Of a DNA stretch of 56,461 nucleotides, positions 1 to 56,461 are shown one piece after another. Numbering within the stretch: position 1 is the first letter of the stretch; each line of letters starts with the position of its first letter. The stretch covers positions 3,588-60,048 of the forward strand of contig CAZLZK010000001.1 in NCBI GenBank assembly GCA_964564005.1. Direction: 5' to 3'. The notes beneath the pieces were generated by a model. That model saw only the letters and a list, made by a program, of their open reading frames with translations, searched no databases and had not been told where the DNA came from. Origin of the DNA: an uncultured Gammaproteobacteria bacterium (lineage in GTDB: Bacteria > Patescibacteriota > Microgenomatia > UBA8517 > UBA10165). The position numbers and the translations under genes are program-made.

Positions 1-372
1 TTTAGCGAGATCCATAGAGTCTTAAAACCCAATGGAATTTGTTATCTTGCGGCCATAAACGGACTTTGGTTATGGGAGCCACACTATAGATTACCATTTC
101 TTTCGTGGCCTCCTAAAATTTTATCTAACTTTTATGTCAGACTGTCGGGACGTGCTGATAGATATTACGAGAATCTAAAAACATATTGGGGTTTACAGAA
201 GCTTACGCGCAATTTTATACGTTTCGAGTATACTCAGAAAATTCTTAAGGAGCCTAAGAAATTTGGATACGGAACTCTGACTAAGCCATATATAAGATAT
301 CCTCTCTGGCTACTCTCTCCCTTCGTTAAATATTTCACTCCTACCTTCTTTTGGCTCTTGATAAAACCTTAG
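1..372 (+). CDS. C-terminal fragment of a class I SAM-dependent methyltransferase (5' end outside window)
   Basis: Frame 1 is open from base 1 to TAG at 370-372. Translation starts FSEIHRVLKPNGICYLAAING, the (D/E)IxRVLKPgG segment typical of Methyltransf_11/25-type enzymes. It is absent from the ORF track because no start codon lies in the window. Confidence 0.6.
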   Translation, partial: FSEIHRVLKPNGICYLAAINGLWLWEPHYRLPFLSWPPKILSNFYVRLSGRADRYYENLKTYWGLQKLTRNFIRFEYTQKILKEPKKFGYGTLTKPYIRYPLWLLSPFVKYFTPTFFWLLIKP

Positions 373-389
373 GAAAACCACTAAGAAAA

Positions 390-1517
390 CTATCTTTCTG
401 GCAGAGCGGTTTCTATTAATTTTAAACTTTCTTTGATTGATCTTTTCCAGGAAAAGTTTTGACTCCAAGCGATAGCTCCCTCTTGCAACCTCCCATATTC
501 TGCTTTATCCGCCAACAAACGCATTATGTTTTTCGCCAACTCTTCCGGAGTATTTTGGACACATAAAATCCCGCTCTGGCCGTCCTTTACCGAATCAATT
601 AGGCCGGCAGAGCGATAAGCAACAACCGGCGTGCCAACGCTATTTGCCTCAATATTGACCAATCCCCAACCCTCGTGTACCGATGGGTTTACCAAAATAT
701 GCCCCTTGGCTAAAAGTTCAAATTTCTTCTCTTGAGAAACAAATCCCCAGAATTTTACCTTGCCATCTAATCCTAAATGTTTTACTAAATCCATAATTTT
801 TCTGCCATAGGCTTCTGTCTCTGATTTTCCAACAACCCAAAATTGATAACGCACTTGTTTATTTAAAATTGAAAAGCACTTAATCGCGTCTTCGATCCCT
901 TTATCCTTTGACAAAACCCCCAAATAAATAACTGTCTGTTTTTTTTCTTTCGTTGGCATAGGCGAAGGTTTTTTAAGAACAACGCCATGTGGAACAACTG
1001 TAATATTTTCTTTTGGTATACCAAACTTTGCAACATCCTCCTTGGCTGACTGCGACCCTGTCATGAACGGAGTTTTTTTGTAAAGCAGGAATACTAATGG
1101 CTCGAAGATATACCCAACTACACCATAAATCCAGTTAATAGGCCAGGGAAATGGATTAAGAAACCAAACGTTGCGTGCAGTTTCCTGGATAACAGCCAGC
1201 TTCGGTTTTCTTACATACAACGGCGTAAAGAATGGCATGCCATGAAACTGATCAACAACGAGATCATACTCCCTTTTGTGACTCTGGTAATACGAAAATC
1301 CGGCAAATTGGACTCCAAGGTGGTGTTGATTACCGCTGTGGACAAGCTGCACTCCGTCTAGCCCCTCTTCTTTTGCACAACCCTTAAACCGAGAAGCAAA
1401 AAGAGTAACTGCGTGTCCCGCCCCAATCCACCCCTTCATATGCTCATGCATAACTTGTTCTGCCCCACCCGAAAGAGGATGCTTTGGGTCCCGCCAAGAA
1501 AAAACAAGAATATTCAT
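390..1517 (-). CDS. GT4 (GT-B fold) glycosyltransferase
   Basis: 375 aa ORF. C-terminal EGWGLVNIEANSVGTPVVAYRSAGLIDSVKDGQSGIL matches the E-x7-E nucleotide-sugar binding signature of GT4 enzymes. Confidence 0.9.
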   Translation of the reverse strand: MNILVFSWRDPKHPLSGGAEQVMHEHMKGWIGAGHAVTLFASRFKGCAKEEGLDGVQLVHSGNQHHLGVQFAGFSYYQSHKREYDLVVDQFHGMPFFTPLYVRKPKLAVIQETARNVWFLNPFPWPINWIYGVVGYIFEPLVFLLYKKTPFMTGSQSAKEDVAKFGIPKENITVVPHGVVLKKPSPMPTKEKKQTVIYLGVLSKDKGIEDAIKCFSILNKQVRYQFWVVGKSETEAYGRKIMDLVKHLGLDGKVKFWGFVSQEKKFELLAKGHILVNPSVHEGWGLVNIEANSVGTPVVAYRSAGLIDSVKDGQSGILCVQNTPEELAKNIMRLLADKAEYGRLQEGAIAWSQNFSWKRSIKESLKLIETALPER

Positions 1518-2389
1518 GTTGCCAAAAGGAAAACACCAGAAAGCATAACTACCGAACCTCCTAATCTTTCTTTTATATTGCGTTCCTTAAGGAATAACCA
1601 GCCAAGAAAGACGGTAAAAATCATGCTCAATTTGAAAACCGCAGTTGCAAAACCAAGATTTGTCAGACTAAAGGCGATAAAGGCGGACGCCTGACCTATG
1701 CCGCCTAGTAGACCCACTAATAAAAAGAGTAATAAAAATTTTCGGGCTATTCTCAGCGGATTTTTAACTTTCGAGCGTGCCGATAGTAAAACTGCAAAAA
1801 TAGCAATACTCATACTCATGCCGATTAAAGAGGCAAACGGTGGTACTTGCGGACTAGTGTGCAAAATCGCCGTTTTCTCAAAAATTGGTGTTACAGCCCA
1901 AATAAAATACGCGGCAATAGAATACTGCACTCCGCGGTTCATGGATAAACCTTTAAGCGGCACCAGGAAACCAGATTTAATTCTTGGAAGCTCAAGGAGA
2001 TAAGCCCCGAGAACTACTAGGAAAATTCCAACCCATCCCTTAAAATCTACAAGCTCTCCTAAAAAGAAAAAAGCTAGTATGGCGGTAAAGACCGGATTAA
2101 ACGCCGCAAGCGGGGCAACTAGCGAAACATCGGATATTTTTATGGCGCGGTAAGCAAGAACTGCAGCCAATACTCCCATAAGGCTGCTGGCAGCCACTGC
2201 CAGTATAAAAACTTCATCAACTTTTGGGATTTTGTAGAAGAAGAGAACTATAAATAGTAAGAATGGCAAAGAGAATAGGCCTCCCAAGAAAAGATAAAAA
2301 TACTCGTTTGTCTCCCGCATTATCTTCTTGGCAATGATAACGCCCAAAGAGCTTACAAGAGCAAAAGTTAATGCAAAAGGAAACCACAC
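1514..2389 (-). CDS. EamA/DMT-superfamily 10-TM transporter
   Basis: 291 aa, about 10 hydrophobic helices in two similar halves, which is the EamA duplication pattern. Overlaps the downstream GT4 gene by 4 nt. Confidence 0.75.
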   Translation of the reverse strand: MWFPFALTFALVSSLGVIIAKKIMRETNEYFYLFLGGLFSLPFLLFIVLFFYKIPKVDEVFILAVAASSLMGVLAAVLAYRAIKISDVSLVAPLAAFNPVFTAILAFFFLGELVDFKGWVGIFLVVLGAYLLELPRIKSGFLVPLKGLSMNRGVQYSIAAYFIWAVTPIFEKTAILHTSPQVPPFASLIGMSMSIAIFAVLLSARSKVKNPLRIARKFLLLFLLVGLLGGIGQASAFIAFSLTNLGFATAVFKLSMIFTVFLGWLFLKERNIKERLGGSVVMLSGVFLLAT

Positions 2390-2403
2390 GCCTCTATTGT
2401 ACC

Positions 2404-3177
2404 TTAAATGCGGGGTTCAAGACGTTCCCATTGACTTCTGTTGCCGTCATCGTAGTAGCGCAAAATTATTAGTCTATAAAAAACAGCTAATGTGTCCCAA
2501 GCTTGCCTTGCAACAGTCCGCCAACTGATGCGGCTCGTTTCTCTGTCGAAAGTTACCTCAATGGGGGCTTCGTAAATTCGGTCAAATCCAAGGCGTTTAG
2601 CAACGGCTAACATTTCTATATCCATAGCATATTTTTTAACCAATAATCTCGGCAAAATTTTCTTTAACACCTCTCGCTTAAAAATCTTTATTCCGCTTTG
2701 TGTATCGGTTATCGGAAGCCCAAACAAGATCTTGACACCCCAGTGGTACCCTATACTTAAGATGTGCCTTAAAAAAGGGTAATTCACGCGAGAGGCGGGG
2801 TGGCGCTTGGACCCAAGGATAATATCTGCGTTATACCACTCCATATGGGCCATAAGCATCATAATGCTCTTGGGGCTTATTTCCCTCCCAGCATCCAAGA
2901 AGGATACCAAAGCCCCCTTTGAACGAGCCATGCCGAAACGAACTGCATATCCTTTACCTTGGTTTTCTTTATATCCGACAGCTTGAATCCTGTCCAGTCT
3001 AACCTTTTTTGCTTCTCTTAAGGTATTATCAAGAGCGCCGTCTACAACACATATAATCTCGTAATCGTATTCTTTAAGTCCCTTGTCTAAAGTATCGGCA
3101 ATATTCTCCAAATCACGCTTGATAGTCTTTTCTTGCTTGTAGGCAGGGACGATAACTGACAACAATTTTTTACTCAT
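2404..3177 (-). CDS. GT2 glycosyltransferase, Dpm1/GtrB/ArnC-like polyprenyl-phosphate sugar synthase
   Basis: LSVIVPAYKQE ... VVDGALDNT ... TDTQSGIKIFKREVL, i.e. N-terminal GT-A Rossmann and DxD region plus the (D/T)TQxGFK motif of Dpm1-like enzymes. Confidence 0.8.
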   Translation of the reverse strand: MSKKLLSVIVPAYKQEKTIKRDLENIADTLDKGLKEYDYEIICVVDGALDNTLREAKKVRLDRIQAVGYKENQGKGYAVRFGMARSKGALVSFLDAGREISPKSIMMLMAHMEWYNADIILGSKRHPASRVNYPFLRHILSIGYHWGVKILFGLPITDTQSGIKIFKREVLKKILPRLLVKKYAMDIEMLAVAKRLGFDRIYEAPIEVTFDRETSRISWRTVARQAWDTLAVFYRLIILRYYDDGNRSQWERLEPRI

Positions 3178-4475
3178 TTATTACTTGTACCACTTAAGCC
3201 TCTGGGCGAAATGGAATGATGGTACGGGAAGTATACAAGAAGGCTAATAACCAGTAAAGTTGCTAATATAACTGAAATTTGCACGACTCTTAATATTGTA
3301 GGGTGAATAAACCAGATAAGGATCGCTTGCGAGAGCGCCGCCAAAACAAAAAGGCCTACAATCTTAGTTTTGCCAATGGAGAGGTAAAATTGAACAAGCA
3401 ATGTGGCAACCGCGAGCAAACCCATCAACAGGCCAAACCACCACAAATATGGCGCGCCGCTAATAAATTCCGGGCCAAATAGAATATTAACAGCAAGTCG
3501 AGGAAACAGGAGGTAAAACAAAACAATAATTACCGCGATCCCCAAAACGGCCAAAAAACTCAGGTAAAATATGTTATGGTACGGTTTTCCGTGCGAGTGC
3601 CGTTGGGCAATCAAAGGAAACATTGCTTGGGTCAAGGGTGAAGTACCGTAAAAGACAATTCGTCCTAAGATTGCCAACGAGGCATAAATTCCTGCATCCC
3701 CAGGAGAAAAAAAATGTTTTACCAGAACGACATCCGTTGAATACATTGAAGTCAAGGCAAAACCCTGAAGTAAAACTGGCACCGAATATTTAAGGAGTGG
3801 AGCAATATTCGGCCTTTCTCCTTTTTCCCCACGCAAATAGTTGCTTATTGAAGATCGTGTAAAAAAGAAGGCCAGGGCCGTACCCAAGAAGATTGCGAAT
3901 GCGGCTCCTAAAACTGACCATCCAAGTAGGATAAAAGCAATTGTCAAGAAAAGCCTTAACCACGTCTCGACGAGGAGACTTTTTACGTATTTTCCAAACT
4001 CAAGAATCCCTTGTAATACAGACCGCGCCGCATTAATCATTATGATAAATACAATTGATGGGCCAAGAAAGTAAATAGCAATTGGTTGTTGTAAGTTCAT
4101 AAAATTTGCCAAAAGAGGGGAAAGGAATAGGGTGATAATTCCTATGCCAACACCAACCCACAGACTCCATCGGTGAACCCATTTTGTAAAATTGGCAATG
4201 CCAGATTGACTTTTTGCTGCTGCTACAAAACGAACAATTGTCAAGCCAAAAGACATCTGAACCACCGCAACTAATCCCAAAATGGAAAAGATGGCAGCAA
4301 TATCTCCATAATAAACTTTCCCCAAAAGTCGGCCAGCAATTATGTGATAAATAAATTGGCCAAGGCTAGCAAGATTGGCACCAACAAGCATAATCATGCC
4401 CCCCGCAAATAAAGGATTATCAATAATTCGCTTGATATAGCTTGTCAACCTCAAATTCTTTGTCATGCTACCCAA
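3174..4475 (-). CDS. MOP-superfamily polysaccharide/oligosaccharide flippase (Wzx-like)
   Basis: 433 aa with 12 or more TM helices. N-terminal pattern (LVGANLASLGQFIYHIIAGRLLGKVYYGD) is typical of Polysacc_synt-type flippases. 4-nt overlap with the downstream GT2. Confidence 0.7.
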   Translation of the reverse strand: MGSMTKNLRLTSYIKRIIDNPLFAGGMIMLVGANLASLGQFIYHIIAGRLLGKVYYGDIAAIFSILGLVAVVQMSFGLTIVRFVAAAKSQSGIANFTKWVHRWSLWVGVGIGIITLFLSPLLANFMNLQQPIAIYFLGPSIVFIIMINAARSVLQGILEFGKYVKSLLVETWLRLFLTIAFILLGWSVLGAAFAIFLGTALAFFFTRSSISNYLRGEKGERPNIAPLLKYSVPVLLQGFALTSMYSTDVVLVKHFFSPGDAGIYASLAILGRIVFYGTSPLTQAMFPLIAQRHSHGKPYHNIFYLSFLAVLGIAVIIVLFYLLFPRLAVNILFGPEFISGAPYLWWFGLLMGLLAVATLLVQFYLSIGKTKIVGLFVLAALSQAILIWFIHPTILRVVQISVILATLLVISLLVYFPYHHSISPRGLSGTSNK

Positions 4476-5674
4476 TATCCTCGAATGAATAATGTTGTCT
4501 CTATGGCTAAAAGAATAACAGAAATGGCCAAAGATAGCACTTTAAAGACTCTCCCCCGTGAGGCGAGGAACAAGCCCAAAATGAGAAATAGAGGGAATAA
4601 GACCAAGACATAGCGAGGCAAAGAGCTAAAACTACCCGTCAGGGTCGGCAAAATATAGCCTAGAAATAGAAATAGTAGGTACGAGGGCCGTACCTTTTTT
4701 GTGTAGCCCCACACAAGGGAAAATAATCCTAAAAGTCCAATGGCTACTTCGAGTAAGATTGTTAAGTAAATTGGGTCAGATCTTGTAACAGTTACGAGCA
4801 TTTTTATATATCTCCAAAAAACTTGCGGCAAGAGAATAAGCTCCTGGGCTCGTTGCTCCCCAGACAATTGCTGCAAGTTATAAAACATAAACGGATCCCC
4901 AGTCGTGCTCTTTAAAAACAGCCTGTAAAAAATTAGTCCCAGAGGAACTAGAAGCGGCGACATAATCTGCTTTGTGTTTAGCCCACCCTCTTGTTTTCTA
5001 TGCTGCCACAACTCAACAATCATCGCCGGCAGCAGAAAAATTCCGACAAGGCGAGTTGCTGTGGAAAGCCCTCCCAATAGCCCCGCAAAGATCCACCTAT
5101 CTTTCCTTAAACAATAAAAAGCAGCTACAGTTAAAAGAAAAAATAGAGACTCTGTATAAAGAGCACCAAAATAGAAAGAGGTTGGAAAAGTAAGAAGAGA
5201 GATGAGAGAGATCGTGGCAATCTTTTTTGAATGGTCAAGACAAACCAACCGCCAAAATAAAAATAGGGCAACAAGGAAGGCAAGGTTGGAAATCGCAAGG
5301 CCTGAAAAAAGCAAGGGTAGGAAACCAAATCCGAAGAAGCCGCCAATAAAGCGAGCAAGAAGAGGGTAAAGAGGAAAAAATGCATGCGTTAGGGGTTGAT
5401 ATCCATGTTGTGCGATTCTCAGATAGTGTTCTCCATCAAAGTTCGCCCAACCCCAAAGAAGTGGATTGACAAGATAATTCTCAATGCCACCTCCTAAGAA
5501 ATGTCTACTCTTAAGAGGCAGTACTATTAGACCAATAAGGGCAAAGACAATCGTCCAAACTCGCCAGGCAAGAAAAAACAAAATAATTTGGGCGTTGTCT
5601 GGGTTACCCAACCACCTTCTGATAAACTTGAATAGTCTCATCCGCTGTCTTGGTCCAGGAAAAACGTTTAACAT
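4463..5674 (-). CDS. Polytopic membrane protein, PIG-V/Mannosyl_trans2-like GT-C candidate
   Basis: 403 aa, multi-TM. WANFDGEHYLRIAQHGY motif after TM1 is characteristic of PIG-V-like mannosyltransferases and is paralogous to 49805..50968 (VANFDGPHYIVVAKTLY). The true start may be the internal Met at 5641. Confidence 0.6.
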   Translation of the reverse strand: MLNVFPGPRQRMRLFKFIRRWLGNPDNAQIILFFLAWRVWTIVFALIGLIVLPLKSRHFLGGGIENYLVNPLLWGWANFDGEHYLRIAQHGYQPLTHAFFPLYPLLARFIGGFFGFGFLPLLFSGLAISNLAFLVALFLFWRLVCLDHSKKIATISLISLLTFPTSFYFGALYTESLFFLLTVAAFYCLRKDRWIFAGLLGGLSTATRLVGIFLLPAMIVELWQHRKQEGGLNTKQIMSPLLVPLGLIFYRLFLKSTTGDPFMFYNLQQLSGEQRAQELILLPQVFWRYIKMLVTVTRSDPIYLTILLEVAIGLLGLFSLVWGYTKKVRPSYLLFLFLGYILPTLTGSFSSLPRYVLVLFPLFLILGLFLASRGRVFKVLSLAISVILLAIETTLFIRGYWVA

Positions 5675-6635
5675 GCTCTAAACCTTTCCTGGATAGCTCT
5701 CTTTGCAGTTCAGGATCTTTGAGAACTTTTATAAGACCTGAAGCAATATCCGAAGTAACTCTAGGGTCAACGAAGACAGCCGCTCCTTCAGCAGTTTCAA
5801 CCAGCGCTTGCGTCTTAGCTCCGACAACAGGAGTTCCAGAGGCCATAGCTTCCAAAACCGGAAGGCCAAATCCTTCATAAAAAGATGGCTGACAATAGAT
5901 TGTTGCCAGATTATAGATTTTCACCAAATCCTCATCTGGGACAAAACCAACACGTGCAACGAGCGGATCACTCCCATATTTTTCAATAAACTTGCGAAAC
6001 TCTTTGTTCTCCGGATGAGACCAGTTAATATTCTCTTCCGCCGCCTGCTTGCCTACAATAACAAGCGGTGTGTTAATTTGTTTGCATGCTGCCGCAAGAG
6101 CTGAAAGATTTTTGTTGTAATTGACATCGCCAACGTAAAGAACAAATCTTTCTGGCAGATTGTACTTCTCTACACTCCTATGTAGGAGTGTAGAATTTCC
6201 TGACAGCTTACAGAAAATTCTAGCTGGCGCTAGTTGTGTAACATATACTCTTTCCTGTAACACGTCTAAAGACCTGATAATGTCTTTCTTTGATGTTTCA
6301 CTAATTGTGATAACAGCACTAACATTCTTTAATGCTCTCTTCTGTTTTAGAAAATTCAACTTTCCTTTAACCCCCGGAGGATACTGTTTTGGATAAATGA
6401 GTGGAATGGTGTCATAAATAGTCACAAATGTTGGTTGATCTTTTTTAATGTGAAGTGTATTAAGGAATAGGTCAAAATATGGATAATGCACGACATCGGC
6501 ATTTATTTCTTGATCAACCAGTTTTATGTCCTCTCTCTTTCTTAACTCCTGTTCCAAACTTCGAGCATAAGTCCCTATGCCCCGAACAACATGCCCAGCG
6601 TGTAAGGGTTTTGTATCAAAATAAACTTTAATCAT
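5604..6635 (-). CDS. GT4 (GT-B fold) glycosyltransferase
   Basis: 343 aa with EGFGLPVLEAMASGTPVVGAKTQALVETAEGAAVFV, the E-x7-E GT4 signature. Confidence 0.9.
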   Translation of the reverse strand: MIKVYFDTKPLHAGHVVRGIGTYARSLEQELRKREDIKLVDQEINADVVHYPYFDLFLNTLHIKKDQPTFVTIYDTIPLIYPKQYPPGVKGKLNFLKQKRALKNVSAVITISETSKKDIIRSLDVLQERVYVTQLAPARIFCKLSGNSTLLHRSVEKYNLPERFVLYVGDVNYNKNLSALAAACKQINTPLVIVGKQAAEENINWSHPENKEFRKFIEKYGSDPLVARVGFVPDEDLVKIYNLATIYCQPSFYEGFGLPVLEAMASGTPVVGAKTQALVETAEGAAVFVDPRVTSDIASGLIKVLKDPELQRELSRKGLEHVKRFSWTKTADETIQVYQKVVG

Positions 6636-7537
6636 TGAGTCAAAAATCTCCAGTAGGCCCTCGGGAAGCGAAGGGCTGAAAAAAATGAAAAGATTATCCC
6701 GGGAATTCCGTCCAGAATTCCTTTATGTCTTAACTGTGTCAGTAAGAACCAGTAAATAGGTTTTACCAAGAAATAATTAAGAAACTGTAGTGGGTTTCTT
6801 CCGACGCGATCTTGACTTAAATCTTGGGCTATCAAATCTACGTAACGGCTATTCTTTCGAAGATAACGACTAAAAGTCGGTGAGTCCATATGAATCAGGT
6901 TGTTTTGGAGCCACCCAACTCTCCCGTCAACAACGATCTGCTCGTGAACACTTTTGGCAGGAAAATAAGATTTGCTTTTCCTAACAAGTCTTATAACCCC
7001 GTCTGGATAAACTCCTCCGTGGCGCAAAAATTTGCCAAGAAAATAGTTTAGCCGCGGAATAAAAAATGCCGCAAACGGTCCACCTTTAGTGCCCATTGAG
7101 CCGTCACGCTTTTCCAGAAGCCTTTGGTGTCTTAAAAAAAGATTTCGATTTGGTAGACTTCCCTGATACTTCTCTATCTCTTCATCGGCCATCTCGATAA
7201 TCTTTCTTATTTCATCCGCAAGCTCAAGGGTTACCTGCTCATCTGCATCAAGCTGTAAAACCCACTCGTGGGATGCTGTCCGAAGCGCTTTTTCCTTGTT
7301 GATGTGGAAAATTGGCTCATTCACGACTTTTAACACACGTGCTCCATGTTTCTCTGCAATCTCGCGTGTCCTGTCAGAAGAAGATCCGTCCACAACAACA
7401 ATCTCATCTGCCAATCCTTTGACCGACTCAAGGCATTTGCCTACATTTTTCTCCTCGTTATGTGTAGCAAGAACTACAGAGAGCTTCGGTCTTTGTTCTT
7501 TGTTCTTTGTTCTTTGTTCTACCACTTTAGTTTGCAA
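6632..7537 (-). CDS. GT2 glycosyltransferase (paralog group with 29828..30595 and 31527..32426)
   Basis: LSVVLATHNEEKNVGKCLESVKGLADEIVVVDGSSSDRT ... QLDADE. TTG start at 7537 or GTG at 7525. Carries a heptanucleotide tract at codons about 6-16. Confidence 0.9.
   Translation of the reverse strand: MQTKVVEQRTKNKEQRPKLSVVLATHNEEKNVGKCLESVKGLADEIVVVDGSSSDRTREIAEKHGARVLKVVNEPIFHINKEKALRTASHEWVLQLDADEQVTLELADEIRKIIEMADEEIEKYQGSLPNRNLFLRHQRLLEKRDGSMGTKGGPFAAFFIPRLNYFLGKFLRHGGVYPDGVIRLVRKSKSYFPAKSVHEQIVVDGRVGWLQNNLIHMDSPTFSRYLRKNSRYVDLIAQDLSQDRVGRNPLQFLNYFLVKPIYWFLLTQLRHKGILDGIPGIIFSFFSALRFPRAYWRFLTQ
7490..7520. repeat. Heptanucleotide tandem tract (CTTTGTT) x4.4
   Basis: ggTCTTTGTTCTTTGTTCTTTGTTCTTTGTTCTacc. 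Lies between the start codon and the GT-A domain of the GT2 gene 6632..7537 (EQRTKNKEQRPK). Confidence 0.95.
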
Positions 7538-9158
7538 CCACTCTAAATGCTACTCTGCCGCTAGGAAAATAAATTGTCTTTAAAACATTCGCTGCTTCTG
7601 GAACTTCTTCATCTGTACCAGCAATAAGCGCCCCCGAATATTCGGCTTTTATTTTATCCCATTCCGCAATTGGCCGAAATACAAACCTACCGAAGTTCTC
7701 GACTGTTGAAAATCCGAACTCATCGCGGGGCGTTAAAATATGTTCTCCCTGAAATTTCTCGGGCGGGTATTTCGAGTAGAACAAGAATAGAATGTATGGT
7801 TGGTCGTAGCGGTTAGTAACAACAATGCGCGAGTATTTATCTTTGTTCGCATCAACATATTCTACCAGTTCTTTTACTCCATACTGGGAAGAAGAATCAT
7901 ATGTTTGGGACATGTGAGAATAATATTGATGAAGGTACCTTGTAAAATTCCAGACTCCGAATGTAACAAATAACAAGTAATAAGTAATAAGTAACTTTTT
8001 ATCCCCAATATTGCTCTTCAACCAATCAAACAATGAAATTGCACCAAAGGCGCTTATGATAACCAGGGGGATAACCATGTTTTGGCTGCGCAGAGCATGT
8101 GGGGCCTGGAATGTTAGGGCTGCAGCAATTGGCGCAACAAAAAGCCACAATAGAATCGGTCCCCAACCAGTAAGGTTGCGAGCAATTACAAAAAGTCCCA
8201 CGCTCAAGAAAATTATGTCAAAGAGATACATCTGGCCCATCTCCGGAACTCGATTCCTTTGGATCTCATCACCCGATATAAATAAGAACTCTCCCCAAAG
8301 ATGGTCTGTGTAATTTTCTAAAAACGCAAGACCGTAGTTTACCGGTTTATTGTGCAAAATTTTTGCCGGAGTGCTCTGAAAATCTCCATGCTCTCCACGC
8401 TGCTGATTGATCCTCCAAAAAGGCCCAGTGTCCACAAACAAGCCCACACCTGCAGCTCTAGAAATCCCTGCAGGGCCGGTTAAATCACGAGCAAGTGGAA
8501 GCAATAAGATTACAGACACCAAGACGCCAGCTACTACTGCTCTCAAATTCTTGAGAATTTGAGAACGATACAGTAATAGAATTCCCATAATAAGCAACGG
8601 GGCTACAATACGAGCCGAATGGTAGGTATATAAGGAAAGCGCAAAGCTCAGAGCGGAAAGCGTAAAGTATTTTGGACTCTTTAAAGACTTTAAAAATAGC
8701 AAAAGCCCAAGGGTAATAAAGAATGTTGCGGCGTTTACCTCCCAGCCGCCGCGAGAGAAATGCAAGTGCCAAGGAGAAATTGCTAAAAAAAGCGCTGAAA
8801 TTTCGGGCAACCACCTCTTCTGGGGAAATAGTTCGCGAACTAGTAACCAAACTAAAAAGACAGTAGCAATACCAAGGACAACTCCGGGTAATCTTACTGC
8901 AAGTTCGCCGAGTCCCAAAATTTTTACAAAAGGCAAAACTATATAAAAATAGAGTCCTGGTTTCCAGTCGTTAAAAGACTGAAAATGAATCGGCCACGGA
9001 TTTCCATGTTCATCTTTTCCTGTTTCAAGAAGAGAGTACGCATTGTAGCCAATTGCTGCCTCGTCTGCGTTCAGTGCCGGAAGGGTTGTTAGGTGGTACA
9101 ACCGTAAGATTCCCGCCAGTAACAATATCAGAATTATTAAAAATTTGTTTTTAAGCAT
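7527..9158 (-). CDS. GT-C fold membrane glycosyltransferase, PMT_2/ArnT-like (family A, paralog 1 of 5)
   Basis: 543 aa. TM1 is followed by NADEAAIGYNAYSLLETGKDEHG, an acidic DE motif in the first external loop as in GT39/GT83. Also AVRLPGV, ISPWHLHFSRGGWEVN, about 11-12 TM and a soluble C-terminal domain (QPYILFLFYSKYPPEKFQ). Confidence 0.8.
   Translation of the reverse strand: MLKNKFLIILILLLAGILRLYHLTTLPALNADEAAIGYNAYSLLETGKDEHGNPWPIHFQSFNDWKPGLYFYIVLPFVKILGLGELAVRLPGVVLGIATVFLVWLLVRELFPQKRWLPEISALFLAISPWHLHFSRGGWEVNAATFFITLGLLLFLKSLKSPKYFTLSALSFALSLYTYHSARIVAPLLIMGILLLYRSQILKNLRAVVAGVLVSVILLLPLARDLTGPAGISRAAGVGLFVDTGPFWRINQQRGEHGDFQSTPAKILHNKPVNYGLAFLENYTDHLWGEFLFISGDEIQRNRVPEMGQMYLFDIIFLSVGLFVIARNLTGWGPILLWLFVAPIAAALTFQAPHALRSQNMVIPLVIISAFGAISLFDWLKSNIGDKKLLITYYLLFVTFGVWNFTRYLHQYYSHMSQTYDSSSQYGVKELVEYVDANKDKYSRIVVTNRYDQPYILFLFYSKYPPEKFQGEHILTPRDEFGFSTVENFGRFVFRPIAEWDKIKAEYSGALIAGTDEEVPEAANVLKTIYFPSGRVAFRVVAN
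7961..7995. repeat. Heptanucleotide tandem tract AAGTAAY x3, preceded by 2 degenerate units
   Basis: ATGTAAC AAATAAC AAGTAAT AAGTAAT AAGTAAC. Encodes the TM segment LLITYYLLFVTF of 7527..9158. Confidence 0.85.
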
Positions 9159-9160
9159 AT

Positions 9161-10831
9161 CTAGAGAATTTCAATAATTCGAAAGGCTGTCCTCACATCA
9201 GGAAATTTTATCTCATCAATCAACTTGAAATTTTTTGGATCATTCGAGATTTCTGGGGGAACTTTAATAGGGTCAACTACAAAAAGCTTGCCGGCCATTC
9301 CACGGTCTGCTGACCAGTTAATATCGCGGAAGGTTATATTATCTAGTTTCGAAACTAACCCTACGTCTCCATATTGATTTAGTATATACACACTCTTTGC
9401 TGTCTTTTGATATTTTGCCGGATCATATTTTTGGTAAAACAAAAAGAAAATATAGGGTTGGGCATAATCTTGTTTGACGACAATCTCCTTATACTCTCTT
9501 TGTAATGGTGTAAGCTTTTCAACTATTTGTTTATATCCATATTGCCAAAATGGTGCATTTTGTTTAGGCGCATGCACCCAATATTGGTCGAGATAATAGG
9601 TGTAATTGGACAAATAGAGGATAGAGAATAGAGAGTAGATGGGAAAGGCAAAACGCCCAAGGCGCAATCGCTTCTCCCACAAGAGGCTTGCGCCGAGAGC
9701 CAAAATTATCGTGATGGGGATAACCATATTTAAGCTCCTTACGGCGTGGACAGAATCCCTGGAGAGCGCAGCTGGCAATGGAGAGGATAATAAAAGAAGC
9801 CACAAAAAGATAGTGCTTTCTCTCCTCCTTATTTGTGCGAGCGCTACCAGTCCTGAAATTAAAAATATAAGATCGAGAACTAAAATTACACCTGCATTTG
9901 GAACTCCTTGTCTGGGATTACTCCAATCGCCTTCGAAAAACAAAAACCGGCTGGAATAATGATTAAACCAACGACTTAAAACCCCTCGGGTGAAATTAAG
10001 ACGCTCCGAATGAAAAAGGATATACTGCCAGGAGTCAATCCCAACGTTATCCGGCCGCAGTATTTCCTGTACCGTTTCGGGGGAGCGTTCATATGAGAAG
10101 ATGCTGTAAACTTCAAGCCTGCCGGTTTTCCCTTGAAGGAGGCTTGTCAGAACCGGCATGCTAATCAAAATACCCAAGATAACACTATTAGTAATAATGC
10201 TGCGCGGGATTTTAGAAAAGCTTCGAAAGAGTGCAAACACAATTCCCAAAACAACTATGGCACTTGAAAGTTTTGCTCCCTGATAAGTCCACAGTGTCAA
10301 CGCAAAGAATACAGCTGAAAAGAGTAGTCGCTTTGGTGTCCCCGAAACCGCCATAAGGAAAAAATAAATCCCGGCAAGAGTTAGGGTTAAGGCAATATTG
10401 GCTTCCCATGCGCCTCGAGAAAATTGTAAATGCCACGGAGAAATTGCAAGGAAAAAGCCTCCCAAAAGTGCAACTCTCTCTTTTTGAAAAAGTTTTAAAG
10501 TTATTAGATAAAATAGCCAAACGGCAATAATCCCTGCCACGGCAGCGGGAAGGCGGACAGCCCACTCATTAAGGCCTAGGACCGCAACAAACGGAACGTC
10601 TAGATAAACATAGAGTCCGGGTTTCCAGTCCCCAAAAGACTTAAAAACAACCGGCAAGAATTCCCCGTGTTCATCCTTTCCTGTTTTAAGAATCGAGTAT
10701 GCGTTATAACCCAATGCCGCCTCGTCGTTCGTCAGATGAGGGGGGTTATTTGAAAGTCCCCAAAGACGCAAGACAGCTCCTAAGATCAAAATAAGCACTA
10801 ACCATTTATTAATTTTAAGTGTCTCAATCAT
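9161..10831 (-). CDS. GT-C fold membrane glycosyltransferase, PMT_2/ArnT-like (family A, paralog 2)
   Basis: 556 aa. TNDEAALGYNAYSILKTGKDEHG, AVRLPAA, ISPWHLQFSRGAWEAN, C-terminal QPYIFFLFYQKYDPAKYQ. Confidence 0.8.
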   Translation of the reverse strand: MIETLKINKWLVLILILGAVLRLWGLSNNPPHLTNDEAALGYNAYSILKTGKDEHGEFLPVVFKSFGDWKPGLYVYLDVPFVAVLGLNEWAVRLPAAVAGIIAVWLFYLITLKLFQKERVALLGGFFLAISPWHLQFSRGAWEANIALTLTLAGIYFFLMAVSGTPKRLLFSAVFFALTLWTYQGAKLSSAIVVLGIVFALFRSFSKIPRSIITNSVILGILISMPVLTSLLQGKTGRLEVYSIFSYERSPETVQEILRPDNVGIDSWQYILFHSERLNFTRGVLSRWFNHYSSRFLFFEGDWSNPRQGVPNAGVILVLDLIFLISGLVALAQIRRRESTIFLWLLLLSSPLPAALSRDSVHAVRSLNMVIPITIILALGASLLWEKRLRLGRFAFPIYSLFSILYLSNYTYYLDQYWVHAPKQNAPFWQYGYKQIVEKLTPLQREYKEIVVKQDYAQPYIFFLFYQKYDPAKYQKTAKSVYILNQYGDVGLVSKLDNITFRDINWSADRGMAGKLFVVDPIKVPPEISNDPKNFKLIDEIKFPDVRTAFRIIEIL

Positions 10832-12540
10832 ATCTGTTCTAGAATATCGAAGGCCGCCTTACCGTCAAGAAAGTCAATTGTTTTTAGTTTACGCCACCCT
10901 GGGGGATAATTACCGGGGCTTGTGACAAGAAGTGCCCTCCCGTCAATTTCTATTTCTTGTCCACTTTCCAACTTCCAATTTCCATCTTCTACCCTAGGTA
11001 TTCCCCAATCATTAACAAAATAAAATTTGTCGAACCGGTCAACCCAATACCAATTTGTTTGAAAGAAGCGAATTAAGTTGGGATCATTTTGATATTTCTC
11101 TGGATCCCAACGCCAGTAAAACAAGAAAAATTCATGCGGCTCTCCGTACTTTTTGGTAACAACAATCTGGTCGTCCTTATCATAATTTTGTTTGACATAT
11201 TGAACAACTTCCTTATATCCGTATTGCCAAGACCATGAATAGTTTTTTTTGTATTCGTCAAAGTATTTCATAAGATAACCCCCAACTGACCATCCAAGTA
11301 AAAACAAATAGATGGTTACGAGGATATATTTGATATTTGCTATTTGATTCGAAGACAAGCTATGTTTATATTTGCTATTTTTAACCCGGTCCCACGCTGC
11401 CACCAGTCCCACGCTCGTAAGAACCATGGGTATGGGTAATATTATAATTGAGCGAAGAACATGTGGAGCTTCCCGAGTTAAACTTGATGCAACTGGAGCG
11501 AGAATAATCCAGCCGAGAATAATCCACGAAGTTCGACTTCTCTTTTTCGAAAGGTAAATAAACCCTGCCAAGATAAATGGAGCATTTATCGCATAAAGCA
11601 ATCCGTGTCCAGGAATACTAAAGTGGAACTGACTACCACCGCCAAGGAATAAAAACTCTGGAGAGAAATGAGAAAGCCAGTTTGCAGCAAACTTTGGCAC
11701 AAAATAAGTAACCTTATTGTGTGCTAGACGCGCTAAAACCGCAGGGAGCCTGGAGGCACCACGCGCTTGGTTTATCTCGTGTATTGCTCCTTCGTCCAAA
11801 ATCGCTACCCAGACGTAGCGAGCTTGGCCCTGAGGATTTGCGAGTTGCCAGAACATGGGCAGGAAGAAAAAAGTAATAAGTAATAAGGAAGAAGTAAAAA
11901 GTCTTCTACTGGTGTTCCACAGAGAAAAAAGTTCCTTTCTGTAAAGAACGGCAAATAGTACAAGAAGAAGTGGAACAAAAATACGCGCAGAGTTGTAAGT
12001 CCAAACGGCTAGGCCAAGCAATGTTGCGGAAACTGGCAGGAATTTTACTTTCTCGATGCCAAGCAAGAAAAAATGTACTCCGGAGACAATCAGCATCAGA
12101 GCAAAATTTGCCTCAAAAGCCGGCCGGGAAAGAAAAGAGCTCCACGGCTCAACTGCTACCAACAGGGCGGCAATGAGCCCCACTCTTCTACCAAAAAGTT
12201 TTTTAGTAAGTAGAAATGTAAAAAGAACTGTAGCTACTCCTGCAAGTACAGAAGGTAGCCGTACCGCAAAAGAAGTCAAGCCAAAGACCGCTTCCGATAG
12301 GGCTGTCGCATATATATAAACCGGAAGTTTATAGTCTCCATATGCCCTAAAGATAGTTGGGAAAGATACTCCCCACTCGTCCTTGCCGGTTTTTAAAATT
12401 GAGTAGGCGTTCCACCCGTGGCTAACTTCATCCCAGTTCAGAGCTGGTGGAATAGTAGTCAGATTAATAATCCTCAACAAAAATGCAACTACCAAAATTA
12501 CGGTTAAGACTACTGCGGTTAGCAACTGACTTTTAGTCAT
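10828..12540 (-). CDS. GT-C fold membrane glycosyltransferase, PMT_2/ArnT-like (family A, paralog 3)
   Basis: 570 aa. NWDEVSHGWNAYSILKTGKDEWG, AVRLPSV, VEPWSSFLSRPAFEAN, C-terminal EPHEFFLFYWRWDPEKYQ. Confidence 0.8.
   Translation of the reverse strand: MTKSQLLTAVVLTVILVVAFLLRIINLTTIPPALNWDEVSHGWNAYSILKTGKDEWGVSFPTIFRAYGDYKLPVYIYATALSEAVFGLTSFAVRLPSVLAGVATVLFTFLLTKKLFGRRVGLIAALLVAVEPWSSFLSRPAFEANFALMLIVSGVHFFLLGIEKVKFLPVSATLLGLAVWTYNSARIFVPLLLVLFAVLYRKELFSLWNTSRRLFTSSLLLITFFFLPMFWQLANPQGQARYVWVAILDEGAIHEINQARGASRLPAVLARLAHNKVTYFVPKFAANWLSHFSPEFLFLGGGSQFHFSIPGHGLLYAINAPFILAGFIYLSKKRSRTSWIILGWIILAPVASSLTREAPHVLRSIIILPIPMVLTSVGLVAAWDRVKNSKYKHSLSSNQIANIKYILVTIYLFLLGWSVGGYLMKYFDEYKKNYSWSWQYGYKEVVQYVKQNYDKDDQIVVTKKYGEPHEFFLFYWRWDPEKYQNDPNLIRFFQTNWYWVDRFDKFYFVNDWGIPRVEDGNWKLESGQEIEIDGRALLVTSPGNYPPGWRKLKTIDFLDGKAAFDILEQI
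11348..11368 (-). repeat. Single inverted copy of the 21-bp repeat family
   Basis: The plus strand reads TTCGAAGACAAGCTATGTTTA. Its reverse complement TAAACATAGCTTGTCTTCGAA matches unit TAAACAGAGCTTGTCTTCGAT at 52547 in 19 of 21 positions. Encodes KHSLSSN inside 10828..12540. Confidence 0.7.
11871..11898. repeat. Heptanucleotide tandem tract AAGTAAT x2 plus 2 degenerate units
   Basis: AAGTAAT AAGTAAT AAGGAAG AAGTAAA. Shares a 16-mer AGTAATAAGTAATAAG with the 7961 tract, but sits at a non-homologous position in paralog 10828..12540 (SSLLLITFFF). Confidence 0.8.
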
Positions 12541-14236
12541 GCTTTATTTTTGAACCAGCTTTGTTTAAGCGTTGTGAATTTATCGATAACCTAATGGCTA
12601 AGATTAATGCGAGCAGTGAGACTACATCGAGAATTCTCTTGAAAACTGTTTCTTGAAAATAAACCTCGACTAAAGTATTACCCTTAGGAACTGTAAAAGT
12701 AATCTGGCCAAAAGGTTCGCCGATTTTTATATATTGCCGCCTGCCGTTTATTTTTAGTACCCATCCGGGGAAAAAATACTTATTATAGTTAAAAGTTTTT
12801 TCTTGCGGGGTTGAAATATTTATAAGGTGATGCAAACTATTGATAGTGTTTACCTGTACAATTGACGGGTCATCCGGAGTTACAATTGGATAATTTTGGG
12901 CAGGTCGCTCGAGTGTAGCATTAGGCAACCTCAAATATTCTTCCTGGGTCAGCTTGTAATCTGCGCTTGCCTGAGGAGCAGGGATGTATCTATTCAAATA
13001 ATAGCTATCGTCGCGGGCTAGGAAATCGTGCGGTTTAAAAAAATTGCCGTTAATTAATATGGTCGCTACTATTAAGATTGCGGCGGTTAATTCTTTGAAT
13101 TTGATCACGTCCAAACTTACTACCAAGAGTGGTGTTGCGAATGTTGTGATCATTAAAAACCGCCAGGGAAATTGAAAATAAGGCAGGAGCGGTAGATTAT
13201 CCCAAAAATAAGTTGACCTAAAATTCATCATAAAAATTGAAATAAGCACTGAGGCCAGACACCAAATTAAGAGTATTTTTTGCTTAGGCGAATACCTTTT
13301 CCTAAAGATGGTAATGCTTAGAGCGGTTAGGACAATTAAAACAATGTTTATCGCACCCATAAAAAAGGACATCCCGTCATACGGGCCAGGAACAGATGCT
13401 CCATAACCAAAGTAAGGCCTTATTAATTGAATCAAAGTGGGAAAATGATCTTTAAAATTAAAGACCGTATCGTATTTTACTAAACCGCTGTCCAGAAGTG
13501 CGGGCACCCAAAAGAAACTAGCTCCGGAAAATCCTAAAATGAGCATCAAAATTACATACCAGAAGTTGACTCTCTTTTTCTGGACTTTGGGAAAGACTAA
13601 GAATAAGAAGAAGAGAATAGCAAAAGGCAAAAACATATAGGTGGCAATATTGTGTGATAACACTAAACCAGAAAGTGACAGTGCTCCTAACCCTATCCAC
13701 CGAAGACTTAACCTATCTTTTATCGAGAGTTTGTATATACAAAGCAAGGCTGCGGGAAAGAAGACAAAAGCTAACGCTTCCCCAATTGCTCCTCGGATAT
13801 AAATATCCGTCGATCGATAAGGGGTGTATATGTATATTAATGCACCAGCGAGACTTAAGGCTTTTGACGTAAATTCTTTTAATAAAACAAATATCAAAAA
13901 TGCTGAAAAAACAATACTAATCAAAAAGACGCCTTTAATACTATCCACAAAAGATAGTCCTACCTTATGAAATATTTCGCCAATATAAAAAGGTAGAGGA
14001 AAAACAAAATTAAAAAGCGGATAGCCAAAACCGAAACTTAGATCTGGCACAAAACGAGGCGGAATTTGACCTGTCCCAAGCGCTCTATCCATTTCAAAAA
14101 GCCAAGCTATATGAAGATCGTCAGATGCTCCATAAAATCCCGGCATAAAAAGCGCCCATACCGCCGGAATTGCCAAAATGATTAGCAGAAATGGCCAAGA
14201 GCGATTAACTGTCTTTTCTAAAATTCCTAATCTCAT
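12533..14236 (-). CDS. Polytopic membrane protein of the 'PTPS_related' type (family B, paralog 1 of 3), GT-C-like candidate
   Basis: 567 aa. GASDDLHIAWLFEMDRAL..GQIPPRFVPDLSFGFGYPLFNFVFPLPFY, many TM helices, beta-rich C-terminal domain followed by a final TM. Confidence 0.65.
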   Translation of the reverse strand: MRLGILEKTVNRSWPFLLIILAIPAVWALFMPGFYGASDDLHIAWLFEMDRALGTGQIPPRFVPDLSFGFGYPLFNFVFPLPFYIGEIFHKVGLSFVDSIKGVFLISIVFSAFLIFVLLKEFTSKALSLAGALIYIYTPYRSTDIYIRGAIGEALAFVFFPAALLCIYKLSIKDRLSLRWIGLGALSLSGLVLSHNIATYMFLPFAILFFLFLVFPKVQKKRVNFWYVILMLILGFSGASFFWVPALLDSGLVKYDTVFNFKDHFPTLIQLIRPYFGYGASVPGPYDGMSFFMGAINIVLIVLTALSITIFRKRYSPKQKILLIWCLASVLISIFMMNFRSTYFWDNLPLLPYFQFPWRFLMITTFATPLLVVSLDVIKFKELTAAILIVATILINGNFFKPHDFLARDDSYYLNRYIPAPQASADYKLTQEEYLRLPNATLERPAQNYPIVTPDDPSIVQVNTINSLHHLINISTPQEKTFNYNKYFFPGWVLKINGRRQYIKIGEPFGQITFTVPKGNTLVEVYFQETVFKRILDVVSLLALILAIRLSINSQRLNKAGSKIKHD

Positions 14237-15999
14237 GAATCACCGTTGACAAAAGGGTTTTTTATTTTGGGACTTTGAGTTGCCAAGATAATCAGAAAAA
14301 CTAGTAGACTTGCGCCACTGACCGCATTGCCTATCGATCTAACCAATGTATCTTGGAGTTGGGCTTTGATTTTATGTTTACCGGGAGATGCCTTGAAGCT
14401 AATAAGCCCAAGACAAATTTCTTCACTTCGGCAATCATCGTGACCGTGTGCTGTTTTACTATTATCGACAGTGACTTGCATGCCAGGAAAATCAAAAAGC
14501 GGCAATCTTATGGTTGCATCTTTTTGGACATCAACTAGTCCCACCTGAAAATTACTACCTTTCTTATAATTAACAAATTTAGCTTGGCCATCAAGAATTT
14601 CCGGTAAATCTGGTGCTTTATGGTTAGGTGGTAGCTTTGCATAGATCGGCAAATAATCGAATATGCTCGTAGTTAGTTGAATATCCCAACTTTTGCCAGA
14701 AAATTTTTCCTGATCACTAATCTGGTACCAATCTTTTGGACGAAAAAAATTGGCATACAAGGCTAAAACCAAGATAATTACGGATATCGAAAATATATGC
14801 GTAAGGTTTATTCTCCAGGGCAAAACGTTACTAATCTCTCTATTCTTGATTTGACTAGATAGAAAAATACCAATTGCCGTGAGGGTAGAGAGCAGAAAAC
14901 TACTAGGGCCAAGTAATCGCCAAGGGAATTGCAGATACGCCAAGGGCGAAAATAAATTCCAGACAAAAGATGATCTTTGATGCATTAAAAATAGTAGTGA
15001 CAATTCAACCAGAGCAAGGAAAAAAACTATTAAAGAGAGTTTGCGATTTTTTTTAAAAAATAAGATTGCCAAGAGAGCGGTAAACAGACTAAAAATCCAA
15101 GAAATTTGCCCAACCGATAACGTTAGATCATCATTTGGTCCTAAGACTGACGAACCATACCCAAAATGGTTAGAAATAAAGAGTTCGTAAATGTTTACAA
15201 AATGTTGCCTGTAATCAAAATATCCTCCCAAAAGAGTTTCTGTATGAGCATATTGTTTTTCAAAAACTACCGGAAGTAGAAAAAATGCTGCCAAACCAAC
15301 CCCCAAAACTCCACTAAGAATAGTCTTAATGGCGTTATTCCACCTATCTTCAATTGCTAAGACTGCCAATATCCAAAGAGCAAGAATTGGAACGAAAATA
15401 AAAGACATAAGATTGTGAGTTAACAAAAGAAGGGCCAAAGAAAGAGAAAAATATAAAAAATATTTTAACTTTCCGGATCTGATCAAATTGTAAGAAGACC
15501 AAAAAAGTAATGGGAAAAATGTCAGCGCCCAAAACTCGCTTATCGCACCTCTAACGTACACCTCTTGTGCCCTAAATGGAGCATAGCCGTAAAGGACGCT
15601 ACTTCCTAGTGCTGCCCATTTGTTCAAAAATGTATTCAAAAATAAATACATTAAGAGTGGTGCGCTGATAAATCCTAAGATAAAAATAACCTTTACAGAG
15701 TCTATGATTGAGATTCCCAACCTGTGAAGACCTACACCAAAATAAAAAATACCCGGTGAGTAATAATTAAAAAGCGGGTAGCCATACTGATATCCAGCGT
15801 CAGGAACCCAGCGACAAGGGACTTGGCCATCATCAAAACATTTGTCCATCTGCTGTATTCGAAATGCTTGAAGATCATCTTGCATTGTGAAATAACCGGG
15901 TCTTACAAGTGGGGAAAAAGTCGGAACTGTTATTATAAAAAGTAAAATTGGAAAAATTATTGCTTGACTTTTAAATAACTTTTTAAAAGAAATATCCAT
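14233..15999 (-). CDS. Polytopic membrane protein of the 'PTPS_related' type (family B, paralog 2)
   Basis: MQDDLQAFRIQQMDKCFDDGQVPCRWVPDAGYQYGYPLFNYYSPGIFY. The ORF track starts at 16029, but Met at 15999 (MDISFKK) avoids overlap with the upstream stop at 16008. Confidence 0.65.
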   Translation of the reverse strand: MDISFKKLFKSQAIIFPILLFIITVPTFSPLVRPGYFTMQDDLQAFRIQQMDKCFDDGQVPCRWVPDAGYQYGYPLFNYYSPGIFYFGVGLHRLGISIIDSVKVIFILGFISAPLLMYLFLNTFLNKWAALGSSVLYGYAPFRAQEVYVRGAISEFWALTFFPLLFWSSYNLIRSGKLKYFLYFSLSLALLLLTHNLMSFIFVPILALWILAVLAIEDRWNNAIKTILSGVLGVGLAAFFLLPVVFEKQYAHTETLLGGYFDYRQHFVNIYELFISNHFGYGSSVLGPNDDLTLSVGQISWIFSLFTALLAILFFKKNRKLSLIVFFLALVELSLLFLMHQRSSFVWNLFSPLAYLQFPWRLLGPSSFLLSTLTAIGIFLSSQIKNREISNVLPWRINLTHIFSISVIILVLALYANFFRPKDWYQISDQEKFSGKSWDIQLTTSIFDYLPIYAKLPPNHKAPDLPEILDGQAKFVNYKKGSNFQVGLVDVQKDATIRLPLFDFPGMQVTVDNSKTAHGHDDCRSEEICLGLISFKASPGKHKIKAQLQDTLVRSIGNAVSGASLLVFLIILATQSPKIKNPFVNGDS

Positions 16000-16007
16000 C
16001 TTTTTAT

Positions 16008-17696
16008 TTATTGACTCATTACAACCCAAAGCGCGTCCTGGCCACTAGGATACTTAATGCGGCTAACAATATTAGCCGTTTGAGAAAACTCTCCCGGTTT
16101 ACCCACAAGAAGTTGTCCGGGCTCCTCCGTTTTGCCTATTCCGCGAAATATATACTTCCCAAGCCGATATTCTCCCAGTTGGTCAAGAAAGGAGCGTCCC
16201 TCTTTCTCATACCTTAACCAGTCGGGTGCGTTTTCTTGATAGTTAGAAGGATCCCACTGTTTGTAAAAAGCTACATAAATATGGGGCTCTGAGAGCGAGC
16301 GACTAAAAACAATCCTTTCGTATTTATCTTCAATAGATTTTACAAATTCAATTGCTTCCCCTCTCCCATAAAGCATCGACTGTGCTCCTTGAACGGGCGC
16401 GTGGTAACGATAGTCTTCTAAGAAAAATATTAAAGAGGGAAACAAGATAACAAGATAGCAGGACAATAAGAAGCGCTTGGACATCCTGCTCCACTTAAGG
16501 AATTGATCAAATAAAGCTATACCACCATAGGCAGAGAGGATTTGTATTGCCGGCATCATGATCGCAGCCCTATTTGCGGCAAAGCCTGGACCTTTAGCCA
16601 GGGCTGCCGGAATTGGTGCTAGAAGGATCCACAACAGAATTATTCCGAGGCCAGCACCTTTCTTTTTCACCACCATCCAAACTGCCGCCAGAATAAACGG
16701 CAATTCAATCAAATAAAGAGCGCCACGTCCTGGTATCATCCCGTAAGTCCATTCTCCTGCTCCTTGAGTAAACAGGAACTGAGGCGAAAGGTAAGAAAAG
16801 TATCCCCCTACAAATTGATCAAAAACAAAGGTTGCTTTGTTAATAAATATCCGCTCCAAAGAATCCGGAAATCCCTGAAGAACTGCTTCGTAGCGACGGT
16901 CCGCGACGGAGGCCCATCGGTCCGTCGGATTAAATATCGCAACATCCCCACCCCTTGCCCCAGCCCCTCCAAACATCGTGTAGCCTGCTATTGCCAAAAA
17001 GACCAACCCGACTGCACCTGCCTGCCAGTATTTCTTTACACTTATATGTAAAGGTGTAAAGTCCTCGCGGTGAAACCAACTAAGGCCTGCGACTAAAATA
17101 GGAGTAAGTAGGCGTGCTGAGTGGTAGGAAAAGAGGTTGAGTCCGAAGGCAAAGGCTGCCAGAAACATCCATCGTGGTTTCTCTATGCCCTTCAAAAATG
17201 CCCAAACCCCCAATGGAACAAAAAAGGTTGTCAGATTTGCCTCAAAAGCGCCTCGCGAGAGAGAAACGTGCCAAGGGGAAATAGTCAAGAGAAGCGCAGC
17301 AAACAGCGCGACCGAGAAGCGCTGATTTCTAAAAAGCTCCATCACCAGTAAATATGTCGCCAGCACGGCCAGTGTGCCAAACACAGCGTTTGGTAGTCGC
17401 ACTGCAAACTCATTAAGCCCGAAGGCTGCAACTGAAGGTATAGCAAGATAGGTATATAAAGGGAGCTTAAAGTCTCCAAAGGAACGGAATGTTAGGGGCC
17501 AGCTCTCTCCCCACTGATCTTTCCCTGTTTTTAAAAGAGAATAAGCATCATATCCAAAAGAAGCCTCGTCAGGATTAAATCCAACCGGGTAAGAGGCTAT
17601 AGCAACAGTCCGCAGTAAAAAAGCAAGAACAACAATCCCAACAATAAATACACCGCGCATCAGATTATTATACAGGCAGTTTCGAGAACGAAGCAA
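16008..17696 (-). CDS. GT-C fold membrane glycosyltransferase, PMT_2/ArnT-like (family A, paralog 4)
   Basis: 562 aa. NPDEASFGYDAYSLLKTGKDQWG, AVRLPNA, ISPWHVSLSRGAFEAN, C-terminal EPHIYVAFYKQWDPSNYQ. Confidence 0.8.
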   Translation of the reverse strand: MLRSRNCLYNNLMRGVFIVGIVVLAFLLRTVAIASYPVGFNPDEASFGYDAYSLLKTGKDQWGESWPLTFRSFGDFKLPLYTYLAIPSVAAFGLNEFAVRLPNAVFGTLAVLATYLLVMELFRNQRFSVALFAALLLTISPWHVSLSRGAFEANLTTFFVPLGVWAFLKGIEKPRWMFLAAFAFGLNLFSYHSARLLTPILVAGLSWFHREDFTPLHISVKKYWQAGAVGLVFLAIAGYTMFGGAGARGGDVAIFNPTDRWASVADRRYEAVLQGFPDSLERIFINKATFVFDQFVGGYFSYLSPQFLFTQGAGEWTYGMIPGRGALYLIELPFILAAVWMVVKKKGAGLGIILLWILLAPIPAALAKGPGFAANRAAIMMPAIQILSAYGGIALFDQFLKWSRMSKRFLLSCYLVILFPSLIFFLEDYRYHAPVQGAQSMLYGRGEAIEFVKSIEDKYERIVFSRSLSEPHIYVAFYKQWDPSNYQENAPDWLRYEKEGRSFLDQLGEYRLGKYIFRGIGKTEEPGQLLVGKPGEFSQTANIVSRIKYPSGQDALWVVMSQ

Positions 17697-17709
17697 AAGA
17701 ACAACTTAC

Positions 17710-19392
17710 TCAACGTCTACTACCGGTCACTACATAAAAAATCGGCTCGTTCGCTGGATTACGAACTGTTTTAAGAACAACAATCTGCACCGGCGGGTCT
17801 TTCTCCCAATCCCAGTCCCCGGGAACCTCGTCTCTTTGGGAAACCAGATAAAGAATACCAGGTTTAACAAAGCTTATAACTCCAAGCTCGTGAGTCATGC
17901 TTCCAAAATAATATCTACCCCCAAGAGAAAAGCCGTTGAAGCCGGGCAATATCCCCTCCTTTGACTTGTCCCCTGAAAACTCTTTCAGAAATTTATTTGG
18001 TGGGTATTCCCACCAAAACAGAAAGCGGATAAGCGAGGGCTCGTACGTGTTGTTGAAGGCAATAGTCTCGTAATCCTTTTCTTGCGTTTTCATGAAGAGC
18101 AGTGCCTCTTTGTAACCCTCGTGCCACCAACGCCACGCCTCCTTTGGATAATCCACCCAATAGCGGTGAAGATACAGACCCAATTCAATGGCTACTATTA
18201 ATAGTAGAAGCGCGACGAGCGGTTTTTTAACCCGGCCAAGTTTTGACTCCAGAAAAAATTTGACACCGGCTGCCGTTAGGATAGTGAGCGGCGGTAACAT
18301 CAAGATTAGTCGAGTTGCATGAATTGCACCGTCGCGAGTTAAAGAAGATGGAATAGGCGCCAAAAGTAGCCAGCCGAGCCAAAATAGTACCCATCGGTCT
18401 CGCTTTTTGAGAAACCATAAAAATCCTGCAACCATAAATGGCGCTTGCCACCAATAAAATTCACCTACCTGATGCACTGAATGGCGGAAGGTCACATCTC
18501 CATCTATAAACAAAAATTGCGGCGAAAAGGAAGTACCGTAGTTTGCCAAGATTTTTCTCCCCCAGAAAATAGGCTTATTGTAAAAAAGTGCGCCTTCTGG
18601 CCCTGCGCCCAGCCTTTTTAGGTCAATCTCTCGAATTATCTCCTCGTCATTGAAAACGTTGAAGTTTCCAAACCTTTCTCCTGCAAAACCAAACAGTATT
18701 TGATAAGAAATTGGGATAATCATCGCAACCGATATTGCAATTGGGGCGACTAGCCTTTTTCGCTCTATCGACAGCAGTCGCTTTTTGTGTATGAGCAGTA
18801 GCAGCAAGACAAAAAGAGGAATAAAAACGTTAGCGGTACTATAAGTATAAAAAGTAAGGCCAAACAAAAAAGCCGCAAGGGACAACCATTTGTGTTTTTT
18901 TAGACCAAGAATAAAGGTAAGTGTTCCTCCCAGAATTAAGGTTAAAAGAAGATTTACCTCAAATGCCGCCCTTGAGTACTGAAGGTGCCAAGGGGAAATA
19001 GCCATCAGCAAGGCGGCCGTTAGCGCAGTCTTGCCGCCCAGTGTTCTGTTCGCCAAAACATACAATAAAAAGATAGTTAGTAGTCCAAACACTGCCGAAG
19101 GCAGCCGTACACCCCATTCATTAAGTCCGAAAATCGCAACAAAAGGAACGGTTGCATACATCAAAAGCGGTGCGCGCCATTCCGAGAACGAGTGGATGTA
19201 TGTCGGCAATGTCTGGCCATAGTAGTCTTTCCCGGTCTGAAGAATTGAGTAGGCGTGGTAACCAACGTCTAGTTCATCACCGAAAAGCTCCGGTGGAACC
19301 TTATTAAGACCCCATACCCTAAGAACAAAGGCTACTGTTAAAATAACGAATAATGCACGCTTGTAAGTAAAAGTTTGACGCAAAAATCTCAT
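17710..19392 (-). CDS. GT-C fold membrane glycosyltransferase, PMT_2/ArnT-like (family A, paralog 5)
   Basis: 560 aa. FGDELDVGYHAYSILQTGKDYYG, GVRLPSA, ISPWHLQYSRAAFEVN, C-terminal EPSLIRFLFWWEYPPNKF. Confidence 0.8.
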   Translation of the reverse strand: MRFLRQTFTYKRALFVILTVAFVLRVWGLNKVPPELFGDELDVGYHAYSILQTGKDYYGQTLPTYIHSFSEWRAPLLMYATVPFVAIFGLNEWGVRLPSAVFGLLTIFLLYVLANRTLGGKTALTAALLMAISPWHLQYSRAAFEVNLLLTLILGGTLTFILGLKKHKWLSLAAFLFGLTFYTYSTANVFIPLFVLLLLLIHKKRLLSIERKRLVAPIAISVAMIIPISYQILFGFAGERFGNFNVFNDEEIIREIDLKRLGAGPEGALFYNKPIFWGRKILANYGTSFSPQFLFIDGDVTFRHSVHQVGEFYWWQAPFMVAGFLWFLKKRDRWVLFWLGWLLLAPIPSSLTRDGAIHATRLILMLPPLTILTAAGVKFFLESKLGRVKKPLVALLLLIVAIELGLYLHRYWVDYPKEAWRWWHEGYKEALLFMKTQEKDYETIAFNNTYEPSLIRFLFWWEYPPNKFLKEFSGDKSKEGILPGFNGFSLGGRYYFGSMTHELGVISFVKPGILYLVSQRDEVPGDWDWEKDPPVQIVVLKTVRNPANEPIFYVVTGSRR

Positions 19393-19973
19393 TCTTTTTT
19401 AGAAAGCCAATAAATACCACTTAATATTGCTGCCCAAAATACAAAAAAGAAAATATTGTCTTGAACATTTGATTTCCAGACAGTCACAAATCCCCTCGCG
19501 GTGTTTTTCTTGTCAATAAGTCGGTGGAAACTTGCAAATGCTAGGTTATCTTCTTTGTCAACTTGAATTCCAACAATCTTTGATCCTGATGTTTCCAGTT
19601 TTTCAATCCGAACGATTAACTTTTTATTAGCTGAGTTTACTATCGGCTCAAACTGAAATCTTATATCACCCGGATCGCCAAAATTTCGACCGGAGAAGTC
19701 CATCGTTCTTAAAGTTTGGCCGTTTTCCTCAATTAAAGATATTTTAAAATCGTCGGTATTCTCGAGCCCCGGATTTTTGAGCGAGATAATAATTATATTT
19801 AAGTTGTTATTCTTTGGAGTAAAGGCTCGTTCCATTGCACCGTCAAAACTAGTAAACCTGGAACCGGAAAATTGAGTATCAAGTCTGTTTCTGGCAGCCA
19901 GCATCGAAACTGCAAAAGTAAGTAAGATTACAAATAAAATAATGGAAAATACTTGCATCCAAACTTTATTCAT
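19389..19973 (-). CDS. Hypothetical membrane protein with a TM helix at each end and an external domain of about 140 aa
   Basis: 194 aa. Hydrophobic helix at residues about 8-26 and again at about 170-190. No recognisable catalytic motif. 4-nt and 8-nt overlaps with its neighbours. Confidence 0.55.
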   Translation of the reverse strand: MNKVWMQVFSIILFVILLTFAVSMLAARNRLDTQFSGSRFTSFDGAMERAFTPKNNNLNIIIISLKNPGLENTDDFKISLIEENGQTLRTMDFSGRNFGDPGDIRFQFEPIVNSANKKLIVRIEKLETSGSKIVGIQVDKEDNLAFASFHRLIDKKNTARGFVTVWKSNVQDNIFFFVFWAAILSGIYWLSKKE

Positions 19974-21162
19974 GGCGTTTGTTAATAAAAACCCTCCATA
20001 ATATCCAAATAGAAGCTGTTGTCATAGCAGTGTGCATAAGACTTTGTATTAAAACTGATGAAGGGCTTATTAATTCCATTGGCGCCGGTAGAAAAAGCAG
20101 AGCAGGTTCTACCGGGCCTAAAATTCCCCAGGTAAGAAACTTGTCTTGAAACAAGGCAATGGTAGCTACCCAACCTACAAGAAAAATGGCTGCAGGAAAA
20201 TATAGTTTATGCCTTACGATACCAACAATTAAAAAAGGCAAAGCCCACATCGTCCATTGCGGATGGAAGTGTGAACCTGCCAAAAATACTAAAGGTATGG
20301 CAAGAAAATATGGAAAAATATGTCTTCCGCCTTGTTTTTCACTTAAAAAGAATAAGAATACGATTATCCCGGGAATTATAAGAAGTCTTTCGTTAAACCC
20401 AATCGGCAACGAAATTTCAAAAATTCTCTGCGATAAGTTCGAAACAAGAGCATCCTCATAAAATTCAGGGGTTCTCAAGTAGGGAATAATAGTAATAAGA
20501 TACGTGGAAAGACCAATCGCTAAAAATTTTATTCTGGTAAACCAAGTCTTGCCTAAAAATAGAACCATAAAAGGCAGTAAGAAAAGTGGGTAGGATTTAA
20601 GAGCAGCTGCTAAACCTAAGATAAAGACACTCAAGTAGGGTTGACGAGAAACAAGAACTAAAGAAACTACCGTCAAAAATGCAGGAATACCGTCAAACTG
20701 TCCCATCATTGCAACTATATAAATACTTATTGGATTGAAAAACCAAATTGTCAGAGCTATTATTTTCTCTCTTGGGTTATCCAATAAGCGTACAAGAAAA
20801 AAACCGGTTGCTGTGTGAACAAGTATTAGTGGGAGTTTTATCGAAAAGAGATATTGAAATATATGGGGTACAGCGACAGCATCATTACCCATGGAAAGCC
20901 ACTCAACAAACCCGCTACCTGCCAGAATCTTAACCGGTAAAAAAAGTGTGCCGAAAAGAAAATATGCCAAGGGCGGATATACAAAAGGCCCCAAAAGGAC
21001 CCTATCAGGATTTGCCGCCAAAAACTCATAAATATTGAAAACCCCATCTTTCAAAAACTGGGATAGGTAGAAAATAGTTTTTATATCCGGATGGAAAAAG
21101 AACGGAGCCAGAAAAATATAGAGAAACGTACCGGCCAAAAGAGTCTTTCTCATACTATTCAT
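19966..21162 (-). CDS. Polytopic membrane protein, DUF2029/GT87-like GT-C candidate
   Basis: 398 aa, about 10 TM. Pattern KLPLILVHTATGFFL ... GQFDGIPAFL ... LAAALKSYPLFLLPF resembles the PimE/DUF2029 layout. Confidence 0.5.
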   Translation of the reverse strand: MNSMRKTLLAGTFLYIFLAPFFFHPDIKTIFYLSQFLKDGVFNIYEFLAANPDRVLLGPFVYPPLAYFLFGTLFLPVKILAGSGFVEWLSMGNDAVAVPHIFQYLFSIKLPLILVHTATGFFLVRLLDNPREKIIALTIWFFNPISIYIVAMMGQFDGIPAFLTVVSLVLVSRQPYLSVFILGLAAALKSYPLFLLPFMVLFLGKTWFTRIKFLAIGLSTYLITIIPYLRTPEFYEDALVSNLSQRIFEISLPIGFNERLLIIPGIIVFLFFLSEKQGGRHIFPYFLAIPLVFLAGSHFHPQWTMWALPFLIVGIVRHKLYFPAAIFLVGWVATIALFQDKFLTWGILGPVEPALLFLPAPMELISPSSVLIQSLMHTAMTTASIWILWRVFINKRHE

Positions 21163-22547
21163 TTGCTACTTCTTAAATATTGTACAAACAAAAACAGGAA
21201 TGATCCAATCGCTAAGATAATAAGTGTGTTTATAACAACAGTCGTCGAGAGGACATCAACCAAGAAGGGAAACCTTGGGGCCCACCAATTATGGTAGAGG
21301 TTAAGAAAATGAAACAGTGAGACCCCGAGAAAAACTCCTAAAATTTTTTTATCTTTCAGGCCAGCTAGAAGTATAAATGGCAAAGCCTGCTCAAGATGTC
21401 TCTCATGTATTCGCGTTAAGAAAAGAAACGCTACAAAAGCTACAAGTCCGGCAGCAAATAAAACTTTCTCTGGCTGCGCTTTGTTTTTAATCATCGTAAA
21501 TAAGACCACGGCGAGAACAACACCAAAAAGTGTGTACCCCCAAAAGACATAAGGCAATCCCAGAAGGAATATCTTGGAATCGGAAATCTTATCAAGACCA
21601 GCTACCAGTGCCCAGAAATTAAATGCGTGATCTGTGACGAAATCAGAGACGGCACCCAATTGAATTTTGTTCCAGTAAGTTAAAAAAGGAAACAAAAATA
21701 AATTGCCAACTTTGTAAGCGTAGCTTGACTGCGTATAAGCGTAGCTTGACTGCGTATAAAAAGGCACGAACGTTAGCCAAAAGATCAAGACTGCAGCGGA
21801 CAGCGCCTTAACTGCCTTGAGCAAGTCATGCCTTGCCAAGAAAGCGGCTACGAAGATTGGAACAAAGACTATAGAGGTTTGCTTAGTTAAGAGTCCCAAC
21901 GCCAGAAAGATGGTCGCGAGGATAAATTTCTTGGAGTACAGCAATAGATAAAAGGCCAAAAGAACAAAAAATAATGGAATCGCCTCTATCTGCCCCCAAT
22001 AAGCACTATTATAAAAAAAAGCAGGGTTGAAAAGAATTAAGGAGCTTCCTATAAGCGGAGCTTGACTGCGTATAAGCGGCCATCTTGATTTCCGATTGTC
22101 CGCCAATTTTTGGGCAAACATAAAAACAACCCACGCGATACCCACATCGGCCAATACACCCGGGGTTTTAAGAAAAGCAGGAAGGGTATCTTGATCTTCC
22201 AAAAAGAATATAAAGTTCGAGGGGAAGATGCTGACTGCGGAATTTACACTCCACGAAATCTGATGCACCCAATTATAAAGCCAATAGAAGATAGTAAAGA
22301 AAAAAATTGGTATAGGAGGATAATTTGGAGTTAGAGCACCGTATCGAAAGAAAAACTCGCGCTCGTAAATACCCGTAAAGCCTAAGGTCAAGCTATCTTT
22401 AGCCCAAGCGATGTGGTTGTTAACATCACCACTGTAAATCTGAACACTTAAGAATAATCTAAGAAGAAGACCGGAGAGAAGGAGGGTAAGAAGCTTGTGC
22501 CTATTTACGACTTGTGCCAAAGTTTTTGCCATTTTTGTCCTGACCAA
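21159..22547 (-). CDS. Polytopic membrane protein, Gpi18/DUF2029-like GT-C candidate
   Basis: 462 aa. SGDVNNHIAWAKD after TM1 parallels IGDVLVHREWGEKF in 37130..38485, plus GLLTKQTSIVFVPIF. Contains two in-frame copies of the 21-bp repeat family (YTQSSYAYTQSSYAY and IRSQAPLIGSS). Confidence 0.55.
   Translation of the reverse strand: MVRTKMAKTLAQVVNRHKLLTLLLSGLLLRLFLSVQIYSGDVNNHIAWAKDSLTLGFTGIYEREFFFRYGALTPNYPPIPIFFFTIFYWLYNWVHQISWSVNSAVSIFPSNFIFFLEDQDTLPAFLKTPGVLADVGIAWVVFMFAQKLADNRKSRWPLIRSQAPLIGSSLILFNPAFFYNSAYWGQIEAIPLFFVLLAFYLLLYSKKFILATIFLALGLLTKQTSIVFVPIFVAAFLARHDLLKAVKALSAAVLIFWLTFVPFYTQSSYAYTQSSYAYKVGNLFLFPFLTYWNKIQLGAVSDFVTDHAFNFWALVAGLDKISDSKIFLLGLPYVFWGYTLFGVVLAVVLFTMIKNKAQPEKVLFAAGLVAFVAFLFLTRIHERHLEQALPFILLAGLKDKKILGVFLGVSLFHFLNLYHNWWAPRFPFLVDVLSTTVVINTLIILAIGSFLFLFVQYLRSSK
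21715..21759 (+). repeat. 21-bp repeat family, 2 identical tandem units plus a partial one (TAAGCGTAGCTTGACTGCGTA)
   Basis: Exact tandem duplication at 21715-21735 and 21736-21756. Encodes YTQSSYAYTQSSYAY in the minus-strand gene. Confidence 0.95.
22038..22097 (+). repeat. 21-bp repeat family, one intact unit (TAAGCGGAGCTTGACTGCGTA, 22052-22072) flanked by degenerate units
   Basis: Shares a 20-mer AGCTTGACTGCGTATAAGCG with the 21715 locus. Read in a different frame (IRSQAPLIGSS) in the same gene. Confidence 0.85.
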
Positions 22548-23338
22548 ATTATGAAATTAATAAGATGATGCTTTAAAAGCCCATGATAAAGTTTGCTTGA
22601 CGGAATAAGCCTTTTCCATTGTTCTTTATCAGGCATAACACTTTTCCCGCTCACTCCATGGTGATGCACAATCTCGGCTTCTGGCAAATAATAGACCTTC
22701 AACCCTGCTTTTTTTACGCGTCTGCAATAGTCCAAATCTTCAAAGTACATAAAATACCTCTCGCTCAGCATACCTGCTGTTTGCAAGGCTCGGGGTGTGA
22801 TTAGAAATGCTGCGCCAACTACAGCATCCACAACAACAGGGGTAGAAGTTCGGGGGACATAACTGGAATAAGTTTTTTTACCGAACCAAAACTCCTGGAC
22901 AGCTCTCCATATTGTTGGAGAATGGAAAACTGATTTTTGAGTCGTCCCGTCTTCCAAGATAAGTTTCGTCCCAACAATTCCAGCGTCGTCCGTACTCTCG
23001 GCAAAGCTCAAGAGTTTTTGAATTGCTCCTTTCTGGACTTTAGTATCCGGATTTAGAAGCAAAATATACTTCCCTCTCACTTTCTTTATTCCTTGATTAA
23101 CCGCCTTTGCAAAGCCGAGGTTGTTCGCATTTTGAATTATCTTAAGTTTTTCAGTTCTTCCGTTTTTCAGTTCTTCAACCGATCCATCAATCGAAGCATT
23201 GTCTATCACAACTACCTCACAACTCGGATTTTGAAAATCGTTCGTCGTCTCTTCAATTGATTGAACACACTCTTTTAGGAGTTCTCCTGTATTGTAATTA
23301 ACAATAATTATTGAAAGTTGCGTTTTCATTGCGGCCAT
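22505..23338 (-). CDS. GT2 glycosyltransferase (WbbL/rhamnosyltransferase-like subgroup)
   Basis: LSIIIVNYNTGELLKECVQSI ... VVVIDNASIDGS ... NLGFAKAVNQG ... YFMYFEDLDYCRR. Confidence 0.9.
   Translation of the reverse strand: MAAMKTQLSIIIVNYNTGELLKECVQSIEETTNDFQNPSCEVVVIDNASIDGSVEELKNGRTEKLKIIQNANNLGFAKAVNQGIKKVRGKYILLLNPDTKVQKGAIQKLLSFAESTDDAGIVGTKLILEDGTTQKSVFHSPTIWRAVQEFWFGKKTYSSYVPRTSTPVVVDAVVGAAFLITPRALQTAGMLSERYFMYFEDLDYCRRVKKAGLKVYYLPEAEIVHHHGVSGKSVMPDKEQWKRLIPSSKLYHGLLKHHLINFIIWSGQKWQKLWHKS
23146..23177. repeat. 16-bp direct tandem duplication (GTTTTTCAGTTCTTCC / GTTTTTCAGTTCTTCA)
   Basis: 15 of 16 positions identical and adjacent. Lies inside the GT2 gene 22505..23338, with the two copies read in different frames (VEELKN / GRTEKLK). 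Confidence 0.9.
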
Positions 23339-24921
23339 TCTCTTTTTTGCACTACCAATTGGGAATAAGGCTCATTCCCGAAAGTTTTTTCCTCAACAAC
23401 TTCTCCATATTGCTCTTGCTCCGTCAGGAATTGCTGCACGAACGCACCCCTAATACCTCTTGTTGGTTCAATTATACTAAACGCGACATAAGTCTCTTCC
23501 TGGGATATCCAAACGGGTAAATCTCCAGGGTAACCCTCTGCCGCGCCACCATTCCAATGTGGCAGGTAACCATACTTCTTCTTCCCGTACCAATTGAAAA
23601 GATATGCCCAAGTCGTATTGACCTTGAGAGGCATGGTGAGTGCGCCGACTACGATAGGTTTTCCCCCCGCCTCTTGATAAATATAGTCCAAGGCTTTCTT
23701 TTCGCGGGACAAAAGCATTCCTTCTTGAACCTGAATATCGCCAATAACTCCTTTGGGGTTCTGTTCTCTTATAAGATTTAGGCTACTTGAAATAATTACA
23801 AACAAAAAAACCGGTAATGCCCAAGAAATCTTCGGAGGAATTTTAGAAAGGAAAAAGGCGGCAAGCAGCAAAACTCCCGCCGATATTCCAACGTTAGTAT
23901 AATAAAGAGTCTGTGCGCCAAAAACAGTTAGAATACTTGTAGAAAGAATCCAGACAAGCAAGAAAAGTATCTTCTGATAGCTATCCTTTTTGGAAACTAC
24001 AAACACAAGAGCTGCACCAAGAAAGAAAATTAGAATAATTGGAGCAAGAGGATCAAGGCCCAATATGTTGTCATGAATCTGCAAAACAAGTCTTTTAAAA
24101 TAAACACTTAGCGCAAAACCGAAATCGCTCTCACTGCCTCCCGTTTGTGTCAAGATTCCAAGAATTCCTTTAACTGCCCGTCCTCCAAATTTAAACTCTG
24201 CCAAGATAAAGGTCGATATTGTTGCCAAGAAAAAAGATAGGGAAATTAAAATCCTCCCCGGGTTAAGGAGTGGTAGAAGTTGTTTTCGGAAAATGATGAA
24301 AAGGAAAATAAAAATAATGCCCAAATATGGAAGTTGGAATTCTGCCTGAACTGACAATCCATAACCTAAAAGCGAAAGCGGTATCCCCCGCCAATCTTTT
24401 TTAAAAATTGCAAGAGCAAGACCAGCATAAAACAGCATTATCGTAAGTACCGCAAGGGACGGGTGATGGAAATAAAGTGCATATTGACTCTCTTCAAAAG
24501 AAAAAACATAAAGAAGTGAGGCAAGAAAACCTACCCGTTTGTCAAACAACAACTTCCCTATCCAAAAAATAAGAAATACCCCCAGGGCGTTGTAAAGTCT
24601 AATAAACCCCGCCGGGAAAGCTGGATCACCACTCCCAAAAATATATATCGGTCCTATTAAATACCAATAGAGAGGTCCATGAAAAAGGTTCGGGTTGGCG
24701 GTTGGGGGACCGACTATCTTAAGATCGAAGTTTTTATATATGTTTTGTGCTTCATAGGCATCCCTTGCTTGGTCAAAACCAAAATATATATTGTCAGGAA
24801 AATACAGGAAACGGAGGATTACGGCGAGAATAAACAGGAGAAAGAGAAAGCTCGCAGTATTAAGCCTTAGAAAATTGCTTAAAGATTTCGGCATTAGAAA
24901 GTCTTGCTTCTCGCTTCTCAA
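23326..24921 (-). CDS. Polytopic membrane protein, GT-C-like (family C, D-x-x-R-D type, paralog 1 of 4)
   Basis: 531 aa. FGFDQARDAYEAQNI ... IVGPPTANPNLFHGPLYWYLIGP, 12 or more TM, soluble C-terminal domain. The start may be Met at 24894. Confidence 0.6.
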   Translation of the reverse strand: MRSEKQDFLMPKSLSNFLRLNTASFLFLLFILAVILRFLYFPDNIYFGFDQARDAYEAQNIYKNFDLKIVGPPTANPNLFHGPLYWYLIGPIYIFGSGDPAFPAGFIRLYNALGVFLIFWIGKLLFDKRVGFLASLLYVFSFEESQYALYFHHPSLAVLTIMLFYAGLALAIFKKDWRGIPLSLLGYGLSVQAEFQLPYLGIIFIFLFIIFRKQLLPLLNPGRILISLSFFLATISTFILAEFKFGGRAVKGILGILTQTGGSESDFGFALSVYFKRLVLQIHDNILGLDPLAPIILIFFLGAALVFVVSKKDSYQKILFLLVWILSTSILTVFGAQTLYYTNVGISAGVLLLAAFFLSKIPPKISWALPVFLFVIISSSLNLIREQNPKGVIGDIQVQEGMLLSREKKALDYIYQEAGGKPIVVGALTMPLKVNTTWAYLFNWYGKKKYGYLPHWNGGAAEGYPGDLPVWISQEETYVAFSIIEPTRGIRGAFVQQFLTEQEQYGEVVEEKTFGNEPYSQLVVQKREWPQ

Positions 24922-25738
24922 TTATCCTACCTTTTAAAACCCACGGCAAACGCAAGAGTGCCAGAGTCAAAACTACCCAATAACCGGGCTTAAGGAGTCT
25001 TTTTAATAAGCCTGGAAGGTGCAAAGACAACAACTCCCAAAGAGTTAGATGCTTCCATGTAAATAAAAGTTGGTTTCTATCCTTAATCCAGGAAAGTTTT
25101 TTAGAACTAAAATACTGTGTATTGATGGTCGTCTCGTGCTCATGCACAACTCTGGCCTCTGGTTCCCAAATAAGTTTTAACCCACGTCGCAGCGCCCGGT
25201 ATGAGAGCTCAACGTCCTCCCAATAAAATGGAGAAAACATTGTATCCATGCCGCCAAGTTTATCCCAAAGAATTTTTCGGAATGCTCCGCTTCCACCAGA
25301 AATCCAGAAAGTGTTGTGGGAACCTTTTGTTTCCCCCCCTGGCAAATGCGCTAGAAGCCCATCAGCGACCTGTGGCCTTGACCATCCATAACCCTCCTCA
25401 TGCAAAGAGACGCCAAAAACGCTCTCATCCCTTTGAAAATGTTTTAATATGGGTTTAACTATGCTCCCTTGAGGCGTAACATCTAAATTTAAAAGGAACA
25501 CTATCTCTCCGCTTGCCTGCCCCACGCCGGTATTTATCGAACGACTAAAGCCTCGGTTCTTCTTGCTTTTTATAACCTTAACTTGCGGGAACTCTCGCTC
25601 TAAAAAGGCAATGCTATCGTCTGGCGAAGCATCATCTACAATTATCACTTCATCAAATCCGCATTTTAAAACGAGGGGCAAGTTTTTGGCTAAAAGATCT
25701 CGTCCTCTCCAGTTGGGTATGACAACTGATGTACTCAT
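24860..25738 (-). CDS. GT2 glycosyltransferase (WbbL-like subgroup)
   Basis: SVVIPNWRGRDLL ... EVIIVDDASPDDS ... NRGFSRSINTG ... FYWEDVELSYRA. Confidence 0.9.
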   Translation of the reverse strand: MSTSVVIPNWRGRDLLAKNLPLVLKCGFDEVIIVDDASPDDSIAFLEREFPQVKVIKSKKNRGFSRSINTGVGQASGEIVFLLNLDVTPQGSIVKPILKHFQRDESVFGVSLHEEGYGWSRPQVADGLLAHLPGGETKGSHNTFWISGGSGAFRKILWDKLGGMDTMFSPFYWEDVELSYRALRRGLKLIWEPEARVVHEHETTINTQYFSSKKLSWIKDRNQLLFTWKHLTLWELLSLHLPGLLKRLLKPGYWVVLTLALLRLPWVLKGRIIEKREARLSNAEIFKQFSKA

Positions 25739-26403
25739 TTCTTTTTAACCTTGACCGCCTGCAACATCCCTAGCAAAAATTTATGGTTGTCTGTAATCTC
25801 AAATCCACCGCTGCGCATTTTATCTAAAATCTGGTCCGCTGCGAATCTATGAAGATGTGTGCCTCTCCATATTTTACCTCGCCAAAGTAGCCAGAGGGGC
25901 CAAACGATAAATTTAAAAAGAAGGTTCTCGGTCGGCACCAGGGTAATTACCTTACCTCTATCCTTGAGAACTCTATGCATCTCTAGAATTACCTTTTGTG
26001 GGTCTTCTATATGCTCCAAAGCCTCGAGGCAAACAATTAGATCGAATGTCTTGTTTTCGAATGGTAAAGCGTGAGCATCAGCAATCCTAAAAGACAGTTT
26101 CTTGCTTCGCGCAAAACGGCGTTTTGCATAGGATATCGACCGCGGAAGAACATCAATACCGACAAGCCTTTCGGCCTTTGATCTACCAAGAATCACTTTG
26201 CTAAAAGTTCCATCAGCACATCCTATATCCAAAATCATTCCTCCCCTTGGCTCGACCAACTTTCCAACCTCTTGAAAACGCCTTGTATGCCAAAACCTCT
26301 GGAGCAAATTCTCTTTTATTGATCTAGCGTACCAGTCGGGGGGAACATTTCTGTGAAGCTCCGCAGCTCTAGTCTGCAATCTTGATGCGCCTTGCAATTC
26401 CAT
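25735..26403 (-). CDS. Class I SAM-dependent methyltransferase
   Basis: ILDIGCADGTFSK (motif I GxGxG-like), LIVCLEALEHIEDP, LKDRGKVI. The ORF track extends to 26448. The Met at 26403 (MELQG) reduces overlap with the upstream gene, which ends at 26369. Confidence 0.85.
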   Translation of the reverse strand: MELQGASRLQTRAAELHRNVPPDWYARSIKENLLQRFWHTRRFQEVGKLVEPRGGMILDIGCADGTFSKVILGRSKAERLVGIDVLPRSISYAKRRFARSKKLSFRIADAHALPFENKTFDLIVCLEALEHIEDPQKVILEMHRVLKDRGKVITLVPTENLLFKFIVWPLWLLWRGKIWRGTHLHRFAADQILDKMRSGGFEITDNHKFLLGMLQAVKVKKK

Positions 26404-28879
26404 ATTTATCAGCAACAAATAGTGCCACCAAAATAAACAACGTGGCACTTGATATCACCCGGCCTATTTTAAAGGATTCTGGAGAATAAAGAAACCGGAC
26501 CTCGTGAGTACCCCGGGGAACGATAACTGCGCGAAAGGTATAATTTGCACGATATATCCTAGTCTCGCGCCCATCAACGTAGGCCCGGAATCCCGGATAC
26601 CAGCTGTCTGAAACAAAGAGTAAACCCTCCCTGTCGGTTTTCACCTCGATGATACTCCCCTGCTCTTTGTATTTTTGATAAAAAACTTCGGTACAAGAGA
26701 CTTCGTTACAAAGAACTTCGTTTCTCATGTCTGCCGCCGTTCTCTCTATCTGCGGATCTTGTTCCAAAATTATTTTTGAAGAGAACGGATAATTCGGGTC
26801 TAGGAGCTTAGTTAATATCTCCTCGGGGTCACCCTCCGTCTCCCAATCATAAACCAAAAATGCCCTTGGAAGAACGGTTTTACTTTCAAGGATTGCCACA
26901 CTCTTGTCCTCAAAGGCCAACTTAAATCTCTCCTCTCTAAATCTTTCGGGAATATTACCAGAAGGGTCGGGTTCACCTCTCTGGTTCAGTTTATAAGCTA
27001 AATAATATTTGGTGTTCACAAGATCAAGAAGATGCGAGGTGTCATTGTCAACAATGCCGTATCGACCTGTAGGAGTTGCATCTATCCCTTGACTATTTAA
27101 CGCGGCTAAAAAATGAGAGATCCGGACTGGATGAATAGTTTCATAGCCTTCCAAAGAGTCTAATTTATAAGGTGTCCGTAAATTTACAGGAATTACCTTA
27201 TTCCCCGTCACTCTAAAAGGCTGTTCTTGGGAGATCAAGAAGTCCAGGATCGGAGTCCTTGGAAAAACCAGCCTTCTCTCAGAAAAAGGTGTAAATTTCC
27301 AACCAAATCTGAACAATTCAAACAAAAGTAAAAATGACAGAGATACGAGACCAAGTTTTTTAAACCTATCCCACCTTGCAATAAACCAAAGAATAAGGGT
27401 TGATGTTACAAATATTGCAATCGGCAGTACCAAATTTCGTAGGCCAACTGAGTATTTTGGGAAATTCTGGCTAGACGCAATCAAATAAACTGTCACAAAA
27501 AGAAAACCCCCCAAGATGAAGCTGGGAAAAATCAGTGCATACTTAAACTGAGGTTTACGACGAGAGAGGAGATAATCGAACCCAAACCCCGAAAGCAAGG
27601 AGGCTGCGAAATTAAACAGCACTGTCGCTCTATGGGCCGATGCTGCCTGCATTCCAAAGACATCGCTCCCCCACAAGAAGATTGAGAGAGGCGTAGGGAA
27701 AGACAGGACGAGCGAGAAGATTAATAGTGTAAACAAAAAAAGGACTGCTCTCTTTGCTTTTAAAAACCCTAGACCCAAAGTCGCCAGAACAAAAACTACA
27801 ACCCCGACATACCCAGTATTTGAGGTATAATCTTGAGGGCCCCAGTAGTTGCCGGTTGCATGGTTACCAAAATAATCAGGAGCAAGAAAAGTAATTATCT
27901 TACTCCACGGCAAAAAGGTCCATGTAAAAGAATTTGGTTCAAAACTTCTCTGTGAAAGTCTCCACAACTCTAGTGTTGGCAAGATTTGGAAGGCGGCAAG
28001 GGAAAGCGCAAGAAGCAAAAAGAAAGCCAAAAGAACCGTCTTTTTTACAAACTTGAAACCCCTCTCTTCATAAAACCGGATTCCCCATAAGATAACTATT
28101 GCCAAGGCTGTATATAAGCTTATTTGTGGATAACCTGAAAGGAGTTGAAAGACCAAGGTCAGCGATAAAAGAACACCATCTCGCGTCTCATGTTTCTTCA
28201 AATATCTATCCTCAAAGAGGACGGCGAGGGGAATAAAGCTTGATGCTAGGGTGTGTCCATTCCACTGAGAGAAGATAAGGTTAAAGCCAGAAAAAGCAAA
28301 AGCTATCCCCCCTAAAACTGATCCAAACTTAGACACATTCCAGTGTCTTAAGAGAAGAAACGAAAATAGGGCGGCTAGTAAATGCTGAAAAACTATTTGC
28401 AGACTCCAGGCGGAGAGAGTCTCAAAAAGAAAATATAAAAAATTCGTTGGAGAAAAAGGTGCTGCCTGTAAATTAGCAAAAAGTGGTGTGCCAGTCAGAA
28501 TATATGGGTTCCATAAAGGAAACTCACCAAGCTTAATAAGATCTACGCCCAGCATCTGCTCGGGGTAAATTAGGGAGACAGCATCGCTGGTTATTGGATT
28601 TTTAACCGGAACTCCTGTTACGTATCCCCACTTGTAATCAAGCCAGGGGTGGTATGCTCCGACAACCATATCCGAAGGCAAGGGGATTTTACCCTGCAGA
28701 AAAACTGGATAAAAGAAAGTCGCAACTGCGACGACTATAAGCAGAGCTTGACTTCGTATAAGCAGAGCTTGACTTCGTATAAGCAGCAAGGGCCAGCTTT
28801 TACTCAATAATCTTGAGAATTTCTTTTTCAAATCTTTCTTGGGAGAAGACTTTTGCTTTCTCTTGCGCTTTTTGGGCAA
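26369..28879 (-). CDS. Large polytopic membrane protein, YfhO-like GT-C candidate
   Basis: 836 aa in the ORF track. Many TM helices followed by a C-terminal external domain and a final TM, as in YfhO-type lipid-linked-sugar transferases. The track start (TTG 28879) overlaps the upstream GT4 by 80 nt. A TTG at 28807 (overlapping that gene's stop) is a more conventional start. Carries the 21-bp repeat near the N-terminus. Confidence 0.6.
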   Translation of the reverse strand: MPKKRKRKQKSSPKKDLKKKFSRLLSKSWPLLLIRSQALLIRSQALLIVVAVATFFYPVFLQGKIPLPSDMVVGAYHPWLDYKWGYVTGVPVKNPITSDAVSLIYPEQMLGVDLIKLGEFPLWNPYILTGTPLFANLQAAPFSPTNFLYFLFETLSAWSLQIVFQHLLAALFSFLLLRHWNVSKFGSVLGGIAFAFSGFNLIFSQWNGHTLASSFIPLAVLFEDRYLKKHETRDGVLLSLTLVFQLLSGYPQISLYTALAIVILWGIRFYEERGFKFVKKTVLLAFFLLLALSLAAFQILPTLELWRLSQRSFEPNSFTWTFLPWSKIITFLAPDYFGNHATGNYWGPQDYTSNTGYVGVVVFVLATLGLGFLKAKRAVLFLFTLLIFSLVLSFPTPLSIFLWGSDVFGMQAASAHRATVLFNFAASLLSGFGFDYLLSRRKPQFKYALIFPSFILGGFLFVTVYLIASSQNFPKYSVGLRNLVLPIAIFVTSTLILWFIARWDRFKKLGLVSLSFLLLFELFRFGWKFTPFSERRLVFPRTPILDFLISQEQPFRVTGNKVIPVNLRTPYKLDSLEGYETIHPVRISHFLAALNSQGIDATPTGRYGIVDNDTSHLLDLVNTKYYLAYKLNQRGEPDPSGNIPERFREERFKLAFEDKSVAILESKTVLPRAFLVYDWETEGDPEEILTKLLDPNYPFSSKIILEQDPQIERTAADMRNEVLCNEVSCTEVFYQKYKEQGSIIEVKTDREGLLFVSDSWYPGFRAYVDGRETRIYRANYTFRAVIVPRGTHEVRFLYSPESFKIGRVISSATLFILVALFVADKYGIARRIKIAD
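26685..26729. repeat. 15-bp tandem repeat x3 (ACTTCGKTACAARGA, third unit diverged)
   Basis: Encodes NEVLCNEVSCTEVFY in the C-terminal external domain of the YfhO-like protein. Confidence 0.8.
28738..28786 (+). repeat. 21-bp repeat family, 2 identical tandem units plus a partial one (TAAGCAGAGCTTGACTTCGTA)
   Basis: Units at 28738-28758 and 28759-28779, then TAAGCAG. Encodes LLIRSQALLIRSQALLI at the N-terminus of the YfhO-like protein. Confidence 0.95.
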
Positions 28880-29831
28880 TTTTCTCCCGACTCCTTTCGT
28901 TAGAAACTAAATCTAGAGTTATTCTTTCAAGATCGTCAAAAGAATCCCAAAGGAAACCGTTCTTTTTATTATCAACTATCTCTTTATGTCCACCTTGATT
29001 AACGATTATTGGAACACATCCTCCGGCCATTGCCTCAACCACGCTAATACCAAAATGCTCAACTTTTTGAGGTTCTTGAAGCACATTTACCCCAAAACCA
29101 GAAGCAGACCAAAAGATTTTAGCCCGTCCATAAAAGTTTTTCACTTCCGAAAAAGGCAAATTCTCTAATATTTCTATTGGATATCCTCGGCTCTCTTCTT
29201 TTAGATACTCAACATAATCACTCCTCCCAACATCGCTGCCGCCAATAAGTACTAATTTCCACCCACGGAGTTCTTTGTCGTAGAGCCTCTTAAACACATC
29301 GACTAAGATATCCTGTCTTTTACTTTGTTGAAGCTTTGAAAATCTCCCTACAAAAAGAATAATGTCTTGTTTTTTGAGAGGTTTAATCTCGTTGGTGGGG
29401 ACAGGGGGATAAATCACCTCACTTTTAACAGAATATTCCTTGTCGATAAAGCCTTTTGTGAATCGAGAGTTACAAACAACCGTATTTATCTTGGCCAACT
29501 TTATTCTATTGAACAAGGCTCTTCCTCTAAGATTGTGAAAGGGAGTTTGAAAGTGAAGAATATTTTTTTTGGCAAGCATTAAGGGGATACTCCCATCAGA
29601 TAACCAAAAAAGGAGGTTATATCCGGCCCCCCGAGATATATCTTTAACTATCTCTATCCCAGAAAGGTCCAGGCCCAGACGAAGTTCAAGCCACTCAAGG
29701 ATCTTTGGATGCTTCCATGCAACTTCAACATCCCACCCGTGCAGTCTTAATGCATACGCCACCATCATTGTGTAACGCTCGCCTCCGCCAAGAGTGTCAA
29801 GATAGGGATTATAAATTGCCGCCCGCATCAT
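28800..29831 (-). CDS. GT4 (GT-B fold) glycosyltransferase
   Basis: MMRAAIYNPYLDTLGGGERY N-terminus and EHFGISVVEAMAGGCVPIIVNQGGHKEIV (E-x7-E). The ATG at 29831 forms an ATGA overlap with the stop of 29828..30595. The track extension to 29990 lies inside the upstream gene. Confidence 0.9.
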   Translation of the reverse strand: MMRAAIYNPYLDTLGGGERYTMMVAYALRLHGWDVEVAWKHPKILEWLELRLGLDLSGIEIVKDISRGAGYNLLFWLSDGSIPLMLAKKNILHFQTPFHNLRGRALFNRIKLAKINTVVCNSRFTKGFIDKEYSVKSEVIYPPVPTNEIKPLKKQDIILFVGRFSKLQQSKRQDILVDVFKRLYDKELRGWKLVLIGGSDVGRSDYVEYLKEESRGYPIEILENLPFSEVKNFYGRAKIFWSASGFGVNVLQEPQKVEHFGISVVEAMAGGCVPIIVNQGGHKEIVDNKKNGFLWDSFDDLERITLDLVSNERSREKIAQKAQEKAKVFSQERFEKEILKIIE

Positions 29832-30595
29832 TGCCTCCTTTGCATTTCCCACAATTTTCCGTAAGTCACAAACTTGCTCCACATCTGATAAATTGCGTAG
29901 ATAATTCCTGCCGTCCCGTCCAAAAATCCAGCTTTGACGCCCAATCGATACCACAATTCTCCGGCCATGATTCTTATAAAACGCCACCAAGACATCTTTG
30001 GGTGTCCACTTTTGAATAGCAATCTTGCTTCAATAACAGACCATTTGTTGGTTTTTTCTATCATCTCCGAAAGATTATCGTGTTTTAAATGAAGCATAGG
30101 ATTTTTAAGATGCCGCAATTCTCCCTTAAATACTGGCTCCTCATGTAACTTTCCTCTCCATCCTTCGAGGGCATCTTTTTTAAATAAGCGTTTTACATAG
30201 TCCGGCCACCAACCGCCATGTCTCATCTCGCGTCCCAATATAATATTCTTCCGCGGAATTGCATAGGCTCCGCAGTTCGATTGCTTCACTGCCCCATTAC
30301 TAACAAGCTCCTTGATTTCTTTCTGAAGTTCCGGCGTCACTCTCTCGTCTGTATCCAAATAAAAAACCCACTTACCTTTTGCCTCTTTTAACCCTTGGTT
30401 GCGCCATGCAGAATAACCTTTCCCTTTTTGCTTAACTACACATGCCTTATGCTTTTTAGCAACATCCAAAGTTCCGTCTGTTGAACCGCCATCCAAAACA
30501 ATAACCTCATCTGCTAGGCTATTCGTAGATTCCAGAGCGCCTCCGATTTTATCGGCCGCATTTTTAGCGATTATAACTACTGACAAATTTAGCAT
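29828..30595 (-). CDS. GT2 glycosyltransferase (paralog of 6632..7537 and 31527..32426)
   Basis: LSVVIIAKNAADKIGGALESTNSLADEVIVLDGGSTDGT ... YLDTDE ... GGWWPDY. Confidence 0.9.
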   Translation of the reverse strand: MLNLSVVIIAKNAADKIGGALESTNSLADEVIVLDGGSTDGTLDVAKKHKACVVKQKGKGYSAWRNQGLKEAKGKWVFYLDTDERVTPELQKEIKELVSNGAVKQSNCGAYAIPRKNIILGREMRHGGWWPDYVKRLFKKDALEGWRGKLHEEPVFKGELRHLKNPMLHLKHDNLSEMIEKTNKWSVIEARLLFKSGHPKMSWWRFIRIMAGELWYRLGVKAGFLDGTAGIIYAIYQMWSKFVTYGKLWEMQRRQ

Positions 30596-30597
30596 CT

Positions 30598-31530
30598 CTA
30601 TTTCTTTACACCCATATGCAAGGGTGTAAAGCTCCCTGCGCCATACCTTCCAATAAAGAAATCAAAAGCTCCTATTCTTTGCCATCTCCTACCAATCAAG
30701 ATAAACTTCAAAGCCTCCTTAAGCAGTGCGAATTTTGCCTGAAACGGTGCATAACGCATGCCAAAAAGAAGCCTATTCCGTGTAATAAAGTAGTCGTTAA
30801 GTTGACTCCCTATGCCAGAGCTCCTAGCAACCTTATGCCAAAGATAGCTAGAGGGAACATACATTACTTTCCAGCCCGCTTCCCTGGCCCTTTGGCAAAG
30901 ATCAACATCCTCAAGATACATAAAGTAACGTTCATCCAAAAGCCCTACTTTCTCAAGCGCCTCACTTTTTATAAGCATGCAGGCGCCGGTTGCAAAATCG
31001 GTTTCTTGGGTTTTGTCGTATTGCCCTCTGTCAACTTCATCAACCCCACGATTACTACCTAGGACATTCTCCCAATCAAAAGTACCCCCCGCATACCACA
31101 AAACTCGTCCGCGGACCCTTTCACTATATCTCTCTTTGTGAAACTCAAATTTAGGGGCGAAATAAATTTTTGGAGAAATTATTCCACCTTTTCTATGTCT
31201 CTTAGCACTCTTAAGCAACCCCCCCACCAGATCTCTATCAACGATTGTGTCGTTATTTAAAATAAGTACAAAGTCTGCACCTTTTTTGAGTGCGAATTTG
31301 ATTCCAACATTATTGCCACCCGCAAACCCCAAATTCTTTTTGTTTTCCAAGACGACAACATCTTTGTACCGTTCCCTAATTTCTCTGACAGAATTATCTG
31401 AAGAACCATTATCCACAACTACCGTCTGGCATTTAAAGTTTTTGATCCGTAATTTCTTCAAGGACTCCAGGCATTCGATAGTATCTTCCTTGCCATTCCA
31501 GTTCAAAACAACAACTGAAACTTGAATCAT
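30598..31530 (-). CDS. GT2 glycosyltransferase (WbbL-like subgroup)
   Basis: VSVVVLNWNGKEDTIECLESL ... VVVDNGSSDNS ... NLGFAGGNNVG ... YFMYLEDVDLCQRA. Confidence 0.9.
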   Translation of the reverse strand: MIQVSVVVLNWNGKEDTIECLESLKKLRIKNFKCQTVVVDNGSSDNSVREIRERYKDVVVLENKKNLGFAGGNNVGIKFALKKGADFVLILNNDTIVDRDLVGGLLKSAKRHRKGGIISPKIYFAPKFEFHKERYSERVRGRVLWYAGGTFDWENVLGSNRGVDEVDRGQYDKTQETDFATGACMLIKSEALEKVGLLDERYFMYLEDVDLCQRAREAGWKVMYVPSSYLWHKVARSSGIGSQLNDYFITRNRLLFGMRYAPFQAKFALLKEALKFILIGRRWQRIGAFDFFIGRYGAGSFTPLHMGVKK

Positions 31531-32426
31531 TTGAGAAGCTTACGCAGTAATTTAGTAAACGCCCCAACTTTTCGCATACTTGTGCGTTCTAGCCAATAAT
31601 CGAGTTCTCCCTCCGTTTTTGTAATCTCGCTTTCGATCTCTTGTTCAGAAAGAGGAATTTCTCTGAACTTACTCATTTCCCAAACTTTTACATAAACAAT
31701 AAATTCTGAAATCGACTGTAAGATACTTAAAACAAACCCATGGACACCATCCTTATACCCCTCTCCGGCAAAAAAGCGGCTCATAAACTCAGATGCTGGT
31801 TTTCTTAAGAGGTCTGGCCAGGAAAATTTATAACCACCTGATACCAAAAATTTTGCTTGAATATTTGTATAGTTATTTAACCGCTCAACATACTGGCTTA
31901 CAGAATCATAATTGTGATGGATTATGGCGTTTTTTTCTTTGGCATCAAGATCTATCCCCTTGCCCCGCGTTTCCGGAACCGAGTGAATAATCTCGCTCCA
32001 AGAAACTACGCCCTTTTTGAAAAATCTAATATTGTGGTCGGGCCACCAGCGGGAATGACGAATCCAGTGTCCAAAAATAATATTTTTACGAGGTAGTCTG
32101 TAAAAACTTATGGAGCTCTCCGTTCGGGAAATCTTCCGCAACCTCTTGCTAAGTTCCATCCCGATTTCCTCGTCTGCATCCAAGACCAATATCCAGTCCC
32201 CAGTTGCGCGACTTATTGCAAAATTTCTTGCTGGTTCGACATACCCCGTTCTCGGGTGGGTATAAATTCTTGCACCTGCCTTTTTGGCAATAGAAACCGT
32301 CTTGTCGGTTGAAAACATATCAACTACGACAATTTCATCTGCCAGATCTTTGACCGAGGCAAGGGCGCGGGGGAGGTTTTTCTCTTCGTTCCTGGTATTA
32401 ATAACAACAGATATCTTGCCCATCAA
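31527..32426 (-). CDS. GT2 glycosyltransferase (paralog of 6632..7537 and 29828..30595)
   Basis: ISVVINTRNEEKNLPRALASVKDLADEIVVVDMFSTDKT ... VLDADE ... SRWWPDH. Confidence 0.9.
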   Translation of the reverse strand: MMGKISVVINTRNEEKNLPRALASVKDLADEIVVVDMFSTDKTVSIAKKAGARIYTHPRTGYVEPARNFAISRATGDWILVLDADEEIGMELSKRLRKISRTESSISFYRLPRKNIIFGHWIRHSRWWPDHNIRFFKKGVVSWSEIIHSVPETRGKGIDLDAKEKNAIIHHNYDSVSQYVERLNNYTNIQAKFLVSGGYKFSWPDLLRKPASEFMSRFFAGEGYKDGVHGFVLSILQSISEFIVYVKVWEMSKFREIPLSEQEIESEITKTEGELDYWLERTSMRKVGAFTKLLRKLLK

Positions 32427-32446
32427 TCTCTAATTCTAACACCAAG

Positions 32447-34165
32447 CTAGTCTACGCGGTAAATCTTGACCTCCTTATTCTCAAAAATTTGAGTTAATCC
32501 TAACTGTCCTTCTCCAAGTCTTGCACGCTGCTTACCAACCCAGTACACATACTTAATCTCATTTTCTCGCAAAAAATCCCGCGCAACTTTTTGTTCGAGT
32601 GTAGCCAAAAACTCCTCGACTTTGATCCTCCGCGCTCTCCATGGATAATCCATTATATTTAGGTTAACCTCATCCTCGAGATATACAGGTTTATTAGAGA
32701 ATGCTGCAACATAAGCTGTGGATTCATAAAGATAAAGTGGCCGGGGCGGAGAACTTTCGGCAAGTTTTGCCGCCTCTTGGTCATAAGGGTATGTCAAAAC
32801 AACTCCATCCCCCTGTTGTTGCAGAAACGCAAGGGCTGAGAGCTCCTCATTTGAGATCTTAGCTGGGGGCCTGCCGGGAAGATAGTGTTTCAGGGTAGCA
32901 ATAGTTGAGGGAATAGTAAGTAATACAATTACAACTACCACCGCTTTTTTAGATCGCATCTTCTTCAAGAGCTCCTCGATAGAGACCCCGGCGAGAATTC
33001 CAAAAGCCACAAGTGTATAGTAAAAAAATTGGATTGTGTTCCACGGGGTACCTTTTTGTAAAAAGAGCATCGGTAGGATGACGCCCGTGACACCAACCGA
33101 TGAAAGAAATATTGCCACAATATCAACCTCTTTTTTCTTGAAAATACGGAAGACCTCAATAACTCCCAACATTCGAGTCCCCATATTCCCAATTAGAAAA
33201 ATTCCAAAGGCCACGCCATAGGCCAAAATTGCTTTGGTCCAAATTTCTCCTGCGCGGTACGTTGTCATCGCCTCATAAAACTTGTGCCAATCGAGCCTAT
33301 CAGACAAGGCCATCATTGTTTCTAAAAACCAAAACGGCTGAAAGACCAAAAGTTGAGAGGATCCCCTGTTAAGAGGCAAAAATAAAGCAACAGAGAAAGC
33401 GGCAGTTAACACAAAAATTCCCAACAGGGTCGCGTCTCTTTTTGCAAGAAGGCGCAAGACAGCAATAACCAAGAGTGAGAAAATAGCTAGAATCCCTGCA
33501 TATACCTTAATCTGACCCAACAAGCCAAAAACAATAACTGTCGCCAGGAGATCAAATACTCTCCGCGACTTGTCATACTTAGCAAGAAAATAGATCCCTA
33601 AAAGCATTAAGACGATCGAGGTTGCGAACGGGGGATTAATAAGGGTCGAGATTGCCTGTTGCGACCAAAACATAGATTCTCCGCCAAGCCCGCGCGATCT
33701 TATTAAAGTTAATATCCACCCAAAGTTGCCCCCAAAATAAACGAAGAATGTTGCCCAGAGAGCTGCTGAACGCGAGTTCTTCCAGAACAATACCAATTTG
33801 TATGTCACAAAGCCGGCGGCCAGAGAAAGAAAGAGCGGCACAATCTGAAAGTAGAGAATCTGCGCTGGAATGCCTGTTGCACGATTGAGAAAGGCAAGAA
33901 TTAAGTCGAAGCCTATGTGGTAGTTTCGGATGATCTCTCCCGAAAAAACTGGTATCGCAAATGAGCCGCGAGCTAAGTGATTAATAAGCGCAATATGCCA
34001 AACGCCATCGTGTCCATTTGGGCCCCAAAAACCCATTCCGAAAGAATAAATAAGACCACTTTTAAACATAGTGAGATACCAAGTTAGACTTCCGAGAAGA
34101 ACTACAAGCAGAGTATATTTACTTGTTGCGTAGCGCATGGATAATCTTGCGGCTCTCCGAAACAA
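32447..34165 (-). CDS. Polytopic membrane protein with a C-terminal external domain, family not recognised (candidate polymerase or GT-C)
   Basis: 572 aa with 12 or more TM. GFWGPNGHDGVWHIALINHL motif after TM1. A soluble tail of about 170 aa. The start may be Met at 34138. Confidence 0.5.
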   Translation of the reverse strand: MFRRAARLSMRYATSKYTLLVVLLGSLTWYLTMFKSGLIYSFGMGFWGPNGHDGVWHIALINHLARGSFAIPVFSGEIIRNYHIGFDLILAFLNRATGIPAQILYFQIVPLFLSLAAGFVTYKLVLFWKNSRSAALWATFFVYFGGNFGWILTLIRSRGLGGESMFWSQQAISTLINPPFATSIVLMLLGIYFLAKYDKSRRVFDLLATVIVFGLLGQIKVYAGILAIFSLLVIAVLRLLAKRDATLLGIFVLTAAFSVALFLPLNRGSSQLLVFQPFWFLETMMALSDRLDWHKFYEAMTTYRAGEIWTKAILAYGVAFGIFLIGNMGTRMLGVIEVFRIFKKKEVDIVAIFLSSVGVTGVILPMLFLQKGTPWNTIQFFYYTLVAFGILAGVSIEELLKKMRSKKAVVVVIVLLTIPSTIATLKHYLPGRPPAKISNEELSALAFLQQQGDGVVLTYPYDQEAAKLAESSPPRPLYLYESTAYVAAFSNKPVYLEDEVNLNIMDYPWRARRIKVEEFLATLEQKVARDFLRENEIKYVYWVGKQRARLGEGQLGLTQIFENKEVKIYRVD

Positions 34166-35609
34166 TTCCGGGCGAAAGAAGATAGGTGGCGATTGCGTAA
34201 ACAGCAGTGCCTATCGCTATTAATAAAACTACCGAGGCAAAAGACGCCGGCATGAAAGTCCGCAAAAATAGAAGCACAGATCCCATTAAGAAAGCAGCCA
34301 GTAGGGGCTTGCCTGTACTCCCCGCCAAGTCAAATACAATGTGTTGCCTCACAACTAGAATTGCAACAACTGATGTTGTGCCGACAACCGCTGCACCCGC
34401 AGCTGCCCCATTAACTCCAGCCAAAATTGCCATCCCGGGCACAAGAAGCCAGCTAATGGCAGTCCACATAATCATAAGTTTGAAAGTAACACCGATCTTG
34501 CCGACCGCATTTAGGAGATTTGTTAAAGGGGTGGTCACAGCAGCCCAAGCAGCATTTATTCCATAAAATCCCAAGGCGAGAAGTGCCGGTTGCCACTTAT
34601 CATATTTTGGAATAATCTCAACGAGAATTGGCGCAACAAGTATAAGGCCCACCAAAGAAGGAAATACTAAGAGGCAAACAAAAAAGATGGACCGGGAAAC
34701 AGCCTTGGATAACTCCTCACGATCTTCTTGCATCCGTGAGAAAGCAGGAAAAGTAACTTTTATTACTTGGTCCATAAAAAACCTTAAAGGTGCAAAACCC
34801 CACTTTTGTGCCCAGCCCAAGAGTCCAATCCCCGAGGCGCCAAGTATCGCCCCAAGAACCGCTGTTAAACCATCATCTTTGACAACTGCAAGAAAGGTGT
34901 TCACCTGATACGGCAATCCAAAACGCAAAAGCCTTCGCAAAGACTTTCTTGAAAATGCAAAAGCGGGCATCCAAGGTTCTAGAAAATAGATGATAATCAA
35001 ACCCGAAAGACCCCGTACAAGGACAGCAATCGTAAAACTGGTTATCCCAAAACCACGCCAAGCCAGGAAAACCGCAACAGCGTTAAACAGAAGCGTCTCG
35101 ACGATTTGGGGAACAATTAATCGGTTAAAGTCCAGCCGCCTTTCTAGGAGAACTGACGGGATCGTCTTAAGAGATGAAAACAAAAGGGATAGTGCCAGCG
35201 CCCAAAAAAGGAAAATGCTGTTAGTCTCGAAGCCATACCATTTTCTTAAAAAGGGAGTGGCGGCAAAAATAACGATCAGCAATCCCAAAACCAAGATTTG
35301 CTGAACGGTAAATGTCGTGCGAAGGTCTTCCTCGGTAACCGCCTCCCTTTTTTGGACAAGCGCTGCGGCAAGCCCGATATCGGAAAAATAGGCAAAGAGG
35401 TTGATAACAGCCGACACTAGAAAAAAGACACCATACTCCCTAGGCTCAAGAAAAACTGTGAGGAGAAAGGTAGCAACAAGCGCAACAACTTGAAGAATAA
35501 ATGTGCGGAAGGTCAAGAAGAGCACACCTTTTACGGCACGATGTTTCACAAGCTCAAGCGACAGCTCGCTTGTCGGATCCAGGTGCTCGCTTGACTCAAC
35601 TATCGCCAC
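34119..35609 (-). CDS. MOP-superfamily polysaccharide flippase (Wzx-like)
   Basis: 496 aa, about 14 TM. The N-terminal region (HRAVKGVLFLTFRTFILQVVALVATFLLTVFLEPREYGVF) and overall layout are typical of Polysacc_synt/Polysacc_synt_C proteins. GTG start at 35609. Confidence 0.75.
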   Translation of the reverse strand: MAIVESSEHLDPTSELSLELVKHRAVKGVLFLTFRTFILQVVALVATFLLTVFLEPREYGVFFLVSAVINLFAYFSDIGLAAALVQKREAVTEEDLRTTFTVQQILVLGLLIVIFAATPFLRKWYGFETNSIFLFWALALSLLFSSLKTIPSVLLERRLDFNRLIVPQIVETLLFNAVAVFLAWRGFGITSFTIAVLVRGLSGLIIIYFLEPWMPAFAFSRKSLRRLLRFGLPYQVNTFLAVVKDDGLTAVLGAILGASGIGLLGWAQKWGFAPLRFFMDQVIKVTFPAFSRMQEDREELSKAVSRSIFFVCLLVFPSLVGLILVAPILVEIIPKYDKWQPALLALGFYGINAAWAAVTTPLTNLLNAVGKIGVTFKLMIMWTAISWLLVPGMAILAGVNGAAAGAAVVGTTSVVAILVVRQHIVFDLAGSTGKPLLAAFLMGSVLLFLRTFMPASFASVVLLIAIGTAVYAIATYLLSPGIVSESRKIIHALRNK

Positions 35610-35658
35610 AGCTCAAATTGTAGCACGAAAACGGAACCGAAAAAGGGCTCGTCTTAGC

Positions 35659-37170
35659 CTACTGAGTAAAACCGAACATTGAATCTGTTAAGTTTGTATT
35701 TTGGCCACTGCATCCATCACGAATTTCCTTTTGACTTGGGGCAGTTTGCGGCGGAATTACACCGATGTGTCCAAAGCGTGCTTCAATTGTGTCAGGGGCA
35801 AGCTCGTCTGGAAGGACGATTGTATAGATCGGAACGTTGCTTTGGGGATGGTTAATGTGTAGATTATTCAGCCAAAAGAAGTATCTGAAGCCAACATTTT
35901 CGCCCTCCGCAGTTATATAGGAAATGCCAACACATGGAAAATCATTTTTTCTGGAGTCTTCGGCAATATATGAAGCTATGGCTTTGCGCTCATTGTAGCC
36001 CTTGTGGTAAACATCGGCTGTTATAAGATAAAAGGCGTTCTTCAACAAAATTACGGCTAATACTCCTATTGTGATCCTCCTTCCAATCCGAGACGAGCAA
36101 TACAAAAGATATAGAAGCAGAGTCACAATGGTCAGAAACACAATTTCAATGTTTACAAAGTAATATTCAGAGATAATCGTTGAAGAGAAAGTATAGTACA
36201 GTATAATGGCTCCTATCCAAACGTAGAAAACAACGAGCTCTCGGGCAGCAAGAAGGTATTTCCGTACAAGAAAGATGGCCCCCAGAAGCAACATGCCCAC
36301 AAATAATGTGTTGTTAATAAAAGGCAGGCCTTGCGGATAGAATAGTAGTCGCGTTATATCTCCGGTTGCTTTAATGATAACTAAATAAAATTTTTGCAGA
36401 CCAACTCCCCCGCCATGGTTAATTGTCAAGTTGCTGAAAAAACTTAGTGTTTGAGAAAACCCGTGTCTTGTTTCAAAAAGAAGAAGTGGAACAGATGATA
36501 TTAGAAGAGCAAAAAAAGCCAGTATTACTTGCTTGGGTGAGGGAAGCTTACGGGATAGAAAGATTGCAATGAGGGAAGCGACCAGGGCGGGAATAAGTGC
36601 AATGTGTATATGCCATATCAGACCAATTAATAATCCCAAAAGTGGTAAGACATGGTAACGTCCCCGTGTAAACATGACAACCGTGTAAAAATACCAAATG
36701 AGCCAAAGATTAGTTGGTGTACTTGGCACAATGCGGCGGTCAAAGTAGACTGGAGAGAGTAAGACTGCATATAAAAATGCTGCTATAAGTCCTACTCTTC
36801 TGTCAAAGAGCTTGGCAAAAACATAATAGTAACTAGCAACCGTTAAAACCCCGATCGCGGTTACTGGGATTACTGCCCCCACAGGGTCCATTTTTGTTAA
36901 TAAGAAAAAAGGGATCAGCATATAATAAAAGGCTGGACCGATAAATATTCCCGGGGCGGTTGTTAATTGCCCTATCAAACGAAGATGCTTGTCAACGACT
37001 ATGTCTTTAACAATCCAGGAATAAAGATCTCCGTCGTGGGCAAACTCAAAGCGGTTAACGATGTCGTAGGTTCGAAAAAACAGAGCAAGAAGAAGAATCA
37101 GGAAAAGCAAAATCAGGTGAAAGTTTTGCTTATTTACGAGAGCCTTCATTGTTAAAATTGATTGTAACAT
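35659..37170 (-). CDS. Polytopic membrane protein, GT-C-like (family C-related, paralog 4)
   Basis: 503 aa. FEFAHDGDLYSWIVKDI ... LIGQLTTAPGIFIGPAFYYMLIPF parallels the family C motifs. Soluble C-terminal domain. Confidence 0.55.
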   Translation of the reverse strand: MLQSILTMKALVNKQNFHLILLFLILLLALFFRTYDIVNRFEFAHDGDLYSWIVKDIVVDKHLRLIGQLTTAPGIFIGPAFYYMLIPFFLLTKMDPVGAVIPVTAIGVLTVASYYYVFAKLFDRRVGLIAAFLYAVLLSPVYFDRRIVPSTPTNLWLIWYFYTVVMFTRGRYHVLPLLGLLIGLIWHIHIALIPALVASLIAIFLSRKLPSPKQVILAFFALLISSVPLLLFETRHGFSQTLSFFSNLTINHGGGVGLQKFYLVIIKATGDITRLLFYPQGLPFINNTLFVGMLLLGAIFLVRKYLLAARELVVFYVWIGAIILYYTFSSTIISEYYFVNIEIVFLTIVTLLLYLLYCSSRIGRRITIGVLAVILLKNAFYLITADVYHKGYNERKAIASYIAEDSRKNDFPCVGISYITAEGENVGFRYFFWLNNLHINHPQSNVPIYTIVLPDELAPDTIEARFGHIGVIPPQTAPSQKEIRDGCSGQNTNLTDSMFGFTQ

Positions 37171-38485
37171 TAAGAAACTTCAATATTTTCACAAAAGCTA
37201 CGATATTAAGAACGGAAAGGGCACGAATTAAAAAGAAATTATTGTTTGTGAATGGTCTGCTTATCTCGTCGGAGGTGCGTCTGAAATAGGCAAAAACTAG
37301 ATTGGCAAAAACAATAGTATTAATAGCTAGCGCCCACAACAAGGTCTTTGGTCGCGAAACGGCAAGAATAATCATTGGCGCAAAACTTGCAAAAAAATAG
37401 CGCTCAAGCATATTCGTCAGGAAGAGAAAGCTCCCGAACCCTAGTGTAAAAAGCGAAACGACCACACCAAAGAGTTTATCCTGAACCTTTCTCATATATG
37501 AAAAAACAAAAACATTGATAAGTGCAAAACCTAAAATCCCCAAGATGTTTGCTGGGATTCCTATGGTCCTCTCGTTGTCTAAATCTCTGTCTATACGTAA
37601 GAAAACCGTGTGGAAGTTGAACGCTGAAATTGAGGCACGTGCGCCTACCTTAGCTCTGGGAAGTGTATTTTCCCAAAACACCTTTTTGGTAAAACCCAAA
37701 ACATCATTCCCACTGAATGGTAGTGTTGTGACAATAAAAATTAAGGACGAGAGGAATACACCGACCAAAATAGCTAATACCCTAGGCCTCCAAATAAAAA
37801 GCAGAAAGAGGTATAGTGGTACAAAAATTGACCATGTAGGCTTTGTATACAAACACACAAAGAACAAAGGTAGGGATAGGTAAACTTTCTCTTTGGCGAG
37901 TAAAACAAAAGCTAAGAGCCCAAAGAAGGCAATGACACTCTCGTTTTGCCCCCAGCCCCCGCTCAAAAAAACAGTCACCGGATTGAAAAGGTAAAACAAG
38001 GATCCCAAAATCGCTGAATTTCTCCTTCGAGTCAAATCCAAAATAATTTTAAAAACAAGAATGCCCAGTGCGAGGTCCGCTAAAATTGCTGGGAGCTTAA
38101 GAAGAAGGATGTACCCTCTCTTATTAACTGGCTCCTCCATGTCATAAAAATAAGTAATCAGTGCTGCTGGAACAAGCTTTGTAGAATTATGGATCTGGGC
38201 AAGTACATACTTATGGTCAAAAAGCCAAAATGAGCCTGCGAACATTAAAGATGTTATGGGTGGTTGGGTGGGAAAAGAATAATACCAATCCTTATTAAAA
38301 TAAAAATTTCGCGACCCATACTTCCAGAACTTTTCTCCCCATTCCCTATGTACTAAGACATCACCAATAACCCACTTGGAAATTAATGAAATTCGCAACA
38401 GAAAAGCTAGTAACAAAATAGCGAAGGAAAGAATAAGCAACTTACGATCCCTCGTGAAGTTCCCTAATAAGTTAGGCCGACTCAT
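37130..38485 (-). CDS. Polytopic membrane protein, Gpi18/DUF2029-like GT-C candidate
   Basis: 451 aa. IGDVLVHREWGEKF after TM1 (compare 21159..22547), LKLPAILADLALG, YTKPTWSIFVPLY. Confidence 0.55.
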   Translation of the reverse strand: MSRPNLLGNFTRDRKLLILSFAILLLAFLLRISLISKWVIGDVLVHREWGEKFWKYGSRNFYFNKDWYYSFPTQPPITSLMFAGSFWLFDHKYVLAQIHNSTKLVPAALITYFYDMEEPVNKRGYILLLKLPAILADLALGILVFKIILDLTRRRNSAILGSLFYLFNPVTVFLSGGWGQNESVIAFFGLLAFVLLAKEKVYLSLPLFFVCLYTKPTWSIFVPLYLFLLFIWRPRVLAILVGVFLSSLIFIVTTLPFSGNDVLGFTKKVFWENTLPRAKVGARASISAFNFHTVFLRIDRDLDNERTIGIPANILGILGFALINVFVFSYMRKVQDKLFGVVVSLFTLGFGSFLFLTNMLERYFFASFAPMIILAVSRPKTLLWALAINTIVFANLVFAYFRRTSDEISRPFTNNNFFLIRALSVLNIVAFVKILKFLNVTINFNNEGSRK

Positions 38486-38512
38486 TACAAGTCATTGTAG
38501 CATTTCTAATTA

Positions 38513-40027
38513 CTATTGAATTTGGGCCACTAGAGAAAATACTTGATCTCCCGAAAGACCATAGGGGATACCTCCCAAGTCTTCATAAAAAACTTTTAAT
38601 GTCGGGTCATTATAAAAAAGTTGTAGCGCATCTTCCCCATTTAGAACAAATGATGCTTGCTTTGAGGTGCTTCCCCATTCATTTGCAACAAAAGGATAGT
38701 TGGGATCATTTTTAAAATACACGACAGCTCCTTTTGGTAACTCTGGATACATCGATTGCACTTCACTTAATAACCGCTCGGCAAGCCTACCACGGCTTGC
38801 TGCCCAATAGGTGCTATCCCCAAGACGGGCTGATGTTACCGAAAGCGCAACGAGAAATAAGGTAATTCCACCTAGTAACATACCGCCTAAACGTGGGTGT
38901 TTCTTTTTTATACTTGAGGTTCCAGAAAAAACTACAAATCCAACTGCTCCCCAGAAAGCAGGAAGAGCGGGCACAAGATAATAAGTGGATTTATGGAGCG
39001 GTAAAAAAATAACTGGAAGTAAACTTGTGGGAAACCATAATAGAAAAAACCAAAATTTTTTATCCCTGAAGACTTTCCTTGCGCGAACCAACAAATAGGC
39101 AAGACATCCAATTAAAATCGCTACCGATGCCAGGAATGAAGCGAAAATTAATCTGAAATACTCCCCCCAATGGCGCATTAAACTGGGATTAAGTTTTAAT
39201 CCTGGACGAACGAAATCTATTAACATCTCCGGTACACCCAAGGCCCAGACTGCATACCAAGAAAGCGAGTTCAAAGTCCTCTTTAGGGAAAAGACAGCCT
39301 GGTATTGTTTCTCTTGTTGCGAGAAGCCAATCTTCTTTATGTCAGAGTATAGGAAAAGAGGGAGTACCAGGATGAAGATCCACAACTCGCGAGCTCCCTG
39401 AAGGAGCCGATCTTTAAATGAGCCTTGACCCCGGCTCCAAAACAGTCCTCCCAAAAGAACGGGGGTTGCAACAGCCAGTTCATGCGAACCCAGAGCAAGA
39501 AGATATGCGATAAAAGAAAGTCCTTTCCAATGAAAACTTCTCTTCTCCAAATAATTCAAAAAGGAAACAATAGCCAAAAGCATAAACATAGTTGCGCCCA
39601 ATGCTTGAATACCGCCGGTAAAATAATAAAGAGTAGCTACGTTCGCTGCGGTAATTCCGAAAAAGAAGGCGACAAAAAACGCAAGGTCTCTTTTTCTAAA
39701 AAGCCTTCGGATTAAAAAGTAGACAAGTGAAATGTTTATAAAGTGAATCGCAAAAGAAAGAATCCGAAACGGCAAAACGTTGAGACCGAAAAGAGAATAA
39801 AAGGTGTTATAGACAACCTCTCGAGTTAAAGGACGATAGAAAGCAATTCCACGTTCCTCAAACGGATAAAAACCAAAGAGTTTTAGAAAGCCCCCCAACG
39901 TCCCATCAGTCTGGCTCACTTTAAAATGGAAAAAGTCATCTTGGGAAAAATAGACAGAAAAGACAGGATAATAGAGAACAAGAACCATGAAGTAAATAAG
40001 AAGTAGTGGTAAAAGTCGTTTAACCAC
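38513..40027 (-). CDS. Polytopic membrane protein, PMT_2/TMTC-like GT-C candidate
   Basis: 504 aa. YFSQDDFFHFKVSQ (DD motif in the first loop) followed by GIAFYRPLTREV, as in TMTC/PMT_2-type enzymes. Soluble C-terminal domain. Confidence 0.55.
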   Translation of the reverse strand: MVKRLLPLLLIYFMVLVLYYPVFSVYFSQDDFFHFKVSQTDGTLGGFLKLFGFYPFEERGIAFYRPLTREVVYNTFYSLFGLNVLPFRILSFAIHFINISLVYFLIRRLFRKRDLAFFVAFFFGITAANVATLYYFTGGIQALGATMFMLLAIVSFLNYLEKRSFHWKGLSFIAYLLALGSHELAVATPVLLGGLFWSRGQGSFKDRLLQGARELWIFILVLPLFLYSDIKKIGFSQQEKQYQAVFSLKRTLNSLSWYAVWALGVPEMLIDFVRPGLKLNPSLMRHWGEYFRLIFASFLASVAILIGCLAYLLVRARKVFRDKKFWFFLLWFPTSLLPVIFLPLHKSTYYLVPALPAFWGAVGFVVFSGTSSIKKKHPRLGGMLLGGITLFLVALSVTSARLGDSTYWAASRGRLAERLLSEVQSMYPELPKGAVVYFKNDPNYPFVANEWGSTSKQASFVLNGEDALQLFYNDPTLKVFYEDLGGIPYGLSGDQVFSLVAQIQ

Positions 40028-40067
40028 AAGTCGATTCTACCACAGACACTAGTTTGCAAACGTAGGG

Positions 40068-40589
40068 TTACTTTTCCGGAAGATTGCCGCAGGAGACATA
40101 AACCTTAGACTGGGCTGCGGACTTATGTATATTGACAGCAAGGGGTAACTCCGATCGCAATTTATCCATAGTCACGTCTAGAGTCGTCTCTGATTTCCCA
40201 TCAACAACATTCGTAAGCGGATACTTGATAGCTCCAGGGTTTGGGCAAGAACCCGTATGAATGTGTGCTGGTTGCGAGACTCCTTTTGGCGTGCCAGTTA
40301 GATCAAGAGTCACCGTAACCTTCCCGTCAACCTCTTTAAGCGTTGCGGTGCCCATCTCTTTGGAATTATTTTGTGCACCGAGAGTAACGGTTGCGGTTTT
40401 CATTGCTTCAAGCTTCATCTTCGCCTCTTGCTCCGCAACCTGGGCTGTATATAAGAAATAGGCAGCAACTCCAACAATTAATATTCCAGCAAGGGTAATT
40501 ATGTTCCTGTCGCTTCGGGATGTGCGAGTGGGCCTCGGGGTACTTCTGCGGGATCTTGTTGACCTTCCACTTTTCCTTCGGGCAGCCAT
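40068..40589 (-). CDS. Membrane-anchored exoprotein with a CHRD-like domain and an Arg/Ser-rich N-terminal tail
   Basis: 173 aa. MAARRKSGRSTRSRRSTPRPTRTSRSDRN tail, one TM, then QPAHIHTGSCPNPG ... LAVNIHKS ... YVSCGNL, resembling the aHIHxG / vNvH pattern of CHRD domains. Confidence 0.4.
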   Translation of the reverse strand: MAARRKSGRSTRSRRSTPRPTRTSRSDRNIITLAGILIVGVAAYFLYTAQVAEQEAKMKLEAMKTATVTLGAQNNSKEMGTATLKEVDGKVTVTLDLTGTPKGVSQPAHIHTGSCPNPGAIKYPLTNVVDGKSETTLDVTMDKLRSELPLAVNIHKSAAQSKVYVSCGNLPEK

Positions 40590-40636
40590 TTCTATTATCT
40601 AATGTGACGTATTCCCAATATCTTGTCAAGAGGAGT

Positions 40637-42355
40637 TCATCTTTTCCGCCAAATAGGGACGGTAAAAAGAGCGAGCCAGGAGACAAGAGAAATAAGGTTC
40701 CCTGCCGTGCGAACCGGAGTGTTAACAAACTTTGCTAAAACCTGATGCTCGCCTTTGGCAATTTTTATGTGCATCCTCCCTAAATCATCTTCTCCAACAA
40801 ACGTCTCCGTTTCCTTACCGTCAACGAATACCTTCCATCCGGGAAATTGAAAAACGTGGATTCGGACCATTGCCTCCTCAGTGTCAATCCCAACTTTGAA
40901 ACTTACTCTGTTTGTGGACTCTGTAGGATCAGACACTTCTCCTCTCCCGTCAATGACCTCACCCAGGAGTTTGCGCGCCTCCTTGGGTGGAATCCTAGCA
41001 GCTTTAGGCAAATAATCATAAATTCCGGCTGCTTGCTGCAATTCCCATGCAGCCCCGCTAAATTTCTCTTCATCAGTCAATGGCCCAATGTGTTCGGGCT
41101 TGAAATAATCCTTGTTAATAAGAACCACTGTGACTGCTAACACTAGGAACAAAATCAATGACAATCTTTCCTTTTTTTTGGCAAATGGCGCCAAGATTCC
41201 CCCTGCAAGTATTGAGAAAGACAAGGTCGAAAGCGTTACAAACCGCCACGGAAATTGGACAAATTTCAATGGCTCAACGGCTTGCCATATTTGTATTGAG
41301 CGAGAGTGGGCCATGAAGGTCGCAAACCATCCAGAGGCAAAAAAGAAGAGAGCAAAAAGAAAGCCTTCACTCTTAAAAAGTTTCTCTTTCTTCCTCAAAA
41401 CCCCAAAAAGAATAATCCCAGTGCTAACGAATGAAAGAATCCAATGAAGATGTCCCACTTGAAAAGCCATATAGTCTCCCGGCCCCCAAATCGAGGGTCC
41501 GTAACCCCAGAAACGCGAGAGCAAAAGTTGATTAAGATCAGCAAAGTGTGCAAAGTATTCGTAGTAGCCAGAAACTAAAGTCTCGACTTGAACAAATTTA
41601 CTTTCGAAAACAACGGGTAAGGTGAAAAACGCTGCTAGTCCTAGAGACCAGATGCCAGAACCAACTATCTGGGGAAGAGTAAACCATGATCGCTCGCGAA
41701 ATAAGAGAAGAAGAATCCAGAACCCAAAAAGAGGAGCAAAAATTAGAACCATAAGATTGTGCGACAAAAGAAGGGCGGCCCAAGACAAAGTAAGGGTTAC
41801 TATCCATCTAAACTGCGCCTCCTTTATTAATTTGTAGGAGGACCAAAGGGTAAGGGGGAAAAAAACTAGAGCCCATGCTTCATTCATTGCCCCTCGAACG
41901 TAAATATCTAGTGCATGGTACGGAGCCCAAATATAAAAGATGCTAGATAAAAGCCCTCCCCATTTCCCCCAAACCTCACGGGCGAAAAAGTACATAGTGA
42001 TACCAGAAAGAAGTAGCGAAAGGGAAAATAGATGTTTTACCGTATCAACAAAGGAGAAGCCCAAAAGTCTAATTACCTGACCTATTAAATATGGCAAGGG
42101 TGGATAGAAGTTAAATAAAGGAAGACCGAATCCATATCCCATATCCGGTACCCATCGGCAGGGAATCTGAAAATCCCTAAAACATTTTTCCATCTCAAGT
42201 TGTCGCATCATTTGAAGATCGTCATGTATTAGGAAGTATCCAGGAAGAAGAAGTTCCCTAAAAGAAAAAACAGCAAAAGCAAAAATTATTAAAAGAGGGA
42301 GCTTTTCTTTTTTAAGAATAGTCAGTAGGAACTTGGGCATTTTCTGTCTCCTCAA
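40637..42355 (-). CDS. Polytopic membrane protein of the 'PTPS_related' type (family B, paralog 3)
   Basis: 572 aa. IHDDLQMMRQLEMEKCFRDFQIPCRWVPDMGYGFGLPLFNFYPPLPY, aligning closely with 14233..15999. Confidence 0.65.
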   Translation of the reverse strand: MRRQKMPKFLLTILKKEKLPLLIIFAFAVFSFRELLLPGYFLIHDDLQMMRQLEMEKCFRDFQIPCRWVPDMGYGFGLPLFNFYPPLPYLIGQVIRLLGFSFVDTVKHLFSLSLLLSGITMYFFAREVWGKWGGLLSSIFYIWAPYHALDIYVRGAMNEAWALVFFPLTLWSSYKLIKEAQFRWIVTLTLSWAALLLSHNLMVLIFAPLFGFWILLLLFRERSWFTLPQIVGSGIWSLGLAAFFTLPVVFESKFVQVETLVSGYYEYFAHFADLNQLLLSRFWGYGPSIWGPGDYMAFQVGHLHWILSFVSTGIILFGVLRKKEKLFKSEGFLFALFFFASGWFATFMAHSRSIQIWQAVEPLKFVQFPWRFVTLSTLSFSILAGGILAPFAKKKERLSLILFLVLAVTVVLINKDYFKPEHIGPLTDEEKFSGAAWELQQAAGIYDYLPKAARIPPKEARKLLGEVIDGRGEVSDPTESTNRVSFKVGIDTEEAMVRIHVFQFPGWKVFVDGKETETFVGEDDLGRMHIKIAKGEHQVLAKFVNTPVRTAGNLISLVSWLALFTVPIWRKR

Positions 42356-42376
42356 TCAAGGGATTTTTTGTAATCC

Positions 42377-43945
42377 TTAAGGATTTTTAACGTTAAAGAT
42401 GTCTATCGCATCATCCGTTACTTCAAAAAGATATAGCGATTCTCTTGGTCCGTGGACAACAAACTCCCTCGTTCGCTTAGCTCTTTCGGCCTTTGGATAA
42501 GCTGCAAGAAGCTTCAACCCCAGATTCTCTGCTTTCCCTTCAAACCGCGATGAATTAACAACAAGGAATACTTTATCGCCCGCTTTTTTTGCCTCGATTA
42601 ATGAACTGTCGACGGTCGAAATCGACACGCCAACACCCTTAACAATAATACCTGGTATATTCGTAAGGTAAATTTGTAAGCCATCGGGCAGAGTCCCAAA
42701 GAACCCCTCGGTCCCAACGACAATGGTCTTATCGGGATTTCGATTATGCTCAGCCCTAAGAAACACCGCGACTTCGCGAATCCCTGTGCCCGCAGTCCAC
42801 TCCTCCAAGTACCCCGAACGCTCAACCCTTGGTAGAGGCGCTTCCTCTGGCTTGGTCAATAAAAGATAATCAATCCACAAAGAGGGAAGGGCAAAAAGGA
42901 TAAGCAGAATCCAGTACGAAGAGTTTTTAATCTTTTGAGTTAAGCCTTCAAAGCCGACTGCAGCAAGAGCAAAGATTGGTGGAATTGTAAATAAGATATA
43001 ACGAGCGGTGAACACCTTCGCGAGCTCTCCTTGAACAAGAAGCGGAAAGATAACCCAGAGAGCAAGAACTAAAAACTCCCGCCAGAAGCGGCGACCGCGG
43101 CGCAAAACCCCAACGACAGCTCCGATAAGTACGGTAGCTGGCAAAAGCACCCAGAACCATTCAATAATTTCCTTGAGATGAAATTGCAAAGGATCAAGAG
43201 GATTGGTCAAGAAATGCGAAAGTGGAAAAACATAATCTTTGTTACGAAGCGCAACCATATGGAAATTGGGTCCCAGCCGTAAGATGTTATAGATAACAAC
43301 TGCAATGATCCACGAAACCGCCCACAAAGCAAGAAGTTTAATCAAATGAAGAACTTTTCCGTCCAGAGGACGACCAGCCTTTGGCTGGGGCCAGGAGGAC
43401 ACCACAAGCGTTGTTGGTAAAAGTAAAAGAAAGAAAATCGCTGGAGATTTTGTAAGCCAGGCAGCTCCCAGAGAAAATCCTGTCAGCATCGCAAAGTCAA
43501 GGCGCAGTGTTTGTGAAGTTAGAATGCCAAAGTAAAGTGACCAGATACCAAAGGCTGTAAGCATGCTATCAGCCAACGCCATCCTGTCAAAGAAAACCGA
43601 AAAAGGAGAAATGGCATAAAAGAGTGCTCCCAGTAAGGCGGTCTTTCGAGAATGGAAAAGTCTCTCTGTCAATAAAAATATACCCAGGATTGTGGCAATG
43701 CCCGCTGCCACCGAAACCAACCGTCCCGAAACTAAGGGATCTTGAAAAACTTTGAGAAAAGGTATAACAAACCACATAAAAAGAGGTTGTTTACCGTCGG
43801 AAAGTGGCAAGAACCGAAGTCCGGGTTCAGCTCTCATCACTTGGGCCCATCTTATGTAAATCGCCTCATCCGCAAAAATCGGGATTGAGAAAATGTTATA
43901 CGTCCTAAGAAAAACAGCCAAAACAAGAATGGCTACACCAACCAA
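42377..43945 (-). CDS. GT-C fold membrane glycosyltransferase, ArnT/GT83-like
   Basis: 522 aa. TTG start, TM1 then IFADEAIYIRWAQ (acidic loop motif), about 11 TM, soluble C-terminal domain. Confidence 0.65.
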   Translation of the reverse strand: MVGVAILVLAVFLRTYNIFSIPIFADEAIYIRWAQVMRAEPGLRFLPLSDGKQPLFMWFVIPFLKVFQDPLVSGRLVSVAAGIATILGIFLLTERLFHSRKTALLGALFYAISPFSVFFDRMALADSMLTAFGIWSLYFGILTSQTLRLDFAMLTGFSLGAAWLTKSPAIFFLLLLPTTLVVSSWPQPKAGRPLDGKVLHLIKLLALWAVSWIIAVVIYNILRLGPNFHMVALRNKDYVFPLSHFLTNPLDPLQFHLKEIIEWFWVLLPATVLIGAVVGVLRRGRRFWREFLVLALWVIFPLLVQGELAKVFTARYILFTIPPIFALAAVGFEGLTQKIKNSSYWILLILFALPSLWIDYLLLTKPEEAPLPRVERSGYLEEWTAGTGIREVAVFLRAEHNRNPDKTIVVGTEGFFGTLPDGLQIYLTNIPGIIVKGVGVSISTVDSSLIEAKKAGDKVFLVVNSSRFEGKAENLGLKLLAAYPKAERAKRTREFVVHGPRESLYLFEVTDDAIDIFNVKNP

Positions 43946-43978
43946 GGCTACCCTTCCCCATTTAGATTTGACATTTGC

Positions 43979-44005
43979 ACTCCCAGAGGGAGTCCCCGCT
44001 CTTTG
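43979..44005 (-). repeat. Conserved hairpin-containing motif of about 25 nt, copy 1 (GT2 to GT-C junction)
   Basis: Plus strand ACTCCCAGAGGGAGTCCCCGCTCTTTG. On the mRNA strand it reads GCGGGGACUCCCUCUGGGAGU (6-bp stem). 22 of 25 positions match the copy at 48943. Confidence 0.7.
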
Positions 44006-44016
44006 AGTTTTAAGTT

Positions 44017-44793
44017 TTATTTGTATTCTCCTTTTATCGCATACCAGCGAATCCGTAAAATATCTTTTATTGCGTCAATGGAATCTTTAATAAGTTGAAC
44101 GCGCTCTGTTCCAACATATTGCCATTCTACCGGAACCTCGGCAATTTTAAATTCCATTTTTTTTGCAAGATAAAGCGTTTCAACGTCAAATCCTGCATGT
44201 ACTGCTGCGCCGTGAGCTCTCATCTTTTCCCAAGACTCCATCATGCGTGGAAAGATTGCCTCTCTGGATTTTTTATCAAAAGCCTTAAATCCGCATTGAG
44301 TATCCGAGAGGGGGAGTCCTAATATTACGCTGCGCAAAAACGTAAACCCCCAGGCGGCAAGTTTCCGCAAGATTGGAGCCCCCTTCCTTCCGGTTCGCGA
44401 TCCAATTACAACATTATACCGTTCGGCAAATTTGGGCAGGAACTTTTCTACCTGACCAATCGGAGTTGCCTGATCCATATCAGTAAAAAGAGCAATATCA
44501 CCTTTCGCTGCAAGAAGACCAGTCATAACCGCTAAAGCTTTTCCGCCATGTTCATTTTCAACAAGACACCATTTCTCTTTTCCTCTAATCCAATTCTTTA
44601 CCAATATTCTGGTATCATCCGTTGAACCGTCATCAACTATAATCACCTCATACGAAAAATTAACCGTTCTTAGGTATGTTGAAACCTGTGCCAACACCCC
44701 TTTTTTAATGTTTCCAACTTCGTTGTATGCAGGAATGACTATTGATAAGAAAATCTTGTTTCGTCGAGGACTCGAAAATAAATATGGCTTCAT
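44017..44793 (-). CDS. GT2 glycosyltransferase, Dpm1/GtrB-like polyprenyl-phosphate sugar synthase
   Basis: LSIVIPAYNEVGNI ... VIIVDDGSTDDT ... SDTQCGFKAFDKKS. The Met at 44793 (MKPYLF) lies 5 nt after the upstream stop at 44798. The track extension to 44871 lies inside the upstream gene. Confidence 0.85.
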   Translation of the reverse strand: MKPYLFSSPRRNKIFLSIVIPAYNEVGNIKKGVLAQVSTYLRTVNFSYEVIIVDDGSTDDTRILVKNWIRGKEKWCLVENEHGGKALAVMTGLLAAKGDIALFTDMDQATPIGQVEKFLPKFAERYNVVIGSRTGRKGAPILRKLAAWGFTFLRSVILGLPLSDTQCGFKAFDKKSREAIFPRMMESWEKMRAHGAAVHAGFDVETLYLAKKMEFKIAEVPVEWQYVGTERVQLIKDSIDAIKDILRIRWYAIKGEYK

Positions 44794-44797
44794 GGAT

Positions 44798-46336
44798 TTA
44801 TCTACTTCCAATGCGGGTGCGTCTTTGTACAGTAATGCCACCAAATTGCACTTCATCTTCCACCACCCCAATCCCTTTCTGTCGGGCTAGCCACGCCTCA
44901 AGTCTCTCAGGGTGTGGTGGATCAACTTCATATAAAGTATAAAGAAGAGGAGTTTCTCGGTCGAGCACCATTCCACAAAGACTTTCTCCACATCGAATAT
45001 TTGTCTGCCAAAGGAAGAGATAGTCATAAGCATAAGGGATAACAGGAGGAACATAAGAGTCGATATTAAACTCCGTCCCTCTTGCGTCACCCAATATCCA
45101 GTCAACAGCCTGCATCTCGTTACCCAAACTTATGTGTAGGGGGCCATCTGCCCCTCCTGTTATAAAATTCTTGAGAACAGTAAAGTTGCCCTGAAAAAAG
45201 AGGCCAAAAAATAAAGCTACGACAATCACTCCGCCAACGTCTCTTTTTACCAATAACGAGAGCAGTACCGAAAAGAGGAGAACAAAAACAAGATAAGAGG
45301 CGGTGAAGTAATAGCCGTAAACATTACCGTAGTTCCCTTGAAAAAAAAGCATGCCGATAAGCGGGAAAATAAAAACCAAAAATGCCACGATAAATTTTTG
45401 GTTTCTCAAAAGGCTTTTAAGACTCAACAAACACGCAAGAAGCCCCAAGATTGCCATAAATATCCACGGGCGTGAGGAGACGGGTTGTAATTTAGAAAAA
45501 AACAACTGGTAGTAAGAATCTAGCCGCACCTTAACAACTTCCCAAAAGGATACCCTAAAACTTTCTTCCTGAAAAAGAAACTTTTTAATTGCCGAAAGTA
45601 ATACTCCATTGTGACGTATATCAAAAAGAACCTGTGGAATAAGTGTTATAAAAAATGCCAATAGTGACCAAAAGAGAATTTTCCTGTTTGGTAAATTCTT
45701 GCGTTGCCAAATAGCCAGGACTGCAATCGCCGGGAAATAGAAAATCTCAGCGGCACTCCCAAATTGCATTGCTAGCCCTAAAAGGAATGAGATCGGGAGC
45801 CAGCTCCATCTTTTCCCTTCCATGACCTGAAACATAAAAAATAGAAGCAGCATACTGATAAGAAACATCGGCGTGGGATTCGATAACCACCGGGAGTCAA
45901 GCATGAAGTAAAAAGAGAAACTGGCAATTATAACAGCGATTATTCCCGAAAGTCTTCCTTCAATTTGTACCGCAAGAACATAGAGTACAAAAATTGCCAG
46001 AACACTAAGGACAGCTAGAAAATTAGCCGGCCAAACTGGATCTCCTCCACCAAGAAGATAAAAGGGGGCAATAAGCCAGTAGTACCATGGGCCCCTAAAA
46101 ATTCCTTCTATTCCGGTTGTCGGCCCAACCAAAAAGAACTTTCCCTCATGCCAAAACCGCCAAATAACCAATGCATCCCGACCTTGATCATAATAAAACC
46201 TCAATATCTGGTCAGTCCTGTAAACCCGCACAAAAAGAGCTGCAGCCAGTAAAACTGTTAATAAGCAATATGTCTTTGGATGGCTGTGCACCTCCCGTTT
46301 GCAAGCTTTGTACCAAGCCAAGATTTTATTCTTCAT
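44798..46336 (-). CDS. Polytopic membrane protein, GT-C-like (family C, paralog 2)
   Basis: 512 aa. FYYDQGRDALVIWRF ... LVGPTTGIEGIFRGPWYYWLIAP. ATGA overlap with the upstream DHH gene. Confidence 0.6.
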   Translation of the reverse strand: MKNKILAWYKACKREVHSHPKTYCLLTVLLAAALFVRVYRTDQILRFYYDQGRDALVIWRFWHEGKFFLVGPTTGIEGIFRGPWYYWLIAPFYLLGGGDPVWPANFLAVLSVLAIFVLYVLAVQIEGRLSGIIAVIIASFSFYFMLDSRWLSNPTPMFLISMLLLFFMFQVMEGKRWSWLPISFLLGLAMQFGSAAEIFYFPAIAVLAIWQRKNLPNRKILFWSLLAFFITLIPQVLFDIRHNGVLLSAIKKFLFQEESFRVSFWEVVKVRLDSYYQLFFSKLQPVSSRPWIFMAILGLLACLLSLKSLLRNQKFIVAFLVFIFPLIGMLFFQGNYGNVYGYYFTASYLVFVLLFSVLLSLLVKRDVGGVIVVALFFGLFFQGNFTVLKNFITGGADGPLHISLGNEMQAVDWILGDARGTEFNIDSYVPPVIPYAYDYLFLWQTNIRCGESLCGMVLDRETPLLYTLYEVDPPHPERLEAWLARQKGIGVVEDEVQFGGITVQRRTRIGSR

Positions 46337-47328
46337 ATTGTTTTAAGATATCCTTCTAGCTTCTCTCTGATTCTTCTTGTCGCCTCCTCAAACTCTCCAT
46401 AGACCCTGAAGCCTGCTGCTACTTTATGTCCGCCGCCCCCAAGTTCTTTGGCTATATCAGCAACGTTAACATTTGTGCGTGAACGAAGACTTCCGTGAAC
46501 TGTGCCTTTTTCCTCCTCCACAAGGAACATCCCAAAATCCGTCCCTTCTATGTTGGCAAGAAAAGTTTCAGATGTGTTTTGATTAACTACTGGACCCCCT
46601 AACGTTTCAAGTTGAGAAAAAGGGATAGCTGCCCAGACAAAACAGTAGCCACCGACTTTTTCTATCTTCATGCTCTCCAAGACCTTAGCCCAGAACTTTG
46701 CAGTCGCGAAAGATATCCTCTGGTTAAGATTAAATGCTATGGCCGGAAAGGAGGCGCCTTTTTGGAGAAGACCGCTGGCCACCGTGAAGGTGTCTGGGCT
46801 CACCCCAGAAGCAAATCGAAAGGTTCCGGTGTCTCCGGCGATGCCAGTCATGAGACAAGTAGCAACTTCGGAGGTCACCTCAACCCCCCAATCAGAGAAA
46901 AGATTGTATAAAACTTCGCCCAGAGAGCCAATTTTATCGTCGACCAAATTGATACCACCGTATTTCTCATTAAGGTAATGATGATCGATATTAACTATAA
47001 AGAGGCTCGGGGGCGGTCGAAAGACCTCTTTGGTCAACATTCCAAGTGACGCAGAATCCACAGCCAAGAGGAGGTCGAATCCATCTAGCTTCTTGCTGTT
47101 TAGGTCTTCTCGCTGTATCTTTGCAAAACCCGGAAGAAATTCAAGGTTTTTAGGTAATCCATCGGTTGAAACAATCTCCACGTCCTTCTCTCGGCCGGTC
47201 AAAATTTGGTACAGGGCGAGGTTAGAGCCAACGCTATCTGGGTCTGGACTCCGGTGAACCACCAGAAGAATTTTGTGGGAGGCATCAATTTTCTCAATAA
47301 TTTGCTTCGACTCTTGGTAGTATGTCAT
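46333..47328 (-). CDS. DHH/DHHA1-family phosphoesterase (NrnA-like oligoribonuclease/pAp phosphatase type)
   Basis: 331 aa. HRSPDPDSVGS (DxD), NIDHHYLN (DHH), GGGHKVAAGF (DHHA1 GGGH). Confidence 0.85.
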   Translation of the reverse strand: MTYYQESKQIIEKIDASHKILLVVHRSPDPDSVGSNLALYQILTGREKDVEIVSTDGLPKNLEFLPGFAKIQREDLNSKKLDGFDLLLAVDSASLGMLTKEVFRPPPSLFIVNIDHHYLNEKYGGINLVDDKIGSLGEVLYNLFSDWGVEVTSEVATCLMTGIAGDTGTFRFASGVSPDTFTVASGLLQKGASFPAIAFNLNQRISFATAKFWAKVLESMKIEKVGGYCFVWAAIPFSQLETLGGPVVNQNTSETFLANIEGTDFGMFLVEEEKGTVHGSLRSRTNVNVADIAKELGGGGHKVAAGFRVYGEFEEATRRIREKLEGYLKTI

Positions 47329-48929
47329 TGTCCTTCGGGATTGTGAACAAGCTTAAAAACTCTCACGCCTTTCTGTTCCCATTCTTTTTCTATCTTCGCC
47401 CAGCCGAAGTTGGCAATTTCTGCTTTTTCGTGATTTATGGGCTTACATGGCTCTGGATTACCCGGAGAGGTAGTGTCTTCGCAAACAACGAAAAGCTGGT
47501 CTGTTATCGTCTCTTTTGAGCGTTGTGCGTCGATCTCCCGAACCGGAGCCTTCCAGAGCTCGAAGAAGTAAAGATATCCTTCCTCGTAATTTCTCTTAGC
47601 AATAAGCCCAAAGTTAAACGGTTTATCGCCCGCTTCATTCATTATTCTCCTATCAATTTCCTGAACGCGTTGCAGTTGTCGCTGCGGCGGATCTTTTAAT
47701 GGATTTTGCTGGAGGTTAATCCAGATTAACAGTATCCCTATCACTATCACCAACCACTTTCTATCTGTCCATAACTCCTGTAAAATCGCGCCCACGAGAA
47801 GAAACGGGGCTGCGAACATAAACTCAAAATAGTGGCTATAAATAGCTTGTTTATAAAGCCCAAGACCAAGAAGCCCTACTACGATCCACAATGAAGTAAG
47901 TCTTAGGGCGGCAAGTTGAACCTTCTTTTGATTGTTGTGCCACTTACGACCTAACCATAAAGCGCCGATAACAAGAACTATTGCAACAAGAGCACTCCAT
48001 TCTTTTTCTCTACCTACGAGAAGATTGGTTACAACATCGTTTTGCCAAAGAGGCCAGAGGTCGGGAATGGCGTTCCACGGCCTCGCCGAAACCGTTGTTT
48101 GCCGCTCGGTGAAAAACTTAACCATCGCTCCCCAGTTTCGGAAAGCATGTTTTGCGTCAAAGAAGACCAAGGGAGACATCGAAAAAGCGAAAAGCGAAAA
48201 AGCGAAAAGCGAAAAGATAAAAAACTTTTTCCGTATAAGCAAAGCTTGACTGCGTGTAAGCAAAGCTTGACTGCGTATTGCGTATTGCGTATTACGCAGA
48301 GTGAGTAGCCAAAAAATGCCGATCGTTGGAAGCAGTAAAAGGCCAAGGTAATGCGACTGCAGAACTGCGGCAAAAGATACACCAAGCACCAACAGCCATT
48401 TCCACTCCCTCTTTTGCCAAACCCGCCAAATGGCAAAAATAGACAAAAGGGCAAAGAAAGGCATTATGTTAGGATTCCAAGAATGCCTTGCGTGAAGAAT
48501 TACAACTGGGGAGATAGCAAATAAAAGGCTTGCGAAAAAGGCTGCAACTTTCCCAAACCACTCACGCGCAGCAAACCAGGTGAGAAAAACCGTTGCTACA
48601 CTTAAGAGCGCCACAAAGGTGGCCGGGCCCACAGGAGAAAAACGCCAAAGAGCCAAGAATGGGGCAATAAGATAATAGTATAAGGGCCCCAAATACATAT
48701 CCCCAATTGAAGTACGGGGCCCAACAAACATAAGATCAAAATCTGTTAAGAAACGCCGAACAACTCTCACATCCCGACCTTCATCTCCCAAAAACGTCAG
48801 ATATCCATCAATCTTCCAAAGGCGCAGTGCGGCAGCTAACAGCAAAACAGCTAACAGCAAAACAGCCTCTCTTTTATTTTCCAGAATCCGTTCTCTGATA
48901 CTTGTGAATTTTACCTTGTAACCTTTCAT
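47325..48929 (-). CDS. Polytopic membrane protein, GT-C-like (family C, paralog 3)
   Basis: 534 aa. FLGDEGRDVRVVRRF ... FVGPRTSIGDMYLGPLYYYLIAP. Contains four different in-frame tandem repeats. Confidence 0.6.
   Translation of the reverse strand: MKGYKVKFTSIRERILENKREAVLLLAVLLLAAALRLWKIDGYLTFLGDEGRDVRVVRRFLTDFDLMFVGPRTSIGDMYLGPLYYYLIAPFLALWRFSPVGPATFVALLSVATVFLTWFAAREWFGKVAAFFASLLFAISPVVILHARHSWNPNIMPFFALLSIFAIWRVWQKREWKWLLVLGVSFAAVLQSHYLGLLLLPTIGIFWLLTLRNTQYAIRSQALLTRSQALLIRKKFFIFSLFAFSLFAFSMSPLVFFDAKHAFRNWGAMVKFFTERQTTVSARPWNAIPDLWPLWQNDVVTNLLVGREKEWSALVAIVLVIGALWLGRKWHNNQKKVQLAALRLTSLWIVVGLLGLGLYKQAIYSHYFEFMFAAPFLLVGAILQELWTDRKWLVIVIGILLIWINLQQNPLKDPPQRQLQRVQEIDRRIMNEAGDKPFNFGLIAKRNYEEGYLYFFELWKAPVREIDAQRSKETITDQLFVVCEDTTSPGNPEPCKPINHEKAEIANFGWAKIEKEWEQKGVRVFKLVHNPEGQ
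48181..48216. repeat. 15-bp tandem repeat (GAAAAAGCGAAAAGC) x2.4
   Basis: Encodes FSLFAFSLFAFS in 47325..48929. Confidence 0.9.
48236..48277 (+). repeat. 21-bp repeat family, 2 tandem units (TAAGCAAAGCTTGACTGCGTG/TA)
   Basis: Units at 48236-48256 and 48257-48277 with 20 of 21 positions identical. Encodes RSQALLTRSQALLI in 47325..48929. Confidence 0.95.
48271..48298. repeat. Heptanucleotide tandem tract YTGCGTA x3 followed by TTACGCA
   Basis: CTGCGTA TTGCGTA TTGCGTA TTACGCA, directly abutting the 21-bp units. The last two units form the dyad TGCGTA-t-TACGCA. Confidence 0.85.
48833..48866. repeat. 15-bp tandem repeat (CAGCTAACAGCAAAA) x2.3
   Basis: Exact duplication at 48833-48847 and 48848-48862. 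Encodes AVLLLAVLLLA in TM1 of 47325..48929. Confidence 0.9.
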
Positions 48930-49708
48930 TTTAAAATTTTACCCTCCCGAAGGGAGTCCCCGCTTTTTAATTTTCTCCACGGCCTTGTCACAAAAAGTCT
49001 TACAAGTCCTTTAATATCTCCCCATGCGGTCTTTGCAACTTTCACGGTCGAGCGAGGATCGTCTCGCCAAACAATAGGAACTTCCGTAATTTTAAATCCT
49101 GCTTTGTCGGCAATAATTAAAAGCTCTGAATCAAAGAACCATGCAGTATCTTCTATGTAAGGTAGAAGCTTTTGTGCTGCTTCCCTCTTTATTGCCTTAA
49201 ACCCACATTGCGCATCCCAAAAACTTGTCCAGAAAAGAAGTTTTATTAAAAGATTGTAGCCGCGAGACATAATCTCTCGGGTTAGAGTCCTCCCATAAAC
49301 TTTTGCCCCCCGCTTAAGCCGTGAGCCAATTGCAATATCGCTACCATTTTTAATCGCCTCAACTATGGAGGACAAAAACCGGAGGTCTGAGGAGAGATCA
49401 ACGTCCATGTAAACCAATATGTCAGATTTTCGAGAAAGCCAAGTCCTCTTAAGTGCTCCACCTCGTCCTGGACGAGGGACCAGGACATACTTGATACCTG
49501 GGTTCTTTTTAACAAGCTCTTTTGACACCTGTGCTGTTCTATCATAAGACGGTCCATTATCTCCAATAATAATTTCCCAGTCATAGTCCTTAAAATTATC
49601 TTTGAGGAACTTATGAAGTCTTGGAATGTTACGCGGCAGATCTTTCTCCTCGTTGTAAACAGGCACGACCACGCTCAGGGTCATTCTTTTCTCCATCTTG
49701 AAAATCAT
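48926..49708 (-). CDS. GT2 glycosyltransferase, Dpm1/GtrB-like polyprenyl-phosphate sugar synthase
   Basis: LSVVVPVYNEEKDL ... EIIIGDNGPSYDRT ... WDAQCGFKAIKREA. Alternative starts at 49696 or 49684. First gene of the minus-strand array. Confidence 0.85.
   Translation of the reverse strand: MIFKMEKRMTLSVVVPVYNEEKDLPRNIPRLHKFLKDNFKDYDWEIIIGDNGPSYDRTAQVSKELVKKNPGIKYVLVPRPGRGGALKRTWLSRKSDILVYMDVDLSSDLRFLSSIVEAIKNGSDIAIGSRLKRGAKVYGRTLTREIMSRGYNLLIKLLFWTSFWDAQCGFKAIKREAAQKLLPYIEDTAWFFDSELLIIADKAGFKITEVPIVWRDDPRSTVKVAKTAWGDIKGLVRLFVTRPWRKLKSGDSLREGKILK
48943..48968 (-). repeat. Conserved hairpin-containing motif of about 25 nt, copy 2 (GT2 to GT-C junction)
   Basis: Plus strand CCTCCCGAAGGGAGTCCCCGCTTTTT. 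On the mRNA strand it reads GCGGGGACUCCCUUCGGGAGGG, with the GGAGG part 13 nt upstream of the ATG at 48929. Confidence 0.7.
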
Positions 49709-49804
49709 ACCACAGCAAGCTTTCTATGTGCTATTATAAGCAGAGCTTGCAACGAACTGTGTTCGTTATAAGCGTAGCTTGTTTGCCTTCGGCAACATGA
49801 GCAC
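49709..49804. promoter_or_regulatory. Divergent intergenic control region for the 49-kb minus-strand array and the plus-strand PIG-V-like gene
   Basis: The only non-coding gap longer than 75 bp in the window. It lies between divergent start codons and should hold both promoters. On the minus strand it has TGCTTATAAT (extended -10-like) and TTGCCG-18 nt-TTATAA. It is occupied by the extended repeat copies. Confidence 0.5.
49737..49796 (+). repeat. Extended intergenic version of the repeat family: two heads TA-TAAGC-NN-AGCTTG, each followed by a hairpin
   Basis: TATAAGCAGAGCTTG is an exact 15-mer match to the 28738 locus, followed by AACGAAC-tgt-GTTCGTT. TATAAGCGTAGCTTG is an exact 15-mer match to the 21715 locus, followed by TTGCC-ttc-GGCAA. 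Confidence 0.85.
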
Positions 49805-50968
49805 ATGGAAAAAGCCAAACCGTTTTTATTGCTCGCAATTGCTTCTCTTGCCACAACTTTTCTTCTTTGGCTACCGTTCATATTAAGAATTCCCTCCCTC
49901 TGGGGAATCAATTTGCCTCAAAACGGTCTTGCAACGGTTGTTGCAAACTTTGACGGGCCCCATTATATAGTTGTTGCCAAAACTCTCTATGACCCCCAAG
50001 CAATTGCGGAAAATTTCTCTTTCCCATTACAGCCGATTTATTATTCTGCCCATTATCCGCTTTTCCCGCTTCTTATAAAGCTGGTTGCCGAAATCTTCCC
50101 ATTCGTGGGATACCCTTACGCAATGATATTAGTGACAGTTCTAACAAGTGTTCTCGCGCTCTGGATGTTTTATAGACTTCTTGAGGAGTTCGGGCTTAAA
50201 AGACATGCCTTATGGCTTACACTACTTTTTACAATCCTTCCCGGTCGTTGGCTTATCGTTCGTTCAATAGGCTCACCGGAACCATTATTTCTACTAACCA
50301 TCATGGCTTCAATTTTTTACTTCCGAAGGGAGAAGTGGGTTCTTGCTGGGATTTTTGGGGCGCTTGCGCAAGCAACAAAACCGCCAGGCATCCTCCTCTT
50401 TTTCGCCTACCTTATCGCGCTTATCGCACCAGCATGGCCAAAATTAGCACATACGGACGCTGGTAAATGGCTGCGGGGTCTTCCGTGGAGAGCCTATCCA
50501 ATATTTCTTATTCCACTCACATTAATCTTAATCTATGTCTTTTATGGAATTCGCTATGGCAATTTCTTGGCTTATTTCAACTCCGGAGATAATATCCACC
50601 TTATCTTCCCACCATTTAGGATTTTTAACCCTAATCTTACTTGGGTCGGAACTTTCTGGCTTGAAGAAATTATCTGGATCTATCTTTTTGGCGGCCTAGG
50701 GCTTCTTTATTTAATTAAACAAAAGAGGACGCTTCTAGCATCTTTTGTCGGAGTATTTTTCTTCTTCATTCTCTTTGTTTCGCATCGAGATATCGCGCGC
50801 TATAGTCTCCCAATTATACCCTTTCTCTTTATCGGGTTTTCAAATCTCTTAGTATCAAAGGAGTTTAAGTGGGTAATGATTCTTTTAGCAATTCCAATCT
50901 ATCTCTATTCAATCGCCTTCATCGCGGGGAATGTTACGCCGATTGGGGACTGGGGACCACTGCTTTAG
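49805..50968 (+). CDS. Polytopic membrane protein, PIG-V/Mannosyl_trans2-like GT-C candidate
   Basis: 387 aa. VANFDGPHYIVVAKTLY after TM1, paralogous to 4463..5674. About 9-10 TM. Confidence 0.6.
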   Translation: MEKAKPFLLLAIASLATTFLLWLPFILRIPSLWGINLPQNGLATVVANFDGPHYIVVAKTLYDPQAIAENFSFPLQPIYYSAHYPLFPLLIKLVAEIFPFVGYPYAMILVTVLTSVLALWMFYRLLEEFGLKRHALWLTLLFTILPGRWLIVRSIGSPEPLFLLTIMASIFYFRREKWVLAGIFGALAQATKPPGILLFFAYLIALIAPAWPKLAHTDAGKWLRGLPWRAYPIFLIPLTLILIYVFYGIRYGNFLAYFNSGDNIHLIFPPFRIFNPNLTWVGTFWLEEIIWIYLFGGLGLLYLIKQKRTLLASFVGVFFFFILFVSHRDIARYSLPIIPFLFIGFSNLLVSKEFKWVMILLAIPIYLYSIAFIAGNVTPIGDWGPLL

Positions 50969-51362
50969 CTCGAGAGTCAAAAACAACACTACACCCACAA
51001 AAGCCATCTAAAACACATCCTTTTTCTACTATCGTCGGGATAACTGGAGCATGAGTTGGGTTGACAGCCTTTGACATAAGTTCTACCTGTGCAAGCGTTT
51101 TCTCTACGGGGGAGGGCCAGCGGTCTTCTCCAAAAATAGGGAGATAGACCCTGTGGCTCTTTGGGTCATACAAAACGGCTATTCCCTGAATTCCTCCTTC
51201 CCGCTCAAGCAAGTCGAGAACGTTTTCAACAGCCTTGCGGTCGCCCTGTGTTTCTTGAGAATCACCTGTAGGAAGATGTTCAATGACGGCCAAAACTTGT
51301 TCTCTTAATTGAGGAATTACACACCCATCTTCGAGACGCACACCAGGCAGTTCGTGCACCAT
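50934..51362 (-). CDS. Hypothetical soluble protein
   Basis: 142 aa ORF with no TM and no motif I recognise. Preceded by a near-consensus promoter. Its 3' end overlaps the convergent gene by 35 nt. Confidence 0.45.
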   Translation of the reverse strand: MVHELPGVRLEDGCVIPQLREQVLAVIEHLPTGDSQETQGDRKAVENVLDLLEREGGIQGIAVLYDPKSHRVYLPIFGEDRWPSPVEKTLAQVELMSKAVNPTHAPVIPTIVEKGCVLDGFCGCSVVFDSRAKAVVPSPQSA

Positions 51363-51374
51363 AGAGTAAATTTA

Positions 51375-51404
51375 ATTCTAGGCACAATTTCCACCCATTG
51401 TCAA
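51375..51404 (-). promoter_or_regulatory. Putative sigma70-type promoter for 50934..51362
   Basis: On the minus strand: TTGACA (51404-51399), an 18-bp spacer, then TAGAAT (51380-51375). The ATG at 51362 is only 12 nt beyond the -10 box, implying a very short or absent leader. Confidence 0.45.
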
Positions 51405-51416
51405 GTTTTGCCATTT

Positions 51417-52409
51417 TTAGAGCGCAGAAAAGACTTTATGTACGAAACGGTACATTCCCCATAATTCTTTGACTACTCCCCAATCAACTTTTCCACCTTT
51501 CGGCTGGACGTGGCCGAAGAGGTCGGCGATGTGGTAGACCACAGGCACTTTACTGCCCACAGCTTCTTTTAACTTCTGGCTTTCAATCCAAGGCACATAG
51601 CTGTCGTTTTTATCGTGGAGAATAAAAAGGCGTGCTTTAAAACTATTAAGATTGACATCCGGCGACAAACGCTCCAAAGCTTGCTTTTGCTCCTCCGTAA
51701 GCCTCCCCGCCTCCTTGAAAAGTTCCAAGGAACCGCCCAATGGTTGCATTATCTTCTCCGCATGACTTGTTGCTCCTTCTGCGGGTTCCCACGGGATTTC
51801 CTGGCCATCAACCACGATCTTGCGTGTCGCAAGTTCGGTTAGATAATCTTCAAGGCTGTAATAGCCCCCAAACCAAATCAGCGAGTGTACTTTATCCGCA
51901 ATATCCGGGTTTTCTGCTGCAACCATGGCAATTGATGAGCCGACAGAAAAGCCGAAGAGAGAAATGAGCTTCGGGTTAACCTCTCCTCTACTTCCCAAAT
52001 ATTTAAAGCTTTCAACAAAAACCTGTGGGTCCTCCATTAAGCCCTCAGTTTTATCCACGATTTTACTCCTCGGCCATATAGCAACATATCCCAATCGGGC
52101 AAAGCTATCGGCAGCGCCTAAAAGCAAGGGCCTGTCTTTCTCTTGTGTATAAACCCCCATTGCGAAGATAACTGCGGGGCAGGGGCAACCTTTGGCAGGC
52201 AATACGATGTCGCCAACCACTTCTGGTGCATCGCCAAGCTCCACAATCTCGTGCTTGGGCTCCCGAGTAAACCATCCAAGGGGTTTCACTGAAATCTGCG
52301 GAAACTCTTGGGAGACGAAAAGAAGCGTCTTGGTATTCGTCTCAATCGGCTTCCAGAATGCGACAGCTACAACAAAAACTAAAAGGAGTGCAATCCAAAC
52401 TTTTCTCAT
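51417..52409 (-). CDS. Membrane-anchored alpha/beta-fold serine hydrolase
   Basis: 330 aa. N-terminal signal/anchor MRKVWIALLLVFVVAVAFW, nucleophile elbow GFSVGSSIA (GxSxG), C-terminal Asp/His candidates (HDKNDSYVP, GHVQP). Confidence 0.75.
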   Translation of the reverse strand: MRKVWIALLLVFVVAVAFWKPIETNTKTLLFVSQEFPQISVKPLGWFTREPKHEIVELGDAPEVVGDIVLPAKGCPCPAVIFAMGVYTQEKDRPLLLGAADSFARLGYVAIWPRSKIVDKTEGLMEDPQVFVESFKYLGSRGEVNPKLISLFGFSVGSSIAMVAAENPDIADKVHSLIWFGGYYSLEDYLTELATRKIVVDGQEIPWEPAEGATSHAEKIMQPLGGSLELFKEAGRLTEEQKQALERLSPDVNLNSFKARLFILHDKNDSYVPWIESQKLKEAVGSKVPVVYHIADLFGHVQPKGGKVDWGVVKELWGMYRFVHKVFSAL

Positions 52410-52433
52410 AACTTATATAATAGTAGATACATC

Positions 52434-52817
52434 ATGAATATTAAAACAGGGGTTGATATTGTGTACCTGCCGAGGTTTCGCACCAGCTTAAAGCGTGGAG
52501 GGGCTGCTTTTTTACAAAGAGTTTATCTTCCGCAGGAGCTAAAGGATAAACAGAGCTTGTCTTCGATTAAGCAAAGCTTGTCTTCGATTAAAAGAACAAC
52601 GCGGCTTGCCGGAATTTTTACTTCCAAAGAAGCAGTAATTAAGGCTCTAGACTTACCCGCTGGCTCGTGGCATGACATTCAAATAACCCACAACTCGAAA
52701 GGCGCGCCCCGCGTCCACCTTCTCACCTCTCAGCTCTCACATCCCACCTCCTCCTCGCTAAGCATCTCCCACGACGGCAACTACGTCATTGCTCATTTTG
52801 TAGTTATACTAAAATAA
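52434..52817 (+). CDS. acpS: Holo-[acyl-carrier-protein] synthase (4'-phosphopantetheinyl transferase, AcpS type)
   Basis: 127 aa. GVDIVYLPRF, AGIFTSKEAVIKAL, ITHNSKGAP, SISHDGNYVIA, which are the AcpS signature blocks. Carries an in-frame 21-bp repeat insertion (KQSLSSIKQSLSSIK). Confidence 0.85.
   Translation: MNIKTGVDIVYLPRFRTSLKRGGAAFLQRVYLPQELKDKQSLSSIKQSLSSIKRTTRLAGIFTSKEAVIKALDLPAGSWHDIQITHNSKGAPRVHLLTSQLSHPTSSSLSISHDGNYVIAHFVVILK
52547..52591 (+). repeat. 21-bp repeat family, 2 tandem units plus a partial one (TAAACAGAGCTTGTCTTCGAT / TAAGCAAAGCTTGTCTTCGAT)
   Basis: Units at 52547-52567 and 52568-52588. Lies in the plus-strand acpS gene and is read as KQSLSSIKQSLSSIK. Confidence 0.95.
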
Positions 52818-54112
52818 TGATCCGGAAACTTCCCGGGAAAGACAAAATCCTTTTTGCTGTTGGAGGTTTGGGAGAAAATGTCACTTTTCAGGCAGTAACA
52901 GCCTGGCTTATCTTTTTCTGGGCGGGAAAAGGAGATCCGGAAAAAGCTTTGGTGCCCATAGGTCTTTTGGGAGTTTTACTTGGTGTGGGCCGTTTTATCG
53001 AGGCATTTGATGATCCCTTGATAGGTTATCTTTCTGACCGCACCAAAAGCCGCTGGGGGAGAAGATTTCCGTATGTCTTTTTCGGCGCTCCGTTTTTAGC
53101 ACTGACCTTTTTCCTTCTTTGGATACCACTTGCGGGGGTATCAATTAGCGCTCAAGCCGTATACCTTTTTATAATTTTACAGCTTTTCTTTCTGGCCTAC
53201 ACCCTAGTTTCCGCACCTTATGAGGGGATTTTGCCCGAGATTGCCAAGACGAGCGCCGATCGAGTCTCAACTTCCGCCTGGAGGGTTTTGTTTGGGGTAA
53301 TCGGGGCGGCAATAGGCCTGGTTGTATCAGGCATCATAATCCAGTTTTTTGGTTTTGTTGCCATGGGTGGAATTTTGGGGATAGTTAGCATTATTGCCTT
53401 TTGGATTGCCGTTTTTGGAATTAGAAAACGTTTGAGTCAGTCGCAGGCTGTTGCCAAGATAAACCTTTTTGTGGCGCTTCGCTCAACCTTACGCAATTCC
53501 CAGTTTCTCATCTTCTCGCTGGCATTTATTCTTTTTTCTCTGGGCCTTAATCTTTTAACCGCACTTATGCCTTTTTATGTCAAAGTAATTTTGGGCAGGC
53601 CGGAAGGTATGGTGGCTCTGTTTTCCGGTCTGGTGCTTGTCAGCATGCTCACTTCTTTACCTCTTTATAACTTACTTTCAAAACTCAAAGGTAAAAAATG
53701 GGTCTATTCGCGTTCCATGTTTATTTTGGCAGGCCTCTTCCCTCTGCTTTTTGTTGTGGGGATGTTGCCGATAGGGGATGCATTTATCCAGCTTGTGGTT
53801 TTGGCAATTCTTATCGGGGTAGCTTTGGCCGGACAGTTTGTTTTTCCCAATGCCATTTTGGCAGATGTGATTGACTATGACGCGACAAAAACCGGCTTAA
53901 GACGCGAGGCCATCTATTACGGCATGCAGAATACCCTGCAAAAATTCTCCTTTGCCCTATCAAGCATTATTTTCGGCACCACTCTTTCCTTTTTTGGAGC
54001 AACAGTTGACCATTCCTTAGGCCTCCGCTTAATCGGCCCAATAGCAGGCCTGGCAACCCTTTTTGGATTTGTTATCTTTGTTTTATGGTACAAATTACCT
54101 GATGAAGTCTAA
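52817..54112 (+). CDS. MFS transporter of the GPH/MFS_2 (MelB-like) family
   Basis: 431 aa, 12 TM. DDPLIGYLSDRTKSRWGRRFPY is the GPH-family loop 2-3 motif. The start overlaps the acpS stop (TAATG). Confidence 0.8.
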   Translation: MIRKLPGKDKILFAVGGLGENVTFQAVTAWLIFFWAGKGDPEKALVPIGLLGVLLGVGRFIEAFDDPLIGYLSDRTKSRWGRRFPYVFFGAPFLALTFFLLWIPLAGVSISAQAVYLFIILQLFFLAYTLVSAPYEGILPEIAKTSADRVSTSAWRVLFGVIGAAIGLVVSGIIIQFFGFVAMGGILGIVSIIAFWIAVFGIRKRLSQSQAVAKINLFVALRSTLRNSQFLIFSLAFILFSLGLNLLTALMPFYVKVILGRPEGMVALFSGLVLVSMLTSLPLYNLLSKLKGKKWVYSRSMFILAGLFPLLFVVGMLPIGDAFIQLVVLAILIGVALAGQFVFPNAILADVIDYDATKTGLRREAIYYGMQNTLQKFSFALSSIIFGTTLSFFGATVDHSLGLRLIGPIAGLATLFGFVIFVLWYKLPDEV

Positions 54113-54113
54113 G

Positions 54114-54965
54114 ATGCTAGTTTATCTGGGGATATTTGTTGGATCTATCATACTTTTAAGCTTGTATGGATTTTGGGTTGCTACCCATCCTCCAAAATAT
54201 ATCACCAACCTTACTCCAAAAGATTTAGGCTGGAAGTTTGAGGATATTACATTAACCACTTCTGATGGAGTAAAACTTGCTGCCTGGTTTGTTCCCGCGG
54301 GCAAGTCCTCCGATAAGGTGATTGTTCTTCTTCATGGGTATCCCGCTGATAAAGCAAATTTACTTGGGTGGGCAGAATTTTTGCATCAGGATTTTAATCT
54401 TTTCTTTTTGGATTTTAGATATTTTGGCAGCAGCGAGGGTAATATAACTACAATTGGTCTGCAAGAACAAAAAGATCTTGAGGCAGCAATAGGCTATTTG
54501 CAAGAAAAAGGGGTTGATAAAATCGGAGCCATGGGTTTTTCTTTGGGCGGAGCGGTTGCAATCATAGTCGGCGCAAAAGACGGTGGTATTGGTGCAATCG
54601 TTTCAGACAGTGCCTATGCAAGTCTTTCGGACATGAGCAAGGTTTATTACAAAAATCTCTGGATTTTGGAATACCCTCTCTCGGCTCTGACCGCTCTCTG
54701 GTCCAAAATATTTTTAGGCGCAACCCCTAGCAAGATTTCGCCAGAAAAGGCGGCCCGAAGCTTAGGAATTCCCATACTTCTTATTCATTCCAGGAAAGAC
54801 CAGATCATCCCCTTTGAGAACGCTCTTAAAATAGAAGAGGCGCTCAAGCAAAATCAGGAAGCACAATTCCTCTTTCTTGAAAAAGGAACGCACGGCGCCT
54901 TGCCGTCTCAGGTTTTAGAAGAATACGAGAAAACGGTGTTAGAATTCTTTATGAAGCACCTTTAG
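54114..54965 (+). CDS. Membrane-anchored alpha/beta-fold serine hydrolase
   Basis: N-terminal TM (LVYLGIFVGSIILLSLYGFWV), VIVLLHGYPADK, GFSLGGAVA (GxSxG), HSRKDQIIP, GTHGA. Alternative starts at 54102 or 54063. Confidence 0.8.
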   Translation: MLVYLGIFVGSIILLSLYGFWVATHPPKYITNLTPKDLGWKFEDITLTTSDGVKLAAWFVPAGKSSDKVIVLLHGYPADKANLLGWAEFLHQDFNLFFLDFRYFGSSEGNITTIGLQEQKDLEAAIGYLQEKGVDKIGAMGFSLGGAVAIIVGAKDGGIGAIVSDSAYASLSDMSKVYYKNLWILEYPLSALTALWSKIFLGATPSKISPEKAARSLGIPILLIHSRKDQIIPFENALKIEEALKQNQEAQFLFLEKGTHGALPSQVLEEYEKTVLEFFMKHL

Positions 54966-54979
54966 CCGAAAAACGACTT

Positions 54980-56461
54980 ATGTCTTATCAAAATCTTGGA
55001 CAGCTTGTAGAAGAAAATTCCCAGAAACATGGCGACAAAATTGCCTATCAGATTAAGCGTGGTTTGAGAACCGAGCGTCTTACTTTCGGCGAAGTCCATT
55101 CGCTCGCCTTAAAGACTGCAACCTTCTTGCAAAAACAAGGCTTAAAAAAGGGCGATAAAGTTGCGATTTGGGCTTCGAATATGCCTGAATACCCAATCCT
55201 CTATTTTGGCTGCTGGCTGGGGGGTTTTGTTGCAGTGCCAATTGATGTACGCACAACAGAGGATACACTTCGGGTGTTCCTTGAAAAGGCGCGCTGTCTG
55301 GTGGGTTTCAAGGGTGGGTATGTTCCAGGAGAATTCCCCAAGGAGTTGATCAGCAAGCATTTTGTGCTTGAAGACCTAGTTTCATTGGTGGGCAACTTGC
55401 CCGAAGCACAAGATCTGGCAGATGTCAAGCCAGAAGACCTCGCTGAAATTGCCTTTACCTCGGGGACAACCGGAACGCCGAAAGGAGTGATGTTAACACA
55501 CGAAAACTTTTTGTCGGACGTTGAAGCTTTAACAAAAGTTTTCCCTTTTAAGTCGAGCTGGCGAGCACTTTCCCTTTTGCCTCTTTCGCATGCATTTGAG
55601 CAGGTCGTCGACTTTCTCGCTCTTTATCAAGAAGGAATACCGGTTACTTACCTTGTGCGGATAAACAGTTTAACTATTCTTAAGGCTCTGCGGAAAAACA
55701 AAATTACTTCTGTTGTGCTTGTACCACAAGCGCTAAGACTCCTTTTCAATGGCATCGAAAGGGGGGTAGAAAAGCAAGGAAAAACTAAGGAGTTTATGCG
55801 AGCACTACAAATTGCGCCGTACTTGCCGTTCTTTTTGCGTCGCAGGCTTTTTAAAAAAGTACACGAAAATTTGGGTGGAAACTTAAATATTTTGGGTTCA
55901 GGGTCTGCCCCTCTGGATCTAAAACTTGCAAAAAATTGGGAGGCCTTAGGGGTTCAGGTTGTTGAAGGCTATGGAGCGACAGAAACAACGGCGGCTTTAA
56001 CGATAAACACACCATCCTCTAAACGCCTCGGGTCTGTGGGGCGTGTCCTTCCGGGAATGGAGGTTAAAATCGACCCCAAAACCCACGAAATTATGGCAAA
56101 AGGTCCTAATATTTCTCCCGGCTATTTCGAGGATCCCGAAAAAACCAAACGCGCTTTCTCGGACGGGTGGTACCGAACAGGAGACATTGGGGAATTTGAT
56201 AAAGATGGATTTTTATATATCACTGGGCGGGAGGCGTTCCGAATAGTCCTTCCGAATGGACAAAAGGTTTATCCAGAAGATCTGGAGAAAAAATTGAATG
56301 CCCACCCATTGGTTAAAGAGGCTTGTATTGTGGGAGTAAAACGCGAAGAGGGAGAGGTTGTGCACGCTGCAATCATCACCAAATCAATGCAGTCTTTAAA
56401 CCAAATTGTCCACGATATTAACCAGGAACTTGCCTCCCATGAGCAAATTTTAGAAAGCAGT
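54980..56461 (+). CDS. AMP-dependent synthetase/ligase, long-chain fatty acyl-CoA/ACP synthetase-like (3' end outside window)
   Basis: Open frame from ATG 54980 to the window end (494 codons), not in the ORF track because no stop lies in the window. Motifs FTSGTTGTPKGVMLTHENF, LPLSHAFE, EGYGATETT, GWYRTGDIGEFDKDGFLYITGR. Confidence 0.85.
   Translation, partial: MSYQNLGQLVEENSQKHGDKIAYQIKRGLRTERLTFGEVHSLALKTATFLQKQGLKKGDKVAIWASNMPEYPILYFGCWLGGFVAVPIDVRTTEDTLRVFLEKARCLVGFKGGYVPGEFPKELISKHFVLEDLVSLVGNLPEAQDLADVKPEDLAEIAFTSGTTGTPKGVMLTHENFLSDVEALTKVFPFKSSWRALSLLPLSHAFEQVVDFLALYQEGIPVTYLVRINSLTILKALRKNKITSVVLVPQALRLLFNGIERGVEKQGKTKEFMRALQIAPYLPFFLRRRLFKKVHENLGGNLNILGSGSAPLDLKLAKNWEALGVQVVEGYGATETTAALTINTPSSKRLGSVGRVLPGMEVKIDPKTHEIMAKGPNISPGYFEDPEKTKRAFSDGWYRTGDIGEFDKDGFLYITGREAFRIVLPNGQKVYPEDLEKKLNAHPLVKEACIVGVKREEGEVVHAAIITKSMQSLNQIVHDINQELASHEQILESS

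Follow-up and report, generated by a model that had tools for sequence, protein, structure and literature searches.

Gene content and layout of the array

Within the window, meaning the whole 56,461-nt stretch of DNA that was analysed, positions 390-49708 form a one-strand block of ~49 kb in which 39 consecutive ORFs are all encoded on the minus strand. The tight packing described in the initial annotation agrees with the ORF list: no gap between array genes exceeds 71 nt, the ORF lengths sum to 49,797 nt against an array span of 49,319 nt, and GC content is even throughout (37-46%). The eight ATGA overlaps cited there (1514/1517, 3174/3177, 6632/6635, 10828/10831, 29828/29831, 46333/46336, 47325/47328 and 48926/48929) all exist, and 4-nt overlaps of this type are possible at 15 of the 38 junctions; together with the packing, this suggests that the array genes may be co-expressed and perhaps co-transcribed. 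Promoter and terminator scans of the array gave signal at chance level. A run of 39 co-directional genes of a single functional class is not chance, and the arrangement is inherited, as synteny is conserved in relatives. The left limit of the run is a convergent plus-strand ORF (1-369), the C-terminal part of a SAM-methyltransferase-like protein that runs off the window and has 45% identity to a Pfam-annotated methyltransferase at the equivalent position in a related locus, L094.

The gene content, observed directly, is as first counted: 20 polytopic proteins (398-836 aa), nine GT2 proteins (g03, g07, g18, g20, g24, g25, g26, g35 and g39), three GT4 proteins (g01, g06 and g23), two MOP flippases (g04 and g28) and one EamA protein (g02). 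Three of the GT2 proteins, g03 (2404-3177; Pfam GT2), g35 (44017-44871; GT2 88 bits) and g39 (48926-49708; 88.7 bits; the first gene of the array), are candidate polyprenyl-phosphate sugar synthases judging by their sequences. The closest solved structures are DPMS 5mlz, GtrB and ArnC for g03 and GtrB, ArnC and DPMS for g35, while g39 aligns to DPMS 5mlz over residues 8-231 (E 1.7e-19), followed by ArnC and GtrB. PgfS ranks first in NCBIfam for all three, and ArnC and dolichyl-P-hexose transferase are in the top four for g35 and g39 (much lower or absent for g03), with scores that lie far below the equivalog cut-offs, as they do for the GT2 subfamily assignments in general. GtrB and ArnC differ from these proteins in having C-terminal TM helices, none of which are predicted in g03, g35 or g39 by a crude hydropathy call.

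By BLAST, g07 (6632-7537; GT2 65.3 bits), g24 (29828-30595; 75.7 bits) and g26 (31527-32426; 89.7 bits) form one GT2 subfamily, and another holds g18 (22505-23338; 90.3 bits), g20 (24860-25738; 67.3 bits) and g25 (30598-31530; 66.5 bits). The closest solved structures to g26 are GmaR and SunS, in a match limited to the N-terminal GT-A domain, and g18 scores 79.5 bits, under the cut-off, against the rhamnosyltransferase subfamily TIGR01556. Glycos_transf_1 identifies the GT4 proteins g01 (390-1517; 375 aa; 113.6 bits), g06 (5604-6635; 103 bits) and g23 (28800-29990; 86.2 bits); the true start of g23 is probably the ATG at 29831, where an ATGA overlap lies. Orthologs of g01 (60-62% identity) end the array in L093 and L094, and the g04-g03-g02 triad is kept together in both. 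The Wzx-like MOP flippases are g04 (3174-4475; Polysacc_synt 53.2 bits) and g28 (34119-35609; Polysacc_synt_3 179.5 bits), and the EamA/DMT protein g02 (1514-2389; EamA 106.5 bits, TPT 47.9 bits), with 10 TM segments, is a candidate polyprenyl-P-sugar flippase, or a transporter. A SAM-dependent methyltransferase, g21 (25735-26448; Methyltransf_11 83.5 bits), is kept in the cluster core.

Three further genes have no obvious role in a glycosylation pathway. The DHH/DHHA1 phosphoesterase g37 (46333-47328; NrnA-like, 82 bits, below cut-off) is probably not a glycosylation enzyme, and a homolog lies upstream of the core on the same strand in 16 loci. The small membrane-anchored g32 (40068-40589), whose N-terminus is rich in Arg and Ser and whose match to CHRD is weak (20.7 bits, below cut-off), may be outside the pathway; its ortholog in L092 has 81% identity. 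The 194-aa g15 (19389-19973) has TM segments at both termini and no match in Pfam or NCBIfam; L003 and L005 also have it, flanked by the orthologs of g16 and g14.

The absence of sugar-nucleotide synthesis genes from the array was also confirmed, as profile searches matched none of the 39 products to nucleotidyltransferase, epimerase or dehydratase families. A priming phosphoglycosyltransferase, a GtrA-type flippase (PF04138), Wzy, Wzz and sugar-nucleotide enzymes are all absent from the window, and none of them is a recurrent neighbour of the core in relatives; WaaL has no family match among the window products in Pfam or NCBIfam. The pathway is thus incomplete as seen.

GT-C identity of the polytopic proteins

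As had been claimed, each of the 20 polytopic proteins is GT-C-like. Pfam gathering thresholds for GT-C families (PMT_2, YfhO, PTPS_related, GT87 and PIG-V) are passed by 15, a further four (g11, g16, g19 and g30) are tied to these by BLAST or hhalign, and the last, g27, is placed by its AlphaFold model; three proteins (g16, g27 and g30) have no Pfam match. In hhalign, a MOP flippase used as a negative control scored 0.1%. The acidic motif after TM1 that the initial annotation described is present in 20/20, and a soluble C-terminal domain in most members agrees with the 13 of 20 that have at least 100 aa beyond the last predicted TM segment (crude hydropathy call). The proposal that these proteins are transporters or unrelated folds was rejected, since Pfam, hhalign and fold evidence lead to GT-C for each.

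The paralogy, likewise a direct observation, agrees with the at least five families first suggested, as grouped by BLAST. Family A comprises the PMT_2 proteins g08 (7527-9158; 37 bits; soluble C-terminal domain), g09 (9161-10831; PMT_2/PMT, 41.6 bits), g10 (10828-12540; 47.3 bits), g13 (16008-17696; 43.1 bits) and g14 (17710-19392; 67.1 bits), with g34 (42377-43945; PMT_2/PMT, 57.3 bits) as a distant relative; orthologs in L003 have 75% identity to g08, 73% to g09 and 77% to g13. Family B holds g11 (12533-14236; YfhO/PTPS_related-like, PMT_2 17.4 bits, sub-threshold), g12 (14233-16029; YfhO 33.2 bits against a cut-off of 28.5) and g33 (40637-42355; PTPS_related/YfhO-like, PTPS_related 29.1 bits against 26.4), where g11 matches g33 at 2e-63 and g12 at 5e-59, and g12 and g33 are 38% identical. 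Family C consists of g19 (23326-24921; PMT_2 20.1 bits, sub-threshold), g29 (35659-37170; 27.5 bits against a cut-off of 26.1), g36 (44798-46336; 44.7 bits) and g38 (47325-48929; 51.4 bits); g19 matches g36 and g38 at ~1e-17, and hhalign links g19 (97.3%) and g29 (98.5%) to the g14 family.

Family D is built around the GT87 protein g17 (21159-22547; 31.1 bits against a cut-off of 25), to which the GT87-like g30 (37130-38485) is joined by BLAST (1e-22) and hhalign (100%) and g16 (19966-21162) by hhalign to the g17 family (probability 99.6%, E 6e-24), with weak GT87 matches in g16 orthologs. Family E pairs the PIG-V/GT76-like g05 (4463-5674; Mannosyl_trans2 45 bits against a cut-off of 22.4), which carries FDGEHY after TM1, with g40 (49805-50968, plus strand; PMT_2/GT87, PMT_2 29.1 bits), a 21st GT-C-like gene with the motif FDGPHY and BLAST matches to g05 of 1e-9 to 1e-12. 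This gene is divergently transcribed and lies immediately beyond the reported array interval. The BLAST singletons are the 836-aa YfhO-family protein g22 (26369-28879; 75.2 bits), which hhalign connects to the g33 family (99.4%), the PMT_2 protein g31 (38513-40027; 27.1 bits; hhalign to the g14 family 96.9%) and g27.

Structural models were compared for two members, and the folds, also observed directly, are those of GT-C enzymes. The AF2 model of g14 (pLDDT 92) has GT-C enzymes as all of its top 33 PDB matches in Foldseek; to ArnT 5ezm, the sequence match has an E of 5.6e-4 and the structural match a TM of 0.53, and D39/E40 is invariant in the family alignment. The orphan protein g27 (32447-34165) has no Pfam or NCBIfam family match and no PDB match by sequence, yet the best 18 PDB matches of its model (pLDDT 85, pTM 0.86) are all GT-C enzymes, and D53 is invariant in its family. 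That family comprises 1576 clusters at 50% identity, a relative of g27 is present in 216 species genomes, and g27 is the most highly conserved gene of the cluster. The flippase g28 lies directly upstream of g27 in every relative examined, and in P0282 a MOP flippase, an extra domain and g27 are fused in a single protein.

Conservation among Microgenomates

The host is a Candidatus Blackburnbacteria-like member of Microgenomates (CPR/Patescibacteria), a tiny-genome groundwater bacterium. Collinear gene order is found in more than 10 independent assemblies drawn from NCBI, ENA and Logan, including the closed Woesebacteria genomes CP066693.1 and CP055307.1, and among the loci examined in detail the same order holds in Blackburn-, Woese- and Amesbacteria. 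The overlapping collinear loci jointly span g38 through g01 plus the left flank, which answers the concern about a stitched assembly raised with the initial annotation. In 55 species, full-length 21.7-kb loci around the g27 homolog contain a median of 8 GT-C, 5 GT2, 1 GT4 and 1 MOP genes, and 97% of these glycosylation genes lie on the same strand. The array is a conserved Microgenomates hallmark and is not peculiar to one genome, and its conservation is directly observed. A chimeric assembly, or misannotated transporters and unrelated folds, is effectively refuted, as the general risk of metagenome contigs and the three proteins without a Pfam match are set against collinear loci in NCBI, ENA and Logan assemblies, even GC, and fold and profile evidence for GT-C in every polytopic protein.

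For every member of family A there is a separate ortholog (46-77% identity), whereas the paralogs are 28-36% identical to one another. The paralogs are ancient, with one-to-one orthologs, and are therefore probably non-redundant. Fusions of GT2 to GT-C proteins are seen directly in relatives (g18+g17, g35+g33 and g18+g12), the g17 ortholog being joined to a g18-like GT2 in L005-L007 and the g33 ortholog to a g35-like GT2 in L021. Relatives also differ from one another: g11/g12 are relocated, g30 is missing in L092 and an additional PMT_2 gene is present in L005. Split genes are the ortholog of g09 in L006 and that of g22 in L008; these splits may be assembly errors, and L009 has an intact g22 ortholog; the L008 array has inserted mobile or defence-like genes.

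A proposed envelope-glycan pathway and its alternatives

The interpretation of the locus as a glycosylation array is largely supported, with the proteins, S-layer or wall polymers of the initial annotation as putative acceptors. With moderate confidence, the array is read as an envelope-glycan assembly supercluster of a Microgenomates bacterium near Candidatus Blackburnbacteria; no published description of it was found. In the scheme that we infer, from donors and step order to acceptor and product, g03, g35 and g39 would load monosaccharides onto polyprenyl phosphate at the cytoplasmic face, and the remaining six GT2 and three GT4 proteins with the methyltransferase g21 would build a lipid-linked oligosaccharide or polymer. 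The MOP flippases g04 and g28, perhaps together with the EamA protein g02, would carry these lipid-linked sugars across the membrane to its outer face. There, ~20 non-redundant GT-C enzymes would act, each responsible for the addition or transfer of its own sugar or linkage, with g27, adjoining g28, as the candidate handler of the flipped oligosaccharide. The GT-C donor step would be accounted for by the three GT2 proteins that resemble polyprenyl-phosphate-sugar synthases, and the GT2-GT-C fusions, the MOP-g27 fusion and the conserved g04-g03-g02 triad provide a physical link between steps. The scheme would yield a complex glycan carried by a surface layer, pili or a wall polymer; ultrasmall groundwater CPR cells bear a periodic surface layer and pili and are without an outer membrane (PMC7906910), thereby making the first two plausible acceptors. 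The presence of such an array in a tiny genome, and its recurrence across the Microgenomates, point to an elaborate, so far undescribed surface sugar coat.

A less probable reading is that the array gathers independent three-component systems of a GtrB/CsbB-type synthase, a flippase and a GT-C enzyme, each placing a single sugar on its own acceptor (pilins, surface-layer proteins, sortase substrates, lipids or wall polymers) with no single assembly line. Models for this are GtrA/GtrB/GtrC, CsbB-GtcA-YfhO of teichoic acid glycosylation, PgfS-PgfM1-PgfE-PgfM2 of Streptococcus mutans and ArnC-ArnE/F-ArnT; in the array, g02 adjoins a synthase-like GT2 protein as ArnE/F does ArnC. By their Pfam names PMT_2 (ArnT-type) and YfhO are classic single-sugar transferase families, three DPMS/GtrB/ArnC/PgfS-like GT2 proteins are present, the GT2-GT-C fusions join one synthase-like domain to one GT-C, and paralog blocks were gained, lost or moved among relatives (g11/g12, g30 in L092, PMT_2 in L005). 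However, GT-C enzymes number one or two in such systems and 20 in the array, where just three synthase-like GT2 proteins would serve them, the GtrA (PF04138) of Gtr systems is absent, and the core of a Wzx-like flippase, four to five ordinary GT2/GT4 proteins and a methyltransferase is an extra branch typical of oligosaccharide building and not of decoration with single sugars.

It is improbable that the array serves as a reservoir of alternative or partly redundant paralogs, some maybe inactive, with only part of the set in use at a given moment, so that the glycan on the surface could be varied against phages or for host recognition. Differences in copy number and position in some relatives, the split genes of L006 and L008 and the L008 insertions would fit this, but one-to-one orthologs are kept at 46-77% identity across genera with conserved catalytic acidic residues, gene order is conserved in 55 species, and the splits are possibly assembly errors.

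The logic proposed for the envelope-glycan pathway would match that of ER-lumen ALG/OST steps and of mycobacterial arabinogalactan/LAM assembly. In mycobacteria, EmbA/B/C, AftA-D and PimE, in the Rv3779-Rv3809c region, use decaprenyl-P-arabinose or polyprenyl-P-mannose. The arabinogalactan cluster has about six GT-C enzymes, so the earlier figure of one to three per characterised locus stands as a slight understatement; the 20-21 of the array are ~3x more, in a genome that is probably one-fifth the size. Both clusters combine several GT-C with cytoplasmic GT-A/GT-B and flippase-like genes, and in both a wall glycan is, or for the array would be, extended extracytoplasmically from polyprenyl-P-monosaccharide donors. 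The structures that g27 and g14 match include AftA, EmbB, AftD and PimE, and g17 belongs to GT87, the family of PimE. The differences are that the array has no mycobacterial-type UbiA, DprE or Glf donor genes and no sequence matches to the Emb/Aft families (GT53, GT85 and GT89), and that its host, a CPR bacterium, is monoderm and lacks mycolic acids.

In the ER lumen, distinct GT-C enzymes (ALG3/9/12/6/8/10, STT3, PMT, DPY19 and PIG-V) use Dol-P-Man and Dol-P-Glc, each making one linkage with polyprenyl-P-sugars from DPM1/ALG5-type GT2 once a lipid-linked oligosaccharide assembled on the cytoplasmic side has been flipped, as is proposed for the array. STT3, DPY19, ALG9, ALG12, ALG3 and Pmt4 are structural matches of g27/g14, and g05 is PIG-V-like. 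Unlike the ER set, the array is bacterial with contiguous genes, and none of its proteins belongs to the STT3 family, as the WWDYG motif is absent and Pfam STT3 appears only as a weaker overlap on g14. The two MOP/Wzx-like flippases among GT2, GT4 and methyltransferase genes also recall Wzx/Wzy loci for O-antigen and capsule, from which the array differs in having no family matches to Wzy, Wzz, WaaL or a priming phosphoglycosyltransferase and in that its flippase partner is the GT-C-fold g27.

Layout and gene content of the array

Between 390 and 49708 the array holds 39 ORFs in succession, all on the minus strand (g01 to g39, numbered left to right, with g39 the first gene of the array), and the gene to the right of them lies on the plus strand; the ORF listing of the window thus agrees with the 39 consecutive minus-strand genes claimed in the initial annotation. 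The largest gap is 71 nt and a 4-nt ATGA overlap is possible at 15 of the 38 junctions, the eight overlaps cited earlier all being present when the junctions were checked. GC content is even across the window (37–46%).

Pfam scans of all products gave nine GT2 enzymes (g03, g07, g18, g20, g24, g25, g26, g35 and g39), three GT4 (g01, g06 and g23), two MOP flippases (g04 and g28) and one EamA/DMT protein (g02), the same counts as had been put forward from inspection, in addition to one SAM methyltransferase (g21) and one DHH/DHHA1 phosphoesterase (g37). Two small proteins (g15 and g32) have no assigned function, and 20 proteins of 398–836 aa are polytopic. The claimed lack of sugar-nucleotide synthesis genes also stands, as none of the 39 products matched such a family in Pfam. 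Rfam and tRNA scans of the window gave no matches, and promoter and terminator scans gave counts near chance level, with the 20–40 kb segment modestly above its shuffle means.

The phosphoesterase encoded by g37 (46333–47328) is NrnA-like; its gene lies inside the array and has an ATGA overlap at either end. Homologs occur in 16 related loci, upstream of the core and in the same orientation, and no glycosylation link is evident. Both small proteins are conserved and membrane-anchored: g32 (40068–40589) has an Arg/Ser-rich N-terminus, one TM segment and a weak CHRD-like domain, and g15 (19389–19973), with TM segments at its N- and C-termini, is always found between the g16 and g14 orthologs.

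The right flank (49805–56461) opens with g40, a divergent plus-strand gene (49805–50968) which is the 21st GT-C-like gene and reaches the PMT_2 gathering score. It also holds a 142-aa ORF without annotation, a weak alpha/beta-hydrolase-like membrane protein, AcpS (52434–52817), an MFS_2 sugar-type transporter (52817–54112) and an alpha/beta hydrolase. Near 54.9 kb begins a plus-strand reading frame that stays open for 520 codons and leaves the window at its right end; by its sequence it looks like an AMP-dependent ligase.

GT-C identity of the polytopic proteins and the g27 family

All 20 polytopic proteins are GT-C-like: 19 by Pfam, BLAST or hhalign, and g27 by predicted structure, which supports g14 as well. 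This matches the roughly 20 GT-C-fold-like membrane enzymes first proposed: 15 of the 20 reach Pfam gathering scores, and the others are placed by paralogy or hhalign and, for g27, by its model. The score for PMT_2 (PF13231; ArnT/GT39/GT83-type) is reached by g08, g09, g10, g13, g14, g29, g31, g34, g36 and g38, that for YfhO (PF09586) by g22 (75.2 bits) and g12 (33.2 bits), that for PTPS_related (PF10131) by g33 (29.1 bits), that for GT87 (PF09594; PimE-type) by g17 (31.1 bits) and that for PIG-V/Mannosyl_trans2 by g05. Below the PMT_2 score are g11 (17.4 bits) and g19 (20.1 bits), both full-length paralogs in BLAST of array members that reach a gathering score; g11 matches g33 at 2e-63, its YfhO/PTPS_related link being by paralogy only, and the matches of g19 are to g36 and g38, each at about 1e-17. 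No GT87 match of their own was found for g16 and g30, and hhalign, run with profiles built from orthologs in related loci, joins them to the g17 family at 99.6% (E 6e-24) and 100%, respectively. The same method connects g19, g29, g31, g33, g34 and g36 to the g14 family at 96–99% and g22 to g33 at 99.4%, as opposed to 0.1% for a MOP flippase used as negative control.

Structure models were made for g27 and g14, the remaining 18 polytopic proteins being placed by Pfam, BLAST or hhalign. The g14 model has a pLDDT of 92, and its best 33 PDB matches in Foldseek are all GT-C enzymes, with PimE structures matching weakly. When g14, g22, g27, g33 and g38 were searched by sequence against the PDB, the only useful match was that of g14 to ArnT (E 5.6e-4). 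In NCBIfam, g11, g15, g16, g19, g27, g30, g31 and g32 have no match. The acidic motif expected of GT-C enzymes follows TM1 in all 20 proteins, with D39/E40 invariant in 40 sequences of family A (g08, g09, g10, g13, g14 and, distantly, g34) and D53 invariant in 35 sequences of the g27 family; judging from the fold, these residues would sit in the first extracytoplasmic loop. A reading of the polytopic proteins as transporters is ruled out by Pfam, by the flippase control in hhalign and by Foldseek, in which transporters appear for the g27 and g14 models only below a probability of 0.5. The profile searches and structure comparisons suggested by the initial annotation as a check (the latter for g27 and g14) therefore return GT-C families and not transporters.

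The product of g27 (32447–34165, minus strand) is the member for which the fold rests on the model, as it has no Pfam, NCBIfam or PDB-sequence match. Its AlphaFold2 model, built from a 35-sequence alignment, has a pLDDT of 85 and a pTM of 0.86, and its best 18 PDB matches are all GT-C enzymes (STT3, DPY19, PglB, AglB, AftA and ArnT) with E values of 6e-11 to 5e-5 and TM scores of about 0.5. STT3 heads the Foldseek lists of both g27 and the PMT_2-type g14, so this ranking is generic and is to be read as GT-C fold and not as oligosaccharyltransferase; for g14, the STT3 match (32 bits) lies beneath a stronger PMT_2 match. Assignment of g27 to the STT3/PglB-type oligosaccharyltransferases was rejected, there being no STT3 Pfam match and no WWDYG among the invariant residues.

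An exhaustive profile search places the g27 family at 1576 clusters at 50% identity, and the family has no Pfam or NCBIfam model. The gene is single-copy and 46–76% identical across the Microgenomates group, which makes it usable as a marker gene for the cluster. Its adjacency to the flippase gene g28 is invariant, and one family member (P0282) is a triple fusion of a MOP flippase, an extra domain and g27; together these argue for a functional link of the flippase to g27, and the family can be described as an unannotated enzyme family tied to a flippase by gene fusion. Many members carry the extra N-terminal extracytoplasmic domain of about 450–590 aa (noted in P0242, P0245, P0260 and P0282), which has no Pfam model and only a weak DUF3863 resemblance; in one related locus (L018) it is a separate 691-aa ORF directly upstream of the g27 homolog.

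Conservation of the cluster in related genomes

Among named organisms, those with the closest homologs of g14 and g27 are Candidatus Blackburnbacteria, Woesebacteria and further Microgenomates. An exact-match search with g14 gave just short Logan contigs, and the organism is placed by its homologs. Collinear loci are found in GCA_030647365.1 (L003, covering g23 to g04), a Logan contig (L092, g33 to g18), a 686-kb Blackburnbacteria contig of GCA_016183565.1 (L008, g35 to g18), the closed Woesebacteria genome CP066693.1 (L010/L027, g38 to g14), and GCA_040961665.1 and another Logan contig (L093 and L094, g10 to g01); L094 also has a convergent methyltransferase matching the partial ORF at window positions 1–369. 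Collinearity across independent assemblies, together with the even GC, rules out a chimeric assembly, which settles the question raised initially of whether the array had been stitched together. When one genome was scanned for each species, 216 genomes had a g27 relative. In 55 loci the 10-kb flanks around it are complete, and there the median content of the 21.7 kb is 8 GT-C-like genes (range 4–11), 5 GT2, 1 GT4 and 1 MOP, and 97% of the glycosylation genes counted are on the same strand. This recurrence makes the array a hallmark of the lineage and not an oddity of one contig. About 30 of the related loci (L015, L019, L020, L025, L029 and about 25 others) come from MAG records titled 'uncultured Gammaproteobacteria bacterium isolate binchicken_... 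/ SRP..._co...'; their g27 homologs are 46–57% identical to that of the window and the cluster is of Microgenomates type, and the Gammaproteobacteria names look like placeholders or mislabels.

In family A the window's paralogs are only 28–36% identical to each other, yet each is paired with a separate ortholog in relatives at 46–77% identity, which indicates old duplications with every copy retained and argues for distinct functions. A conserved core comprises g28, g27, three GT2, a GT4, the YfhO protein g22, the methyltransferase, a GT2, g19 and g18, and the periphery is variable. The g12-g11 pair (12533–16029) lies within the family-A block here and adjoins g33 in the closest relative, L092 (1–2974), and in Woesebacteria, L069 also having been compared; by gene order this indicates a two-gene relocation. 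The pair is missing from the window's position in L003. Further, g30 is absent from L092, and L005 has one additional PMT_2 gene. Between the g33 and g31 orthologs of L008 (3771–6883) are opposite-strand genes for an FKBP, a PD-(D/E)XK nuclease, a HicA toxin and an N6/N4 DNA methylase, an insertion that resembles a small island of mobile or defence genes. Two orthologs are split by frameshifts or assembly errors: that of g09 in one NCBI assembly (L006 16852–18259, 247 + 188 aa) and that of g22 in L008 (15217–17664, 380 + 410 aa), the latter being intact at 815 aa in L009, a Logan contig of the same sequence.

A possible route of extracytoplasmic glycan assembly

Three of the GT2 enzymes, g39, g35 and g03, form one subfamily in BLAST, and the solved structures closest to them are those of Pyrococcus Dol-P-Man synthase, GtrB and ArnC. 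In NCBIfam they most resemble PgfS, with ArnC and dolichyl-P-hexose transferase close behind for g35 and g39, at scores of 44–66 bits against cut-offs of 370–529; every GT2 NCBIfam match in the array is far under its cut-off. No C-terminal TM helices are predicted in the three, which are candidates for making polyprenyl-P-monosaccharide donors. The triad of the MOP gene g04, the synthase-like g03 and the EamA gene g02 is conserved, and recalls ArnC with ArnE/F. In relatives, GT2 and GT-C genes are fused as single ORFs in three combinations: g18-like with g17-like (L005/L006/L007 6124–8223), g35-like with g33-like (L021 15169–17673) and g18-like with g12-like (L079 18208–20646). As Rosetta-stone links they may connect cytoplasmic with extracytoplasmic steps, or they may possibly be read-through from sequencing errors. 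The fusions and the DPMS/GtrB/ArnC-like GT2 enzymes of the array are indirect support for polyprenyl-phosphate-linked sugars as the putative GT-C donors.

The favoured explanation, of moderate confidence, is as follows. Polyprenyl-P-sugars would be formed and a lipid-linked glycan built on the cytoplasmic side, the MOP and possibly the EamA proteins would flip the lipid-linked sugars or glycan to the outer face, and beyond the membrane some 20 specialised GT-C enzymes would extend the glycan or transfer it. Mycobacterial arabinogalactan/LAM assembly and the ER lumen follow the same logic. A bolder version, of low confidence, is that Microgenomates might make a complex surface glycan on an ER-like extracytoplasmic line in which some 20 dedicated GT-C enzymes act stepwise, the largest bacterial set known and roughly 5% of a genome under 1 Mb. 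As founder of an undescribed GT-C family, g27 would stand at the centre of this line as a new kind of flippase-coupled oligosaccharyl- or polysaccharyl-transferase. Unlike the Gtr-type three-component system, the array has no GtrA-family (PF04138) small flippase among its 39 products, whose tight packing leaves no space for an extra ORF. What it has in common with the Wzx/Wzy-dependent pathway is limited to g04 and g28, the Wzx-like MOP proteins; Wzy and the chain-length regulator Wzz had no Pfam match in the window, and the same holds for a priming phosphoglycosyltransferase among the 39 array products and for Bac_transf or MraY-type enzymes in the window. Near the core in 60 relatives, a search aimed at a priming transferase, enzymes for sugar nucleotides or a possible acceptor found no cluster of unmatched ORFs in more than seven loci, and GtrA, Wzy and Wzz are not recurrent there.

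The main rival to stepwise assembly is that the genes form parallel modules, each decorating a different acceptor with a single sugar. A reservoir for diversification is less likely, being disfavoured by the one-to-one orthology.

Within the CPR/Patescibacteria, host-dependent bacteria of stripped-down genomes, this lineage still keeps about 49 kb (more in relatives) of packed glycosylation genes, which would be about 5% of the genome if its size is like the 0.81–0.92 Mb of closed relatives. That the paralogs are ancient and individually conserved points to a complex surface glycan under strong selection. Ultrasmall groundwater CPR cells were seen by cryo-TEM to have a periodic surface layer and pili and no outer membrane (PMC7906910), and the cluster offers a gene-level handle on this envelope chemistry. 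On the bolder version, such a glycan would probably have a central part in keeping the envelope intact or in attaching these episymbionts to their hosts. ER-style multi-step extracytoplasmic glycan assembly in bacteria becomes a testable idea. The enzyme classes are familiar ones, and public databases already carry the genes under generic names; the novelty lies in the scale, in conservation throughout an entire CPR group, and in the unannotated g27 family with its flippase tie. No description of GT-C-rich clusters in CPR was found in the literature searched, which mostly did not cover subscription journals, so an earlier one is possible; Méheust et al. 2019 describe Microgenomates-enriched families as mostly hypothetical and often membrane proteins, with nothing further on the topic (PMC6744442). 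The array is accordingly an extreme, undescribed variant and involves no new principle.

Some relatives carry an SDR, epimerase or DegT aminotransferase beyond g01. In L093 and L094 the region past the g01 ortholog holds DUF5667 proteins, a GT4, a PMT_2 protein of 689–705 aa, a GT2, an epimerase and a DegT aminotransferase, and from such glycosylation genes it appears that the supercluster may reach beyond the window's left edge. The longest listed contig with the window's own g14 and g02 proteins is 80,112 bp.

Follow-up and report, generated by a model that had tools for sequence, protein, structure and literature searches.

Dispersed 21-bp DNA repeats, apparently mobile and probably specific to a subset of Microgenomates (Patescibacteria)

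The whole 56-kb stretch of DNA analysed here (hereafter, the window) carries a short repeat with the consensus TAARC-NN-AGCTTG-WCTKCG-WW, for which we find 11 matches at seven loci when up to two mismatches are allowed, against 0.02 expected from shuffles. A position weight matrix scan of the window recovered the same 11 units and none of intermediate score. TRF detects 21-bp tandem arrays at four loci, namely 21715-21759 (2.1 copies, 100% matches), 28736-28786 (2.4 copies), 48232-48278 (2.2 copies) and 52547-52592 (2.2 copies), and lone units are found at 22052, 11348 (minus strand) and 49769. At least five of the seven loci are intragenic and the copies are direct tandem repeats. The family proposed in a preliminary description of this DNA is thus real, occurring in the window far above the frequency expected from composition. 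The arrangement given there, a tandem pair followed by a third, partial unit, applies to four loci and not to the other three; all seven of its loci do hold units, with the correction that 49737 is only a 13-bp core (TAAGCAGAGCTTG) and the full, divergent unit lies at 49769.

Two independent insertions, read in two different frames, are found in the minus-strand gene 21159..22547, which encodes a GT87-like GT-C membrane glycosyltransferase (Pfam GT87) of 457 aa, versus the 425-440 aa typical of its 176 homologues. At 21715..21759, on the plus strand and antisense to the gene, two identical A-type units (those with GACTKCGTA), TAAGCGTAGCTTGACTGCGTA, are followed by TAA and read as YTQSSYA twice. 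This segment corresponds to a 14-residue gap in 19 of 19 aligned homologues and in the syntenic relative L033, and AlphaFold2 renders it as a loop with pLDDT below 50 (residues 263-274), a predicted placement which suggests that the insert occupies a tolerated position. Two independent Logan assemblies, L034 and L035, presumably from the source samples, carry this insert as well and are identical to the window. One further A-type unit, with NN=GG, lies at 22052-22072 (within 22050..22079), again on the plus strand and antisense, where it is read as LIRSQAP in a frame other than that of the 21715 copy; it is bordered by a 9-bp direct repeat (TATAAGCGG) and matches a 7-residue gap in 19 of 19 homologues and in L033. 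Re-reading the gene returned the translations originally reported for both copies, YTQSSYAYTQSSYAY and IRSQAPLIGSS.

The array at 28736..28786 (plus strand, antisense) consists of two identical A-type units with NN=AG plus a 9-bp partial, read as LIRSQAL twice. Its host is a YfhO-like gene (ORF 26369..28879) whose start is likely a TTG near 28800, and it falls within the N-terminal tail or the first helix. The syntenic L033 is without the 14 residues at 28738, its orthologue showing PFLGIIFAVLVFFYP where the window has PLL[LIRSQALLIRSQAL]LIVVAVATFFYP, and the end of Logan contig L034 falls inside this array. The GT39/PMT_2 gene 47325..48929 contains, in a stretch encoding a variable loop, two antisense A-type units with NN=AA (48236-48277, within 48232..48293, plus strand), which are read as ...YAIRSQALLTRSQALLI... 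(RSQALLT/I twice) and are directly followed by three copies of TGCGTAT (TRF row 48272-48293). Only the window protein has this segment: none of 13 aligned homologues, L040 as the closest relative and 12 others, carries it, even at 75-77% identity (P0122, 75%).

A single T-type unit (TAAACATAGCTTGTCTTCGAA) at 11348..11368 is found on the minus strand in another GT39/PMT_2 gene (10828..12540), sense to it and read as KHSLSSN. It is surrounded by a run of CAAATAT/G heptamers, and in the alignment the length-variable loop of the window is the longest, exceeding the longest homologues by 6-7 residues. Heptamer arrays as such were rejected as products of the same process, since most of them encode transmembrane-helix low complexity also found in homologues (e.g. 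FSLFAFSLF); a link to the family is possible only for those directly beside units, at 48272 and 11326. Two T-type units, TAAACAGAGCTTGTCTTCGAT and TAAGCAAAGCTTGTCTTCGAT, followed by TAAA, lie at 52547..52592 (plus strand) in sense orientation within acpS (52434..52817, Pfam ACPS domain) and are read as KQSLSSI twice, in gaps relative to the solved AcpS structures 5xuk and 2jbz. The intergenic locus 49737..49789 (plus strand), 5′ of gene 49805..50968, is composed of the 13-bp core (49737-49749), an unrelated 19-nt hairpin spacer and the divergent unit TAAGCGTAGCTTGTTTGCCTT (49769-49789), whose linker is extended to a TTGCC-TTCG-GCAA hairpin, the cores lying 32 bp apart. L040 lacks a canonical unit in the corresponding intergenic region but has the promoter-like TGTGCTATTAT in common with the window.

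One DNA unit is therefore read as YTQSSYA, RSQA(P/L)LI or K(Q/H)SLSS(I/N) in different genes and on both strands, in three frame-and-strand combinations within the window, and five further in-gene copies are known elsewhere (L001, L042, L043, L046 and L033). Because different frames and strands are used, the conserved entity is the DNA and not a peptide, as had been proposed. The idea of ancestral or convergent repeats at the protein level, be it a heptad peptide under selection or local slippage that occurred separately at every locus with no common origin, draws on the 21-bp period of seven codons and on hosts that are mostly membrane glycosyltransferases with low-complexity loops. We give it almost no credence: it is refuted by the frame differences, three peptides coming from one DNA unit, and by the empty sites, the segments being absent from homologues, while the 21-mer also occurs in non-coding arrays of other genomes and 11 matches stand against 0.02 expected.

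The original frame rule, with the antisense strand of the unit open in all three frames and the sense strand in only one, is exact for A-type units; T-type units (GTCTTCGAT/A) depart from it in having two frames open in sense, and in the ...GAT form one antisense frame is closed by a stop. Every in-gene copy has a length in multiples of 21 bp and is read in a frame free of stops and, as 21 bp make seven codons, a change in copy number preserves the frame. Survival of ORF-preserving insertions only, also part of the preliminary description, fits these data as judged from about 11 in-gene copies, whose orientation bias is statistically indistinguishable from the effect of the ORF filter alone.

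Ortholog alignments indicate insertion rather than ancestral sequence. Relatives show empty sites at four loci (22052, 21715, 28738 and 48236) where the extra sequence in the window is exactly one unit of 21 bp or two, the 19 GT87 homologues, L033 and L040 being without the respective segments, and the copies in acpS and at 11348 fall in alignment gaps as well. Two units lie at a PMT/PMT gene junction of L033 whose counterpart in the window (around 16008-16029) has none, and an 11-residue insert of L040, at a site empty in the window, includes a core copy (NKQSLIF).

Beyond these relatives, the unit is found at 85% identity or more in about eight other Microgenomates genomes, among them Levyibacteria, Daviesbacteria, UBA6130 and other MAGs, and in six metagenome contigs; the host proteins are only about 50-65% identical. 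Most copies there lie between genes, the largest arrays have at least eight units, and no copy occupies an orthologous site. The genes flanking intergenic arrays are unrelated (FtsA, MreB, RarA, sugar-nucleotide enzymes and others), by which a common neighbouring gene was rejected, and in L033, L004 and L005 copies sit exactly at gene junctions, over the stop codon of the upstream gene. Density is uneven, with seven loci in the 56-kb window versus one strict match in the complete 820-kb Daviesbacteria chromosome, and no unit was found in another 430 kb of other Microgenomates loci. The carriers are described as ultra-small groundwater bacteria.

DNA uptake sequences (DUS/USS) are short motifs occurring about once per kb genome-wide, which arise by substitution and not in tandem, and Patescibacteria are thought to depend on competence machinery. 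A signal of this sort, spread by biased uptake and recombination and retained within genes in tolerated frames as USS/DUS are, would be in keeping with A-type and T-type "dialects" conserved across related lineages and with coding and intergenic copies in restricted reading frames. We nevertheless rejected it as highly improbable, given that the copies are 21-bp tandem insertions that add sequence relative to orthologues, and that the density in most carriers is far too low, down to the single strict match per 820 kb.

The 21-bp unit can be written T1A2A3R4C5N6N7A8G9Y10T11T12G13W14C15T16K17C18G19W20W21. Its 13-bp core contains a 4-bp dyad, AARC/GYTT, around a free 3-nt spacer (the variable NN plus A), and its 8-bp linker a 2-bp dyad, W14C15/G19W20, with perfect covariation. 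Dyad positions are paired in 98.4% of cells, and 0 of 500 shuffles attained the observed score; R4/Y10 shows the compensatory AAAC..GTTT, and W14/W20 occurs only as A-T (8) or T-A (13), never as AA or TT, a two-state covariation that could be a single ancestral double change in two subfamilies. NN takes the values GT, GG, AG, AA, AT and GA. The left end of the arrays is fixed: periodicity stops at most 2 nt left of T1 (TAAGC) in 21 of the 22 arrays that do not run into the end of a contig (binomial P far below 1e-8), and the phase holds in 10 of 10 arrays of at least two units, where it does not bias detection. On the right, arrays break off in an incomplete copy of 1-17 nt. The junction motif is (A)TAA, with an A immediately before TAA in 17 of 23 cases (P ~1e-5).

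Single-stranded folding of canonical dimers is no better than that of shuffles (z = 0.42 and 0.02), which, along with the lack of a T-run after longer hairpins, led us to reject a stable hairpin, terminator or REP-like structure. Another stem, of 6 bp, in which positions 4-9 would pair with 15-20 and which was predicted in the GT variant, was discarded because NN and K do not covary, and a promoter reading because TTGACT and TATAAG in adjacent units are spaced 3 or 24 bp and not 16-18. A known RNA family was rejected because Rfam gave no match in the window at its gathering threshold, nor any to the arrays when E values up to 1 were allowed, and a viral origin was rejected with 0 matches in IMG/VR.

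The dyads raise another possibility, a host-functional cis element in which AARC-N3-GYTT would be the putative site of a conserved dimeric DNA-binding protein (nucleoid, segregation or regulatory), with arrays loading several dimers and intragenic copies being either functional or tolerated spill-over. Consistent with it are the compensatory changes in both short dyads, the position of the variable NN exactly in the dyad spacer, a unit conserved across lineages with proteins only 50-65% identical, and spacings of 21 and 32 bp, near two and three helical turns. Given the folding of canonical units, recognition as duplex DNA would be more plausible than as a hairpin. Cross-lineage conservation and dyads would fit such a binding site equally well. 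We still regard it as unlikely: relatives with 61-88% protein identity have no copy at an orthologous site, the housekeeping genes beside intergenic arrays are unrelated and found in either orientation, the spacings also include 24, 45 and 62 bp, density varies between genomes by orders of magnitude, and a fixed left end with a ragged right end resembles a product of synthesis or insertion more than a selected operator.

Since units at one locus are identical or nearly so, the local duplication proposed earlier is supported. The junctions vary among loci. Perfect 9-bp repeats flank the copies at 22052 and 28738, with NN equal to the flank, and resemble a target-site duplication, while at 21715 and 52547 only TAA(A) is found at the junction. 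A fixed 9-bp target-site duplication with a 12-bp insert fits the first two loci and is excluded at the other two, because there the conserved PFYK and DKR contexts have no room for more than TAA(A); no single simple model fits every locus. A saturated TATAAGC target was also rejected, as four free TATAAGC sites exist in the window.

The junctions bear on a more specific proposal, reiterative templated addition, in which a polymerase or reverse transcriptase would prime on a chromosomal ...TAA 3′ end, copy a short TAA-ended template, then realign and recopy it (telomerase-like or rolling-circle-like) up to a variable stop, after which repair would join the downstream DNA. Synthesis of this kind characteristically gives a constant start phase and a 3′ partial unit that varies, junctions contain TAA with the preceding A noted above (17/23), units within a locus are identical as one synthesis event predicts, and the period equals 18 nt plus the 3-nt TAA. 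In this precise form we consider it improbable, less so only than the uptake and protein-level readings. The window has neither a reverse transcriptase nor a template RNA gene and the arrays no Rfam match; NN differs among loci (GT, GG, AG, AA, AT), so one fixed template cannot explain all copies; NN equals the flanking sequence at 22052 and 28738; and slippage from a founder of one unit plus a fraction would keep the ends too.

The explanation we favour, and regard as probable, is that of very small dispersed, apparently mobile DNA repeats specific to a subset of Microgenomates, mobility being deduced from between-species comparisons at 61-88% protein identity. In size, the unit ranks with the smallest DNA elements that appear to be mobile. 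New copies would arise at (A)TAA-containing sites by addition of units in whole 21-bp steps, and arrays would then grow, shrink and homogenise locally. The genome is about 96% coding, so that most insertions land in genes, where the copies that persist would be those with a length in multiples of 21 bp, read in a frame free of stops and located in loops or tails that tolerate them; their encoded peptides would be passengers, and the in-gene copies probably have no function of their own. Fixed TAA phase, whole-unit additions and cross-lineage conservation point to a sequence-specific mechanism, which can be sought by phylogenetic profiling. We infer a conserved sequence-specific trans-acting factor, either an enzyme or a nucleic-acid template, that would make or maintain the copies, possibly through reiterative addition primed on TAA and copied from an existing array or another template. 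That this amounts to a dedicated conserved insertion machinery, perhaps an enzyme or RNA-templated polymerase priming on (A)TAA and adding an 18+3-nt module reiteratively, is a tentative idea that we would rather doubt than endorse. The 56-kb window has no transposase, reverse transcriptase or other mobility gene, as expected for a non-autonomous element.

Families of this kind are already known, and the present one is another variant. Rickettsia palindromic elements (RPE) are reportedly about 100-150 bp long, palindromic and non-tandem. The comparison with them made in the preliminary description stands for the outcome, that is, dispersed non-coding repeats of a small gene-dense genome, also intergenic, with in-frame, stop-free inserts in tolerated gene segments (surface ones in RPE) that are here absent from orthologues; the unit itself is not an RPE. 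Inserts here are of 21 or 42 bp, only 4-bp and 2-bp dyads that fold like shuffles replace the palindrome and stable hairpin, and the unit is usually tandem, with a TAA-phased fixed left end and a Patescibacteria host. Closer in size are the small dispersed repeats (SDR) of heterocystous cyanobacteria, said to measure 21-27 nt, which the family resembles in dispersal and tandem copies (21 nt, seven loci in 56 kb, one to at least eight copies per locus), in its presence in some genomes and absence from relatives (here the empty sites of L033 and L040) and in that the transposition enzyme is not known. Phylum and sequence differ, in-frame residence in essential genes is prominent here, and homology to cyanobacterial SDR families is unlikely given the different phylum. 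Mycobacterial interspersed repetitive units (MIRU/VNTR), reportedly 46-101 bp long, situated between the genes of operons and oriented with transcription, likewise form one tandem-unit family over many loci with variable copy number, and some of their copies lie exactly at gene junctions over the upstream stop codon (as here in L033, L004 and L005), but they are not in-frame inserts inside genes.

REP/REPIN sequences, 20-40 bp in length, are imperfect palindromes headed by a conserved GTAG or CGTC, extragenic and typically in inverted pairs, thought to depend on a single-copy trans-acting enzyme, the RAYT transposase (PMC3116915; PMC3733652). They share with the present unit shortness, high conservation within a lineage, dispersal, clustering and dyad symmetry, whereas our repeats have tiny dyads, a GTAG-like tetranucleotide only where NN=GT, direct tandem order and mostly intragenic copies in the window, and no RAYT (Y1 HUH transposase) gene is present in those 56 kb. 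Other classes were rejected: MITE, as there are no terminal inverted repeats and the flanking repeats (1-9 bp in genes, 13-17 bp intergenic) are not of fixed length; CRISPR arrays (23-47 bp repeats, unique spacers), as units run head-to-tail with an invariant 8-nt linker and no viral-contig match; and phase-variation simple sequence repeats, as a 21-bp unit is divisible by three and keeps the frame. Our literature search found no paper with the core in such a sense or with such repeats in Patescibacteria, in agreement with the initial statement that no element of this sequence had been described.

Genomes of Patescibacteria are tiny and considered poor in mobile DNA. Read as mobile repeats, the family shows selfish or semi-selfish DNA persisting almost without intergenic space through in-frame residence in housekeeping and cell-surface genes, the same principle as that of the Rickettsia elements in obligate intracellular bacteria. 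Were a dedicated machinery to exist, few known DNA elements with active mobility would be as small as this unit, which through its in-frame insertions would also be a continuing source of 7-residue indels in surface-glycosylation enzymes of episymbiotic bacteria. The arrays inflate ORF and protein-length differences between relatives and could serve as VNTR-like strain markers for uncultured lineages. They also break short-read assemblies: four contigs terminate in arrays.

The 21-bp repeat family reported in the preliminary description is real. With no more than 2 mismatches allowed, its consensus TAARCNNAGCTTGWCTKCGWW matches at 11 places in the 56,461-bp window, where dinucleotide-preserving shuffles predict 0.02, and a position weight matrix built from the units separates them cleanly (25–33 bits for units, at most 10 bits for all other window sites, 19 bits for the best score among 50 shuffles). 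Tandem Repeats Finder places arrays of 2.1–2.4 copies each at 21715–21759, 28736–28786, 48232–48278 and 52547–52592, while single units lie at 22052, 49769 and, inverted, 11348. The copy at 49737, previously taken for a full unit, is only the 13-bp core TAAGCAGAGCTTG, located 32 bp upstream of the 49769 unit with a 19-nt hairpin between them.

The window derives from a Microgenomates (Patescibacteria) MAG, GCA_016198435.1, and its nearest named relatives are Candidatus Blackburnbacteria. About 96% of the window lies inside long ORFs and its bulk is one large glycosylation locus with genes on the same strand: GT-C membrane glycosyltransferases (PMT_2/GT39, GT87, YfhO) together with GT2, GT4 and flippase genes. 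This run, nearly unbroken over ~50 kb (1–50968), holds at least 14 GT-C-type paralogues (PMT_2/GT39, GT87, YfhO, PIG-V-like and PTPS-related membrane glycosyltransferases) and is syntenic with two relatives, L033 and L040. No tRNA or Rfam match was found in the window, nor any transposase, integrase or reverse transcriptase among its genes.

Alignment with homologues exposes empty sites at four loci, so that insertion, rather than ancestral sequence, accounts for the in-gene copies, as had been proposed. In the GT87-like gene 21159..22547, the 22052 copy encodes LIRSQAP, facing an exact 7-residue gap in 19/19 homologues (48–67% identity), and the 21715 copy encodes YTQSSYAYTQSSYA, facing an exact 14-residue gap in 19/19 homologues. 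Both gaps are also present in the GT87-like gene of L033 (21-kb syntenic locus, 61–80% protein identity), and both insertions are reproduced in two independent Logan assemblies and are therefore no assembly artefacts. In an AlphaFold2 model of the protein (mean pLDDT 84), the 14-residue insert is coil with pLDDT <50 between two helices and the 7-residue insert forms a helix start after a loop. At 28738, in a YfhO-like gene, L033 has PFLGIIFAVLVFFYP and the window PLL[LIRSQALLIRSQAL]LIVVAVATFFYP. The 48236 copy adds RSQALLTRSQALLI to a variable loop of the GT39 gene 47325..48929 in the window alone when compared with 13 homologues, one of them 75–77% identical (GCA_030647365.1). The 52547 copy in acpS, KQSLSSIKQSLSSI, falls in gaps against solved AcpS structures, and KHSLSSN, at 11348 in the GT39 gene 10828..12540, sits in a loop 6–7 residues longer than the longest loop of its homologues. 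Wherever copies lie in genes, they occupy loops or tails and always amount to a multiple of 7 codons with no stop.

A single DNA unit is translated as YTQSSYA, RSQA(L/P)LI or K(Q/H)SLSS(I/N), according to the strand and frame in which it is read. The conserved entity is therefore the DNA and not a peptide, in agreement with the preliminary description, and a peptide-level or convergent origin of the repeats is refuted. The accompanying statement that one sense and three antisense frames are open holds for units with GACTKCGTA (A-type) and is only partly right for those with GTCTTCGAW (T-type).

Arrays start at a fixed point. Periodicity of 21 bp ends within 2 nt left of T1, the first base of the unit, in 21 of the 22 arrays that are not truncated at the end of a contig, while on the right it continues for a partial unit of 1, 3–7 or 13–17 nt. 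Detection of single units favours the T1 phase; the 10 arrays with at least two units are free of such bias and all obey the fixed left end (binomial P far below 1e-8). The base 5′ of TAA is A in 17/23 cases (P ~1e-5). In genes, reconstructed empty sites read ...G/TAA/AAAGG at 21715, ...GA/TAA/AAGA in acpS and ...TA/TAAGCGG at 22052, and (A/G)TAA stands at the junction in 8 of 9 loci with a reconstructed empty site. Only 48236 departs from this: its flanking match is CGTAT, which takes in just the T of TAA. Flanking identity spans 3 to 9 bp.

Dyad analysis on 21 distinct canonical units shows that positions 2–5 (AARC) pair with 9–12 (GYTT) across the 3-nt spacer N6N7A8. The dinucleotide NN, earlier noted as variable, thus belongs to the spacer of a small inverted repeat. 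A variant changed on both sides, AAAC...GTTT, is present in L004 and L033; the second unit type of L045 has it too, around a 2-nt spacer. A second dyad joins positions 14–15 with 19–20: among distinct units, W14/W20 takes the state A-T 8 times and T-A 13 times, with no case of A-A or T-T. Pairing holds in 98.4% of all cells, and the observed covariation score was reached by 0/500 shuffles; as a caveat, just two of the pairs vary, and the two W14/W20 states mark two subfamilies. Canonical dimers fold as ssDNA no better than shuffles, so that duplex DNA, not a hairpin, is the more plausible form to be recognised if the dyads matter.

In other copies the core is followed by a longer linker, itself a hairpin: 19 nt at window 49737 and in L037, GCCC-TTCG-GGC in L042 and L043, and TTGCC-TTCG-GCAA at window 49769. 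The 21-bp unit appears to be the shortest member of a core-plus-hairpin family. Of these forms, it alone was found repeatedly in genes, as expected from its 7-codon length without stops. A recurrent long form (L005 870–905, L006 2741–2780, L040 16930–16968, L044 1615–1650) consists of the core, a 7–8-bp hairpin with the core as 5′ arm and a terminal CAAAAT(A/T)A; it is often the last element of an array and in L040 constitutes a 33-bp in-frame insert. In UBA6130 (L045 7095–7241, DIVO01000015.1), a composite array alternates a 21-bp unit A (TAAGCAAAGCTTGTCTGCGAA) with a different 21-bp unit B (TAAACAAGTTTGCGAAGCCAG), arranged B-A-B-B-A-B-B; B keeps the dyad as AAAC-AA-GTTT.

Genome and metagenome pattern scans, called for in the preliminary description, located the unit in about eight GTDB species representatives and six metagenome contigs. 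Carriers include a Levyibacteria MAG (three contigs), a complete Daviesbacteria chromosome (one locus), UBA6130 and several MAGs titled 'Gammaproteobacteria' yet encoding Microgenomates-type loci; no unit matched in viral contigs or in a further 430 kb of other Microgenomates loci. The GTDB records titled 'uncultured Gammaproteobacteria bacterium' (L001, L011–L013, L020, L021, L028, L029, L037, L042, L043, L046) are binchicken and SRP/ERP co-assemblies carrying Microgenomates-type glycosyltransferase loci and the repeat family, and the organism names in their titles look unreliable.

Beyond the window units are mostly intergenic, between unrelated housekeeping genes in both orientations, in arrays of up to at least 8 units, often at contig ends. 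Four independent assemblies end in such arrays (L002 1–87, L004 1109–1281, L007 1108–1220, L034 1–34), so the repeat breaks short-read assemblies and copy numbers as assembled may differ from the true counts. Single in-gene units read KQSLTSY in L001, DKQSLSSI in L042, YTKSSSA (antisense) in L043 and, putatively, YKQSLTAY in L046, in the 5′ part of an open frame of 301 codons and close to its end. In L033, KRSLSSN and KQSLSLN lie at a PMT gene N-terminus, the unit's TAA being the stop codon of the upstream gene; the matching PMT/PMT junction of the window has no units. An 11-residue insert in L040 holds a core copy where the window protein is uninterrupted, although this pair is 39% identical and its orthology uncertain. 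No orthologous position shared by copies of two genomes was found. A host-functional protein-binding array, the main rival explanation, accounts for the dyads and the conservation but leaves these non-orthologous positions, the ragged right ends and the very uneven density unexplained, and we consider it unlikely.

The data show a family of sequences whose 5′ end is defined and whose additions, at TAA-containing sites, come in whole 21-bp steps. Different lineages gained copies at different sites, and the copies of one locus were homogenised; overall, the earlier interpretation is supported. Copies in genes would be passengers that survived purifying selection, the ~96% coding genome leaving almost no other landing place. 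The near-identical unit across lineages with 50–65% identical proteins, along with the fixed phase, points to a conserved factor that acts in trans and is sequence-specific; neither feature would result from plain slippage. That the two units of a locus usually have the same NN may be due to local slippage or gene conversion. The factor could be a nuclease or transposase, or a polymerase using a template; alternatively, host replication could copy existing arrays via TAA/TATAAG microhomology. Machinery dedicated to inserting the unit seems improbable. A fixed 9-bp target duplication plus 12-bp insert agrees with 22052 and 28738, the loci at which NN and flank are identical, and is excluded at 21715 and 52547. 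The diversity of NN contradicts a single fixed template, and the fixed phase contradicts random-phase template switching. Reiterative templated addition, a minor rival, we regard as quite improbable.

Among known elements, Rickettsia palindromic elements likewise reside in frame in genes of a compact genome but differ in length and palindromy. REP/REPIN are also short, conserved within a lineage and dyad-symmetric, yet the 21-bp family lacks their palindrome, GTAG head and extragenic location; MIRU likewise are a single tandem family spread over many loci, with some copies at gene junctions, but differ in size and location. Cyanobacterial small dispersed repeats, as described in papers citing them (~20 bp, tandem, possibly mobile), are alike in tandem copies and an unknown enzyme, and on that description the family matches them in size and dispersal; homology is unlikely. 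Defining features of MITE, DUS/USS, CRISPR and contingency SSR were tested and are absent, and an uptake-signal-like drive, another minor rival, is very improbable. The family belongs with very small dispersed repeats and in-frame selfish DNA, both known kinds of element, and our literature search returned no paper with the core sequence in a repeat sense or with such repeats in Patescibacteria. New beyond the preliminary description are the empty-site proof at four loci, the spread across Microgenomates, the two-dyad anatomy explaining the variable NN, the core-plus-linker architecture and the fixed TAA-phased start.

Other repeats accompany the family. Heptanucleotide tandem arrays of at least 3 copies occur 12 times in the window (including 7490–7520, 7963–7995, 8636–8667, 9613–9639, 11326–11348, 11863–11902, 48183–48216 and 48272–48293), but not at all in the 21-kb syntenic locus of L033. 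Most of them code for low-complexity transmembrane helices that homologues have as well; TCTTTGT ×4.4 (7490–7520) is perfect and lies between two genes, TGCGTAT ×3 extends the final unit of the 48236 array, and the 11348 unit has CAAATAT/G heptamers on its flanks. A 15-bp ×2.9 array at 26680–26722 corresponds to 8 residues (DMRNEVLC) inserted, relative to L033, in the C-terminal domain of the YfhO-like protein; this further in-frame tandem duplication has no relation to the 21-bp family. A perfect 16-bp direct repeat at 23146–23176 (GTTTTTCAGTTCTTCC ×1.9), within the GT2 gene 22505..23338, may be a templated patch; comparison with the L033 orthologue gave no matching 16-bp indel, the two differing in length by just 1 residue, within a variable segment.

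In the divergent intergenic region at window 49709–49804 and L040 9141–9247, TGTGCTATTAT, an extended -10-like motif, and CTTGAAAATCATACCACAG are kept in both genomes. A -10-like ATCATA (TATGAT, minus strand) lies only ~8 nt from the minus-strand start codon, which suggests that this gene may be leaderless or have a very short 5′ UTR.
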